Shown here piece after piece: positions 1 to 64,000 of a stretch of 64,000 nucleotides of DNA. The notes beneath the pieces are model-generated. The model ran no database searches and had not been told where the DNA came from. It was given only the letters and a program-made list of their open reading frames with translations. The stretch is taken from NCBI RefSeq assembly GCF_030028105.1, contig NC_092383.1, positions 87,191,921 through 87,255,920 on the forward strand, given 5' to 3'. The position numbers and the translations under genes are program-made. Numbering within the stretch: the first letter of the stretch is position 1; each line of letters opens with the position of its first letter. This DNA is from Mobula birostris (Eukaryota).

Positions 1-432
1 CGAGCACTGGACGGAAGACTTCTGGCCCGAGTCACTCACTGTACCTCACCACTGCCTTTGATTCTCTCTGGGAACCATCGGGAACAGGTACAATTTAACT
101 TGATCTCCTCTCCTCAAGCTCCAATAGTTCTTGGGTAACCCTGGTTAAGCCGCCATAACCTTTACATTGATTAGTCCACCGGGAAGATAACCAGCTGGAG
201 TCCGTTTTGTCACGCCACTTGTCTGCAGTCGGCCCTTTCCCCTGTAAAAGCCACCTCGATCTCACCTGCCGTTGAACCCCCTGACTTGTCTAGGGTTCCA
301 GCGGAGTACCACGACCTGGGACACGTCTTTAGTAAACAACGCGCCTTTTCCCTGCCTCCACACCGACCATACGATTGTGCTATTGACCTTCTCCCCGGAG
401 CTCCTCTACCCACCAGTCGGCTGTATAACTTG

Positions 433-563
433 AACAACAGGAATACTTCAGATGCTGGAAATTCAAGCAACACATGAAAGTTGCTGGTGAACGCAGCAGG
501 CCAGGCAGCATCTCTAGGAAGAGGTACAGTCGACGTTTCAGGCCGAGACCCTTCGTCAGGACC
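433..563 (-). mobile_element. 131-nt Penelope-like terminal fragment inserted in Gypsy pol
   Basis: Interrupts the pol reading ...PTSRLYNL / SRTERVAM.... Its reverse complement matches the PLE terminal repeat also seen at 13547 and 24771. Confidence 0.8.
528..563 (-). ncRNA. Minimal type I hammerhead ribozyme, intact core
   Basis: Minus strand reads GGUC CUGACGA AGG-GUCUCGG-CCU GAAA C GUC^ GACU. Both core boxes are present, stem II is 3 bp, stem I is 4 bp, stem III is the palindrome ACGU, and the cleavage triplet is GUC. Confidence 0.75.
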
Positions 564-3268
564 TCCCGGACAGAGAGGGTAGCAATGGAGTGTTACATCA
601 GTGAATCTCTCGTGGTGGGCATCATCCGACCCTTATCCTCCCCGGTGGGCGCAGGGTTCTTCTTCGTGGGGAAGAAGGATGGGTCACTGCGTCCCTGCAT
701 AGACTACCGAGGCCTAAATCATATAACCATAAAGAACAAGTACCCACTGCCTCTGATAAGTTCTGCGTTCGAACCACTTCACAGAGCCGCCATCTTCTTG
801 AAGTTGGACCTACGAACAGCCTACCATCTCGTCCGAATAAGTGAGTGGGACGACTGGAAGACGGCATTCAATACCCCTTTAGGCCACTTCGAGTACTTGG
901 TCATGCCTTTTGGCCTCACCAATGCCTCCGCAGTTTTTCAAGCCTTGATTAACGATGTACTAAGAGACTTTATTAACCGCTTTGTGTTTGTCTATCTGGA
1001 TGATATCCTAATCTTTTCCAGCAGACCCCAGCAACACATTCATCATGTCCGTCAAGTCCTGCAGAGGCTGGGGGAGAATAAATTATCCGTAAAGGCGGAG
1101 AAGTGCGAATTCCAGGTCCCCTCGGTCAGCTTCCTAGGTTATAATCATCGAGAGCGGACAGTTGAAAGCTAATCCCGAGAAGATCCGGGCTGTGGCGGAG
1201 TGGCCCAAACCCACGGACCGCAAGCAACTCCAACGGTTCCTGGGGTTTGCGAACTTCTATCGCAGGTTCATCAGAAACTACAGTCAGGTGGCGGCTCCCC
1301 TGACCCGACTTTCCTCACCTGCCATACCTTTCCTTTGGAACTCCGAGGCGGACTCAGCATTCGTGGAACTAAAGAGGCGTTTCACGTCTGCTCCCGTCCT
1401 GATTCAATCCGACCCCTCCTGTCAATTCATTCTGGAGGTTGACGCCTTCGACTCCGGGGTGGGAGCGGTACTGTCCCAATGTTCAGGCCCGGATCAGAAA
1501 CTACATCCCTGTGCCGCCTTCTCTCGCCGACTGTCTCCCTCTGAACGAAATTACGACGTGGGGAACCGGGAGCTACTGGCGGTCAAACTGACGGTGGAAG
1601 AATGGAGACACTGGTTGGAGGGGGCGTAACACCCGTTCATCGTCTGGACAGACCATAAGAACCTTGAATATATTCAGACCGCCAAACGCCTGAGTTCTCG
1701 CCAGGCCCGTTTGGCATTAATTTTTGGCCGGTTCAGGTTTACCCTCACCTATCGTCCGGGGTCCAAGAACGGGAAGCCCGATGCTCTCTCCTGTCAAAAC
1801 GTTTCCGAGGAGGGCCTTCCCAACCCTGAGACCATCCTTCCATCATCCTGTGTAGTGGCTGCCCTCACCTGGGAGATCGAGTCCAGAGTCAGAGGCCCAA
1901 CGGATTCAACCTGACCCAAGCATCGGGCCTCCCAATCGCCTCTTTGTACCTGATTCTGTCCGATCACAGGTTCTCACGTGGGGCCACACTTCTCGTTTCG
2001 CCTGCCACCCCTGAATCGATCGGACTCTGACTCTTCTGAAGAGACATTTCTGGTGGCCCTCCATGGACGCTGATACCCGTTCCTATGTCTCTGCATGTTC
2101 CGTCTGCGCCCGTGGAAAAGCTTCCCATTGGCCACCTGCGGGATTACTTCGTCCCCTGCCTGTCCCTGGTCACACATCGCTGTGGATTTCGTCACCGGGC
2201 TACCCTCTTCATGTGGAAACACTGCCATACTAACTGTGGTGGACCATTTCTCCAAGTCGGTGCATTTTTTAGCCCTCCCTAAACTCCCTTCCGCGCAGGA
2301 GACCGCAGACCTTCTCGTCACCCACGTTTTCCGACCTCACGGAATCCCTTCGGATATTGTCTCCGACCGGGGACCTCAATTCATTTCGCAAGTTTGGAGA
2401 TCTTTTTTGCCTAGCCCTTGGTGCCTCAGTTAGCCTATCGTCCGGGTTTCACCCACAGACCAATGGGCAAATGGAGCGGGTCAACCAGGAGTTGGAGGCG
2501 GCATTACGTTGTATAATAGCCAACAACCCGTCTACCTGGAGCAACCATCTCGCATGGGTAGAATACGCCCACAACTCTGGTCAGCACCGCGACCGGAAAA
2601 TCTCCTTTTGAATGCTCGCTTGGTCATCAACCCTCGCTGTTTCCCGCCCAGGAAGAAGAGATTGCGTTACCGTCAGTCCAGGCCCATATACACAGGTGCC
2701 AAAAAATCTGGGAAGACACACGCACGGCCCTGCTTCGCTCAGCCAACCGGCACCGGAAAATTGCCGACCGCCATCGTATCCCTGCTCCTGAGTATCGACC
2801 TGGGCAGATGGTGTACCTCTCGTCTAGAGACATTCCTCTGAAGAACCAGCCCAAGAAGCTCGCTCCCCGCTTCCTGGGACCTTTCGAGGTTGAGGGCATT
2901 ATCAACCCCACGGCAGTCCGGCTCAAACTACACGTCTATGCGGATCCATCCTACATTTCACCTCTCCCAGTTAAAACTAGTTTCTGTCAGTCCCTTGTGC
3001 CCTCCGACCGAACTCCCTCCACCCCCCTCCCCCCGATCATCGACGACCATCTGACGTACACCGTCCGGCGGTTATTGGATGTTCGCCATCGGGGCAGGGG
3101 TCTCCAGTACCTGGTTGACTGAGAGGGGGTATGGCCCGGAGGAACATTCCTGGATTCCCCGCTCCTACATTCTGGACCCTTCTGTCATCCGGGGTTTCCA
3201 TCGGGACCATCCAGACAAGCCTGGGGGATCGCCAGGAGGCTCCCTTTGAGGTGGGGGGGGGGGTGTAC

Positions 3269-3677
3269 TGTCATGGTTCCATTTGGTTGTTCCCCTTTAA
3301 TGCTCCTTTCTCCCTGATTATGCCCTAATTACAGCCATTAGATTTCAAATTGCTGCTAGTTACTTAATTACAGTACACCTGGGTTGCATCAGACTGAAAT
3401 AAGTACGATGGCGTCACCACCCAGGTCGCCAGTTTGTTGGTCTATTCTTGTGTGATACTTCGTTCTCTCATCCACTTAGAACTGTCAGTCTTAAGTTTAG
3501 TTCCAAGTTCTTCTCTCGTTTCAAGATAGTCCCTGTGGATCCTGTCTCCTTGTCAAGATTCCTCCAGTCTGCTGTTCTACGTTCACGTCTACGCCAGCAT
3601 CCCTAACTCAGTTGACGTGCCGGTGTCCTGCACTTGGGTTCTCCTGAGTCGCCCTGTACAACACCCACAGAGTAACA
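3269..3677 (+). mobile_element. 3' LTR of the chromovirus
   Basis: Starts TGTCA just after the PPT and ends GTAACA. Confidence 0.75.
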
Positions 3678-3925
3678 GCAATCTGGCCTGATTTACCCGA
3701 CGGAGGCAAGGGACAGGAAGGGACATAAATACAGGGTGGCTCCAAGACAAGACTTCAGGCGAGGCGAGAGTTACCGGCAAGACAAGGCAAGGCTTCCAGT
3801 AATGCGAGGCGAGATAACAACTTCAGGCGAGGTGAGAGTTACCGGCGAGGAAACAGAAGGTGGGGAAGGGATGCAAGGACAAGAACAATCCAGCAGCCAC
3901 GCCCTGGTGTCTGGAGGTATTTATG
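3678..3925 (-). repeat. Probable second LTR fragment with internal direct repeats
   Basis: ACTTCAGGCGAGGYGAGAGTTACCGGC occurs twice; ATAAATA-type box on the minus strand. Family not recognised. Confidence 0.35.
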
Positions 3926-3928
3926 CAC

Positions 3929-4150
3929 GTGGCCAAGTGGTTAAGGCGTCCGTCTAGTTAACTCAAGGTTGCTAGTTCGATCCTCAGCTGTGGCAGCGTG
4001 TTTGTGCTCTTGAGCAAGGCACTTCATCACACATTGCTCTAATCTGTGCGAGGAGTGGTTTCCCACACAGACTTCCAATCTACACCTTGTAAGGCACGAA
4101 AATGCCTGACGCAAGCCTCTCGTGGTCTGAGTCGATGGTCCCTCCCTCCC
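3929..4150 (+). mobile_element. tRNA-derived SINE with a CORE-like central domain
   Basis: A box TGGCCAAGTGG (3930-3940), B box GTTCGATCC (3975-3983), then CTTGAGCAAGGCACTT resembling the CORE-SINE domain. Confidence 0.7.
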
Positions 4151-4202
4151 CTATGATATTATCATTAATAGGTTAAATTAATGCTATTAAAATAGTTCTA
4201 CT

Positions 4203-4515
4203 TAAATTTTTATATATATTTCAGGCAGTTCTTTGTTCCTAAAAAGTTCCTCAGCAGAAAAGGTTCTAAAATTTTATCTTGTATTGGGAACAATAAAAAT
4301 CCTGGAGTGAGTAGACCCTTATTGCAGAAATTAAAGGATGGTGGTATGGCTTTGCCTAACTTTAGAATGTACTATTAGGCAATTAATATTCGATATATTA
4401 CTTTTTGGATTCACTATTCAGATATACATAAATGTCCTTCATGGTTGGATCTAGAGGTAAACTCGGTGAAAGGATTCTCTTTGGCCTCTTTACTGCGAGC
4501 TGCTGTTCCCTTTTT
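4203..4515 (+). mobile_element. Older L1 ORF2 3' fragment, left part
   Basis: Encodes KDGGMALPNFRMYY-like L1 C-terminal sequence and resumes at about 10268. Confidence 0.8.
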
Positions 4516-7500
4516 GAGGCAGACCGTGCCCGTCTGCAAATGGAGTATCGGCAATCTTGTGCTGCTTTTAGTTTTGTCTCTCTCCCCCTAGGTTAAACTT
4601 CGAATTTAAAATTTTTATTTGTTGGTTCTTGAGGGGGAACAATATGCCTGTTTATGTCTACGAGGAGTGGGAAGAACCTGTCCGAACCTAGTGACAAAGG
4701 TAATTGGAAAGGAAAGATGCCAAAGGAATGATCTGATGAAATGCCACCATGGGTTGAAGATACTATTCGGACACTGAATTCAATAAAAGATCCAAATAGG
4801 TCAATTAAGGACTAACTGGAAAAGAACAGTAATGAAATGAAGTCATTTTTGGGAACACTTAAGACTTGGAAACTCAAGTTATTACACACAAAGAGGAATT
4901 GAAGATAACTAAGCAAAAATTGTTTGAAGCTACAACTCATTTGGAAAGATATCAAAATAAGATTATAGACCTGGAAACTAGGTCTTGCTGAAGGAAGGTA
5001 TGAATTGTTGGGCTACAAGGAGGAGCTGAAGATGGAGATTTAACTGCTTACTTTGGTAAGCTTTTTCATACTTTATTTCCTACCATATTATCACAGCCAC
5101 TTGTTATAGAAAGAGCACACAGAGCTTTTACTTCAAAATTTAAAGATCCAAATAAACCAAGATCTGTTTTGGTTTGTTTTCATCATTTTAAAATTAAAGA
5201 TCAAATAATATGACAGACAAGAAAACAGTTTTCAGATGTAAGGAATCTGAGCTCTTTTTATGGAGATTATCAGAAGGAGGTAATGGAACAAAGATAAAGA
5301 TTTGCTCTGGTAATGAAACAGGCATATGATAAGAAACTGTTTCCTTCTTTACATTACCCAACAAGAATTAGTTTTTTTCCTCCTATGCTCCTCTTCATAC
5401 ATTTTTTTGATCCAAAAGCCACACGACTTCGTTCAAACTATACCTGCCGCCATGATCGAATGAACTATCTGAAAGGTTGTTTGGTTATCAGTATATTTTT
5501 TTTGCATTTTGGAAAGAAGAATTATGAAGGTTACTTGGATATTCCATTGAGAGACTAATAGAAGATAAGGAGATTTGTTCATTATTGCATATTATTGGTT
5601 TTCTTTTGAAAAGAAGATCTATGGTTCCAGTATGCCTGTTTAAGTGGTTACTCGGACATTCGACTGGGGAAAGAAGATAAAGGGATTTGTTTCTTTAACC
5701 TAATATCTGGTTTGTTTTGCTTCTTTCTATATTAACTAATTGGTAGTTTTTCCCCCACGAATGGGGCTTCTTATATATGAGGGTTTAATTACGGTATTTA
5801 GTATTTTTGAAAATTTAGCTGGGTTAAATATGCTATTAACTTTTTTCTGCTTTATTATAGTGTCTTATAAACGATTTAATGTTTAAGGATTTGATGTTAA
5901 ACTTAAAAATGGCATTGATTTTTCTTTTTAAGAGATAACATTACTTTGGTTCTTTCTTGTTTAATAGATGCTGGAATGTAAATGCTTTCCTTTGAGACTT
6001 TATTGTTCTTTTTACAAGGTCACTCGGTTTTTTTTTACTAACTGGGGGATGGAAAGAAAATCCTTAATTTATTTTTTTCGTACAGACAGAGCAATCCCTG
6101 GCTTCGTATTCAATCTTAGCTTGCTTGCCTTTTTTTTTCGGGCTATGGGGGGAGAGGGATGGGGTTAGAGTTAGGGTTTTTTTTCCCCATTGGGTGGTTC
6201 CGGAGCATGCGTGTTTTCTATGTGGTTGTATTCTTCATCGCTGCCATTTTTGATCATCCCGTATTGGTATGTGCTCTGCACATGTATAAAGTAGAATAAA
6301 ATTATAGTATGGTACTTAAAAATGGATTAATGTAATAAGTTGGAATGTACATGGTTGGAATCATCATAACAAACAAAAAAAAAGACTTCTAAAATTATTA
6401 ACTGATTCCAACCTGATATAATTTTTGCTCGAGACACATATCAGGGCAGGAGATCAAAATAGATTTTTTTTGGATGGTGGAGAAGTTTGCAGTTTCACTC
6501 TACTTCTCAGAGTAAAAATAAAGGTGTGTCCATCTTTATTAAATCCATTATATTTATTCAAGAGGATATTGAGCCAGATTCTAATGGTAGATTTTTAATT
6601 GCTAAAGGAGCGATCTGTAACAGAAAAGTTGTTTTCGTCAATCTGTACGGTCCTAACTTATATGATCCTTTTTTAAAAAGGTGTTTGCTTTGCTGCCTGA
6701 TTTAAATGAATATATGTTGATAATGGGTGGGGATTTTAACTGTTGTTTAAATCCTTTGATTGATAAGAGCTCAACCAATCAGTGACATCCAAATCGCTCT
6801 GCGTCACTAATTATCTCCTTTTTGACTGATTTTAGATTGATTGAATTATGGAAGTATCTGCACCCTGATAACAGAATATTCTTTCTTTTCACAAGTTTAT
6901 ATATAAAAAAAAATTCGAGGATCGATTATATTATAATCAATCCCCGCTTCTTGCCTGGTGTTTAAAAATTGTGAATATGATGCTATTGCTATATCTGATC
7001 ATGCACCTGAGTTTATCTTTTGAATTTGATGTCATTCTTGCCCGCCCACCATGGCGCATGTCTCAGACATTATTGCAAAACTCTGACTTTGTCAGTTTCA
7101 TTGAAACCCAGATAAAATATTTTTTTTCTTTTTAATGATACAGGGGGTATGTCCAAATTAATCACGTGGGATACATTTAAAGCATTTTTGTGGTCAGATC
7201 ATTTCTTATTCAGCTAAGCTTAAAAAAAAAGACTAAAGTAGAATTAGATAAGATTTCAAAACAAATTAAAGGCTTAGATAAAATTCATGCAATTTCCCCT
7301 AACATTGATTTATTCAAACCAAGGGTGGAACTTCAATCACAATGTAACCAATTACTACCTCATCCCATTGAAGGCTATTTGCTCAAGTTAAAGAGCCAAT
7401 TTTATATGTTTGGAGATAAAAATAACAAACTACTGGCATCTCAGTTTAAAAACGGCCAGAGCCAAAAGGCAAATTTTGAAAATTTGTAGGAAAAATGGTA

Positions 7501-10267
7501 CCCTGGCTTGGGAATATGCAGAAATTAATAAGTTTTTTATGCTGAACTTTATAAATCTCAATGTCCAGTAGATTCTTCTGAAATGAATGCTTTCTTATGA
7601 AAGATTGCTTTTCCTAAAATTTCTGTTGAGGATCAAAAAACTCTTGATGCCCAAATTACTGAAGCCAAAATTCATAAAGCTATTTTTTCAATGCAATCTG
7701 GTAAGGCCCCTGGACTTGATGGTTACCCCGTAGAATTTTATAAAACATTTGGAAAATTGCTTTTTCTCTATATGTTGGAAATGTTTAAGGATTCTTTTGT
7801 GAAAGGTGATTTACCCTCTACTTTCTGAGGCTTCTATTTCGTTAATTCTTAAAAAGGATAAAGATCCTACTGACTGTGCCTCATGTGGACCTATTTCATT
7901 ATTGAATGTTGATGCTAAGATTCTGTCAAAGATAATGGCCAATGGGTTGGAGAATATTTTAGGTAAAATTATTTTTAAAGATCAAGCAGACTTTATAAAG
8001 GGTTGTTATTGTTTTTCACAAGTTTGGAGGCTATTTAACATTCATCCTCTTTGAAAACTCCACAATGCATCTCCTCTGTGGATGCTGATAAAACATTTGA
8101 TCGAGTCGAATGGGATACTACTTGTTTCAGAGAAATTTGGCTTTGGTGTTAATTTTAATAATTGGATTAGAATGATATATAAAGCTCCTATTGCTACTGT
8201 TGTCACTAACAACTGTAGTTTTCCTTTTTTCAGCTTTCACAGGGGACAAGACAAGATTGTCCATTAAGTCCTTTGTTATTTAATTTAATATTAGAACTCC
8301 TTGCTATTGTTCTTTGTGAAGCTAAAAATATTCATGGGGTTTGTATGAATGAGACCTTTCATAAGATTTCACTTTACGCTGATGATTTATTGGTTTATAT
8401 ATCTAATCCCGAAGAATCTTGCTAAAATTATTCAATGGATTTGGAGATTTTTCAGGATGTAAAATAAATTTTAGTAAAAGTGAATTGTTTCCTTTAAATG
8501 AATCTCTCTATATATGATAATACTCCTTTCAAAGTCAGATTCTTTTTGATATTTAGGTGTTATAATCACTAAAAATATAAGGATCTTTATAAAGTCAGTT
8601 TCATTCCCTTGGTAGACTCTATGAAGTATTTATTTAGTAGATGGAGTCCACTTACATTTTCACTTGGTCATATCCATACAGTTAAAATGATGATCTTACT
8701 AAAATGTTTGTTTATTTCAGAATATCCCTGGTTTTTGACTAAAGTTTTTGATTAGATTGATTCTATTATTTTATCTTTCATTTGGAATAATAAGAGACCA
8801 AGTATTAGAAAATGTCACTTACAAAAGTTGAAAAAGGATGGAGGTCTTGCTTTGCATAGTTTAAGAATGTATTACTGGGCTGTTAATGTGCAATCAATGT
8901 CCTTTTGGTTATATTGGGTTGATGAGAATGATCAGACAATTTGGGTAGACCTGGAATTCAAAGCCGTGAAACAGTTTCATTTAACCTTGTTATTGGGAGT
9001 TGCTTTACCTATACAATTAGCTAAAGTTACTAATTTAAACCTATATTCTGTGATTAAGCATTCTTTACAAATTTAGCTCCAGTTCTGCAATCTTTTTAAT
9101 CTTAAATTAAACTACAAAGTTTAAATTTTTTATTGAAATTACGTTTTTAAGCCTCCTTTGAGTGATCTGATTTTTTTACTTTGGAAAAATAAAGGTATTA
9201 ATCCTTCTTTGGATTTATTTAAAGAAGATAGATTGTCTTTTGAACAATTAGTTGATAAATATTCTCTTTCATACTCACACTTTTTACAATACCAAGTTAG
9301 ACATTTCTTACAAAAATATTTAAGTAATTTTCCTTACATATTGGAAGGTGATCTGTTAGATACTTCAACAAAGGGTTCTATTGGAAGAATTTATAATTTA
9401 TTATTACAATGGAGTAAACATCTGTTATTTAATACTAAACAAGATTGGGGAAAAGGAACTCAATTTGACTTTTATGATGGAGGATTGGACGCGGATTCTG
9501 AAGCTGGTTAACTCTTCGATCTGTGCTAGTTATTCACTGATTCAATTTAAAATTGTACATCGTTACCATTTGACAAAGGAGATTGTCTGAAATATTCCCT
9601 CATGTTGATAGTTATTGTGATAGATGTAAAACTGAGACAGCTACACTGACACATGTATTGGTCTTGTTCTATATTGGAAAAGCTCTGGAAGTCAGTTTTT
9701 TTGACTATTTCTAAAGCACTTAAAATTAATTTACAACCTAACAAATTAACTATGCTACTTGGAATAATTCCTCAAAATATCCGTGGTATCTCTGTGTCTG
9801 ACCAACATGTTATTGCATTTGTTACATTGATAGCTAGGAGAGCCATTTTATTGAAGAGGAAGGATACATCAGCTCCCAATTTGTCACAATGGTTCTCTCA
9901 AGTGATGCTATGTCTTAGTTTGGGGAAAATTAGAAGTCAAGCTTTTGAACCTTTATTTGATTTTGAGAAAAGATGGGGATCATTTGCTTGTTATTATCAT
10001 TTGAGTTAATTGATAGATTTCCTCCACAATCTAATTGTAAATTTTTTCTTGCTGGAAATTTGATGCTTATCTCTAGAAGCTTTTTGTATGACACACAGCT
10101 CCGGGTTGTACACCAAATAGGTTTTTTCCCCACTTTTTCTGCTTAGTGGGTTTTTTATTATCACCAAAAATTTTTCAATCCTTTTTTTCCTTGAGACATT
10201 GTAAGTGTCATTTACTTTGATGTACTTGTGCTATTTTTGAATAATATAACAATGATGAAAAGATTTG
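4516..10267 (+). mobile_element. Near full-length L1 (ORF1 about 4700-5470, ORF2 about 6325-10009), decayed
   Basis: ORF1 IERAHR-like motif; endonuclease pieces (FHSTSQSKNKGVSIFI, NLYGPN); RT pieces ([21 protein letters not shown]); C-terminal Cys-rich region; A-rich tail. Many stops. Confidence 0.92.
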
Positions 10268-11560
10268 AAAAGGATTGTCTTTGGCCTCTTTACTGGGAGT
10301 TCTTCCCCTTTTTTTTCCTAAGATTAGCAGACAAGAATTTAATCCCATTATTAAACATACATTAAGAATTTGGTTTCAGTTTCATAGATTTTTTGAGTGA
10401 AATAATTTTCTTGTAATATCAATCTCAATTATTTTTAAACCATCAATTTTGGATAAGGCCTTTTTAATTTGGAAAACCAAGGGAATAATAACTTTTTCAG
10501 ATTTCTTTTTAGGGGACTGTTTAATTTTTTTGAGTTGGTGGATAAATATGATTTATCTAATGTACACTTAGATATTTACAAATTAGGAATTTTTTGTGGT
10601 TTGTTACCAAATCATCCTTCTGCTTATCCACCTAATATGACAGATGTTCCCTTTCAGTTTAAACGATTTCAAAAAGGGTTGATAGCTATAACCTATAAAT
10701 GGTTATTGAGTTCACAAATAAGATCTGATGATAAAATTAAACGCACTTGAGAATTGGAACTTCGAGTCATTTTCAGATAATCAATGGAGTAAAATTTTTT
10801 TATTCAGTTACCAACTCTATTTGTGCCCTTCATTCCTTGATACAGTTCGAGGTAGTGCATCGGGCCCATATGTCAAAGGATAAACTAGTGCATACTTTCT
10901 CTAATATTAATCCTATTTGTGACAGAAGTAATACTGAGCTGGCCACTTTAACTCATATGTATTGGTCTTGTATAAAGCTAGATAACTTTTGGAGAAATGT
11001 TTTTAAACACTATCAAAAGTTTTGGATCTGTATCTACAACCTAATTTGCTTATGGCAATTTTTGGGATTATCCCATCAGAAGCAGGAAATACTCCTGTTT
11101 CTGCTCAACGTATGATGACCTTTTTGACCTTACTGGCTAGGGGAGACATTTTATTGAAGTGGAAGGATTCTAATCCACCTATGGTCTTTTATTGGCTCTC
11201 CTCCATTATGTCTTGTTTAAGTTTAGAGAAAATAAGAAGTTAGACATTTGATACTTCCTTTAAATTTGAGCAAATATGGTGACCATTTATCCAATATTTT
11301 CATTTAATATGATTTATACTCTTTCAATTTTTTTTCTAAGTTTTAGATTTGATCAGAAAGTCTTTTTCTTTTTTGGTCGTATCCTCAAATTGCACTGCTC
11401 AGTCCTTTTTTGTTTTGTTTTTTTATAGTGTAGTGGGGTTTTTTTGTTTCTTTTCATTTAAAATCAATATTTTTTCCTTTTCATAAACTGGTAAGAGGAA
11501 AATTATTTTCATTTTTAATATATATTTTATACTAGTTTAACAATATGATTTTGACAATGT
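10268..11560 (+). mobile_element. Older L1 ORF2 3' end and 3' UTR, right part
   Basis: SICALHSLIQFEVVHRAHMSK and THMYWSC (L1 C-terminus), continuous with 4203-4515. Confidence 0.85.
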
Positions 11561-11689
11561 CTATCTCAATTTTGGTTTATATTGTTACTGATTATTTATA
11601 TTTTTTCGAACTAATTCTCCTCTTGATTTTATTGATTTAAGGAAAGCATAAATACAAAGATTGATAAAGAAAAGAATGCATTGGGGAGA

Positions 11690-11950
11690 CTGCTGCCTGG
11701 GAATGAGTGCTTCACTCATTGGATTGATTGGATTGGCTGGGGTGAATTTGTCTGAAACTAAAGAGGAAAAGAGGAGACTTAATTGAGTTGTGGAAAAATT
11801 ATAAAGGGCATCAAATGTATGAAAAGGAATCATTGTGATCACTTAGATGAGGTCTTAAAAATAGGGGTCCTGGGTTAAAAGTTAACTGTTGTTAGGATTA
11901 GAGGGGGAATGAGGAGAACACTTTTCTCCCAGGGAGGAGTAGGAGTAGTA
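11690..11950 (+). mobile_element. Degenerate CR1 3' fragment
   Basis: Resembles the clearer CR1 3' segments at 29220 and 51585 (GGAGACTTAATTGAG..., ATGAGGAGAACACTTTTC). Confidence 0.55.
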
Positions 11951-13029
11951 GTAACATAATCACTTGACTCATGTATGTCTATTGGTGAGTCCTCAGGTGG
12001 CTGCAGGATCCACATCATCACAATTCTGACCCCTACACCACTTGCTGTGTCAATCTGACATGATATGGTGGATTTCCTTAATGGAGGACACCTGTGCAGG
12101 ATCTTGTTTAATGTAGGGAGGCTGATGCATGGCCAGCCACAACTTGGTCCTTGACAGATTTCGGTTTGGGTCCAATAGCATGGAATGCAAGATGACTGAT
12201 GGACCCTTCACTACTGCCGCCTTCCTCCACCATCTCTGCCGTTGTGATGTCATCATCTTCCACTAGTTGCACCTTTGAGGTCTTCCTTGGATCCCTTGTT
12301 GTCTGCAACCCCCCATTGAATTTTCCACCAACGGAGACCAGACCAGGAGCTACCCCCCCGGACAACATCACTCACAAGTCTCTCCAACATGACAAGGTGA
12401 CAATCCACCGAGAAGTGAGGAAGTGGTGCAGTTCTGGATCTCACTTCCTGAAGGGTTTGTAGAGGCACAAAAACAGAGCCTGGAAGATGTATTTGAAGAG
12501 CCGTCACCTGCCAGGCAGAGGACCCAGGGAAGACCAGAACATTGAGTGCTTTTTCGACCAGTACTGAATAGAGGGCTGAACAGCCTCCTACATTGTAAAT
12601 TTTATGATCCTGACCAGGAAAACAGAAGTGTAACTGGATATTTTATTTTATTGACAAATTCTGGTGACATATGTCAATGTTCTTTTTTTGCTATGTTACG
12701 AAACCAGAATATGTGAGGATTACTTTGGGGTTTAACATTTTCTGCATATATAGTACTTTGACATTGTCCTCAAATTTTGAGTGAAAATAAATAAACTATT
12801 TTTCAGATCACATCAGCTTTCACACTACAATGAAATCATCATGGAACAGTTAGACAGAATGCATTACTTCTCCAATATGTGTAAATTTATGGCAACTGTT
12901 ATCTCTTGTACTGGGATTTTATCTGCTGCAGAGAATCACACAGCACAAACTGGATAGATTCCACTTTGAATAACATCTGAAGTTCTAACCAGGTAAACAA
13001 TGATAATGTGGATTTATAAACCCAAGAGA

Positions 13030-13150
13030 ATTAATAGATGCTGGAAATCCAGAGCAACGGACAAAATATGCTGATGGAATTCAGCCAGTCACACAGTATC
13101 TATGGAAAGAAAAAGCAGTTAAGATTTTAGGCAGAGACACTTTTTCAGAA
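13030..13150 (-). mobile_element. Degenerate PLE terminal repeat, inverted relative to 13190-13735
   Basis: Reverse complement matches the GATGCTG...GAGTTCCTCCAGCA-type terminal sequence; hammerhead core decayed. Confidence 0.6.
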
Positions 13151-13189
13151 CTGGATTATCATGAAATATCATGATATATTGTGGAAAAA

Positions 13190-13735
13190 CTCCCTCTACC
13201 TCACCACTTCTATTCCCCAATATGATCTCTTAGCTCTTCTCAGATGCTTATCACCTCTCCCCTGGGTTCTCTCCCACTCCTCTTCCTCCTATGGGTCCAC
13301 TCTCTTCTCCAATCAGATCCCTTCCTCTCCAGCCCTTTGTCTTTCCTATTCACCTGGTTTCACCGATCACCTTCGAGATATCCTTCTTTCCCTCCTCCCC
13401 CCACATTTTATTCTGGTGTCTTTCCCCCTTCCTGCCCAGTCCTGAAGAAATATCTTGGCCCAAAACATTGTTTGTGTTGTGTGTTTTATTACTTCCCACC
13501 CTCCCTCCCCCCACCTTCTTTATAGAGCCTCTGCCCCTTCCCCCTGCAGTCCTGATGAAGGGTTCCGGCCCGAAACATCGACCGATCTTTTCCACGGATG
13601 CTGCCCGACCTGCTGAGTTCCTCCAGCGTGTTGTGACTGTTTATTTATTTCCATAGATGCTCTCACCTGCTGAGCTCCTCCAACTTTTTGTGTACATTGC
13701 TTTGGAATTCCTGATATCTGCAGAATTTGTTGTGT
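13190..13735 (+). mobile_element. PLE 3' end with a younger PLE end nested at 13471-13635
   Basis: Pyrimidine-rich tract, then two hammerhead-type motifs (13437-13470 and 13547-13584) and a duplicated terminal sequence. Confidence 0.75.
13547..13584 (+). ncRNA. Hammerhead ribozyme motif, slightly degenerate
   Basis: CAGTC CTGATGA A GGG-TTCCGG-CCC GAAA C ATC GACCG. Core boxes intact; the stem III palindrome is broken (ACAT). Confidence 0.6.
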
Positions 13736-14534
13736 TCATGTATTGTGGAAGTGGTAACTTCTGTTAGCTGAGAAGGTGAGTGAAGGGATGCAGATTAGAG
13801 GTAAGGGTGTCTATAGGTGGAGATAGGTACTGTATATGTGACCTGTTCAAATTTTGTCTGGTATCATTCTATGAGAAATATGTAAGTGACTCTCATGGAC
13901 AATTTCATGTCAAAATGGATTTGATCTGACTCAAGAACAGAGCTGATATGGATTTTACCACTGTGATAAAATCCATGTCACCACAGTGCATGAATGTGTA
14001 ATTCCAATCAGCTGTCCCCCGCTCCCCCAACATTGAACTGAAGTGAAATCCCATCATAGCTCTTGAATTTGCACTGACCAATGGAATATATCTCAGAGGA
14101 GGTGAGTTTTACAGCTTGATTCAAGGAACTGACAGAGCCTTCAGAGGAAACGAAGCAAAGTGTTGGATGCTGAGTATGCATGAAAAGCTCCTTTGACATC
14201 ACATCCGTGTCCTGCTTTATTTCTTCAGTGGCAAGTTCTCCAAAACATATTTGACTGAATTATCACCAGGACAGATCCAGAAGGATGTACAAATCCTGGA
14301 ATGAAAATCTATAACTCTGTGAAGGTGGCAATGCCAACAGATGTAATGTCAGTGGTAAAACAGGCTGCAGTCTGGACTTTAGTGAAAAATGTCAGGAAAG
14401 CATGTAGTGGCTGTATAAAACTTTGCTTAAGCCATATTTGGAGGATGTGGTTAATTCTGGTTGCTGCATAACAGGAAGTATGTGGAGCCTTTAGAGTGGT
14501 TGAAGAAGAGTTTCACCTGCTTATATTCTAGGTG

Positions 14535-16530
14535 ACAGCTTTATAGAGTGAGCACAGAGTAGAGGGAGACGGAGTAGGAGGGTTTTGGCTCAACGGGCTT
14601 GTGCAATAAGGAGTCGAAGCCAGGTAAGTTACTTGGGTGGAATAAGAACTATGTCTGTGAGGCTGGTGTTCTGTACTGAGGGTCAGATGTGAGATGCCCA
14701 GGAGACTCCCAGCCTCCCGGATGGCCACATCTGCGAAACGTGCATCGAGCTACAGCTCCTTGAGATGCGGGTTAGGGAACTGAAGGTGCAGCTCAATGAC
14801 CTTTGCCTGGTCAGGGAAAGTGAGGAGGTGATAGAGAGGAGTTATAGGCAAGCACTCACACCGGGGCCTCAGGAGACATAAGTGGTAACAGTCAGGAGAG
14901 GGAAGGGCAAGAGTCAGATACTAGAGAGTACCCCTGTGGCTGACATTTTTAACAATACGTGCTCCTGTTTGAGTACTGTTGGGGGGATGACCTAACTGGG
15001 GGAAGCAACAGTGCCCGTGCCTCTGGCACAGTCTGCCCCTGTGACTCAGTGAGTATAGCAATAGAGTGAGGTGGAGGATAAATGCATAGCCGAGGGATTG
15101 GAGCAGGGGGCAGGGATTCAGATTTCTATTTCATTGGGACCTCTTTTGAGGCAGGCATGACATGTACAAAAAGAATGGGTTGCACTTGAATCCGATGGGG
15201 AACAATATCCTGGTGGGGAGGTTTGTTAAAGTAATTGGTGAGAGTTTAAACAAGAATTGCTGGGGTGGGGTGGGAACCAAACTGAAGAGATGGAGGAATG
15301 GACAGTTGGCTCAGAAATTGAGAAAGCTTGTAGACAGTATGAGAAGGAGGATAGGCAGGTGATAGAGAAGGGATGTGCTCAGTCCAATGGTTGGAGATGT
15401 GTCTATTTTAATGCAAAAAGCAACATGAACAAAGCAGATGAGCTTAGAGCATGGATCAGTACTTGGAGCTATGATGTTGTGGCCATTACAGAGACTTGGA
15501 TAGCTCATCGGCAGGAATGGTTACTTAGAGTGCCAGGCTTTAGATGTTTCTGAAAGGATAGAGAGGGAGGCAAAAGAGGTGGGGGCGTGGCACTGCTGAT
15601 CACAGATAGTGTCACAGCTGTAGAAAAGGAGGAAGTCATTGTCTACTGAGTCTCTGTGGGTGGAAGTTAGGAACAGCAAGGGGTCAATAACTCTGGGTGT
15701 TTTTTATAGACCACCCAATAGTAATAGTGATATCAAGAAGCAAATAGGGAGACAGATTCTGGAAAGATGTAATAAAAAGAGGGTTCCTGGGGTGGGAGAT
15801 TTTAATTTCCCAAATATTGATCAGCACCTCCCTAGAGCAAACGGTTTAGATGGGGTGAAGTTTGTTAGGTGTGTTCAGGAAGGTGGATATGCCTACAAGA
15901 GGAGAGGCTGTACTTGATCTAGAATTGGGAAAAGAACCTGGTCAGGTGTGAGGTCGCTCAGTGGCAGAGAATTTTGGAGATGGTGATCATAATTCTATCT
16001 CTTTTACCATGGCAGTGGAGAGAGATAGGAACAGACAAGTTCAGAAATCATTTAATCGGAGTAAGGGGAGATATGAAGCTATCAGGCAGGACCTTAAGCA
16101 TAAATTGGGAACAGATATTCTTGGGGAAATGTACGGTGGAAATGTGGCAAATATTCAGGGGATGTTTGTGTGATGTCCTGCATTGTATGTTCCAATGAGA
16201 CAGGGAAAAGATGGTAGGGTACAGGAACAGTGGTGTACAAAGGAAGTTCAAAATCTAGTCAAGAAGAAAAGAAAAGCTTATGAAAGGTTCAAAAAACCAT
16301 TGAATGATAGAGATCTAGAAAATTATAAGACTAGCAGGAAGGAACTTATGGAGGAAATTAGGAGAGCCAGAAGGGGCCATGAGAAGGCCTTGGCGAGCAG
16401 GATTAAGGAAAACCCCAAGGCATTTTACAAGTATGTGAATAGCAAGAGGAAAGGATGTGAGAGAATAGGACCAATCAAGTGTGACAGTGGAAAAGTGTGT
16501 CTGGAAGCGGAGGAGACAGCGGGGGTACTG
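14535..16530 (+). mobile_element. CR1 5' half: ORF1 (Zn finger, coiled coil, esterase remnant) and ORF2 endonuclease; 3' truncated
   Basis: HICETCIELQLL, GLHLNPMG, CVYFNAKS, YDVVAITETW, GVFYRPPNS, IKENPKAFYKY. No RT core follows. Confidence 0.9.
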
Positions 16531-16799
16531 TAGCTCCCTTCATGTAGCAGCTGAGAGGCTAATTGTACATCCACGTGTTACAGTTACATGTCAACTTGAA
16601 GTAGCAACTTCTATTGGCAGATTCACACTCCACTGACCATTGCAAGCTGCATCAAGCTGTAACCACTCATTTTGTTCAATGCCCAACTTTTAATTCCATT
16701 GTTCAATCATTTTTAAGACCTTTGAATATTGACTGGAAATATACCCAATTTCAATCATTTTTAATGTTATATTGATCAAATTGTTGCATCATTCTCAGA

Positions 16800-16933
16800 A
16801 AAGAAACTTAAATTTATTATTAAAGTACATACTCCATTTGTCACCATATACTATCCTTACATTCATTTACTTTTGGGCATTCACAGTGAATACAAAGTAA
16901 CACAATAGTATCAATGAAAAAGTACCCATGAAC
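16800..16933 (-). mobile_element. 3' tail of a Rex1-type LINE split by L1 (continues at 23334-23825)
   Basis: Joins 23352 onward once the L1 and one TSD copy are removed. Confidence 0.5.
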
Positions 16934-17534
16934 GGACTTCCGGTATGGCGCAGATACAGCCAGTAGCATAATCAGTAAGGGCTCCCAGCTGGTCTTATTT
17001 CCCCCTAAATAAGGAACGGTTATTTAAATAGAAAAGTGGGTCTTGTAGCATGAAAGGGGGAAACAAAAGAAAGACGAGGAAAACCGCAACAAAACCCGAA
17101 GACAAGTGCTAAAATACCAACTGATGGCGAGGACACTGATAACGGCTCTAGCAACCAAGCCGAACACAAGAAAACAGAGGCTGTTCATGATAACATCATG
17201 GCCGAAATAGAGACGCTTCGTTCGGACATGCAAAAAGAAGTGAGTGATGCCTTGGGTTTTCTGAAGAAGAAACTGTTGGATTTCAGAGAAGAAATTAACC
17301 AGAAGCTGAATGCTATTGCTGGTGATTTAAAAGAAATAATGGGTAGATTTGAGGATATGGAGCAAAGGGTGGCAGAAGTGGAGGAATGGAATGCCGAAGC
17401 CAGGGAGGTTCTTTTTCACACACTGGAACTTCAGGAGATCATTCAAGCTTGACTAACAGGCCTGGAGACATATTCTCGCAGGAATAACATACATATCCAC
17501 GGAATTTCCGAGGGGGCAGAAGGAGACAACATAT

Positions 17535-18115
17535 AGGAATTCCCTTCCCGATGCTGCCCTTGGCATAAATCGCTGTCATCAATCTCTTGGATTCAGACAT
17601 CGCACCTCTCCCGGAAGTTCCAGGAGTCTCCCGTATATTAATAGTGGCTCCCTGATGCCCAAAAATTACATATAATATCAGGGAAATCAACTTTTTTGAG
17701 AGCGAGCGTGAGAAAGCAAGAGAGAGCGCGAGAGCAAGAGGGAGAGAGAAAGACAGAGAGAGGGAGAGTGCGAGAGAGAGAGAGCGCGCGCGCCATGGCA
17801 GAGTGTTCCAAAAAAAAGACTACCTTAAAGTGTACCCCTGCCTAATAGGAGTTAAAAATAATGACAGTGTTGCTCGCTGCGCTGTTTGCAACAGTGACTT
17901 TTCTATTGCCCATGGGGGGTTAAGACTGTAAAAGACATGTTGAGGTGAGTTTAACAGGTGTCATTCGTTCATTAGCATAGCTAACGTATTTTAAACTAGC
18001 TGGCTAGCTGCTCAGGAGCTACTCTATTGCAGACATCCCACCTCTCCCAGAAGTTCCGGGAGTCTCCCACCAATTGATGGTGCTACCTCCCTGAAATGAG
18101 TTTTTGCAGGCTGGG
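17535..18115 (+). mobile_element. hAT-derived non-autonomous element with a BED-finger exon remnant
   Basis: Frameshifted YPCLIGVKNNDSVARCAVCNSDFSIAHGG..DCKRHVE (about 17820-17944) followed by a GTGAGT donor. A 40-bp direct repeat lies near both ends. Interrupts L1 ORF1. Confidence 0.6.
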
Positions 18116-19445
18116 ATTTCTGTGGATTCAAACCACCACAAGGTTCCAACCCAAGGTCCGTGGTCTTCTACTTTCTGGAGTATAAAATTAAAGAGTTGGT
18201 GCTTCGCTATGCTTGGAAAAAACGAGAGATCTATTACGACGGGAAAAGAGTATTTTTTTGATCAAGACTACCCGACCGAAATACTTATGAAAATAAAACT
18301 CAGAAAGACGCTTAAAGAAAAGGGATTCCAGTTCCAGACTCTTTACCCAGCCAAACTTCGAGTGTTTTTTGACACTGGACAAGTCATCTACAATAACGCA
18401 TCGGAGGCGACGGAAGACTTGAAGAACAGGGGATTTCTCCTGGACTGTCCCGGAATCGTGGCTTCCGCGGAAGGCACGGCCACAGCGAAACTGAGACAAC
18501 TTTCCTGGGAGACAGCTGGTGCAAAATCCCGCCGAGACCAAGAAAAACGTCTGAAACGCATCCAGAACAAGCTAAAGGAATTTCGACGCAACAAAGCGAC
18601 TGCATGAGAGCTCTTAAAGGTATAGCGATAAAATATCCTTCAGCCAGGTCGGGAAAATCACATGTACCTTAACACCAAACTATAATTGACTTTGTATTAA
18701 GAACTTAAAAATAGAACATAAACGATTTTTTTCTCTATAAACTCTTATTACTATAACTGACCACAAACCTGGGAGCTGATGTTTGATTCTGTTTTTGTTT
18801 GTGCACTGTCCTGATTTCAATTATTCAGAGACATCAACCTGCACTAGGAGGTGCCCCTTCGGGTTTAAGGGCTCCCCCCGCCCCCGACTTAGAAGTTTAG
18901 TTTAAACTTCAAGCATGGAAGGCACAGATGTTATATGTGTTGATTATATGTTAAATGTTAGTTTGTTGTACAGACAGAAATTCATTTTTAGGTCATCTAG
19001 GGATATTTAACTATTTATATAAACCCTTTTTTATCGGCGTGGAATGCTGTATCAAGAATACAGAGTAATCATTCTTAATGTGAATGGGTTACAGAACCCA
19101 ATCAAAAGGATTAAGGCTATAGCTAAAATGAAGAGAGAAATCCAAGATATAACTTTTTGGCAAGAAACTCACCTTTCAAAGATTGAACATGAGAAGTTAC
19201 GCAAAATGGGTTTTAAAAATTTTTATTACTCTTCTTTTGAGAGGGGAAACACAAGTGGAGTTGCAATATTAATCTCAAATAAAGTAAATTTCTGGTTTTC
19301 CTCACAGATTACAGACAAATAAGGGTGTTACTTACTGGTGACTGGTGAAGGGTTTTATTGATCATAAAGAAATTACACTACTGAATGTTTACAGACGAAC
19401 AGGAAATGATAAACAGCTGATTAAGAATGTTTTTAATATGATATC

Positions 19446-19703
19446 TGTCGTAATGTGAGCATTATTAAAAGTAGGATAATACTAATTGGGAAGCTGCTTT
19501 TAAAGAGGGGCTGGTTCAGGGGTTGGCAGGGTTTTTCTTCTGTTCTTTTTACTTCTGGTGTGCTTTGTATATAGTGTCCCTGCCATGCTGTACGGGTTGT
19601 GAAAGCATCTGGATATAAATATCGGTTTTACTTTTCGAGATAAAGTTGTGCCTTTGGACATGAAGTTGTCGAGTGTTCCTTTTTCAAAGTTGAAGTTACC
19701 ACG
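19446..19703. mobile_element. Solo LTR (258 bp) with a 5-bp TSD, inside the L1 endonuclease region
   Basis: ATATC | TGTCGTAA ... TTACCACG | ATATC. Removing it restores the L1 frame NMISLETPG. Confidence 0.7.
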
Positions 19704-22700
19704 ATATCTCTGGAAACACCTGGTGTGGTAATCTGTGGGGGGAACTGGAATATTCAATTACATCCTTCCCCGGACTCCTCAAATAGAACAAAAAAGATAA
19801 ACCCGGAAACATTACATGTCAAGAAACTGCTCAAAGAAATAGGCATGATAGATATATGGAGAGAGTTGCACGCACTTGATAGACCGTTAACCTTTTTTTC
19901 TCATCCCCACTCCATGCACTCAAGAATAGATTTTTTTTATGTTTAATTCAGAGAGACACAGGATTATAAAATGCGATATAGGGGTAAGAGACAACGCTGA
20001 CCACACAGGGGTTTACTTAACATTACATTTGGACAACAAATGCAAAGATACCTTGTGGGACTTAATACCAGTCTTTTGAATGACCCCTATGTTTAAAATA
20101 CCTAAAGAAAGAGTTTGAAGATAATATGATATATAATGATAAGGAACGGTGTCCCCCAGCACTCTGTGGGATGTGGCAAAAGCTGTTATTAGGGGTAAAC
20201 TCAAAAAGTGATCAGCTCAGAAGGAAAAGGAAAAAGAGAAACAAATCAAGGATCTTACTGAAAAATTACAGTTTTTGGAGAGTAAGCATATGGAGTATAA
20301 TGACAGTAATGTCTTGAATCAAATTTTGGATACAAAACAAACTCTAAATAATATTCATGAAAGTGAAGTTGAGAAGAGATCTAAGTTCGTTAAACAAAAT
20401 TTCTATGAGAATGGTCCGAAATCTGAGAAATTTCTTGCATGGAGAATACGTAAACAACAGGCTGAGAGATCTGTACATTGGGTGAAAGACACCCAGACTA
20501 ATAAGATGCTTCACAAATTGGAAGACATTCAAAAATCTTTCAAAACGTACAGCACAATGTTATACGCTGAACCCAAAGCTGCAGAGTTAGCAGACATATC
20601 TAATTTCTTAACATCCTTAGATTCACCATCTGCAGGTACAGCAAAATAAACTAATAACTCAGGAGATAACAGAAGAAGAACTAGGTAAAGCTATATCAGA
20701 AATAAAAACAAATAAAATCTCAGGTGCTGATGGCACTTTCAGAGGGATAATAATACCAATACTTAAGAAATGTTTTGATTGTGTTTTCAGAGGAGGGGAG
20801 ACTCCGTTGTCCTGGAATCAAGCAATGATTTCAGTAGTTCCTAAAGGTGATAAGGATCGGACTGAATGCAGTTCCTATAGGCCCATATCTTTTCCAAACA
20901 TAGATTATAGATTATTTGCATCAATATTAGTAAAAAGATTGGAAATATAATTCCAGATCTAATTGACACAGATCAAACAGGTTTTGTTAAAAGTAGGCAA
21001 ATCCAGGATAATGTGAGACGGGCCCTTCATCTCATTGACCATATAAGCAAAAATAACCTGGAATCTGTAGTTATTAGCCTTAATGCTGAAAAGGCCTTCG
21101 ACTCAATACGATGGGAATATCTCTACTTGGTACTTAAGTGGTTTGGCTTTAATAATCAGGTAGTTGGATGTCTAAAAGCTTTATATTCTTCCCCTACAAC
21201 CAGAATTAAAATAAATGGGAATTTATCTAAAACAATATTTCTTGAAAGGGGATGTCGACAAGGGTGCCCCCTAAGCCCCAGGCTTTTCACTCTTTTTATC
21301 GAGCCATTGGCCCAGGCAATTAGAGAAGTCAAGATTATAACAGGTGTACTGATCAGAGATACAGCAAATAAGATTTGTCCACATGCGGATGATATTCTCG
21401 TGACTCTTACCAGTCCCCAGTGCAGGTTTGCCTAAATTAATATCCCTGCTGAAAGAATTCAATTCCTGCTCTGGCTATAATTTAAATTTATATAAAACCC
21501 AAACTTTAAATTTTAATTATGAACCACAAGAAAACATCTACAGAATGAGTAATTCAAATGGAAAGGTAATATTATCAAATATCTAGGAGTGCAAATACCT
21601 GAAGACTTATCTACTATGTACAAAAATAATCATATTCCCATGACAGCTGATATTAAGGCAGACTTAAATAGATGGTCATTGCTGCCAATGAATATGAATA
21701 ATCAAATAGAAGCCATAAAGATGAATGTATTACCTAGATTGCTCTTCCTTTTTCAATCATTGCCTGTTGAAGTACCTTTTAAGTAATTTAATGAATGGAA
21801 AAGAATGATTCAAACATTTATTTGAGGAAAACAGAAAACAAGAATTAGATTTCAGACATTACAGCTGCATGATGATAAAGGAGGATTTGCTGTGCCTTGC
21901 TTTGAAGATTATTATAGAGCTGCACAGTCTGGTCTGTTGGTGTGACCCTCATTGTGAGGCAAAGTGGAAGAATTTAAACAAAGTCTAATAAATATCCCTC
22001 TCCAATCTATACTGGGGGATAAAACACCCCAAAAGAAGCATTTAAGTAAACTGACTCAGTGGCCAACAGTCCCTCTAAACATCTGGTATAAAGAATTTAA
22101 AGACCCAAAATTTGAAAGAAATGTAAGAATACTACGTTGAGTGGCACATGACACAGAATTTATCCCAGCACAATTGGATAGTAGATTTACACATTGGACA
22201 AGCAAGGGAATCACCTTATTCTGTACAATATCCTCCATTAAGGGTTTGGAGTCCTTTCAACAACTCACAGAAACATATCACTTAGAGAAACAAGACTTCT
22301 TTAGATATCTTCAACTAAGACAATATTTTAATAAAAATATTATAACTATTGGAGAGAAGGGGTTAAGTCTGGTTAATATGTTCATTGATGTGTATAAAGG
22401 TAATATTAAAAAGAAACTGATAACCAGGATTTACTCGATTTTACAATCTAACGGGTCTCTCCACAATGTATGTTAAATCAAAATGGGAGAAAGAAGCCAA
22501 CATAAAATTGACAGAATATGATTGGTTAAACATATGCAGAACACATTCAATTACTTCAAGTTCAGGTCTGTGGAGGAAATTCACCTGGAAGAATACCTTA
22601 AGATTTTTCATAACGCCAAAAATAAAGTTCAAAGTAACAGACCTGAACAAGGTCAATGTTGGAGAATGTGTGATAATCTGTAGGCTGATCATTTTCATAT

Positions 22701-23333
22701 TTTCTGAGAGTGTCCAAAGATTTTGTCTTATTGGTTAGATATGGTTAAAAAAAGAAAAGGTCAATAATCAGCCCAGAGATTAATTTTGTCTTTAACGTTA
22801 TTTATTTGGGTAATGTACCAAATGGGCTCAAAAAACATGAAAGATATTTATTGCAAATCCTACAGCAGCCTGTTAAGAAAGTGATTACCAGGAAATGTCT
22901 ATGCAAAGAGTTTCCTTCAGTCCTGGAATGGATAGAAATAGTTCAAGAAATTTATGTCATGGAACGATTGACTTTCTCTCTGAGACATGAAACTAAAAAT
23001 TTTGAAAGATACTGGGAAAATTGGTCATTTTATTTGAAATAACTTCGTCACTGTACATTTATTTGGTTCGAAGAACTTTGTTTTATCTCTTTCGATGAGA
23101 GAACCTGCAGAATGGACTTTAAAGTCATGGATCTTAAGGTCCCCTGAGACTTTAAAGGACAATTATGGACATTTAGTTAACCTTGTTACAGCAATGTAAC
23201 CCATTTTCCTGTTCATTTTTTCTATTATAAGATATGGATTTTACTTCACCTATGATGACCCTGTCTGTCTGTTTGTTCTTATCCTGTTTGTTCTGTTATT
23301 GGCAAAACAATAAAAATGAAGTTTTAGAAAAAA

Positions 23334-23825
23334 GAAAAGGTACCCATGAACAAAGACAGAAAAAACACAAATGTGTAAAAGACAAAGAATTGTGCCGATA
23401 CCAAAAGAAAAACAAAATAATAATAACAGGTAAATAAGTACTAAATAATACTTGAGAACATGAGTTGTAGAGTCCTTAAAAGTAGGTTGTGAAGTCAGTT
23501 CAGTGATAGGTGAAATTATCAACTCTGGTTCAGAATCTGTTCCTGAACCTGGTGGTGTGGGACATGAGGCTCCTGTACCTGCTTCCTGATGGCAACAGCA
23601 AGAAGGGAACATGGCCTGGATGATGGATGCTGTTTTCAGTACAGCAATGTGCTCAGCAATGAAGAGGAGTTTACCAGTGATGGACAGGGCTGTACGCATT
23701 ATCTTTTGTGGTTTTTCTGTTCAAGGGATCGATGTTTTCATACCATGCCATGATGCAGTCAATAAGTGTACTCTCCATTGTGCATCTATAGGACTTTGTC
23801 AGAAAGTGGGAAGGGCAATATGTGC
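23334..23825 (-). mobile_element. Rex1-type LINE 3' fragment
   Basis: Minus strand HCCTENSIHH and PSCCCHQEAGTGASCPTPPGSGTD are frameshifted versions of the Rex1 C-terminus seen in the other copies. Confidence 0.6.
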
Positions 23826-23904
23826 CTAGTGGTGGGATCCCATTGGAGATGGCAGAAGTTATGAAGAATTATGTGCTGGACGCAGAGACTCAAAGCTTAC
23901 CGCG

Positions 23905-24835
23905 CAGTAGCTTCCATGTCCAGCACATAATTCTCTGTAACTTCCGCCATTTCCAATGGGATCTCACCACCAAGCACTTCTTTCCCTCTCCCCCACTTTC
24001 TGCTTTCCACAACAACCACTCCCTACACAACTCCCTTGTCCATCCATTCCCCTCCACTGATCTCCCTCCTGGCACTTATCCTTGCAAGAAGAACAAACGC
24101 CTCACCTACCCCTGCAGTTCTTCCTTCACTACCATTCAGGGCCCCAAACAGTCCTTCCAGGTAAGGCAACACTTTATCTGTGAATCTGTTGGGGCCATCA
24201 ACTGAATCTGGTGCTCCTGATGCAGCCTCCTGAATATTGATGTGACCTGACGTAGATTAGGACACCACCTCGCCGAGCAACTATACTCCATCTGCCAGAA
24301 AAAGTGGGATCTCCCAGTGGCTGCCCATTTTACTTACACTTCCCTTTCCCATTCTGACACGTCAATCCATGGTGTCCCCCACTGTCGTAATTAGGCTACA
24401 CTTAGATGAGAGGAACAACACTTTTATAATTAATCTGTGTGGCCTCCAACCTGATAGCATGAACATTGACTTCTCCAGCTTCCAGTATTGCCCTGCCCCC
24501 TTTCACCATTCCCAATTCCCCTTTCCCTTCTCACCTTATCTCCTTACCTGCCCATCACCTCCCTCTGGTGCTCTTCACCCTTTTTATCTTCCATGGCCTT
24601 CTATCATCTCCTATTAGATTCCCCCTTCTCCAGCCCTGTATAGGTTTCACAAAACAACTTCCCAGCTCTTTATTTCACACATCCCCCCCTTTCCCCAGTT
24701 TCACCTACCATCTTGTGTTTCTTCCTCCCCTCACCCCAACTTTTATCTCTGATTCCTCATCTTTTTTCTTCAGTCCTGATGAAGGGTCTGGGCCCAAAAC
24801 GTCGACTATTCTCTGTTCCATAAATGCTGCCTGGT
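23905..24835 (+). mobile_element. Penelope-like element 3' part: GIY-YIG endonuclease remnant and terminal repeat
   Basis: IQGPKQSFQVRQHFICESVGAI followed by a decayed CIWCSRCGLLYI...RLG..LAE-like GIY-YIG segment. Hammerhead motif at 24771. Confidence 0.85.
24771..24808 (+). ncRNA. Hammerhead motif with an inactivating core change (GAAA to AAAA)
   Basis: CAGTC CTGATGA A GGG-TCTGGG-CCC AAAA C GTC GACTA. Confidence 0.6.
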
Positions 24836-24881
24836 CATCTTTTGAGGACAGACAGTTCCTGGCTGGGTTTCTGTGAACAAA

Positions 24882-24921
24882 ATGCTGTGGACTTTGCTTG
24901 TTTTGATTGGTTTCCTCCCCT
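24882..24921 (+). CDS. Candidate leader (signal peptide) exon of the Ig receptor: MLWTLLVLIGFLP
   Basis: ACAAAATG context with A at -3, 13 hydrophobic codons, and a phase-1 end that matches the V exon. The donor GTGATT is non-optimal. It lies in non-repeat sequence 1.4 kb upstream of V1. Confidence 0.55.
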
Positions 24922-25029
24922 GTGATTGACAGACAGCTCTGGACATTTGCATAATCAATGTTGGTTTGAGAGTTGTACACCGTTCCCACAACAATGCTTG
25001 AATACCCGTCGACACTAAAGACGTCGGAA

Positions 25030-25420
25030 ACTGGACTTGGGAATACACTCCTGGAGGAATTCAACGGGTCAAGCAGCACCTGTCAAGGGGAGGGGAATGT
25101 CAATAGTTTGGATCGAGACCCTGCATCAAGTGTGAGTGGAGAATGAGATAAAGTAAATAGGACAGGAAGAGGTGTGAGACTGGGTCCATTAGGTGGTTCG
25201 GGACCGAGGAGAGGTGAAACACAACATGCAAATGGAATGGGGAAGAAAAGGTGTGGCGTTTGGAGGGGGGTGAGAGGCTGAAACAGATCAGGAGGAAAGG
25301 GGAATAGTGCAGGTGAGGGAAGAATGCATCCAGATGGAGAAACCCCCTTGGGGCTGTTAAGTGGAAACATCAGGTCTTCCATTGCTGGAATCTGATCCTC
25401 CTCTGCAGGGATCACTATGA
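25030..25420 (-). mobile_element. Degenerate PLE 3' end in intron 1
   Basis: Reverse complement has a pyrimidine tract, a decayed TTGATGCAGGGTCTCGATCCAAA hammerhead-like motif and the terminal repeat. Confidence 0.6.
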
Positions 25421-26299
25421 CAATTGACGTTATTGTCTTGAAATCATTGTCTTTCCTGGGCCATTTCAGTGGGGCAATCAGTAAAGAACATTACTGGAAC
25501 TGGAATCCAAGGTAAACCAGGGTGGGTAGGGATGAAAGGTTTCTCTCCTTAAAGGCCATTCCAATCCAGATGGGATTCTGACAATCTGGCAAGTCATCAT
25601 TATCATTATCAATATGTGGTTTTTAGTTCCAGAAATAATTAATAGATTGGATCTAAACACTCAATACATTTTTAAAGAATTTAATGTCAAACTAGATTTC
25701 TATATACTAAAGTAACAACCTTTGTTGCAGCACCTTCTAAATGGACATACAAGTATTTGACAGGTACAATATATATTATTTCCATTGGAACCAAAAGGCA
25801 CAGTTTCGGACATTATAAGGGGTTTCTTTGTGCAGTTTATTAATTTGTCTGTAAGTCGGGAGGAAGTCAGGACATTGGCCTCAAGAGATCCTATCAACCC
25901 GATCTGAATCCTAGAGTTCCCTGGAATCTGAGACACAGACGCATCCCAAATGAAACAGCTGGGATCTTTGTCGACATTTCAAAGGCTGACATATTCTGAA
26001 GTAACTGAAAGTTCAACACTGCGCTGTCCCTCAATACTGCACTGGAAGGTCAGCCCTGGGTTTCTGCTCAGGACTCCAGAGTGGGAAGTGAACCCACAAT
26101 GTACTGACACAGGGTAGAGAGCACTGACACAGCTGACACAGTAACAGCACTGACTGCACTTCACACCAAAATCATTGACTGTGGTGTCATGGACCACTCT
26201 CTGGGCATGACCTGCACCTGTTTCCACCGTCATGTTCAAAAATGTTTGTTTGCATTGAGTTGTTCCCTTCAAATCTGAAAATGCCTTCCTCAGTTTCAG

Positions 26300-26614
26300 G
26301 TGCATTGTGGGCAGAGAAATATGTAAGAGGAGTTGTGGGAAGAGCGATCACAATCGATTGTTACTATGAAGCAAGGTACAGCTCACACACAAAGTATTGG
26401 TGCCGTGGATGGACTCGTCGCTGTTCAGTTTTAGTGGAAACAAATGGGCAACACAGACGGAGTAGACGAGTGTCAATCACAGATAATTTGAAACAGAAAA
26501 TATTTACTGTTACTATGGAGCATCTTCGCTCTAGGGATACAGGATGGTACAGCTGTGCGATTACAACAGCAGTCGCTGATCCGAGATTTAATGTACATCT
26601 ACAAGTATCTGATG
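26300..26614 (+). CDS. Ig V-type exon 1, CD300/pIgR/MDIR-like
   Basis: TTTCAG acceptor, GTAGGT donor, 315 nt, phase 1-1, open. Motifs ITIDCYY, TKYWCR, extra C-C' Cys (RRCS), FTVTM..L...DTGWYSC. Confidence 0.93.
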
Positions 26615-27029
26615 GTAGGTTTTTCAGTGATTAACTTTGTGCCTTCTATAAAGTAAGTGTCTCTTGATCTTTGCCCAGACATTGTCCATCCTTCACTATC
26701 TCTGCATTCATACCAGTGCCAAATGTTCCCTTCTGTGTGGTAGGCCACTGAACCCAGTCACAAATTAATTATCTCCTGAAAGCCACCAAACAGATATCTC
26801 ACATTACTGTGGAATTATAAGACCAGTTTTCAACAGGAGATTTAATTTACATCTGCAAGTAAAGTAAGTGTCTCATGATCTTCGTCCCCACCCTGTCCAT
26901 CCTTCACTATTTCTGCATTTACATCAATGCCACATGCTTCCGTCACTAAATCCAGTCACAATATCATTTTCTCCAGAAAGACAGCAAACATATGACAGAT
27001 ATCTCACATTACTGTCTTTAAACAAGCAG

Positions 27030-27580
27030 GAGCAACTTTATTTGGTACCTCCCACACCTAATAAAGTGGCCACTGATTGGATGTTCCTGGTCTTCTGCTT
27101 CTGTGTCCCATCCACTTCCAGGTTCGATATGTTGTATTTTCAGATGCTCTTCAGCACACCACTGTCATAACACACGGTTATTTGAATTCCTGTCACCTTT
27201 CTGTCAGCTTGAACCAGTCAGGCCATTCTGTCATTAACAAGGCATTTTTGTTCATAGAATTGCTGCTCTCTGTATGTTTTATTTTATGTTGTTCACACCA
27301 TTCTCTGTAAACTCTCAAGACAGATGTATGTGAAAATCCCAGGAGATCAGTATGTTCTGAGATTCTCAAACTACCCCATGTGGCCCCATCAATTATTTCA
27401 TGGTCAAAGTCACTTAGATCACATTTCTTCCTCATTCTGATGTTTGGCCTGAACAACAACCAAACCTCTTGACCATGTCTGCAGGCATTTATGGACTGTG
27501 TTGCTGCCATGTGATTGACTAATTAGGTATGTGCATTAACAAGCAGCTGAACAGGTGTATCTACTAAAGTGGCAGAAGAC
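27030..27580 (-). mobile_element. Tc1-like non-autonomous element
   Basis: MRKKCDLSDFDHEII...LLGFSHTSVLRVYREWC (Tc1 paired-like HTH). Degenerate CACTTTATTAGGTACACCT-type TIRs at both ends. Confidence 0.8.
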
Positions 27581-27634
27581 TGTTGGATTTTCAGATGTTC
27601 ATTCAGTGTCTGAATGTTTAATTCTTTCCCACAG

Positions 27635-27955
27635 AACATGTTTCTGTTCCAGTGATTCAATATCAGTCACCAGCATATGTGTCACGTCTCGGGGGCTCAG
27701 TGTCAGTGTCCTGTGAGTCTTTCCAGGGATCCCTTCCCATTCAGTACCGATGGTATGAAAAATCCTCACATGGTGATCCAAAGATCTCAGATACCAATGA
27801 ACTGGCTCTACATTGTCAATCCTTCAACCAGCAGCACCATCAATATTATTGCAGTGCCTCGAATCGGCTTGGAGCAAGATCCAGTGCGATAGTTAAAGTG
27901 ACAGTCTTCAACAACGGAGAGATCTGCAGTTATGTGACAGAAATCAATGGCACCA
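27635..27955 (+). CDS. Ig C2-type exon 1 with a Cys-containing C-terminal extension
   Basis: CCCACAG acceptor, GTAAGT donor, 321 nt, phase 1-1, open. Motifs GGSVSVSCES..GSLPIQYRWY and YYCSASNRLG. Confidence 0.92.
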
Positions 27956-28129
27956 GTAAGTTCTAATTTCAAGGGAGGATACATTTAAATATTTCTTTTT
28001 GTTACTCTGTTACTGCTGCTCTTATACTTATAGTGAGGATAAGGAATTTCTTTACATTTGTAAAAGCTACACATTGCAGAGACCATGGGGTAGAAATAAA
28101 GTGTAGTGAACAGTTATGTCCGTCACTTA

Positions 28130-28512
28130 GTCATGGAGATGTGGACCACCTCTTACATAGTTGGACTTGCACATCCAGTTGAAAGCATTCCATTCATACT
28201 TCTGCCTTCTGCTTTGAAAAGGCTGGAATAGGTGTTGAGTTATGAGACAGTGATACTCATAAAAATCAAAGGAAGGACAGGCCTGCAGATAGATTGTCAC
28301 CAGGACCAGATGGACTGCACCCCACCGTTCTGAAAGACTTTGTGGAGGTATATGTGGTGAACTTTCAATAAGAATTAGACTCTGGAATTTTCCCAAGGAC
28401 TGGAAATTTGGAAGTGTCACTCCACACCTTAAGCAGGAAAGGAGGCAAAAGAAAGGAAATTATAGACCCATCAGTGGTTGGGAAGATGTTGGAGTCCATT
28501 ATTAAGAACAAG
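28130..28512 (+). mobile_element. CR1 ORF2 fragment split by an insertion (resumes at 29841)
   Basis: KQERRQKKGNYRP and GKMLESIIKN pieces; continues KVLGYLEGFDKI after 29861. Confidence 0.7.
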
Positions 28513-29840
28513 CTTTTGCTTCGCGAAAATCCATGAAAGCAGAGGGGTGGCCCAAAGAATGAGTGACTGTTAAACATTAGAACACCAAAGCCCCCCCAGC
28601 TCTCCCCTCCCATACACAAGCAGTAGCAAGGCAATGACCCCCCCCCCCCGCCTCACCACACCAGCTAAGAAAGCACCGGCACCCTCCACCGAGCACTCAA
28701 GCGTGCAGCAAAGTATCAATAAAGCCATAGACTTGCAGTACCTCAAAGACTACTCGTTCACCCAGTTATTCAATATACTACAGGGTCTCTCTCTCCCTAA
28801 TAAGAGAAAAAGAGGTGTCTCTTTTTCTCAGCGAGAGGGAGCATAAAACAAACAACTCATTGATTTATAATGTTAAATGGCTGTTGCATTGCTTTTTCCG
28901 AGCTCCATGCCCCGAGGGTTGGTCCCAGGGCTCAGGTCTCAGGACACCCAGCTGGCAGCTAACCCACTGCTCCCGATGTTCCATGTTCCATGTTCTCCAG
29001 TGACACCTCAGTCAGGGGCACCGGTCGAGAATCAGCCTGTCCCCAGAGCCACAAAAATCCGGCACCCTGAATGCACGCTTGTCTTCCAGGCCGCGTCCTT
29101 GGGGTATTAAGGCCAGTGGTGAGGCCCTGATAGCAGGTTACATTCCCGCAAATATCTGGTCAGAGTCACAGTCTTCCAAAGAACTTTGATAAAGAAAAAA
29201 AACATATATCAAAAACAGAAATAGAGCCATTCTCAAAGATGCAAGCAAAGTGGTAATGTTGCAGCTATATAGGACCCTGGTCAGACCCCACTTGGAGTAC
29301 TGTGCTCGTTTCTGGTCACCTCACTGCAGGAAGGATGTGGAAACTATAGAAAGGGTGTAGAGGAGATTTACAAGGATGTTGCCTGGATTGGGGAGCATGC
29401 CTTATGAGAATAGGTTGAGTGAACTCAGTCTTTTCTCCTTGGAGCGACGGAGGATGAGAGGTGACCTGATAGAGGTGTATAAGATGATGAGAGGCATTGA
29501 TCGTGTGGATAGCCAGAGGCTTTTGCCCAGGGCTGAAATGGCTAACACGAGAGGGCACAGTTTTAAGTTTCTTGGAAGTAGGTACAGAAGCGATGTCAGG
29601 GATAAGTCTCTTACGCAGAGAGTGGTGAGTGCGTGGAATGGGCTGCTGGCGACAGTGGTGGATAGGGTTTTTTAAGAGACTCCTGGATAGGTACATGTCA
29701 CCCGAGGTAACTTCTAAAATATGTACATGTTCAGCACCTCATTGTGGGCCAAAGGGCCTGTATTGTGCTGTACGTTTTCTATGTTTCCATGTTTCAAAGC
29801 AGTTGCCATTTTGCACCATCTTGACTTTGCTCCACCCTCC
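28513..29840 (-). mobile_element. Unclassified non-autonomous element with a 21-bp TSD, containing a CR1 insert
   Basis: GAGTCCATTATTAAGAACAAG at 28492-28512 and 29841-29861. Non-coding; CAAGATGG motif near the presumed 5' end. Confidence 0.6.
29220..29810 (+). mobile_element. CR1 3' fragment
   Basis: LVRPHLEYC and LFSLERRRMRGDLIEVYKMMRG, plus a GGGCC-AAGGGCCTG hairpin and TTCTATG-type tail. Confidence 0.9.
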
Positions 29841-29959
29841 GAGTCCATTATTAAGAACAAGGTTTTGGGGTACTTGGAGGGATTTGATAAAATATGTTTT
29901 CCATATCGGGAAATCTTGTCTGAAAAACCAACCTCAGAAAGCAAGGGTGTTCCTTTCTT

Positions 29960-30153
29960 TTATTTATTTACTGATAGAGTGCAGAGTAGGTCCTTACAGC
30001 CCTTCAAGCCACACAGGCCCAGCAACCCTCGACAAACCTGATTAACTACATCCTAATCACAGGACAATCAACAAAGACCAATTAATCTTTCCGATATGTC
30101 TGTGGACTGTGGGAGGAAACGGGACCACCCAGGGGAAACACCACGCATTCCAC
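29960..30153 (-). mobile_element. V-SINE (HE1-like) fragment
   Basis: Minus strand GGTCCCGTTTCCTCCCACAGTCCACAGAC matches the V-SINE central domain. Confidence 0.7.
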
Positions 30154-31089
30154 ATGTCCAACATGCTGATTCCGTTCATTAGAACGGAGATGAGGAGTTT
30201 ATTTAGCTAGAGGGCGTTGAATCTGTGGAATTAATTACCACAGACGGCTTTTGAGGCTGACCAATTGGGTTTATTGAAAATGGAGCATGATATTTTTGTG
30301 CTTAGTAATGGCATCAAAGATTACGGGAAGAAGTCAGGAGAATGGGATTGAGTGGGATAATAACTCAACCATGATGGAATGGTGGGACAGACTCTATGAG
30401 CAAAATGGTTTAATTCTGCTCCTGTGTCTTATGGTCCCATTGTCTTATGGTCATCACTATCTTTAGAATTTCATGAACAGTCCAAGTAAATCACTGACTA
30501 CTTAAACTGAGTTTCAGGTTGCTGATTAAAATAAAGGGAACCCATACCTTCTATTTGAGTCTATGCACAGATATGAGCAAGTCTGCCACATTTCATGGCT
30601 GTGAACAGGATAATAAGCTTTCAAAATCCATGTAAAACAGTATAGGAATGTCAGTCCTATGCGAAGGATTGGCAAGTCTTCAGCTTACTGCTCCATGAGG
30701 TTTACCTGTCTCTGTGCTGAACTGAGCTGGTGGCCTGTAATTAACGGCTCCTTAATTGTCTGCAGTGATGACTGGCTTTATGGCTGTGGACTTACATTTG
30801 TGAATTTCAGTTCTGAATTTATTTACTTACTTTTATTCTTTGCATGATTTATTTTTTTTACTACACATTGTGCATTTGACAGTGTTTTTTAATGGATTCT
30901 ATAGTTTTTTTTGTTTGGTGGCTGCTTATAAAGAGAAAATCTGAAGGCTGTATATAGTATTCATACTTGGGCATTAAATATACTTTGAATTTTGAAATTG
31001 AACTGTAATATGATTGGCTGTGATCCAATAAGCTGTCACACCAATGCAATGAAATAGAATTCTGATTTTAACCTTTCAAAAGTATGTTA

Positions 31090-31467
31090 CAGTTTAGAGA
31101 GGATGCAGCAAAGTCATAGAGATATAGGCTATGGAAACAGGTGCTTCAGCTGAAATCGTCCATGCTGACCACAGTGTCTTCCTGAGTTTCTCCCATTTCC
31201 TCACAATTGGCTGGTATCCTTCTAGAGCTTTCCTGTCCATGAACTTGTCCTAATCTGTTTGAAATATTGTTTGTGTACCCACCTCTAGCTCTTCCTCTGG
31301 CAGCCTTTTCCACGTACACACTGCACTGTTCTGTGTGGAAAACACTGCCCCTCCAAGAATCTCCCTTCTCACCTTAACCGGATGCTATCTGGTTTCCAAC
31401 TCCCCTACTCTGGGATAAAGACTGTGATTATCCACCATACCTTTGCCCCTCTTAATTTGTAAACCTC
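31090..31467 (-). mobile_element. CR1 3' fragment split by L1 (resumes at 36381-36730)
   Basis: AAACCTCT | ATAAGGTCACC joins into continuous CR1 sequence across the L1. Confidence 0.7.
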
Positions 31468-34400
31468 TTTCTTTGTTTCCTTTCCAATCTTTTTATCCAT
31501 TTCAAAATTATAAACGTAACATAGTATTGATACAAAATTATTGGGATTATATTGTTGTAATTAACATATTTAAATATAAACCCAGTTGACGCACGGGTAT
31601 TAAATCCCCCAATCATAGAAGATACATATATAATATACAAAAGAAATTTTTTAAATATAACATGAAAAAAGAAAAAATATATATATACTCCAAAAGAAAA
31701 ACTAACCAAAACAATACTAACCAACTAAACTAAAAAAAAAAGAAAAGAAAGACATGGGCTGTTATGTAACATCAAAAAAAAAAGAATCATTAGTGTTGTT
31801 GACTCCGCTCCTTTCGACATATATTAAAAAGAAATAGAATAGGTTTGGAAAAGGTCAAATTACATCATACGAAAGTATTGAATAAATGGCCTCCAAGTCT
31901 TTTCGAATTTAATAGAGGGATCACGAATAACACTTATAATTTTTTCTAAGTTTCAACAGAGCATAGTTTGAGAGAACCAATGAAATGTGATGGGAGGATT
32001 GATCTCTTTCCCATTCAGCAAATGGATCTTCTAGCCATTAATGTAAGAAATGCAATCAACCGACGAGCTGAAGAGGTTAAATGAATTGATTCTATCATTG
32101 GTAACCCAAAAATTGCAGTAATAGGGTAAGGTTGTAAATCAATATTCAGAACAGTTGAAATAATATCAAAATATTATTTTTTCAAAAAAGGACATGACCA
32201 AAACATATGAGTTAAAGAAGCTATCTCAGAGTGACGTCTATCACATACAGGATTTATATGAGAGTAATAATGAGCTAATTTATCCTTAGACATATGAGCC
32301 CTATGCACTACTTTAAACTGTATCAATGCATATTTAGCACATATAGAGGATGAGTTAACTAATTGAAGAATTTTTTTCCAATTTTTAAATTGGTAAAGTA
32401 ATCATAAGTTCCCTTTCCCAATCAGTCTTAACTTTATTAGATATGTCTGGAAGTATTTTCATTATCATCTCATAAATAGTTGCTATTACACCTTTCTGAA
32501 AAGTATTTAAATCTAATTTTTTTTCCAAAATATCCATTGAATATAAATTTGGGAAGGTAGGAAGAGCAGTATTTAAAAATTTTCTGATCTGTAAATATCT
32601 AAAAAAAATGGGATCTAGGCAAATTATATTTATTAGATAATTGTTCAAAGGACATGAAACAATTATCCAAAAATAGATCACAAAATCATACTATACCTTT
32701 AGTTTTCCAAGCCAAATAGGCTTGATCCATGATTGAGGGTTGAAAGAAGAAATTAGATATAATAGGCTTGATAGCATTGATCCAACCTATCAATGATAGA
32801 GACATTGGTGACCATTTAGTAAACAGAAGTTTAATCTGATCAACTAAAGGTGAAAAAAAAGCCTTAAACAAATCCTTATGCTTTTTTGTAGTTTTAACCC
32901 CTAAATATGTAAAAAAAAAAGTTGGTAACTAATTTAAATAGTAAACATCCATAAATGGGAACCTGAATATTTTGGAGAAATAGTTCACTCTTATTAAGGT
33001 TCAATCTGTAACCAGAAAAATTACTAAACTGAGCCAACAAGGATAAAACAGTGGGAATGGACTTCTCAGGATTAGAAATGTGTAATAACAAATCATCTGT
33101 AAATAATGATAACTTATGTACTTCATTTGCACGGGTAATAGCAAAAATGTTAGGTAAGTCTCGGATAGCAATTGCTAAGGGTTCAAGGGCAATATCAAAT
33201 AATAACGGAGTAAGAGGACATCCCTGCCTAGTACTCCGAGATAAGCGGAAAAAGGAAGATCTTTGATTGTTAGTAAAAACCGAAGCTACAGGGGTATGAT
33301 ATATCAATTTTAATCCAAGATATAAATATCGAACTAAAATTAAATTTCTCAAGCACACTAAATAAATATGGCCATTCAATTCTGTCAAAAGCTTTCTCAG
33401 TATCTAATGAAATAACACATTCTGGAGTACTAAATGCATGAGTATAAACAATACTCATTAACCTCCTAATATTAAAAGTTGAATAACGATTTTTAATAAA
33501 TCCAGTTTGGTCCACAGAGATAATTTGAGGTAATACCTTCTCCAAACTAGTTGCTAATACTTTAAAAAAATTTTAGAATCTACATTCAGGAGAGATATCG
33601 GTCTGTATGATGTACAATCAGTAGGATCTTTATTCTTTTTAAGAATTAAAGAAATAGAGCTCCATAAAATGATTGTGGTAATTTACCCAATCTAATTGCT
33701 TCTTTAAAACTCTAGACAACCAAGGAGAAAGAGTAGAAGAAAAAAACATAAAAAATTCCACTGTAAAACCATCTGGACCAGGTGCTTTGCCAGAATTCAT
33801 TCAGGAAATAACAGCTATTATTTCTTCATCCCTAATAAGAATTTCTATTGTTAAACATTCTTCGGGTGATAATTTCAGAAAATTCAATTTCTTTAAAAAG
33901 TCATGAGTGTTGGGATCATGAAGAAATTCAGAATGATATTGAAGTATAACATTTCTGAGAAGATTTGTTTACCTCATCATGATTAACTGTCAAGGTGTCA
34001 TCATGTTTGCGAATCTTGATAGTTTGATGTTTAACCGAAGCTGTTTTCAATTGATTAGCTAATAATCAATTCACGATGCTGAGAATGTTCTACGAGTCTG
34101 TGGTGGCCAGTGCTATTATGTTTGCTGTTGTGTGCTGGGGCAGCAGGCTGAGGGTAGCAGACACCAACAGAATCAACAACCTCATTCGTAAGGCCAGTGA
34201 TGTTGTAGGGATGGAACTGGACTCTCTCACGGTGGTGTCTGAAAAGAGGATGCTGTCCAAGTTGCATGCCATCTTGGACAATGTCTCCCATCCACTACAT
34301 AATGGACTGCTTGGGCACAGGAGTACATTCAGCCAGAGACTCATTCCGCCGAGATGCAACACTGAGTGTCATAGGAAGTCATTCCTGCCTGTGGCCATCA

Positions 34401-36380
34401 AACTTTACAACTCCTCCCTTGGAGGGTCAGACACCCTGAGCCAATAGGGTGGTCCTGGACTTATTTCCTGGCATAATTTACATATGATTATTTAATTATT
34501 TATGGTTTTCTATGGCTATATTTATACTCTGTTCTTGGTTGGTGCAACTGTAACGAAACCAAATTTCTCTCGGGATCAATAAAGTATGACTATGACTATG
34601 ACTATGACTAATTTACCCAATATGTCACTATGTGTATAAAGCTCACTTCCAGTTTTCATTAATTGATTTTCAATCAAGGATGTTAATAATAAGCTACGTT
34701 CCACTTGAAGTTAGACTCTCTGTTTATAAAGCTCCTTACTAGGAGCAATAGATTATTTCTTATCAATTTCTTTAATTTTATCGACTAACAGAAGTGTTTC
34801 ATTCTTAATACGTTTTTTCAAACTAACAGAATAAGAAATAATCTGCCCACGGATATATGATTTAAAAGTGTCCCATACTGTCCCGTTAGAGACTTCTTCC
34901 ATAATATTAGCTGAAAAGAAGAGATCAATCTGTTCCTTCATAAACTTAACAGAATCCGGGTCTTGAAGCAGATTAGAATTAAATCGCCATTGTCTAATAC
35001 TGGGAGAAGTATCTATTAACTTGATAGAAAGTTTCAATGGAGCATGATCAGAAATGGCAGTAATGTCATAATTACAGTCAATTACAGAAGGAATTAAACG
35101 AGAATCAATAAAAAAAGTAGTGAATTCGAGAATGAGAATGATAAAAATGTGAGAAAAATGAAGACTCTTTATCCTTAGGGTATAAAAATTCTCCAAATTT
35201 CTGAAATTCCAGAGTCAATCATAAAAGAGTTGATAAGTGTAGCTGACTTATTCGGTAAAGCCTGCCTAGATATGGATCTATCCATGAGGGGATTCAAACA
35301 GCAATTAAAATCACCACCCATTATCAACGTATACTCATTTAAATTAGGAAAAGAAGTGAATAGATGCTTTAAAATTCGGGATAAACCATGTTTGGAGCAT
35401 AAACATTGACTGTAGCAAATTTGTTATTAAAAAGTTACCCAGTAATTAACAAAAATCTACCACCTGGGTCTGAAACAATGTCTTGATGAGTAAAGGTAAT
35501 TGAGGAATCTATGAAAATTGAAACTCCTTGCACTTTGGCCTGAGAGTTCGAGTGATACGTCTAGTCCTTCGAAAACCTAAAGTAACGTTGATTATCCTCT
35601 TTCATCACATGAGTTTCTTGAGCACAAATAATATGAGCATTCAGTTTTTGGAATACTTTAAAAATCTTCTTCCATTTAATTGGATGGTTTAAACTATTTG
35701 TATTCCAAGAGAGAAAATTAATAAATCTGAGCCATAATTTAAAGTCAACCCTTTGGTATATAAAGAGTTAACCATAATGTAAACTCATGAAATCAGAAGA
35801 GGAATAAACATTCAGAGAGACTGGAAGTTGCGACACTGCAGACATCTTTGTAATTCTGAATCAGCTCAACAGAAGAGCCGAATAATAAATGCAAAAAAAC
35901 CCCACCCTCCACCCATAAAGTCCCGAAACTAAGTGAGAAAGGGCTAGAAGGAGAACTAAGAACTAATACTAAATCTACCCCCATTTCTCCAGAAGGCAAC
36001 TCCAAAGCTATATGTTACAAAGAAAACACCCCAAAATCCAAAAAGAAAAATTAAACACTGTACTATAATAATCTTCATATTGTGATTTCTAAAATGAATG
36101 AAAAAAAAGTGTCGATATAAATTATTCATCAATTACAAACATAAATAATTGAAAATGGAACTTCAAAAAGAAGACAGGAATTATAGTGAGAAGGAACATG
36201 AAAAGATGACACAGTAAAAAGAACAACAGATAATATAAAGATAGGGAAACAGACCGCCATCTTAATTATACAAAGCAAAAAAAAAAACAAGATATTGCTC
36301 CATACAATGGAAATTCACTATCAAATCGGTAGTAATAATGTCAGAAATCAACTAATTAGAAGTTAACAAAATAAGGTCAC
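31468..36380 (-). mobile_element. 5'-truncated L1 (inter-ORF region, ORF2, 3' UTR), decayed; present only in copy 1
   Basis: DQTGFIKNRYS, ISLDTEKAFDRIEW, TRQGCPLTPLLF, LSLFTDDLL, AISDHAPL. A-rich tail at 31468. Confidence 0.92.
34073..34608 (+). mobile_element. Rex1/Babar 3' fragment with a (TATGAC)n tail, nested in L1
   Basis: MLRMFYESVVASAIMFAVVCWG...HRKSFLPVAIKLYN; ends AATAAAG(TATGAC)4. Confidence 0.88.
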
Positions 36381-38045
36381 CCATCAGCTCTGTTCACTTC
36401 AGGGGAAACTGTCCCAGCCTATCGATAACCCAGACCCTACAGTTCCAGTAGTATCTTTGTGAATGTTTTCTTTATCTTCTCTAATTTAATCACACTCTTC
36501 CTCTGGAACTGTACAGGGTAGACAAGGTGAGATCTTGTCAACCTCCTTTATAGTTGTAACATGCATTCCAACTGTACTTAATGCACATTCCAAGAAGGCA
36601 AGCCGGTCATACTTCTTGTTCAACACTTTGTCCACCTGTGCTGCCACTTTCAGGGACCAATGTAGTTGCACACCTCGTTCCCTACAGTGTAAGTTGTGTC
36701 TTTGTTTAATTTCCCAAAATGCCTGAGTTCAATTCCAACACCTGTTCCAATGGCCACTTTCCCAGTTCAATTTCAAAGTAATTTTATTACCAGACTCTGT
36801 ATACCATAAACAATCGAGAGATTCATCTTTTTGTAGATACCCACAAAACAAAGTAACACAATAGAATCCACAGCAAACCACACACAACAAAGAAGGACAA
36901 ACATCTAATGTGCAAAAGAGGATGGATAGTATAAATAATAAGAACATGTAAACAATGAATACATGGAACATGAGACGCGGAGTCCCTGAAAGTGAGTCCA
37001 CAGCTGCAGAGTCCGTTCACACTGAGATGAGTGAAGCCAATCCAGGAGCCCCATAGCTGCAGATCACCATGTGCTGACAAACCCGGCGGCGTAGGCCCCT
37101 AGACTCCAGCACCTCCCACCTGATGGTAGTAGCGAGAAGAGAGGGAGACGGGTCAAATGCAGGCAGATGGAACAGGCTCAATTGGGGGTTGTTGCTGGCA
37201 CAGAGTAATGGGGCTGAACACTGGATCATTTTCCAGGTCCCTTTGTAAACTTCGACAACTCTTTCCACCGTCCACCGCACTACAGTGTCATCCACACATT
37301 ATTAATCATGTCACCTACATTATCATTACAAACTATTCATATCGATGACAAATAACCGTGGTTAATAAGTAACAGCACTGATCCCAATGGTACACCACTG
37401 ATGATAATGTCTGATGTTGTCAGAAAACCAACTCCGCACTATCACAATCTGACTGCTTCCATCATCAAAAAACTCAGTCAGTTTTAGAGAGAAGATTTCC
37501 TGTGCACAAAATCATGTTGACAATCCCAAATCAGATCTTGCCTTTTCAAATTCAGGTACATCCTGTCTCACACTGTCACCTAGAGTAAATTACCCACCAC
37601 TGATCTTGTGCTCACCTGCCTGGAATGGGACTGGATCAGTAATCTATTGACTCAGAAATGTGGAAACACACCGAGACATTAGTGGGCAGTGACAATGATG
37701 ACTCCAATCAAATAAAAATCATTACATATGAAGAGCTAGGAGCACGAGATGAGGGACGATGCTGTTGTCTTCTCAGTCCATGTGGAATTCAATTGTACCA
37801 AATAATAGTGTGGCAGATTACTTAGAGCACAGCGACAGCTATAAATAAAACAACTTTAATTTTAGTCTATTCTTTATATTGTGTGTTTTTTTTTTGTTCT
37901 CCATCAGATCCAAAGTTACAATGATTTTGTTTGCCTTCACACTTGTGCTTAGGAAATGACATTAAACAATCTTGAATCTTGGATCTGATTGTGTAAATTT
38001 GATTTTACCTGTCCATTTTCTGAAGAACTTCTCCCTCAGTTTCAG

Positions 38046-38360
38046 GTGCTTTATGGGCAGAAGATAAAGTAAGAGGAGTTGTGGGAAGAGCGATCACAAT
38101 CGATTGTCACTATGCACCAATGTACCGTTCACACACAAAGTATTTGTGCCGCATGTGGGATCGCCAATGCACATCATTAGTGAATACAAATGGACAAAGT
38201 GAGCAGTATGGAAGAACGACAATCAGAGATAACACATCCCTGGGAATATTTACTGCTACTATGGAGAATCTTTTCTCTCGAGATACAGGACTTTACAGAT
38301 GCGGGATTGCAACATTTGGCAATCGTCCAGCCTTTGACATTTATGTAGAAGTTTCTGACG
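38046..38360 (+). CDS. Ig V-type exon 2
   Basis: TTTCAG acceptor, GTAGGT donor, 315 nt, phase 1-1, open. ITIDCHY, TKYLCR, DTGLYRC. Confidence 0.92.
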
Positions 38361-39284
38361 GTAGGTTTCTCGTATATTGACTTGATGTCTCCACTGGAAT
38401 GTCTGATTCATGTTTTCCCAGGTCAGAGTTAGGGCAGCGCGGATATCCTGAGGCTCCACAGTGGTGCAGAGTCCTGTGGGTACTGGTCAAGTACGAGGAA
38501 ACCACTCTCATGATGCTCTCATTGAGTGCGGAGTCTGACCCCCTGATGGGACACCGATTTCTAGTGGGAGGCTCAGCACATTTTCCTGCCTCTGAATGGT
38601 ATGAAATGTCACCCTGTCAGAGGTTTGAATTCAGACCAAAATTAATAACCTGATATTAACAGGTCAATGAGAAACAAGTGTTTCTCATGGTGTAAATACC
38701 TTAAAATTCATAAAAAGGGAATCTGTTCCAGAGCTAAACAGACTTCATTCAGTTCTCCCACAGCAGGCTTTCCCACTACCCATCCCTGCTTCATGGATTA
38801 GTCACTCCGCCCTCTACCACATGCTGATTCTCTTTGTCTCTGTCAATGTGCTCCAGGAATCCACCCCCCGGCACCCACTGACCATCTACTTCGCAGCAGC
38901 CAGCCTCTACACCCAGCCCATTCCTGGTGAGGAATAGAGCAATGGAATTAGAGAGAACATGGGACACAGTCCAGCACAAGAATAGACTCTTTGGTTCACT
39001 TCCCATGATTCTATCATATTGCATTGGTCTATATACCTTCAATCCCTCCCTTTTCATACCCCTGTACAAAAACCTCTAAAATATTGTGATAATATCCCTC
39101 TCCACCTGCTGGTCTGACTGGCTTCCCTATCTCTGACTTCCATAAATTTATAAACTTCTATCAGGTATCCCCTCAGCTTCTTACACTCCAGCAAAAGGAA
39201 TCCGAGTTTTTCCAACTTCTGTCCATGGCTAATACACTCCAATCCAGGTAACTGTGTTTTATTGATTGACTGATTGATTGAGAT

Positions 39285-39420
39285 ATAGCGTGGATTATGC
39301 CCTTCAAGCATTGCTGCCCAGCAATGCCCAGATTTAGCCCTAGCCTAATCATGAGACAATTTACAGTGATAAATTAAGCTACCAACCGGTAGGTCTTTGG
39401 ACTGTGTAATGAAACTGGAA
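39285..39420 (-). mobile_element. V-SINE fragment (paralogue at 61385-61525)
   Basis: Minus strand CAGTCCAAAGACCTACC motif and an (ATTG)n-derived tail. Confidence 0.6.
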
Positions 39421-39744
39421 ATTAAATTCCAGGAGAAGTCAATCTTCCCTAATTTATCAGGAGTATTTGAAGGCACTGTGTCTGTACTCATTGGTGTTTA
39501 GAAGAATGAGGGATGATCTCATGCAAAGCTATTGAGCATTGAAAAGCCCAGTGGATGTGGAGAGGAGGTTTCCTGCAGTGCGAGCATCTTGGACTAGAGG
39601 GCACAGACTTAGAATCGAAGGATCTCTGTAAGGGAGGTCCCGATCTCCAACTGTGTGCTCAAAGAAATTGAACTTTGATAAATTTGGCGCATTTTTCCTA
39701 TTCCTTTTTTAATTGTACCTCTATTAATCTCATAGTCCTAAGAT

Positions 39745-40958
39745 CTATACTTTATACTCTATTGTCACCAAACAATTGGTACTAGAACATACAATTGTCA
39801 CAGCGATATTTGATTCTGCGCTTACACTCCCAGGATTACAATTATTAAATATTAAAGATATTAAAAATAGTTAAAATTTGTAAATATTAAAAAAAATTAA
39901 ATTATAAATCATAAATAGAAAATAGAAAAATGGGAATTAAGGTAGTTCCAAAAAAACCGAGAGGCAGGTCTGGATATTTGGAAGGTACAGCCCAGATCTG
40001 GGTCAGGATCCGTTCAGCAGTCTTATCACAGTTGGAAAGAAGCTGTTCCCAAATCTGGCCGTACGAGTCTTCAAGCTCTTGAACCTTCTCCCGGAGGGAA
40101 GAGGGACAAAAAGTGTGTTGGCTGGGTGGGTCGTGTCCTTGATTATCCTGACAGCACTGCTCCGACAGCGTGCGGTGTAAAGTGAGTCCAAGGACAGAAG
40201 ATTGGTTCGTGTGATGGGCTGCGTTGTGTTCACGATCTTCTGCAGCTTCTTCTGGTCTTGGACAGGACAACTTCCATACCAGGTTGTGATGCACCCTAGA
40301 AGAATGCTTTCTACGGTGCATCTATAAAAATTAGTGAGGGATTTAGGGGACAGGCCAAATTTCTTTAGTTTTTTCAGGAAATAAAGGCCCTGGTGGGCCT
40401 TCTTGGCAGTGAACTCTGCTTGGTTGGACCAAGTCAGGTCATTTGTGATATTGACCCCGAGGAACTTAAAGCCTTCGAGCTGTTCCACTTGCGCACCACC
40501 AATGTAAATTGGGTCGTGCGGTCCGCTATTCCTTCTGAAGTCAACAACCAATTCCTTCGTCTTGCTGACGTTGAGGGATAGGTTATTGTCTTCGCACCGT
40601 GCCACCAGGTTCTTAATTTCCTTTCTGTACTCAAACTCATCATTACCCGAGATACAGCCTACAATTGTTGTGTCATCAGCAAATTTATATATTGAGTCTG
40701 ATGGAAACTTGGCTACACAATCATGGGTGTAGAGTGAGTACAGCAGGGGGCTGAGTACACAGCCTTGAGGGGCACTGGTGCTCAGAGTGATTGTAGAGGA
40801 GAGCTTGTCCCCTATTTTTACAGCCTGGGTCCAGTCTGTGAGGAAGTTGAAGATCCAGCTGTAGATCTGAGTGCTAAGGCCCAGGTTGCGGAGCTTAGGA
40901 ATCAGTTTATTTGGAACGATAGTATTAAAGGCAGAGCTGTAGTCAATGAAAAGGAGCC
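39745..40958 (-). mobile_element. Rex1-type LINE 3' portion inserted in the Gypsy 5' LTR
   Basis: [50 protein letters not shown]. Confidence 0.88.
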
Positions 40959-41096
40959 TTATAAAGTGTAATTTGTAAAATTGAAGCCAAATCAGGTGGC
41001 ATTACACAGCAACCGACGTAATCGGGATACAAGGTTGGGTGGCGGCGGTGTTTCCCCTAGATAAATACGAGCCAATATAGCTGAGCGTTACGTTTG

Positions 41097-41111
41097 TGGG
41101 GGCTCGTCGGG
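41097..41111 (+). promoter_or_regulatory. Primer binding site, tRNA-Pro
   Basis: TGGGGGCTCGTCGGG against the tRNA-Pro 3' complement TGGGGGCTCGTCCGGG (one base missing), 4 nt after the LTR end. Confidence 0.8.
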
Positions 41112-41221
41112 GATTGAATTTTCAGTAAAGCTGTATAAATCGCCACATTAAGTAGTGTGGAGATGGATCGAGATAAGATTGTAAGCAGGTGTGAGTTAGA
41201 GGACGTACTGGTGAATCATGC

Positions 41222-42500
41222 ATGTGTGTTAATTGGGATGGATTTCCGCACTTCAAGAGCAGTATTAGTGCGAGGGTTGAGTTTGATCAAATCTATAGGG
41301 CAGGTAGAAGGTGTGGTAAAGAAGTGGAATCTAGCTGGGTGTTGGCTCGTACAAGCGCTGACGTCATGACATTGCAACTGCCAGTGACAGTCAGCGTCCC
41401 GGGGGAGGCGGGGCCGTGGGGCCTCCATACCCTCCTGGAGGAAGAAATTGAGGAGACACCGGCGAAAGAGCTAGATGAAACCCCAGGGGTGGTGCCTGTA
41501 GTCAGTTGTGTGGGTGGTCAGAGTGTGGAAGGCTTGGCCAGGCCCCATCCCCCAGCTAGAGGTGAGACCTCCGAGTTAGCATCCGCCATTAACTCCCTGG
41601 TGAGAAGGGCCGAGGGGCCCCGCCCAAAACTGAGAATTTTCTCAGGAGCCACACCTACCCCGGAAGGGGAGGACGACTATGAAACATGGATTGAAAATAC
41701 AGCCCAGTTGTTAGAGGCGTGGCCAGGTTCGGATGAGGAAAAGAGACAGCGATTGATGGAGAGTTTGAGGGGAGGGGCAGCTGGTGTCGTCCGGGAGCTG
41801 AAAGCGGAACAGCCCTCGACTTCCCTGGCAGTGTATCTGGAAATTTTGGAGGGAGCGTTTGGAATGTCAGGAGATCTCGGGGAACTTTTAGTGGAGTTTC
41901 ACCACATGGGGCAGGGTAGAGGGGAAAAGCTCTCAGAATACATTTTTCGGCTGGAAAAAATGCTTACCAGGTTGCGGCGCCAAGGGGTAGTGAAGGCGGA
42001 CGAGGTGGCGAGGTTGAAGATGAGTCAGATATTTAGTGGTTCCCTGGGGGAGGACAAGATGGCTTGGAGCCTCCGGCAGTCCTATAAAAGGAGCCCCCCT
42101 CCATCATTCGGGCAGCTGATTAGAGAGGTGCGGGAGGAGGAGAGTGCGTTGGGCTGGAAAAGGGGCTCGGGCCACCGGGGACAGTCCTCAGCGGTTCAGG
42201 AGGTGGTGGCTGGATTGAGGACCGAGAAACCCAAGGGGTCCCAGTGGGGTAGGGACCCCCCCCCCCGGCTTGAGGGGATGGACAGGGAGAGTACCCCCTT
42301 CGGGGGACGTCCCACAACATGGGCTGGGAGTGGGGGGGCATCCCTCGAGGAGAGGGGTGGCTGGTAGCAGGTGCTATAACTGTGGGAAAGAAGGGCCATT
42401 TCAGGCGGGAATGTGAGTGGCCGGGCGTGTACTACAGCTATGGGGAGGCGGGTCACTTTCGGAGGGATTGTGAGAGACAAGGCGCACGGCGGAGGGCAAG
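41222..42500 (+). pseudogene. Gag with a PNMA-like capsid region and frameshifted zinc knuckles
   Basis: LRIFSGATPTPEGEDDYETWIE and QRLMESLRGGA, followed by CYNCGKKGHFRREC-type knuckles in a shifted frame. Confidence 0.85.
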
Positions 42501-42551
42501 CCCCTGGGCCACTAAGAAGGGAGAGGTATCAGGAAACTTAGGAGAGACTCA

Positions 42552-45500
42552 GTGAGGGAACGGACTGGGGTCTCAGGAGGAACACGTTCCCAGAAATCAG
42601 CCATGGGACCCCTGAAAGCCCAAGCCCTTATTCCGGATGGACTGGTGGGACCCCGTTCCAGCGTGTCCCTACGGATAGAGGGAATCTTTGCAAGAGCCAT
42701 CCTTGACACCGGATTGCAGGTTACCTTATTGTACCGGTCGTTCTACAAAAAATATCTGAAGCATTTGCCAGTAAACCTGTTTAATGCCCTGGAGATTTGG
42801 GGTATAAGTAAGGGTGATTACCCGTACGATGGGTACCTGTCAGTGAGATTGGAATTCTCGGAGGGCGATGTGGGAGTGTCGGAAGCCCTTGAGACGCTGG
42901 TGTTGGTTTGTCCGGACCCGGTGGAAACCGGTGGCGCTGCCCTTCTGGTGGGGACTAACTCCCCTCTGGTGTGACGGCTCCTGGGAGCCTGTAAGGAGAA
43001 GGCGTAGGAGAACTTTCTGGAGACCCACCCTGTGTTTCGAGCAGCATTCGAAGAAGTTGGTGACCCCCAGGAGCTGGATCCTGAGTTCAAACGAGGGACA
43101 GTGTGGTGTATTCAGCCGAGGCCTAAGGTGATACGCCCAGGGGAGGTGGCACTAGTGATGGGGACCCCCAGATTCCCGGGAGTACCGGTGGGCAAGGCCC
43201 TATTAGTAGACGCCCTGGAAGACCTTGAGGGGGAGTCCCGGTTCCCGGCTGGGGCGCTGGTGAGACCTGAATTGCAGAGGCTCTCGGTTGTACCGGCACG
43301 CCGGATGGGGGTGATTGTAAGGAACACAACGGAGAGGGAGATCACCTTTAAGTGCAGGATGCCCCTCGCGCACTTGTTCTCGGTGATGGTGATGTCTAGC
43401 GCCCCCGTGAGGCCCACTGGAGGAGAACTATTGGAGAACAGGGGGCGGCTGACCGAGGAGGCCTTTAATTTTAAGGACTCCACTTTACCGCTGGAGTATA
43501 AGAGCAGGCTGGTGGAGAAAATGCTGAAGATAGGGGATGTCTTTTCTCAGGGCGAGTTTGATGTGGGCTGTTCCAAGAGCACTCGTCACACTACTCAGGT
43601 GACAAATGACACCCCGTTTAGAGAAAGGTCGCGGTGGTTGGCCCCAGCAGTTGTGGAAGATGTGCGGCAGTTGAAGGATGCAGGGATTATCGAGGAGTCC
43701 CCCATAGTAGTAGCTAGGAAGAAAAATGGGAAGGTATGCATGTGCGTGGACTATAGGACCCTGAACTGGCGCACGGTTCCTGACCAATATACGGTCCCGA
43801 GGGTTGAAGACGCATTGGCCTGTCTGAGTGGTGCGCAGTGGTTTAGTGTATTGGATTTGCGGAGTGGATATTACCAGATTCCGATGAGTGAGGTTGATAA
43901 AGAGAAGACGACCTTTATCTGCCCCCTGGGATTCTTTCAGTTCGAACGAATGCCCCAAGGCTTATCCAGGGCCCCAGCCACCTTCCAGCAGCTCATGGAG
44001 AGGACGGTGGGGGTTATGAACCTGCTGGAGGTGTTGGTGTATCTGGATGACCTGATAGTGTTTGGATCTACGTTGGAGGAACATGAGGAGCAGCTGCTGA
44101 AGGTGTTAAGCCAGCTGAAGGAGGAAGGGTTGAAATTTTCCCTGGATAAATGCCAGTTCTGTAAGCCATCGGTCGGCTATGTTGGACACCTAACTTTGCG
44201 AAATGGAATGGCTACTGATCCAGCTAAGATAGGCGCAGTGACCACCTGGCCGAGACCCCAGAAGGTGAGTGCCCTGTGCTTGTTTTTGGGGTTCTGTGGG
44301 TACTACCAGCGATTCCTGTTGTGTGGCTATCCACCTGTGGGGAGGAGGAGGAAGGGAGACCGAGGGCAGGAGGCAGGAGGATACTTGAACTCAGTGGAGC
44401 CTTTTGGATCAAGGTTGGATGCTCAATGTGAGGAGGCGTTCCAATCTCTGAAAAGAGCGCTGACACAGGACCTGGTGCTGGCTTTTGCTGATCCCAGGAT
44501 GCCGTATGTGCTGCACACTGATGCCAGTCGAGAGGGTCTGGGGGCTGTCCTGTACCAGGAACAGGGCAACGGATTGAGGCCGGTAGTGTTTGTCAGCCGA
44601 AGCTTTTCGCCATCTGAGAGAAACTATCCCATTCACAAGTTGGAGTTCCTGGCGCTGAAATGGGTGGTGGTGGACTAGTTGAGCGACTACCTATAAGGGG
44701 CCAAGTTTGAGATGAGAACGGACGACAACCCTCTCACTTATATCCTGACCTTGGCAAAACTGGACGCCACTGGGCATCGGTGGTTGGCGGCCTTGTCGGT
44801 CTATGAGCTCAGCCTGAAGTACCGGCCGGGGAGTCGGAACATCGATGCAGATACTCTATCTCGTTGGGCACACGATGAGTCAGGCACGGCTGAGGAGTGG
44901 AAGAGTGTCCCTGCCCTGGGAGTGAAGGACATGTGTCAATTTGTGAGCGATGCTGAAGCAGGAGCCCCGATGGGGCCGGATCGGGCAGTGGATCAATTGG
45001 GGGCTGACGATGATGTGCTACCCTCTGTTTACTGTAATTTGACTGCTCTGAGGAACAGGCAACTGCCAGAGGTGAGCCCCAAGGAAGTGGGGGCAGCTCA
45101 GCGTGATGACCCGAGCATTGGCACTATCTGGTACGCGGTTAAAAAGAGGGATATGCCTCAGTGCCCTTACTACTGAAGGAGTGGCCTCGGTTAAAGCTGA
45201 AGAACCAAGTTTTGTACGGGGTCAAGTCGCCCCCCCCCCCCCCGCCCCCAGACCAGCACCAGCGTTGGCAGCTGGTCATGCCTGAGAAGTATCAGAAGAC
45301 TGTGCTCCAGGCACAACATGATGATTCCAGGTACCTGGGGGTGGAAAAGACCTATGGGTGACTCAAGGACCAGTTACACTGGCCCCGGAAGAGGGGGGAG
45401 GTTGAAGATTACTGTAAGAAATGCAGTCGTTGCATCAGGAGGAAGACCCTGCCTGTGCAGGCAGCTCCTTTGTCCCACTTGCAGAGTGCGGGACCCATGG

Positions 45501-46556
45501 ACCTGGTGTGTATGGATTTCCTGTCTATTGAGCCAGACACCAGCAACACCGTGAATGTCTTAGTCATCACGGATCACTACACTAGATATGTCCACTAAGG
45601 ACCAGAAAGCGACTACAGTGGCGAAGGTGTTATGGGAGAAGTACCTTGTTCATTATGGCCTCCCCAAGCGGATCCATAGTGATTAGGGACAGGACTTCGA
45701 GAGCAGGCTTATCCATGAATTACTGGGTATGCTTGGGGTCGAGAAATCCAGGACCACCCCCTATCACCCATAGGGTGATCTTCAGCCCGAGAGGTTTAAC
45801 CGGACCCTGTTGGACCTGCTGGAGACTCTGGAGATCAGTCAGAAGAGTAAGTGGAGTCAACACATCGGGCATTTGGTTCACTGTTACAATTGTACTCGCA
45901 ATGACGCTACGGGGTACTCGCCCTATTATCTGATGTTCGGGCGGGAAGCGAGGTTGCCCATTGATCTGTGTTTTGGGACTGAAGCAGGTGAATTACCTTT
46001 GAAGCCATGTCTGAAGTACGTGTCCGATATGAGGAGAGAGTTGAAAAGGGCGTACGAGTTGGCTGAGGCGGCAGCCACCAAGCAGAATCAGGGGAATAAG
46101 AGGAGGTATGATCGGAAAGTGAAGTTCGCCCAACTATTGCCGGGAGACCGGGTCCTTATACGAAACTTAGGACTGCCTGGTAAGCACAAGTTGGCCGATC
46201 GCTGGGCGGCCACCCCCTATGCGGTAGAGAGTCAGACGCTGAATCTACCTGTTTACCGGGTGAGACCAGAGGATGGGAAGGGGCCTGTCAAAGTACCCCA
46301 TCGGCACCACCTGTTGCCTCTGGGTCGAGAGGTGCAGGTAGACCAAGAGCCCAAATGGGAGTTTACGCTTAGTACAAGGACTCTGCGAGGGCACGGGGCG
46401 AGGGAAGAGCCCGCCGTGAAAGAGATGGGACCGGTCCCCACTTCAGAGAGGGATAATTCATTGGAAGACAAAGATTCGGAAGTGTGCACCTGTTTCCGTT
46501 CACTAATTCTTCGGTACCGGAAGAAGGGGCTCCTGGCCCTTCCCCCACTGAGTTAG
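42552..46556 (+). pseudogene. Pol (PR-RT-RNase H-IN) with stops and frameshifts
   Basis: ORF pieces 42552-42974, 43032-44678, 44712-45176 and 45810-46556. Confidence 0.9.
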
Positions 46557-48229
46557 GTGAGAGGAGGGAGGGTGTTGAGGGGCGGCCTGAGATACAGCTC
46601 GCATTGGGGTAAGAAAGGGTGGAACCAGAACCCGAGATAGAGGGCTCACAGGAGCTGAGGGGTCCCAGTGAGGGAGAGGGTGAGGGTCTGACAGATAGGC
46701 CCGGGGTATCACCTGTGGTGTCTGAGCTGGAAGGGTCGGCAGAGGAGGTACAGAGGCCTCAGGGAAGTAACACCCCCACCCCGGAGAGGTTGACCTACAC
46801 AGTGCCGGGAGAACAGGGTGTGATCGCTACTGCTCTGGGAAGTTATGTCACTGCTTTATGCACCTGGGTTGGGTTTTGTGCATTGCAAGGAGCAATGGTG
46901 AACTCTGTTAATGTCATGAGGGCATGACTTTTTTTTTGGTGGGGGGACAGTGTAAGAAGTTTCTTCTTTTATGTTACTGCGTATATTAATCAAAATGGCT
47001 TCGTTGCTATGTTAAATACTGAGAAAGTTCTCTGGCTAGTAGTTTGCTTGGGTTATATTAGTGATAAAAGTGCAAATGAACCAATGGGTGTCCACGTTAT
47101 TCTTTCTCGGGGTGATATGCTGTCTCATATGGCTGGGAAACGGGGGTTTTAGAGGAGAGACCGGGAAGATGACGGACGTGCTGGAAGTGCTTTGCTCCAT
47201 CACTTCGGTTAGTCCCGAGCTGCGAGTCGACGGGGTCAGAATGGATCGCGGGGGGAAGAAAGAAGATCCCGAGCTCCAACTGCGTGCACGAAGAAATTGA
47301 ACTTTGATAAGTTTGGCACCTTTTTCCTATTCCTTTTTAAATTGTACCTCTATTAATCTCATAGTCCTAGTAAGATTTATAAAGTGTAATTTGTAAAACG
47401 TACATTGTGTGCTGGCTGATGATTGATGTTTGAAGCCAAATCAGGTGGCATTACACAGCAACTGACGTAATCGGGAGACAAGGTTGGGTGGCGGATGGGG
47501 TTTCCCCGGGATAAATACGGGCCAATATAGCTGAGGATTACATGTCCTTGAAAAGAGAGATGAGGGGGAATTTCTTTAAAAAAAAGCTGGTGAATCTGTG
47601 GATTGCATTGGCACAGGCAGCTGTGGAGGCCAAATCGTTGGGTATATTTAAAGCAGAGGGTGATTCTTTAGGGCATCGAAGGTTACAGAGAGAAGGCAGG
47701 AGAATAGATTTAGAGGGATAATAAATCAGCCATGATTGAACGGAGGAGCAGACTCAATGGACTGAATGGCCTAATTCTGCTCCTATATCTTATGGTCTTA
47801 TGGCCTGTGGTCTTTCTAGTTCTCCAGTCACATATGATTCCTTTTTGGCTTCATATCGATACTAATACTCACGGGTTCCCTTGCTGCTATAGGTCACTGA
47901 AACCAATCACAATTATACTCTCTCCCAAAAGTCACCGTTCATCTTGTACCCACTGAACCCAGTCACAAATTAATTATCTCCTGAAAGCCACCAAACAGAT
48001 ATCTCACATCACTGTGGAATTATAAGACCAGTTTTCAATAGGAGATTTAATTTACATTTACAAGTAAAGTTAATATCTCATGATCTTTGTCCCCACCCTG
48101 TCCATCCCTCACTATATCTGCATTAAAATCAATGCCACATGTTTCCCTCATTAAACCCAGTCACAATATCATTTTCTCCTGAAAGACAGCAAACACGTGA
48201 CAGATATCTCACAATACTGCCTTTAAACA

Positions 48230-48792
48230 AGCAGGAGCAACTATATTTCGTACCTCCTATACCTAATAAAGTGGCCACTGATTGGATGTTCCTGGTCTTC
48301 TGCTTCTGTGTCCCATCCACTTCAAGGTTTGATATGTTGTATTTTCAGAAGCTCTTCAGCACACCACTGCCATAACACACGGTTATTTGAATTCCTGTCA
48401 CCTTTCTGTCGGCTTGAACCAGTCTGGCCTTTCTCCTCTGACCTCTCTCATTAACAAGGTATTTTTGTTCACAGAATTGCTGCTCACTATATGTTTTATT
48501 TATGTTCTTTGTAACACCGTCCTTTGTAACCTCTAGAGACCATTGTGGGTGAAAATCCCAGAAGATCAGTAGTTTCTGAGATTATCTAACTACACCATCT
48601 GGCCCCAACAATTATTTCATGGTCAAAGTCACTTTAGATCACCTTTCTTCCTCATTCTGATGTCTGGTCTAGACAGAGACAGAACCTCTTGTCTTTGTAT
48701 GTTTAAATGGACTGTATTGCTGCCACATGACTCACCAATTAGATATTTGTATTAATGAGCGGGTGAACAGGTGTAGCTAATAAAGTGGCAGA
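48230..48792 (-). mobile_element. Tc1-like element, paralogue of 27030-27580
   Basis: Same sequence at the same position in the duplicated block. Confidence 0.8.
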
Positions 48793-48850
48793 AGAGTGTT
48801 TGATTTTCAGATGATCATTCAGTGTCTGATTGTTTAATACTTTCCTACAG

Positions 48851-49171
48851 AACCTGTGTCTGTTCCTGTGCTTCGATATCTGTCATCAGCAAATGTTTCC
48901 CGTCTCGGGGACTCAGTGTCAGTTTCCTGTGCGTCTTTCCAGGGATCCCTTCCCATTCAGTACACATGGTATGAACAAACCTCATCTGGGCATCCGAAGA
49001 TCTCAGATACCAATGAACTGGCTCTACATTGTCAATCCTTCAACCAGCAGCATCATCAATATTACTGCAGTGCCTTGAATCGGCTTGGAGCAAGATCCAG
49101 TGCAATGGTTAATGTGACAGTCTTCGACAATGGAGAGATCTGCAGTTATGTGACAGAAATCAATGGCACTA
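48851..49171 (+). CDS. Ig C2-type exon 2
   Basis: CCTACAG acceptor, GTAAGT donor, 321 nt, phase 1-1, open. EPVSVPVL, SVSCAS..GSLPIQYTWY, YYCSALNRLG. Confidence 0.92.
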
Positions 49172-49590
49172 GTAAGTTCTCCTTTCAAGGGAGGCTACAT
49201 TTAAATATTTCTCTTTGTTCCTCTGTTACTGCTGCTCTTCTACTTCTAGTGAGAGTAAGGTATTTCTTTGCATTTGTAGAAGCTACACATTGCAGCCACC
49301 ATGGGGTAGAAATAAGGTGTTGTGAACAGTGAGGTCCGTCACTTCCTCGATGAAGATGTGGAGTATCTCAAACATAGTTGGAATTGCACTTCTGGACAAG
49401 TTGGGAGAATTCCAGAGCAGTGGAAATTTGAAAGTGTCATTCCACTCTTTAAGCAGGAAGGGAGACAAAAGAAAGGAAATTATAGAACAGTTAGCATGAC
49501 ATCTGTGATTAGGAAGATGCTGGAGTCCATTATTAAGAACAAGCTTTTTCTTTGCAAACATCCATAAAAACAGAGGAGTGGCCCAAAGAA

Positions 49591-50907
49591 TAGTCATAGT
49601 CATAGTCATACTTTATTGATCCCGGGGGAAATTGGTTTTCATTACAGTTGCACCATAAATAATAAATAGTAATAGAACCATAAATACTTAAATAGTAATA
49701 TGTAATTTATGCCAGTAAATTATGAAATAAGTCCAGGACCAGCCTATCGGCTCGAGGTGTCTGACCCTCCTAGGGAGGAGTTGTAAAGTTTGATGGCTAC
49801 AGGCAGGAATGACTTCCTATGACACTCTGTGCTGCATCTCGGAGGAATGAGTCTCTGGCTGAATGTACTCCTGTGCCCACCCAGTACATTATGTAGTGGA
49901 TGGGAGACATTGACCAAGATGGCATGCAACTTAGACAGCATCTTCTTTTCAGACACCACCGTGAGAGAGTCCAGTTCCATCCCCTCAACATCACTGGCCT
50001 TACGAATGAGTTTGTTGATTCTGTTGGTGTCTAGTACCCTCAGCCTGCTGCCCCAGCACACAACAGCAAACATGATAGCACTGGACACCACAGACTTGTA
50101 GAACATCCTCAGCATCGTCCGGCAGATGTTAAAGGACCTCAGTCTCCTCAGGAAATAGAGACGACTCTGACCCTTCTTGTAGACAGCCTCAGTGTTCTTA
50201 GACCAGTCCAGTTTATTGTCAATTCGTATCCCCAGGTATTTGTAATCCTCCACCATGTCCACATTGATCCCCTGGATGGACACAGGGGTCACCGGCACCT
50301 TAGCTCTCCTCAGGTCTACCACCAGCTCCTTAGTCTTTTTCACATTAAGCTGCAGATAATTCTGCTCACACCATGTGACAAAGTTTCCTACCGTAGCCCT
50401 GTACTCAGCCTCATCTCCCTTGCTGATGCACCCAACAATGGTAGAGTCATCCCAAAACTTCTGAAGATGACAAGACTCTGTGCAGTAGTTGAGTTCCGAG
50501 GTGTAAATGGTGAAGAGAAAGGGAGACAAGACAGTCCCCTGTGGAGCCCCAGTGCTGCTGATCACTCTGTCCGACACAGTGTTGCAAGCACACGTACTGT
50601 GGTCTGCCAGTCAGGTAATCAAGAATCCATATACCAGGGAAGCATCCACCTGCATCGCTGTCAGCTTCTCCCCCAGCAGAGCAGGGTGGATGGTGTTGAA
50701 CGCACTGGAGAAGTCAAAAAACATGACCCTCACAGTGCTCGCTGGCTTGTCCAGGTGGACGTAGACACAGTTCAGCAGGTAGACGATGGCATCCTCAACT
50801 CCTAGTCGGGGCTGGTAGGCGAACTGGAGGGGATCTAAGTGTGGCCTCACCATAGGCCGGAGCAGCTCCAGAACAAGTCTCTCCAGGGTCTCATGATGTG
50901 GGAGGTC
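49591..50907 (-). mobile_element. Rex1/Babar LINE RT and 3' end with a (TATGAC)n tail; present only in copy 2
   Basis: [51 protein letters not shown]; (AGTCAT)n at the left end. Confidence 0.92.
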
Positions 50908-51584
50908 CCATCATGAATGACAGTTGAACGTTAGAACCCCAAAACCTCCCCCCAGCTCCCCCCACCCATTCACAAGCAGCCGCTAGGCAATGACCCTCCT
51001 CCTTCCCACATGAGCAAAAAAAGCACCAACACCCTCCACCGAGCACTGAAGCATGCAGCAAAGCATCAATAAAGACATAGACTTGCAGTACCCCAAAGAC
51101 TTCTCGATCACCCAGTAATTCGACATCCTACAGGGTCGTTCTCTCCCTAAGAAGGGAAAAAGAGGTGAACTCGTATCTCAGCGAGAGGGGACATATAACA
51201 AATAACTCGTTGATTTATAATGTTAAGTGACTGTTGCATTGCTTTTTCCGAGCTCTGTGCCCAGAGAGTCGGCCACAGGGCTCAGGTCTCAGGACACACA
51301 GCCGGCAGCTAACCCACTGCTCCCAATGTTCCATGTTCCATGTTCTCCAGTGATGCCTCAGTCAGGGGCACCGGCCGAGAATCAGCCTGTCCCCAGAGCC
51401 ACGAAAATCTGGCATCCTGAATTCACCCTAGTCTTCCAGGCCGCGTCCTTGGGATATCAAAAAGCGGCCTGTCGTAAGGACCTGATAGTGGGTCCCATTT
51501 CCGCAAATATCTGAAGTCAGAGTCAAAGTCTTCCAAAGAACCTTGATAAGCAAAAAAACAGATATAAAAAACAGGAATAGAGCC

Positions 51585-52150
51585 ATTTCCAAAGATGCAA
51601 GCAAAGTGGTAATGTTACAGCTATATCGGACCCTGGCGAGACCCCACTTGAAGTACTGTGCTCAGTTCTGTTCACCTCAGTACAGGAAGGATGTGGAAAC
51701 TATAGAAAGTGTGCAGAGGAGATTTATAAGGATGTTTCTTGGATTGGGGAGCATGCCTTATGAGAACAGGTTGAATGAATTCGGCCTTTTCTCCTTGGAG
51801 CGGCGGAGGATGAGAGGTGACCTGATAGATGTGTATAAGATGATGAGAGGCATTGATCATGTGGATAGTCAGAGGCTTTCTCCCAGGGCTGAAATGGCTA
51901 ACATGAGAGGGTACAGTTTTAAGTTTCTTGGAAGTAGGTACAGAGGCGATGTCAGGGGTAAGTCTTTTACGCAGAGAGTAGTCAGTGCATGGAATGGGCT
52001 GCTGGCGACAGTGGTGGATAGGGTCTTTTAAGAGACTCCTGGATAGGTAAATGTAACCCTAGGTAATTTCTAAAGTACGTACATGTTCAGCACCTCATTG
52101 TGGGCTGAAGGGCCTGTATTGCGCTGTACGTTTTCTATGTTTCCATGTTT
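51585..52150 (+). mobile_element. CR1 3' fragment, paralogue of 29220-29810
   Basis: LARPHLKYC, LFSLERRRMRGDLIDVYK. Confidence 0.9.
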
Positions 52151-52319
52151 CAAAGCAATTGCCATTTTGCACCATCTTGACTTTGCTCCACCCTCCGAGT
52201 CCATTATTAAGAACAAGGTTTTGGGGTACTTGGAGGGATTTGATAAAATCTGGTTTCCATATGGGGAAATCTTGCCTGAAAAATCATCCTCAGAAAGCAA
52301 GGGTGTTCCTTTCTTTTAT

Positions 52320-52510
52320 TTATTTACTGATAGAGTGCAGAGTAGGTCCTTCCGGCCCTTCAAGCCACACAGGCCCAGCAACCCTCGACAAACTTGATTA
52401 ACTATATCCTCATCACAGGACAATCTACAAAGACCAGTTAATCTTTCCAAGTTGTCTGTGGACTGTGGGAGGAAATGGGACCACCCAGGGGAAACACCAC
52501 GCATTCCACA
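52320..52510 (-). mobile_element. V-SINE fragment, paralogue of 29960-30153
   Basis: Same V-domain motif at the same position. Confidence 0.7.
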
Positions 52511-53378
52511 TGTACAACGTACTGACTCCGTTCATTAGAATGGAGATGAGGAGGAGTTTATTTAGCCAGAGGGTGTTGAATCTGTGGAGTTAATTACCAC
52601 AGACGGCTTTTGAGGCCAACTCATTGGGTTTATTGAAAACGGAGCACGATAGTTTTGTGTTTAGTAAAGGCATCAAAGATTATGGGGAGAAATCAGGAGA
52701 ATGGGATTGAGTGGGATAATAACTCAACCTTGATGGAATGATGGGGCAGACTCTATGGCAAAGTGGCTTAATTCTGCTCCTGTGTCTTATGGTCCCATTG
52801 TCTTATGGCATCACTATCTTTAGAATTTCATGAACAGTCCAAGTGAATCATTGACTACTTAAACTGAGATTCAGGTTGCTGATTAAAATACCTCGCTCAT
52901 TTTGAGATACGGGAAGGGAACCCATACCTTCTATTTGAGTCTATGTACAGATATGAACAAGGCTGCCGCATTTCATGGCTGTGAATAGGATAATAAGCTT
53001 TCAAAATTCATGTAAAACAGTATAGGAATGTCAGTCCTATGCGAAGGATGGGCAAGTCTTCAGTTTGCTGCTCCACGAGGCTTACCTGTCTCTGTGCTGA
53101 ACTGAGCTGGTGACTTGTAATTAACGGCTCCTTAACTGGCTGCAGTGATGACTGGCTTTATGGCTGTGGACTCACATTTGTGAATTTCAGTTCCAAATTT
53201 ATTTACTTACTTCTGTTCTTTGCATGATTTATGTTTTTACTACACATTGTGTGTTTGACAGTGTTTTTGAAAGGATTCTATAGTTTTTTTTGTTTCACGG
53301 CTGCTTGTAAAGAGAAAATCTGAAGGCTGTATATAGTATTCATAATTGGGCATTAAATGTACTTTGAATTTTGAAATT

Positions 53379-54186
53379 CTAGTCTCTTTTCCATTGCTGG
53401 AGAAATGGTCCAGCATTCACTTCCATAAGTCAGGATGGAATAAATGTAGCACTGCAGTATTCTGTTTTTAGTGTACGCGCTCACCTTTCTGTCTGTTAAT
53501 ACGGTCTTCATTTTTTGGAAAGCTTCTTTCACCATTGCTATTCTGTATTTGATCTCTGTGTCGCACCTGCCATTACTTGTTATTAGGCTGCCAAGATATC
53601 TGAATTTGTTGACTTGTTTGATGTTTGTATTTCCGATCTTGATCACACATTATGGGATGTTTGTCTTTCTGGAGATGACCATGCTTTCTGTCGTCTTGGT
53701 GTTGATTGAGAGGCCTCTGCGATTACTTTCTGCTGCCACTATAGTGAGTAGTTCTTGAAGTTTTGTTTCTGAGTCAGCTATCAGTACAATGTCATCAGCA
53801 AATCTGATTGTAATATATCAGCATATATTATGTCCTCCAATTGTGAATTCTGTGATGTTTCTGATACTTCTCAAGATATTTTCACTATACAGGTTGAGTA
53901 AGTCTGGCAAAAGGACACAACCGTGCCTGACTCCTCTCATGATATTCACATACCCACTCACTTCTCCTATTCTGATGGATGCTGTCTGGTCCCAGTATAA
54001 GTTTCTTAAGAAACGTATATCTTTCCCGTCTATGTCAAGGTCTTGAAGCATTTCCAGAAGATCTTGCTGTCTGATAGCGTCAAAAGCTTTTGTATAGTCG
54101 ATGATACTTAGGGAGATGTCTTTCTGTACCTGGATGGCTCGTTCACATATCATCCGTAGAATGAAAATTGCATTTCTGGTTCCAGT
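53379..54186 (-). mobile_element. RTE-clade LINE internal fragment; present only in copy 2
   Basis: TRNAIFILRMICER, IDYTKAFD, GVRHGCVL, FRYLGSLITSNG, YGSECWT. Truncated at both ends. Confidence 0.88.
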
Positions 54187-55275
54187 GTTTTCTGTACCTT
54201 CTCTAACTTAATCACGCACTTCCTCTGGAACTGCACAGGGTAGACAAGGTGAGACCTTGTCAACATCTTTTATAGTTGTAACATGCCATTCCAACTGTAC
54301 TTAATATCACCATCCAAAGAAGGCAAACCGGTCATACTCCTTGTTCAACACTTTGTCCACCTGTGTTGCCACTTTCAGGGAACAATGTAGTTGCACACCT
54401 CATTCCCTACAGTGTGAGTTGTGTCCTTGTTTAATTTCTCAGAATGCCTGAGTTCAATTCCATCACTTGTTCCATTGGCCACTTTCCTAGTTCAAAATTC
54501 AAAGTAATTTTATTACCAAACTATGTATACTATAAACAATCGAGAGATTCGTCTTTTTGCAGATACCCACAAAACAAAGTCACACAATAGAATCCACAAC
54601 AAACCACACACTACAAAGACTGACAAACATCTAATGTGCAAAAGAACATGAATGGTGCAAATAATAAGAACATGTAAACAATGAATACATGGAGCATGAG
54701 ACGCGGAGTCCCTGAAAGTGAGTCCGCAGCTGCAGAGTCCGTTCACACTGAGATGAGTGAAGCCAATTCAGGAGCCCGATAGCTGCAGATCACCATGTGC
54801 TGACAAACCTGGTGGCGTGGGCCCCTAGACTCCAGCACCTCCCACCTGATGGTCATAGCGAGAAGAGAGGGAGACGGGTCAAATGCAGGCAGATGGAACA
54901 GGCTCAACTGGGGGTCGTTGCTGGCACAGAGTAATGGGGCTGAACACTGGATCATTTTCCAGGTCCCTTTGTAAACTTCGACAACTCTTTCCACCGTCCA
55001 CCGCACTACAGTGTCATCCACGCATTATTAATCATGTCACCTACAATATTATTACAAACTATTCATATCAATGACAAATAACCATGGTTAATAAATAACA
55101 GCACTGATCCCAGTGTCACACCACTGATGATAAAGTCTGACGTTGTCAGAAAACCCACTCCTCACTATCACAATCTGACTGCTTCCATCATCAAAAAACT
55201 CAGTCATATTGTTAGAGAGAAGATTTCCCATGCAAAAAATAATGTTGACTATCCCAAATCAGATCTTGCCTTTTC

Positions 55276-58200
55276 TTTTTTAATTTTTTATTTTTATTGA
55301 AGGAATGACACAATACAGAATATATAATGAATTACATTTTGCTCCATTTTGCTTTAATATCGTACCCCCAAAACAAACCTGCCCCCACCCGCCCTCCCCG
55401 AACATATCACGGCAACTAATATATTTACAACACAACAATTCGCAAATACAAGTACGGACATTTCACAACCATACCCCCACAGTACTTCAAGACAACGGCT
55501 CACACACATCTGCAACATGTCAGATGATCCAAAATACACTCATATTTACAATTCATCAACCACCCTGTGAGGTAAATTATAAGCGTGTTAAATGGGAGGC
55601 AACTTCCCAAGTACAATCAAATGCCCTCAACTGGTAGGTAATTCCTTAAGACTCCCAAAATATGATAAGAAAGGTCCCCATTTCGAATAGAACTTTTTCA
55701 CAGACCCCCTCAAAGTGAATTTAATCTTTTCTAATTTCAGAAAAAACATTACATCTTCTAACCAAGCAGCAGCAGTTGGGGGAGTGGCAGATTTCCAAAC
55801 CAGCAAAATTCTCCTACGGGCCAATAGCGATGTAAATGCAATGATATCCGACTGGCTTGCATTTAAACCCAAATCATCATCTGCCACACCAAATACAGCT
55901 ATAAGCGGGCAAGGTCTCAGTGTCACCCCCAAAACCTCACTGATAATTTTAAAAACCAGTGCCCAATAGTCATCAAGCCGAGGGCATGACCAAAATGCAT
56001 GTACTAAACCAGCCGGAGAGAAGGAACACCTGTCACAGCCAGCGTCTGTCCCAGGGTGTATGTCTGCAAGTCTGGCTTTACTTAAATGTACCCTGTGTAA
56101 AACTTCAAATTGTATGAGCCCCAGTCTAGCACATGATGATGAGAAATGAACCCTATTCAATACTTTTGCCCAATATTCCTCCGCCAGATCCATACCGAGG
56201 TCATCCTCCCACCTACTCTTAGTTTGGTTTAGATCTTGAACTCCCAAAGACATCAGCTGAGAGTATAGTTCAGAGATCAGCCCTTTATTGTTGAAGCTAA
56301 GAGTGAGTTTTTCCCATAACATAGCAGGTGGTAGATCAGGAAAAGAGGGAAATTTTTCCTTGACAAAGTGGCGAATCTGCAGGTATTTAAAAATATGATT
56401 ATGCGGAAGGCCATACTTACCGCGCAGGTTATCAAAACTGTCAAATATGTTATCAGTATACAAATCCTTAATGCGCATAAGACCATTCAAACCCCATTGT
56501 CTGAAAGCTGAATCGAATGTGGAGGGAAGAAATAAATGGTTTTTATGAATGGGGCCCAAAACTGAAGCTGATATGAACTTACAGTGGCAGCGAAATTGAT
56601 TAAAAATTTTGAGGATGGAGAGCACGACCAGATTAGATGTGAATTGAGAGGATTTCAGTGGTAAGGAAGAATACACCAAAGCTGGGAGAGACGAGGAGTG
56701 GCAAGACCGTGACTCAAGCAGGCACCAGATTATATCTGGTCGGTGGAGCCAAAATAATACTTTTTGAATGTTCGATGCCCTGTAATAATGAATACAGCTG
56801 GGAAGACCCATTCCACCTACGTCATGACCTCTTTGGAGAGTGTGCTTATTAACCTTTGGGACCTTATTTTCCCAAATAAAGGAGGTTATAGCTTGGTCGA
56901 CTGATTTAAAAAATAACTTAGGTAAGAAAACTGGCAAACACTGAAACAAATAAAGAAATCTAGGAAGTATAGTCATTTTCACTGACTGAATTCTCCCAGC
57001 TATAGTAAGGGGTAAACTGTGCCATCTCTCGGGGGTAAACTGTGCCATCTCTCGAAATCAGCCTTCATTTGGCTAACCTGAGGCCTGTAGTTAGAACATA
57101 GGACATAGAATAGTACAGCACAGTACAGGCCCTTCAGCCCACAATGTTGTGCCGACTCTCAAACCCTGCCTCCCATATAAGCCCCCACCTTAAATTTCTC
57201 CATATACCTGTCTAGCAGTCTCTTAAACTTCACTAGTTAGCTTCAATCAGAGATGTAAAAGAGTGAGTAATATGTATTCCTAGGTATACAAAACCATCTT
57301 GAGATAAAGGAAAAGGCAAAGATTCCTGTCGGATCTGTAGGGCCAAGTTATTAATGGGAAAGCATTTGCTTTTTTGAAAGTTCAGTTTATAGCCAGAGAA
57401 AGCTCCAAATTGACCTAATAATAACACAATAGCAGGACTACCACCTACAGGGTCGCTAACATAAAGTAAGAGGTCATCAGCATATAGGGGTACATGGTGT
57501 TCCATGTCTGCTTTTCTAACACCTTGAAATAATATAGTTGACTTAAGTGCAATAGAAAGAAGCTCAATTGCAATTGCAAAAAGAAGAGGGGACAGTGGGC
57601 AGCCTTGGCGAGTGCCACGTGTTAATGGGAAATAGTCAGATCGAAAATAATTTCTCTGTATACATGCTAAAGGCGAGTGATATAATAGCTTAACCCAAGC
57701 TATAAATATGCTACCAAATCCAAACTTCTCCAAAACATTAAACAAGTATACCCACTTCAATCTATCAAACGCCTTCTCCGCGTCCAAGGAGATAACAACC
57801 TCTGGACTTGGAGAATCACTGGGTGAATAAACCACATCAGCCAGTGGACGGATATTAAAAAAAGAATAGCAATTTTTAATAAGACCTGTTTGATCGTCTG
57901 AAATTATCTTGGGAAGGGGACGTTCTAAACGGCATGCAAGCACTTTAGCCAAAATTTTCACATCTACATTCAAAAGTGAGATGGGGTGATATGATCCACA
58001 TTGAGTCGGGTCCTTGTCCTTTTTAAGAAGTAGTGAAATAGCTGCCTGTGAAAGAGCAGGGGGTAAGGAGCCATTCTCCAAAGATTCCTGAAACACTTCT
58101 AGAAGGACCGGTATGAGCTTATCCTTAAATTTCTTATAAAATTTTATTGGATAACCATCAGGACCTGGGGACTTACCACTCTGCATAGCCATAATGGCAT

Positions 58201-59567
58201 TATTAATCTCTTCCTGCCCAAGAGCCCGATCTAGGTTCTCCACCTCCTCTGGTTCAAGAGTTGGTACTTCCAAATTATCTAAAAGACGCTCCATATTTGT
58301 TTTATCTGAGGGGAACTCTGAGGCATACAGAGAGGAATAAAAAGTTGCAAAGATGTTATTAATCTCTTTTGGATTGCTTGTCAAGTTTTGGTGCATGTCT
58401 CTTATCTGGGGAATAAGTCGTGATGCAGCTTGACATTTCAACTGATGAGCCATAAACCGGCTCGCCTTGTCACCATATTCATAATCAAGGCCACGTGTCT
58501 TAAGAATTAATTGTTCTGATAGGTTTGTGGATAGAAGATTAAACTTCACTTGCAAATCAACCAGGCTTTTATATAATTCCGCAGTGGGTGCCTCAGAGGA
58601 TTTTCTATCCAGGTCCAAAATAGATTGCAATAACAATTGCATTTCCTTCCTACACTCTTTATTGGCATGTGAAGTATAAGATATTATTTGACTCCTCAAG
58701 TAAGCTTTTAAAGTTTCCCAAAGTAAAGAGTATGATACCGACTCAGTTTTGTTAGTCTCGAAGAATGTGTCAATGTTAGCCGATGTATAACTACAAAATT
58801 TCTCATTAGAAAGCAAAGGAGGGTTAAGTCTCCACAGAGGCCATTTTCTAACGGTTAATGGAAAACATAGGTCCAGTTTCATGGGCGAGTGATCAGATAT
58901 AAGTACAGCAGTGTATTCAATTTGTCTAATCATTGGTATCAAGGAGTTATCTGTAAAGAAATAGTCTAGCCTGGAATAGGAATGGTGAACATGATAAAAG
59001 AAAGAGAATTGCCTAACTGATGGATTCAAAAATCTCCGAGGATCCATATAACCATTTTGTTGCATAAACATCGAGAAGGCCTTTGCCATACCAGAAAATG
59101 TTCCCCTAGGGCAAGACCTATCAAGCAGTGGGTCAATAGCACAGTTCAAATCTCTGGAAAAGATTAGCTTATGTGTATTCAGGTTAGGTATTAATGACAA
59201 AACCTTATTTGCAAATTGGACATCGTCCCAATAAGGAGCATAAACATTTACCAAAATAACAGGTATCTGAAACAGAGAGCCAGAGACTATAATAAAAGCG
59301 ACCATTAGGGTCACTGATTACATCAGATGGTGTGAACTGCATTCTATTGGTGATTAATATTGCCACTCCCCTAGACCTACTATTAAATCTGGAATGAAAA
59401 ACCTGACTAATCCAAGCTTTACGAAGTCTATTATGGTCCTCCACTCTTAAATGTGTCTCTTGTAGAAATAGTATATCTGCTTTCAATTGTTTCAGATAAG
59501 AGAAAACTTTTGCTCTTTTAACCGGACCATTCAGCCCCTTTACATTCCAAGAAATAAACCTCACTAA
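55276..59567 (-). mobile_element. L1 ORF2 and 3' UTR, 5'-truncated at the ORF2 start, relatively intact; present only in copy 2
   Basis: RFISWNVKGLNG, QETHL, GTRQGCPLSP, LYADDLL, CSFSPAGLVHAFWSC; poly-T at 55276. A 23-bp tandem duplication at 57009-57054 shifts the frame. Confidence 0.95.
57095..57233 (-). mobile_element. Short CR1 3' end with a 7-bp TSD, inside L1
   Basis: TAGTTAG at 57088-57094 and 57234-57240; CR1 terminal hairpin and tail. Confidence 0.8.
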
Positions 59568-60167
59568 CACAATCTGACTGCTTCCATCATCAAAAAACTC
59601 AGTTGTATTTTTAGAGAGAAGATTTCCTATGCACAAAATCATGTTGATGATCCCAAATCAGATCTTGCCTTTTCAAATTCAGGTAGATCCTGTCTCACAC
59701 AATCACCTCCAGTAAGTTACCCACCACTGATCTTATCCTCACCTGCCTGGAATGGGACTGGATCAGTAATCTATTGACTCAGAAATATGGAAACACACCC
59801 AGACAGTAGTGGGCAGTGACAATGATGACTCCAATCAAATAAAAATCATTACTTGTGAAAAGCTGGGAGCATGAGATGAGGGACGATGCTGTTGTCTTCT
59901 CAGTCAGTGTGGAATTCAATTACACCAACTGACAGTGTGGCAGATTCCTTAGAACACAGTGACAGCTTTAAATGAAACATCTTGAATTTTAATCTATTCT
60001 TCATATTGTGTTTTTTTGTTCTCCATCAGATCCAAAGTAACAATGATTTTGTTCTCCTTTACACTTGTGTACAGGAACTGACATGAAACAATCTTGAAAC
60101 TTGAATCTGCTTGTGTAAATTTGATTTTACCTGTCCATTTTCTGAAGAACGTCTCCCTCAGTTTCAG

Positions 60168-60482
60168 GTGCTTTATGGGCAGAAGATAAAGTAAGAGGAG
60201 TTGTGGGAAGAGCGGTCACAATCGATTGTCACTATGCCCCAATGTACCGTTCACACACAAAGTATTTGTGCCGCATATGGGATCACCAATGCACATCGTT
60301 AGTGAATACAAGTGGACAAAGTGAGCAGTATGGAAGAACGACAATCAGAGATAACACATCCCTGGGAATATTTACTGTTACTATGGAGAATCTTGTCTCT
60401 CGAGATAGAGGACTTTACAGATGCGGAATTACAACATCTGGCAATCATCCAGCCTTTGACATTTATGTAGTAGTTTCTGATG
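60168..60482 (+). CDS. Ig V-type exon 3 (duplicate of exon V2)
   Basis: TTTCAG acceptor, GTAGGT donor, 315 nt, open; 15 differences from V2. Confidence 0.92.
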
Positions 60483-62489
60483 GTAGGTTTCTCGTATATA
60501 GATTTGATGTCACCACTGAAATGTCTGATTCCTGTTTTCCCTCGTCGGAGTTCGAGCAGCACGGATATCCTGAGGCTCCGCAGTGGTGCAGAGTCCTGTG
60601 GGTTCTGGTCAAGGAACGAGGAAACCCCTCTCAGGATGCTCTCATTGAGTGCAGAGTCTGACCCACTGATGGGACACCGATTTCCAATGGGAGGCTCATC
60701 GCATTTTCCTGCCTCTGAACTGTATGAAATGTCACCCTGTCAGAGGTTTGAATTCAGACCAAACTTAATAACCTGATATTAACAGGTCGATGAGAAACAA
60801 GTGTTTCTCATGGTGTAAATACCTTGAAATTCATAAAAAGGGAATCAGTTCCAGAGCTAAACAGACTTCATTCAATTCTCCCACAGCAGGCTTTCCCACT
60901 ACCCATCCCTGCTTCATGGACCAGTCACTCCCCCCTCTACCACATGCTGACTCTCTTTGTCTCTGTTAATGTGCTCCAGGAATCCACTCCCCAGAACCCA
61001 CTGACCATCTACTTCCCAGCAGCCAGCCTCTACACCCAGCCCATTCCTGGTGAGAAATAGAGCAATGGAATTAGAGAGAACATGGGACACAATCCCTGCA
61101 GTCACCACCCTCAGTGTAAAAAAAAACGTGTCACAAATGTCCTTTAAAATTTCCCCTGATCACCTTAAGACTTTGCTCACTATTATTTGATATTTCAACC
61201 CTGGGAAAAAGAGATTCTGACTATCTTCCCTATCTCTGACTTCTATAAATTTACAAACTTCTATCAGGTCTCCCGTCAGCCTCCTATGCTCGAGTGAAAA
61301 CAAACCAAGTTTTTCCAACTCTGTCCATGGCTAATACACTCCAATCCAGGTAACTATGTATTGATTGATTGACTGATTGATTGAGATATAGCGTGGATTA
61401 TGCCCTTCAAGCATTGCCGCCCAGCAATGCCCAGATTTAGCCCTAGCCTAATCATGAGACAATTTACAGTGATAAATTAACATACCAACTGGTAGGTCTT
61501 TGGACTGTGCAACGAAACTGGAAATTAAATTCCAGGTGAAGTCAATCTTCCCTAATGTATGAGGAGTATTTGAAGGCACTGGGCCTGTACTCGTTGGTGT
61601 TTAGAAGAATGAGGAGGATCTCATGGAAAGCTATCGAGCATTGAAAAGCCCAGTGGATGTGAAGAGGAGGTTTCCTACAGTGCGAGCATCGAGGACTAAA
61701 GAGGGCACAGTCATAGAATAAAAGTATGTCCTTGAAAAGAGAGATGAGGGGAGGATTTCTTTAGCCAAAAGCTGGTGAATCTGTGGAATGCATTGCCACA
61801 AGTATCTGTGGAGACCAAATCATTGGGTATATTTAAAGCAGAGGGTGATTCTTAAGGGCTTCAAAAGTTACAAAGAGAAGGTATGAGAATAGATGAAGAA
61901 GGATGATAAATCAGCCATGATTGAATGGTGGAACAGACTCAATGGACAGAATGGCCTAATTCTGCTCCTATATCTTATGGTCTTATGGCCTATGGTCTTT
62001 CTACTTCTCCAGTCACATATGATTCCTTTTTGGATTCATATCGATACTGATACTCATGGGTTCCCTTGCTGCTATAGGTCACTGAAACCAATCACAATTA
62101 TACTCTGTCCCAAAAGTCACCATTCATCTTGTACATATCTGACAATTTCCCGTTTTCACATGATGGGGGAAGTTTTCCAGGACACATACAAATGTTGCCA
62201 TTCCAAAGTCAACCTGTTAGGTGCCACTGAACACTGCCTCCTTGCTGCTGAGAGAGATTGTAACTCTGATTTTCACACTGACACATACTCAGTGTCATCA
62301 CTGCTGTCCTGATCTGGAGTCCTGTGATAATGTCAGACATGGCAGTTCAGGCGGATGGGGGGGACGCAGGGACACAGGGAGGTAGATGAGCTGCCGAGAT
62401 TTCAAACTGGTGGGTCCTGGTTGAGATACAGAACTGCGGAAATCAACAGTGTGTTTGATTTTCAGATGTTCACTGATTCTTTTCCACAG

Positions 62490-62807
62490 AACCTGTGTCT
62501 GTTCCTTTGCTTCAATTTTCACCAACAAATGACTCAAGTTGTGGGGACTCCGTGTCAGTGTCCTGTGAGTCTGTCCATGGATCCCTTCCCATTCAGTACT
62601 CATGGTATGAAAAGATCCCATCTGTGGTTTCAAAGATCTCTGATACCAATAAACTGGATCTCCATTGTCAGTCTATAAAATACAAAAATCATCTGTATTA
62701 TTGTAAAGTCTCAAATACTAAAGGAGAAAAGTCCAGTGAAGTGGTCAATGTGTCCATCTCCAACAGTGTCAGCACCTGCAGAAATGTGATTGAAGTCAAC
62801 AGCATGG
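62490..62807 (+). CDS. Ig C2-type exon 3, divergent subtype
   Basis: TCCACAG acceptor, GTAAGT donor, 318 nt, phase 1-1, open. SVSCESVHGSLPIQYSWY, LYYCKVSN. Confidence 0.92.
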
Positions 62808-63129
62808 GTAAGTGGTGCAGGGTTTGATTCTTTATGATAGCCGATGGAGTACAACTGATTGACTGATGTGTGCTGGATATTGTGTTGCTGGAACTTCACT
62901 CAGGAACATGGAGTGTATGTTGTCACCACCTTTCAGAGAATGAAAAGCCTTTTGGCACAGCTGTTCAAACGTGAGTCACTCACCACAGTGTCTCCTGTCT
63001 CTGATTTGCTCTCACATACTGGGTGTGAATGTGTCTCATCTGGTAATATTTCTGCCATTAATTATAATAGTACTTCTGAGATAATCTACTGCAAAGCTTA
63101 AAGTAAATGTATTGTCGAAGTACATATTT

Positions 63130-63550
63130 GTCATTATATACTATCCTGAGATCCATTTTCTTGCAGACATTCAGAGTAGATACAAATAAATAAAACAAAA
63201 TCAATGAAAAACCACACACAATCAAATGTATAAACAGCCAATGTCGAAAAGAAGACAAACTGTGCAAATATAAAAGAAACAAATTATTAAAAAGTAAAAA
63301 AAATATTGAGAACGTAAGTTATAGAGTTCTTGAAAGTGAGTCCATTGGTTGCAGAATCAGTTCAGTGTTTAAGTGAGTGAAGGTATCGACGCTGGTTCAG
63401 GAGCCTGATGGTTGAAGGGTAATAACTGTTTCTGACCCTGCTGGTGTGACACCTCCTTCCCAATGGCAGCAGCGTGAGGAGAGCATGGCCTGGGTGGTAA
63501 CAGTCCTTGATGATGGATGCTGCTTTCTCGTGACAGAGCTCCTTGGAGAA
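63130..63550 (-). mobile_element. Rex1-type 3' fragment and tail
   Basis: KAASIIKDCYHPGHALLTLLPLGRR...NSYYPSTIRLLN. Confidence 0.75.
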
Positions 63551-64000
63551 TTTATCCATATTTGCTCTGCCTGAATTTATAAACAATTATCTGTTCTGTA
63601 CTTTATAGAAAATGGGCTGAGTCATAAAATCAAAGCGGTTGTATCTTTATAAAATATGTAGAAATCACATGGATTGTGAAAGTCCGTGTGCTGAAAACCA
63701 ACATATCTTTTTCTAGTGGATGGAATTGTGAGATGTGACCTCTAAAATCTGTGTATCCTCATTCACTGAGTCTGCAAGCAAAAGTGTAGAAAGATGGAGC
63801 TGAAATGAATCCTGTAATGAGTATTTTCAAGGACAGAAACATTATTGGAGAGGGTAGGGTTAAATTGAGACCACTCAACTACTAAACCACTGGGGGCTTG
63901 GATCAGTTGAATTGGGTCTTACTATTTCCCACATTCAGCAAATCAGAAATTCTTGGGCAAAAACAGGGCATAAAGAATGGAAATTGTATGCGGACTTGCA

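Follow-up and report, generated by a model that had tools for sequence, protein, structure and literature searches.

The MDIRs of skates reportedly have between one and six ectodomains, which fall into four domain subfamilies. As the original prediction for the present locus held, they combine V and C2 modules. MDIR5 is arranged as V-C2-V-C2-TM and MDIR3 as V-V-C2-V-C2-TM. MDIR2, MDIR3 and MDIR5, which are compared here, come from the clearnose skate (described by Cannon et al. 2006, Immunogenetics 58:362, as cited in PMC3031540), those of MDIR3 and MDIR5 being GenBank entries.

The window (the whole analysed stretch of 64,000 nucleotides from Mobula birostris) contains one gene of interest, and positions 24882-62807 hold its first 38 kb, i.e., the leader and the complete ectodomain. 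This locus is very probably the 5' part of one gene for a type-I membrane receptor that belongs to the elasmobranch MDIR family, and genes of this kind are labelled 'polymeric immunoglobulin receptor-like' in RefSeq. A comparison with the skate proteins, which had been proposed as a check, gave 54-71% identity per domain to MDIR2, MDIR3 and MDIR5, and the similarity extends over several domains at 59% identity, the alignment covering 427 aa for MDIR3 (P0176) and 439 aa for MDIR5 (P0202), two proteins that the family search had retrieved. Like the window gene, the MDIRs carry pIgR/CD300-like V domains and FcR-like C2 domains in variable numbers. In the window gene, the V domains are of the pIgR/CD300/TREM/NKp44 type, with an additional pair of cysteines inside the domain, and they occur with C2/I-type domains related to FcR homologs in one chain, the joining of the domains being based on homolog models. 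Skates represent another batoid lineage, and their domains form clades of their own; the window gene differs from the skate MDIRs in having three strict V-C2 pairs and a six-domain state that comes from a lineage-specific duplication.

The suggestion that this domain arrangement had not yet been described has to be withdrawn, since RefSeq models of related elasmobranchs (Mobula, Hypanus, Pristis, Rhinoraja, Leucoraja, Heptranchias, Mustelus and Chiloscyllium) already show the alternating six-domain layout, and (V-C2)x3-TM models are present in at least seven elasmobranch species, including rays, skates and sharks. The locus adds one more gene to a known receptor family and is no new kind of receptor.

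Exons, splice joints and domain types

Six Ig exons alternating between V and C2 types had been predicted, and when each exon was run against the window with tblastn, exactly three V and three C2 copies came up and no others (Table 1, where the exons are named V1, C1, V2, C2, V3 and C3 in their order). AG acceptors and GT donors (GTAGGT, GTAAGT, GTGATT) are present at all exons, the phase is 1-1 throughout, and splicing on the plus strand gives a stop-free frame consisting of a leader and V-C2-V-C2-V-C2, which agrees with the predicted open frames and canonical splice sites; the spliced length, given before as about 648 aa, is corrected to 654 aa. In the homologous proteins the V acceptor lies 6 nt upstream of the one nearest to the Ig core (CAG|TTTCAG), and with this upstream acceptor each C2-V joint reads '...ISGALWAE...' and the leader joint 'FLPFSGALWAEK'. 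The C3 exon ends with '...EVNSM|G', in agreement with 'EVNSMGPIHFCEN...' of P0152, a RefSeq Gnomon model of 948 aa from Mobula hypostoma.

Table 1. Positions of exons, duplication units and other features in the window.
Feature	Positions	Strand	Remarks
Leader (signal peptide) exon	24882..24921	+	MLWTLLVLIGFLP plus 1 nt; donor T|GTGATT, phase 1; sole leader-like exon (ATG, hydrophobic, phase-1 GT) matched by family proteins
Possible alternative upstream (5') exon	23234..23428	+	A-rich, donor G|GTAAAT; 97% identity to P0152 residues 88-152; candidate in this genome
V1 exon, N-terminal-type V domain	26294..26614	+	Pfam V-set, E 3.7e-12; PDB matches to pIgR/CD300f; 91% to P0152 domain 1; KYWC and extra C-C' Cys pair
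C1 exon, internal-type C2 domain, FcR-like	27635..27955	+	Pfam Ig_3, Ig_C17orf99; FCRL5, E 2.9e-36; 98% to P0152 domain 2
V2 exon, internal-type V domain (KYLC)	38040..38360	+	Pfam V-set, E 4e-8; 95% nt identity to V3; 91% to P0152 domain 3
C2 exon, internal-type C2 domain, duplicate of C1	48851..49171	+	90% nt and 85% aa identity to C1; 89% to P0152 domain 4
V3 exon, internal-type V domain, duplicate of V2	60162..60482	+	Pfam V-set, E 3e-9; 95% to P0152 domain 5
C3 exon, membrane-proximal-type C2 domain	62490..62807	+	Pfam Ig_2, E 1.5e-6; 96% to P0152 domain 6; last exon visible in the window
Tandem duplication unit A	26745..47949	+	C1, V2 and later TE insertions; colinear self-blastn blocks, 88-93% to 47950-62134
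Tandem duplication unit B	47950..62134	+	C2 exon, V3 and later TE insertions
C1 donor read-through	27956..28100	+	...GTSKF-stop, then AATAAA at 28095

In Pfam, the three V exons are recognised as V-set (E 4e-12 to 4e-8) and the three C2-type exons as Ig_3/Ig_2/Ig_C17orf99. The best PDB matches of the V domain are pIgR, CD300f, CD300a, NKp44 and TREM, with pIgR and CD300f/CLM-1 matched by V1 at E 1e-19 for single-domain chains, and C1 matches FCRL5 in an alignment over six stretches. The CD300/pIgR signature that was ascribed to all V domains holds for the extra cysteine pair, present in each of the three, but KYWC is found in V1 alone, V2 and V3 having KYLC. The domain trees give two V subtypes and two C2 subtypes, in the order Va-Ca-Vb-Ca-Vb-Cb.

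The leader had been noted as the only one, and nine family proteins match its region (24846-24920, 62-79% identity in tblastn) and no other place in the window. Further leader exons (ATG, hydrophobic core, phase-1 GT) were scanned for across the window, and homolog support was found for 24882 alone; the alignment of Hypanus P0155 to the spliced frame begins at P0155 residue 1 and includes the leader. Because the M. hypostoma model P0152 skips a leader of this type and starts from upstream exons, with the counterpart of 23234..23428 in the leader's place, the true 5' end of the gene is uncertain. One of the upstream exons of P0152 matches a frameshifted repeat-like stretch in the window, with no Pfam match, and we read this stretch as LINE-1 ORF1.

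One gene or several

One long MDIR-like receptor, and not three genes, is also what the closest relatives point to. P0152 has the six domains in identical order, each of them 89-98% identical, and the identity over 644 aa is 93%; all six are open in it and are followed by a TM (at residue 820) and a tail (V-C2-V-C2-V-C2-TM), the gene spanning 54.6 kb in the M. hypostoma genome. The six-domain model of Hypanus sabinus, P0155, shows 76% identity from end to end. In the trees, domains 1, 2, 5 and 6 of the window gene are sister to the P0152 domains of the same position (V3 to domain 5 with support 99/89 in the V tree, C3 to domain 6 with support 99/93 in the C tree), domain 4 is not sister to P0152 domain 4 (C tree), and the divergence between the two genes is uneven among exons (C1 98%, C2 exon 89%). 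The homologous proteins used as support are Gnomon predictions, and when proteins derived from transcripts were sought across the C1-V2 joint, nothing but genome-annotation models came back, and no transcript or junction read of this gene.

It is very unlikely that these exons belong to two or three separate tandem V-C2 genes with a transcript each, since V2 and V3 have no leader exon, no second copy of the promoter/leader region was found at either of them (window self-comparison, tblastn), and the intervals C1-to-V2 and C2-to-V3 are TE-filled duplicates of each other. As noted before, there is no TM exon between the pairs, and neither the plus-strand TM scan nor tblastn of about 130 family proteins, tails included, against the window gave a TM or tail exon after C1 or C2; moreover, in the models of the closest relatives the six domains form one protein. 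What speaks for separate genes is that two-domain V-C2 members, with a TM or soluble (e.g., P0204, P0205, P0242 and P0243), are common in related species, and that the read-through of the C1 donor meets the SKF-stop, with AATAAA 140 nt downstream. A V1-C1 product is therefore conceivable, and the read-through could, judging from the sequence, end a soluble V1-C1 isoform; however, unit B has not kept this pair of signals, having lost the stop and lacking an AATAAA in the vicinity, and no family proteins ending in ...SKF were found.

Two hydrophobic TM-like matches, at 47768 and 61953, were rejected as TM exons because they are repeat sequence that recurs at about 30187 and 52543, and because they are positioned in V-to-C2 introns. 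The matches of family proteins outside the exons, at 29382, 51738, 36803, 54523 and 9665, contain stops and either derive from TEs or represent parts of mis-modelled tails on the minus strand.

A single gene may also act as an exon-skipping cassette, so that the main products would be shorter (V-C2, V-C2-V-C2, or without one V) and the six-domain form minor, which we regard as a possible but not the probable outcome. All exons are phase symmetric, and RefSeq isoforms or relatives without single domains are present, namely H. sabinus P0157 (V-C-V-C-C), M. birostris P0004 (C-C) and M. hypostoma P0006 (V-C-C), although these are predictions and some are perhaps mis-models. Such skipping is compatible with the single-gene explanation and not opposed to it.

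Tandem duplication and constraint

It is shown here that the six-domain form arose from a V-C2-V-C2 ancestor by a clean tandem duplication of the C2+V exon pair. In self-blastn the end of unit A adjoins the start of unit B exactly (47949/47950). The duplicated ancestral segment was about 9-10 kb long, with both breakpoints in V-to-C2 introns, and since every exon is of phase 1-1, the C2+V pair was added in frame. The V-C2-V-C2-TM layout of Hemitrygon akajei P0005 (597 aa, 'polymeric immunoglobulin receptor-like'), which has four ectodomains as opposed to six in the window gene and 68-84% identity to it per domain, equals the inferred state before the duplication. The domain trees suggest that a similar expansion of the internal pair, or homogenisation, took place separately in Mobula, Hypanus, skates and sharks. 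The locus is a clean genomic example of how ectodomain length changes through one unequal tandem duplication with breakpoints in introns of the same phase and the frame undisturbed, and it is useful for annotating such rapidly evolving clusters and for work on paired inhibitory and activating receptors of early jawed vertebrates.

The open frames had been taken as a sign of selection, and this is borne out clearly for the older divergence (V1 vs. V2/V3, C3 vs. C1/C2), over which the frames stayed open with dN/dS of 0.57-0.68 and the chance of a stop-free frame under the substitutions is about 0.02 per exon. For the young duplicates the support for selection is weak: units A and B diverge by 7.2% in exons and 8.7% in introns (Fisher p = 0.21, not significant), the young duplicate exons have 0 indels vs. 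2.5 expected (P = 0.085), and between duplicates the C2 pair has a dN/dS of 0.43 and the V pair (V2/V3) one of 0.79. The exon and intron divergences, which do not differ significantly, and the V2/V3 dN/dS, together with the large TE insertions in the introns, the skipping of the leader in the sister-species model and the fact that none of the matches was recognised as a protein of this genome, would fit a decaying or non-expressed copy, whose exons are still open only because of the youth of the duplication and whose 5' or unseen 3' end is defective. We consider such a copy unlikely, as all seven exons are open with splice sites and ATG intact, the four young exons would have escaped both stops and indels with a joint probability of only about 0.01, the frames were kept open over the old divergence, and the M. 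hypostoma ortholog has six open domains.

Predicted membrane part and relation to known receptors

The TM of P0152 is uncharged and its tail has three ITIM-like motifs (VVYTDL, IVYVDV and VTYADI), while the ITIM-bearing tail of H. akajei P0005 is almost identical to it. The TM and ITIM tail of P0152 have no counterpart inside the window; judging from this 93%-identical protein, a stalk, an uncharged TM and a tail with three ITIM-like motifs are predicted just beyond base 64000. If a P0152-like tail is present, the product would be an inhibitory leukocyte receptor, in which ligand binding by the V domains may lead to phosphorylation of tail tyrosines and then to recruitment of an SH2 phosphatase. 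Since the TM and tail exons lie outside the window, the inhibitory function is read from the ortholog. In related genomes many paralogs per species are found on one chromosome, and in the M. birostris relative P0004 the TM contains an Arg.

That many-domain V-bearing MDIRs take the functional place of pIgR in cartilaginous fish, with the YxxL/V/I of the ortholog's tail as endocytosis/sorting signals and not ITIMs, and with V domains that bind J-chain-containing polymeric IgM, appears highly improbable, given that C2 domains alternate with the V domains, that there are dozens of paralogs, and that paired relatives have TM segments of the activating type.

Regarding the mammalian families, pIgR and CD300 have in common with the window V domains the V fold signature with a second disulfide, the domains of FCRL5 resemble the C2-type domains of the window, and CD300a, CD300f and the FCRLs have ITIM-like tail motifs, as does the ortholog P0152. 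However, the ectodomain of pIgR has V-type domains and no others (mammals have five, teleosts two), whereas every second domain of the window gene is C2-type; CD300/CMRF35-like receptors carry just one, stalked V domain, as opposed to six Ig domains; and FCRL proteins have only C2-type domains, unlike the window gene with its three V-set domains. None of pIgR, CD300 and FCRL alternates V and C2.

Exon set and gene structure

With 42% G+C, CpG observed/expected of 0.41 and no N runs, the window is vertebrate-like DNA. Comparison of the six candidate exons with the whole window (tblastn) showed exactly three copies of each type, V and C2, which alternate strictly and all lie on the forward strand, and no further V- or C2-like copies elsewhere in it. 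Boundaries were set from the window sequence plus homologous proteins, and every exon of the set has an AG acceptor, a GT donor and phase 1-1, as the original prediction had stated. The earlier length of about 648 aa has to be corrected, since the seven exons splice into a 654-aa open frame. Homologs do not splice at the V acceptor nearest the Ig core but at one 6 nt further upstream, so that the C2-V joints read 'ISGALWAE' and the leader is followed by 'FLPFSGALWAEK'.

Features of the receptor locus, positions within the window
Feature	Positions	Strand	Basis or remarks
Unit A	26745-47949	+	self-comparison
Unit B	47950-62134	+	self-comparison
Leader exon L	24882-24921	+	sequence, homologs
V1 exon	26294-26614	+	sequence, homologs
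C1 exon	27635-27955	+	sequence, homologs
V2 exon	38040-38360	+	sequence, homologs
C2 exon (fourth Ig exon)	48851-49171	+	sequence, homologs
V3 exon	60162-60482	+	sequence, homologs
C3 exon	62490-62807	+	sequence, homologs
Ty3/gypsy-type LTR retrotransposon	39630-47369		V2-C2 intron, unit A only
its PNMA/gag-like ORF	41222-42367		
its RT-RNaseH ORF	43032-44678		
its further ORF	45810-46556		no Pfam match
its flanking direct repeats	39630-39740, 47259-47369		111 nt, 90% identical
LINE element	55627-59642	-	C2-V3 intron, unit B only; RVT_1

Pfam assigns V-set to all three V exons and Ig_3/Ig_2/Ig_C17orf99 to all three C2-type exons. Among solved structures, V1 is nearest to pIgR domains and CD300f/CLM-1, with CD300a, NKp44 and TREM next, while C1 is nearest to the repeated domains of FCRL5. 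The CD300/pIgR signature predicted for the V domains stands as regards the second Cys pair, kept in all three, but KYWC is found in V1 only (KYLC in V2 and V3).

The leader exon is single, as nine family proteins match 24846-24920 and nowhere else in the window; self-comparison gave no second copy of the promoter/leader region, and a hydrophobic-exon scan with family-tail tblastn gave no TM or cytoplasmic exon between the V-C2 pairs. The frame is also 93% identical over 644 aa to six-domain P0152 (a 948-aa Mobula hypostoma RefSeq model), and on these sequence comparisons the proposed single long receptor, one MDIR-like (modular domain immune-type receptor) gene, is well supported.

Hydrophobic TM-exon candidates between the pairs were rejected as parts of a dispersed repeat, and family-tail matches in the window as TE-derived, stop-containing or minus-strand pieces. 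A short repeat with a hydrophobic ORF ('...NGLILLLYLMVLWP...') mimics a TM exon at 30187-30452, 47557-47797, 52543-52794 and 61741-61997; these copies are 70-92% identical and are found in introns of either kind, V-to-C2 and C2-to-V.

The 64-kb window lacks stalk, TM and tail exons (nothing matched in tblastn with P0152 residues 794-948), so an inhibitory function is proposed from the ortholog P0152. A search across the C1-V2 joint found no transcript support, returning genome-annotation models only.

The P0152 model does not include the 24882 leader exon; its residues 88-152 match 23234-23428 (97% identity) and residues 1-93 match 18362-18639 (75-80%), frameshifted in the window. The latter stretch ('KLRVFFDTGQVIYNNASEATEDLKN...', no Pfam match) reads as LINE-1 ORF1-like, and the P0152 N-terminus probably represents translation of a 5' exon derived from a TE. 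Because P0152 has upstream exons in place of the 24882 leader, the true 5' end is uncertain; the 24882 exon itself is the signal peptide typical of the family. If the C1 donor is read through, the frame ends in GTSKF-stop and an AATAAA follows at 28095; unit B has not kept this pair, and no family proteins with such an ending were found.

Tandem duplication of a C2-V exon pair

Units A and B are the two copies of a tandem segmental duplication, colinear and 88-93% identical once younger TE insertions are removed; unit B adjoins the end of unit A exactly, and each holds a single C2-type exon with a single V exon after it. This accounts for the closeness of C1 to the C2 exon (85% aa identity) and of V2 to V3 (89%), whereas for V1 and C3 the identity to the counterpart domains is only 52-58%. 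Given the duplication pattern and these identities, the ancestral layout was V1-C-V-C3. Both breakpoints lie within V-to-C2 introns and, since all exons are phase 1-1, the C2+V pair was gained in frame, a neat mechanistic detail in a finding of modest overall interest.

A relic of a V-exon 3' end ('...RRFNLHLQVK') occurs twice: at 26784-26897, some 170 nt past V1, and at 48007-48102, at the beginning of unit B. The relic belongs to a local ~210-nt tandem repeat (26649-26810 vs 26860-27015), just within the duplication breakpoint at 26745. The LTR retrotransposon is restricted to unit A and is thus younger than the duplication, and the LINE (open frames of 145, 693 and 473 aa) looks young.

Selection and domain trees

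Between units A and B, 7.2% of exon and 8.7% of non-coding sites differ (Fisher p = 0.21), no indel falls in the exons, where 2.5 would be expected (P = 0.085), and dN/dS equals 0.43 for C1/C2 and 0.79 for V2/V3. Under random substitution at the observed numbers, the chance of staying stop-free is ~0.2 for the C2-type pair and ~0.45 for the V pair, which makes the young duplicates only moderately informative on selection (joint chance ~0.01, indels included). The older divergence, with a stop-free chance of ~0.02 per exon and dN/dS of 0.57-0.68, shows long-term constraint of the sort typical for fast-evolving immune receptors; the suggestion that the open frames reflect selection is thus borne out at this depth but not by the exon versus non-coding comparison of the young units.

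In domain-wise trees, V domains divide into N-terminal and internal types and C2 domains into internal and membrane-proximal types. Window domains 1, 2, 5 and 6 each form a pair, with starred support, with the P0152 domain of the same number, so the Mobula-lineage duplication is older than the split of the window genome and M. hypostoma. Internal V domains pair within their own protein in Hypanus P0155, Rhinoraja P0002 and Leucoraja P0164, and V domains 1, 3 and 5 of Heptranchias P0171 are identical; this pattern points either to independent duplications or to concerted evolution.

Exon identity to P0152, the closest protein, is very uneven (V1 to C3, domains 1-6: 91, 98, 91, 89, 95 and 96%), and window domain 4 (48851-49171) and P0152 domain 4 are not sisters in the tree; both findings hint that paralogs have contributed sequence by gene conversion, or that the change has been diversifying.

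Related receptors

An exhaustive profile-free search with C1 returned many elasmobranch proteins in which the C1-type C2 domain occurs two to six times, and mapping the six window exons onto them gave alternating V/C2 architectures; the best matches are all from myliobatiform rays, Mobula being nearest. P0152, annotated as 'polymeric immunoglobulin receptor-like', has a gene that spans 54.6 kb in the M. hypostoma genome. Its ectodomain is likewise V-C2-V-C2-V-C2 and leads through a stalk to an uncharged TM (residue 820), and the tail contains the motifs VVYTDL, IVYVDV and VTYADI. Hypanus sabinus P0155 is also (V-C2)x3-TM (76% identity to the window frame, aligned from residue 1, leader included), while Hemitrygon akajei P0005 (597 aa) is V-C2-V-C2-TM with a tail as in P0152, and matches the proposed pre-duplication layout. 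The alternating six-domain layout, which the original prediction held to be possibly undescribed, is therefore not new, being annotated in several elasmobranch genomes, and the MDIR family was reportedly described in 2006.

In P0152 and P0005 a near-identical membrane-proximal C2 domain sits on an uncharged TM and an ITIM tail, whereas P0004 (M. birostris) carries it on an Arg-containing TM with a short tail, as in paired activating and inhibitory receptors.

The skate MDIRs, cited as GenBank entries and described as CD300/TREM/pIgR-like (PMC3031540), belong to the same family as the window gene: MDIR3 is V-V-C2-V-C2-TM, MDIR5 V-C2-V-C2-TM and MDIR2 V-C2-TM, with identities to the window of 54-71% per domain and 59% over 427-439 aa.

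Follow-up and report, generated by a model that had tools for sequence, protein, structure and literature searches.

The question raised by this locus is how an immune receptor gene came to encode six immunoglobulin (Ig) domains. The sequence analysed was a window of 64,000 nucleotides from Mobula birostris (NC_092383.1, positions 87,191,921 to 87,255,920), and all positions given here are those of the window. The first-pass annotation had proposed that an ancestral V-C2-V-C2 gene was enlarged in frame by one tandem duplication of a C2-intron-V unit. Exon duplication in genes of the Ig superfamily (IgSF) is textbook knowledge, and the MDIR family of receptors is named for its modular domain content.

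Structure and identity of the receptor gene

The window probably holds the 5' two thirds of an MDIR-family gene on the + strand, in the order leader, V1, C2-1, V2, C2-2, V3 and C2-3. A candidate leader (signal peptide) exon was located by sequence scan at 24882-24921 (MLWTLLVLIGFLP plus 1 base, phase 1 donor T/gtgatt); it resembles the leaders of the relatives P0007 (MMWTLILLIGFLP) and P0008 (MWLSIILFGFLP), and joins V1 in frame. The Ig exons, all on the + strand, are V1 (26294-26614), C2-1 (27635-27955), V2 (38040-38360), C2-2 (48851-49171), V3 (60162-60482) and C2-3 (62490-62807). Exon length is 321 nt throughout, apart from C2-3 with 318 nt. All six are intact, with AG/GT sites and phase 1-1, and the conceptual splice of the leader and the six exons gave 654 codons without a stop. 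V1, which lies outside the duplication, and C2-3, of the membrane-proximal C2c type, are present in single copy. The frame continues from C2-3 in phase 1 toward stalk, TM and tail exons past the window end; a scan up to base 64000 found no TM or tail exons in the window, and the orthologue of Mobula hypostoma would place the stalk, TM and ITIM-bearing tail exons beyond it. No second MDIR gene was found in the window.

V1 matched Pfam V-set at 4e-12, with pIgR and CD300/CLM-1 as its best PDB matches. For the V exons, the best PDB matches were pIgR (2e-48, several stretches), CLM-1/CD300f (2e-19), NKp44 and TREM2; Pfam V-set was matched, and the extra Cys pair of the pIgR type (WC...C) was seen in all three. 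The C2 exons, of the FCRL5 type, matched FCRL5 at 1e-36. No protein in the databases was encoded by this stretch, the nearest being 98% identical on one domain. The conceptual protein matched the skate proteins MDIR5 (P0202; 59% over 439 aa, E=2e-180), MDIR3 (P0176; E=1e-171) and MDIR2 (P0232; E=5e-93), these MDIR names being taken from UniRef. Judged by this homology, by its CD300/pIgR/TREM-like V domains and by its modular Ig domain number, the gene belongs to the MDIR family; its V domains, of the pIgR/CD300 type, alternate with C2 domains of the FCRL type. The MDIRs of the clearnose skate (Cannon et al. 2006, Immunogenetics 58:362, cited in PMC3031540) form a multigene family that has both activating and inhibitory members (PMC3031540). 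Both they and the window gene combine V and C2 domains in variable number, the skate MDIRs retrieved being VC, VCVC and VVCVC, and the window gene VCVCVC.

The relatives of the gene are labelled "polymeric immunoglobulin receptor-like" in RefSeq. Mammalian pIgR, CD300 and CLM resemble the window V exons, and FCRL5 the C2 exons, but the domains of pIgR are all V-type, those of FCRL all C2/I-type, and CD300 has a single V, whereas the window gene shows strict V/C2 alternation. A true pIgR has an ectodomain of 2-5 pIgR-type V domains and nothing else, and binds J-chain-containing Ig; in the window gene a C2 domain of the FCRL type follows each V domain. The RefSeq name reflects no more than similarity in the V domains.

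Two collinear copies and their breakpoints

Self-BLASTN resolved two adjacent copies on the + strand: copy A at 26745-47949 (the 3' part of intron i1, C2-1, intron i2, V2 and the 5' part of intron i3) and copy B at 47950-62134. The copied block, 14-21 kb in size, holds one C2 exon and one V exon. Seven collinear + strand blocks were aligned at 82-93% identity: 26745-28175 with 47950-49392, 28390-28560 with 49410-49591, 28559-30999 with 50913-53378, 36464-37547 with 54186-55275, 37434-38972 with 59559-61095, 39113-39626 with 61216-61730, and 47542-47949 with 61726-62134. Homology began and ended exactly where the first-pass annotation had put the limits of its C2-intron-V unit, and both ends were confirmed to the base. 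The left flank of copy A reads gtgtggtagg/CCACTGAACC at 26744/26745, the junction between the copies CATCTTGTAC/CCACTGAACC at 47949/47950, and the right flank of copy B CATCTTGTAC/atatctgaca at 62134/62135. The junction is therefore chimaeric: to its left stands the sequence that closes copy B, to its right the sequence that opens copy A. The absence of microhomology claimed for it also held, with 0 bp at the joint as the sequence stands and mismatched bases on either side.

Aligned similarity covered approximately 7.4 kb of intron and exon, including old repeats common to both copies (30187-30452 with 52543-52794, and 47557-47797 with 61741-61982). Non-coding identity was about 91%, with a K2P divergence of 0.092 over 6.8 kb. 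The exon relationships were as first described: V2 and V3 shared 90% amino acid identity and were each 58-60% identical to V1, and C2-1 and C2-2 shared 84%, against 53% to C2-3. No indel was found in 645 nt of duplicated exon, against 3.0 expected (P=0.05), and no stop was present; dN/dS between the copies was 0.42 for C2 and 0.81 for V. A tandem exon-block duplication leaves neighbouring collinear copies that meet at a chimaeric junction, with symmetric phases and intact splice sites, and all of these are present. The growth of V-C2-V-C2 to V-C2-V-C2-V-C2 in frame, and the new Vb-C2a neighbour pair that it created, are supported.

Insertions private to one copy

The only breaks in collinearity were transposon insertions that one copy has and the other lacks. 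Copy A alone carries a Ty3/Gypsy-type LTR retrotransposon on the + strand (39627-47541; PNMA-like gag, RT and RNase H), with a target-site duplication of about 5 bp and LTR pieces approximately 90% identical; copy B shows the empty site at 61726-61730. Copy B alone carries, on the - strand, a LINE-type reverse-transcriptase fragment (49592-50912; empty site 28559/28560 in copy A) and a LINE with an endonuclease plus RT ORF and a T-rich tail at its left end (55276-59558). The latter is flanked by a 116-nt target-site duplication (55160-55275, repeated at 59559-59674), the single-copy site being at 37434-37547 in copy A. Each of the three private transposons is therefore matched by a clean empty site in the copy that lacks it. 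An inverted match between 34073-34605 and 50118-49590 was considered as a break in collinearity and rejected, as it represents two independent insertions of one RT-bearing LINE-type family.

The presence of old repeats in both copies, together with private transposons that have empty sites, indicates a segmental copy at the DNA level, as opposed to an artefact of assembly or haplotype. A falsely duplicated haplotype, or a collapsed or expanded repeat, is extremely improbable: nothing was found in its favour, the copies are about 9% apart and differ by three large transposons with target-site duplications, and the same six domains are encoded in the independent assembly of M. hypostoma.

Introns between V and C2 and the proposed exchange

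The two V-to-C2 introns, i1 and i3, are the only paralogous introns of the gene, and both breakpoints fall in them. Their paralogy dates from a much older V-C2 doubling. A conserved block at 26725-26788 in i1 matches 62060-62122 in i3 (z=11.4) over 63 nt at roughly 73% identity, and its 18-nt core occurred six times, always in V-to-C2 introns, against 0.07 expected. The block was accordingly rejected as a dispersed transposon. In i1 it is carried by a local tandem repeat of approximately 206-245 nt (26621-27015, + strand; z=21.7), where it straddles the left breakpoint 26744/26745; this repeat also contains relics of the 3' end of a V exon (26790-26864, DISHYCGIIRPVFNRRFNLHLQV), with a second start at 26995-27015. 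In i3 the region 62060-62144 (+ strand) comprises the block followed by the right breakpoint 62134/62135. The junction region (47875-47992, + strand) has an i3-derived block copy at 47875-47936, the breakpoint 47949/47950 and an i1-derived block copy at 47950-47992.

An ancestral gene V1-i1-C2a-i2-Vb-i3-C2c would explain these observations by a single unequal exchange, in which i3 of one chromatid or homologue, at 62134, was joined to i1 of the other, at 26745. The joint would have been blunt, about 50 nt from the homologous position and inside the block present in every V-to-C2 intron, and the product would carry C2a-i2-Vb twice. The receptor would thereby gain a second C2a, a second Vb and a Vb-C2a junction that was previously absent. 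The frame would be preserved through the symmetric phase 1 of all Ig exons, the reason already offered by the first-pass annotation, which fits with the six phase 1-1 exons and the open spliced frame. That annotation had also called the duplication "out-of-register". The unit is indeed C2+V, but the term misleads, since the breakpoints lie in paralogous V-to-C2 introns, some 50 nt from homologous positions. As these introns are the sole paralogous pair in a gene of two V-C2 units, unequal exchange can only copy C2+V, and the register is the one to be expected.

In strict NAHR the breakpoints lie in homologous sequence; here the joint was blunt, with homeology nearby and no crossover within identity. 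The breakpoints, about 50 nt off homologous positions, fall within the 63-nt homeologous block, and the chance of their lying so close is around 6%. This is suggestive of homology-guided pairing.

Comparable gains of domains are known in other IgSF receptors. In KIR/LILR-type clusters, non-allelic intron exchange between genes with phase-1 Ig exons yields hybrid genes and altered domain number. Most such exchanges take place within extended regions of high similarity, whereas the joint in the window is a blunt one, with a shared block of only about 63 nt that is roughly 73% identical. The V-C-V-C form 4Ig-B7-H3 (CD276) arose from 2Ig-B7-H3 by exon duplication (PMC3172298). As in the window gene, two Ig domains were added by tandem duplication of a V+C exon pair, and only in some lineages; however, 4Ig-B7-H3 is of the B7 family, went from 2 to 4 domains and has nearly identical copies, and no relation is claimed.

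Orthologue, age and mosaic divergence

An orthologue from another species is the M. hypostoma protein P0152 (948 aa, RefSeq "polymeric immunoglobulin receptor-like"). The window protein was 93% identical and collinear with it over 644 residues, the six domains corresponding one-to-one. P0152 has a stalk, an uncharged TM segment and a tail with three ITIM-like motifs (VVYTDL, IVYVDV and VTYADI), and its residues 795-948 had no match in the window. MDIRs are type I membrane receptors that carry either an ITIM tail or a charged TM residue. The six-domain form may be expressed and may signal as an inhibitory receptor. The first 152 residues of P0152 map to window transposon ORFs (18362-18639 and 23234-23428) and not to the leader at 24882; this transposon-derived N-terminus means that the RefSeq model may rest on weak transcript support.

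The non-coding divergence of about 9% and the six domains held one-to-one with M. hypostoma point to an old duplication. Present-day copy-number polymorphism is therefore unlikely.

Divergence between the copies was mosaic. In non-coding DNA it reached 14.2% at 27195-28860, a stretch around the C2 exon, and was 7.5% over the remainder (chi-square 53, with boundaries chosen after seeing the data). Such a pattern is not predicted by one clean event with clock-like decay. Later conversion or local acceleration has therefore overprinted the record. A long recent conversion tract was rejected, as sliding identity varied between 83% and 98% and no extended stretch came close to identity. In the C2 tree, C2-1 lay on a long stem, apart from C2-2.

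Trees of the repeated units and the proposed single-step origin

In the tree of C2a+Vb units, window unit A grouped with unit A of M. hypostoma (support 100/99) and window unit B with unit B (97/92), and the single-unit M. birostris gene P0154 was sister to both window units (100/99). This tree bears on a fusion of two tandem four-domain MDIR genes, in which i3 of the upstream gene recombined with i1 of the downstream gene. The intervening C2c, TM and tail exons, leader and V1 would be deleted, giving the same end product and dot plot as an intragenic duplication, and the divergence of about 9% would then date the gene duplication and not the fusion. Many matches per contig per species suggest dense tandem MDIR clusters on a single chromosome in Mobula, Hypanus and Hemitrygon; P0154 splits almost at the node of units A and B (internode 0.006), and the mosaic divergence shows two halves without a simple shared history, all of which would suit a fusion. 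It requires two events where one suffices, however, tblastn found no second leader/V1 or C2c/TM remnant between the copies, and units A and B are mutually closest after their orthologues. A fusion is thus considered unlikely.

Among the relatives in nine batoid species the domain layouts were VC, VCVC, VCVCVC, (VC)4-5, VVC and VVCVC. Stingrays commonly have four-domain relatives with V1, C2a, Vb and C2c types, Hemitrygon P0008 among them; like the sister position of P0154, these support growth from a V-C2-V-C2 gene. The pattern V1-[C2a-Vb]x2-C2c was also found in Hypanus P0155, Rhinoraja P0004 and Leucoraja P0164. Hemitrygon P0167/P0242 and Pristis P0165 were not counted as the same register, as their repeated units differ. 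The unit tree clusters by lineage, and AU tests rejected shared positional clades (p=0.0002 and 0.0008, for groups named after the tree was seen). From these trees the pattern appears to have arisen separately in Hypanus, Rhinoraja and Leucoraja.

The occurrence of one domain pattern in Mobula, Hypanus, Rhinoraja and Leucoraja might instead reflect an ancient six-domain gene of rays and skates, its inner units homogenised in each lineage by repeated gene conversion. Protein trees do not distinguish conversion from independent duplication, and mosaic identity along the copies fits conversion patches. Nevertheless, the similarity of about 7.4 kb stops sharply at two points, and a chimaeric i3/i1 intron lies between the copies; tracts of conversion normally fall far short of this length and leave no such junction, and the six-domain genes have four-domain genes nested among them in every lineage. 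This history is very unlikely. An intragenic tandem duplication of C2a-i2-Vb by one unequal exchange is probably the best explanation, the exchange and its single step being what the breakpoints would imply. The duplication itself has exact breakpoints, intact exons, an open frame and later private insertions, and is shared with M. hypostoma.

Significance for the MDIR family

The duplication is genuine and its record clean, but it is an old one, found also in a sister species and typical of the MDIR family. No new question is opened by it, as RefSeq already models the six-domain orthologue. The window duplication provides a base-resolved example of domain gain in an immune receptor with phase-1 Ig exons. 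What is added to the first account is that the V-to-C2 introns, as the sole paralogous introns, explain both the "odd" C2+V register and its recurrence, the same V-[C2-V]x2-C2 pattern being found separately in at least four batoid lineages. A tentative and rather unlikely extension is that the conserved V-to-C2 intron block is a recurrent site of pairing and breakage, at which C2-V cassettes were repeatedly gained and lost in a fixed register across rays and skates. If so, reciprocal two-domain V1-C2c genes and alternatively spliced four- and six-domain isoforms would be expected as by-products, and domain number could still be polymorphic within populations.

Domain architecture and relatives of the gene

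Six immunoglobulin (Ig) exons were identified on the + strand: V1 (26294-26614), C2-1 (27635-27955), V2 (38040-38360), C2-2 (48851-49171) and V3 (60162-60482), each of 321 nt, and C2-3 (62490-62807), of 318 nt. All six are preceded by a pyrimidine tract and AG acceptor, are followed by a GT donor, and are phase 1 at both ends. A candidate leader exon, also of phase 1 (24882-24921; MLWTLLVLIGFLP), is similar to the leaders of relatives. Splicing it to the six exons gives 654 codons with zero stops, ending in phase 1, so that the frame is preserved as the first-pass annotation had stated. V2 ends in …GAAGTTTCTGACG and C2-2 starts with AACCTGTG…. No further Ig exon was found anywhere in 1-26000, and no transmembrane exon in the final 1.2 kb of the window. 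The first 4 kb (1-4000) is GC-rich (53%) and carries another Gypsy-type RT/RNase H ORF at 474-1629.

The V exons match Pfam V-set, with pIgR and CD300/CLM-1 as the best solved relatives, and the C2 exons match Ig_3/Ig_2, with FCRL5 as the best solved relative. Amino-acid identities agreed with the earlier claim that V2 resembles V3 and not V1 (V2/V3 90%, V1/V2 60%), and that C2-1 resembles C2-2 and not C2-3 (84% and 53%, respectively).

A full HMMER search with V2 plus two word-indexed searches returned a large batoid and shark family, mostly named 'polymeric immunoglobulin receptor-like' or 'Fc receptor-like protein 5' in RefSeq. It contains MDIRs 2, 3 and 5 of the clearnose skate (Modular domain immune-type receptors by their UniRef names), and the window protein is 59% identical to MDIR5 over 439 residues (E=2e-180). 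The MDIRs are multigene activating/inhibitory receptors with CD300/TREM/pIgR-like domains (PMC3031540). The closest protein is the Mobula hypostoma orthologue P0152, with 93% identity over 644 residues and collinearity across all six exons. Its tail, comprising an uncharged TM segment and three ITIM-like motifs (VVYTDL, IVYVDV, VTYADI), has no match within the window; the gene is thus probably an inhibitory receptor with 3' exons past base 64000. Residues 1-152 of P0152 map to transposon ORFs of the window (18362-18639 and 23234-23428). As a canonical leader is present at 24882-24921, the 5' end of the public P0152 model is probably a modelling error.

Breakpoints of the duplication

Self-BLASTN of the window, the sequence of which has no N and no masking, linked 26745-47949 (copy A, 21.2 kb, with C2-1 and V2) to 47950-62134 (copy B, 14.2 kb, with C2-2 and V3) by seven collinear + strand blocks of 82-93% identity. 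The three breakpoint contexts were aligned, giving ...gtgtggtagg|CCACTGAACC for the left flank (26744|26745), CATCTTGTAC|CCACTGAACC for the junction (47949|47950) and CATCTTGTAC|atatctgaca for the right flank (62134|62135). Sequence to the left of the junction matches the end of copy B and sequence to its right matches the start of copy A, a pattern diagnostic of head-to-tail duplication. The tandem duplication with base-level breakpoints that the first-pass annotation had proposed was therefore confirmed, and the collinear copies bore out C2+intron+V as the repeated unit. The absence of microhomology at 47949/47950 also held, as the bases adjoining the breakpoints differ in the present sequence, although, given about 9% divergence after the event, a match of 1-2 bp might have been lost.

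An ancient six-domain layout homogenised by conversion would also make the units alike, but at this locus the similarity extends through entire introns and breaks off sharply at both ends, with a chimaeric intron in between, and concerted evolution is an unlikely origin for it.

Register and intron homology

The ancestral gene was named V1-i1-C2a-i2-Vb-i3-C2c, where i1 to i3 are introns and the other letters are domain types. Intron i1 contains the left breakpoint, 130 nt 3' of V1, and i3 the right one, 355 nt 5' of C2-3. These are the only paralogous introns in such a gene, both being derived from the V->C2 intron of an older V-C2 doubling. The duplication had been described as out of register; the C2+V unit is real but is not odd, since exchange between the paralogous introns i1 and i3 must yield C2+intron+V.

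Local alignment revealed a homeologous block between i1 (26725-26788) and i3 (62060-62122), with z=11.4 against shuffles, which spans the left breakpoint and stops 12 nt short of the right one. Six copies of its 18-nt core were counted in the window (0.07 expected), all of them on the + strand and within V->C2 introns. A dispersed repeat was considered for this block and rejected on account of that confinement. The breakpoints are about 50 nt apart in i1 coordinates, and the block is consequently present twice at the junction (47875-47936 and 47950-47992). A random i3 breakpoint would fall this near the homologous position with a chance of about 6%, and this closeness is only suggestive of homology-guided exchange. 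Because the joint itself is blunt, it was not made by crossing over inside identical sequence. The route that would fit best is one in which the homeologous units paired and end joining or a template switch came next.

Intron i1 also harbours a small tandem repeat (26621-26807 versus 26827-27012, z=21.7). The repeat, of about 206-245 nt, lies in 26621-27015, and this stretch has a copy at 47950-48220. The repeat includes a relic of a V exon 3' end at 26790-26864, covering the final ~75 nt (DISHYCGIIRPVFNRRFNLHLQV), which a strong GTAAGT follows, and a second relic starts at 26995-27015. This stretch of i1 has been rearranged before; an earlier partial duplication adjoining the breakpoint seems to have left its trace here.

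An i1 x i3 exchange would be expected to leave, as its reciprocal (deletion) product, a V1-C2c two-domain architecture. Two-domain genes pairing a V1-type V with a C2c-type C2 were observed in Hypanus (P0204) and Hemitrygon (P0227 and P0210).

Transposons, age and constraint

The two copies differ in length because transposons entered single copies after the duplication. A Ty3/Gypsy-type element with PNMA-like gag, RT and RNase H occupies 39627-47541 of copy A, with a target duplication of ~5 bp, and its empty site is intact in copy B at 61726-61730. Its LTR pieces are ~90% identical to each other by self-BLASTN, placing its insertion soon after the duplication. The 5' LTR (39750-40980) is apparently interrupted by a nested insertion with a minus-strand RT fragment (ORF 40003-40605) of the same repeat family as 34076-34447 and 49744-50577. 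Copy B carries a LINE (55276-59558) and an RT fragment (49592-50912), both with empty sites in copy A. The target-site duplication of the LINE (55160-55275 and 59559-59674) is unusually long at 116 nt; its duplicates are ~92% identical to one another and to the single site of copy A (37434-37547). LINE debris at 31000-36463 in copy A and 53379-54185 in copy B is unrelated between the copies. Older repeats are common to both (30187-30452 with 52543-52794; 47557-47797 with 61741-61982), showing that introns laden with transposons were copied as DNA. Together with ~9% divergence, the shared repeats and the private transposons with empty sites in the other copy exclude, for practical purposes, an assembly or haplotype artefact.

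The non-coding K2P distance between the copies was 0.092 (6.8 kb compared). At a rate of 0.5-2 x 10^-9 substitutions per site per year, which was assumed and not measured, the duplication is roughly 20-90 million years old. No indel was found in the duplicated exons, where the intron rate predicts 3.0 (P=0.05), and none of the 46 substitutions makes a stop. The dN/dS was 0.42 for C2-1/C2-2 and 0.81 for V2/V3, and the FG (CDR3-like) loop holds 4 of the 11 V2/V3 differences. From these sequence comparisons, both unit copies look to be maintained.

Non-coding divergence was uneven, reaching 14.2% at 27195-28860 around the C2 exon (about 48400-51210 in copy B) versus 7.5% elsewhere (chi-square 53, with boundaries set post hoc). 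In the C2 tree the stem leading to C2-1 is long, and every outgroup paralogue is nearer to C2-2. Of the two, C2-1 is more derived, yet conservation with respect to M. hypostoma is 98% for C2-1 and only 90% for C2-2. This mosaic could reflect either locally accelerated change in copy A or conversion with an unsampled paralogue as donor.

Timing and recurrence

When C2a and Vb were concatenated as units and their tree was built by a careful search over 213 columns, unit A of the window grouped with unit A of M. hypostoma (100/99) and unit B likewise with its M. hypostoma counterpart (97/92), so the duplication is older than the split of these two species. The path separating units A and B (0.16) was roughly double that between orthologues (0.06-0.09). 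Sister to all four Mobula units (100/99), with a very short internode, was the single unit of the M. birostris gene P0154. This nearly simultaneous split, and the dense clustering of the receptor family, would suit a fusion in which i3 of a four-domain gene crossed over with i1 of a downstream twin, deleting the DNA between and leaving an identical end structure. Such a fusion requires two events, and a relic of a second V1 or C2c between the copies was not found; it is an unlikely origin compared with a single tandem duplication.

The same pattern, with V2 like V3, C1 like C2, and V1 and C3 distinct, is present in several other proteins: Hypanus sabinus P0155 (V2/V3 89%, C1/C2 87%) and P0156 (78%, 84%), Rhinoraja longicauda P0004 (86%, 92%) and Leucoraja erinacea P0164 (94%, 78%). 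In the unit tree the two units of P0155, P0004 and P0164 group within species, beside four-domain genes, while those of P0156 were unplaced. Grouping by position was rejected by AU tests for Mobula/Hypanus (p=0.0002) and the two skates (p=0.0008), the groups being named post hoc. Either separate events struck the same register on several occasions or the units stay similar through conversion; the protein data fit both. Other expansions repeat different units (Hemitrygon P0167/P0242, Pristis P0165).

The L. erinacea gene models comprise a six-domain isoform X1 (P0164, 803 aa) and a four-domain X2 (P0196, 593 aa), which differ by exactly one C2+V unit. One gene may produce both forms by skipping a duplicated phase-1 cassette; by analogy, the window gene might yield six- and four-domain isoforms.

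The first-pass interpretation of the duplication is supported, but refined in three respects: the register was to be expected, the event is old and shared with a sister species, and the same pattern recurs within the family. The duplication is a well-documented new case of a known type of event in a known receptor family.
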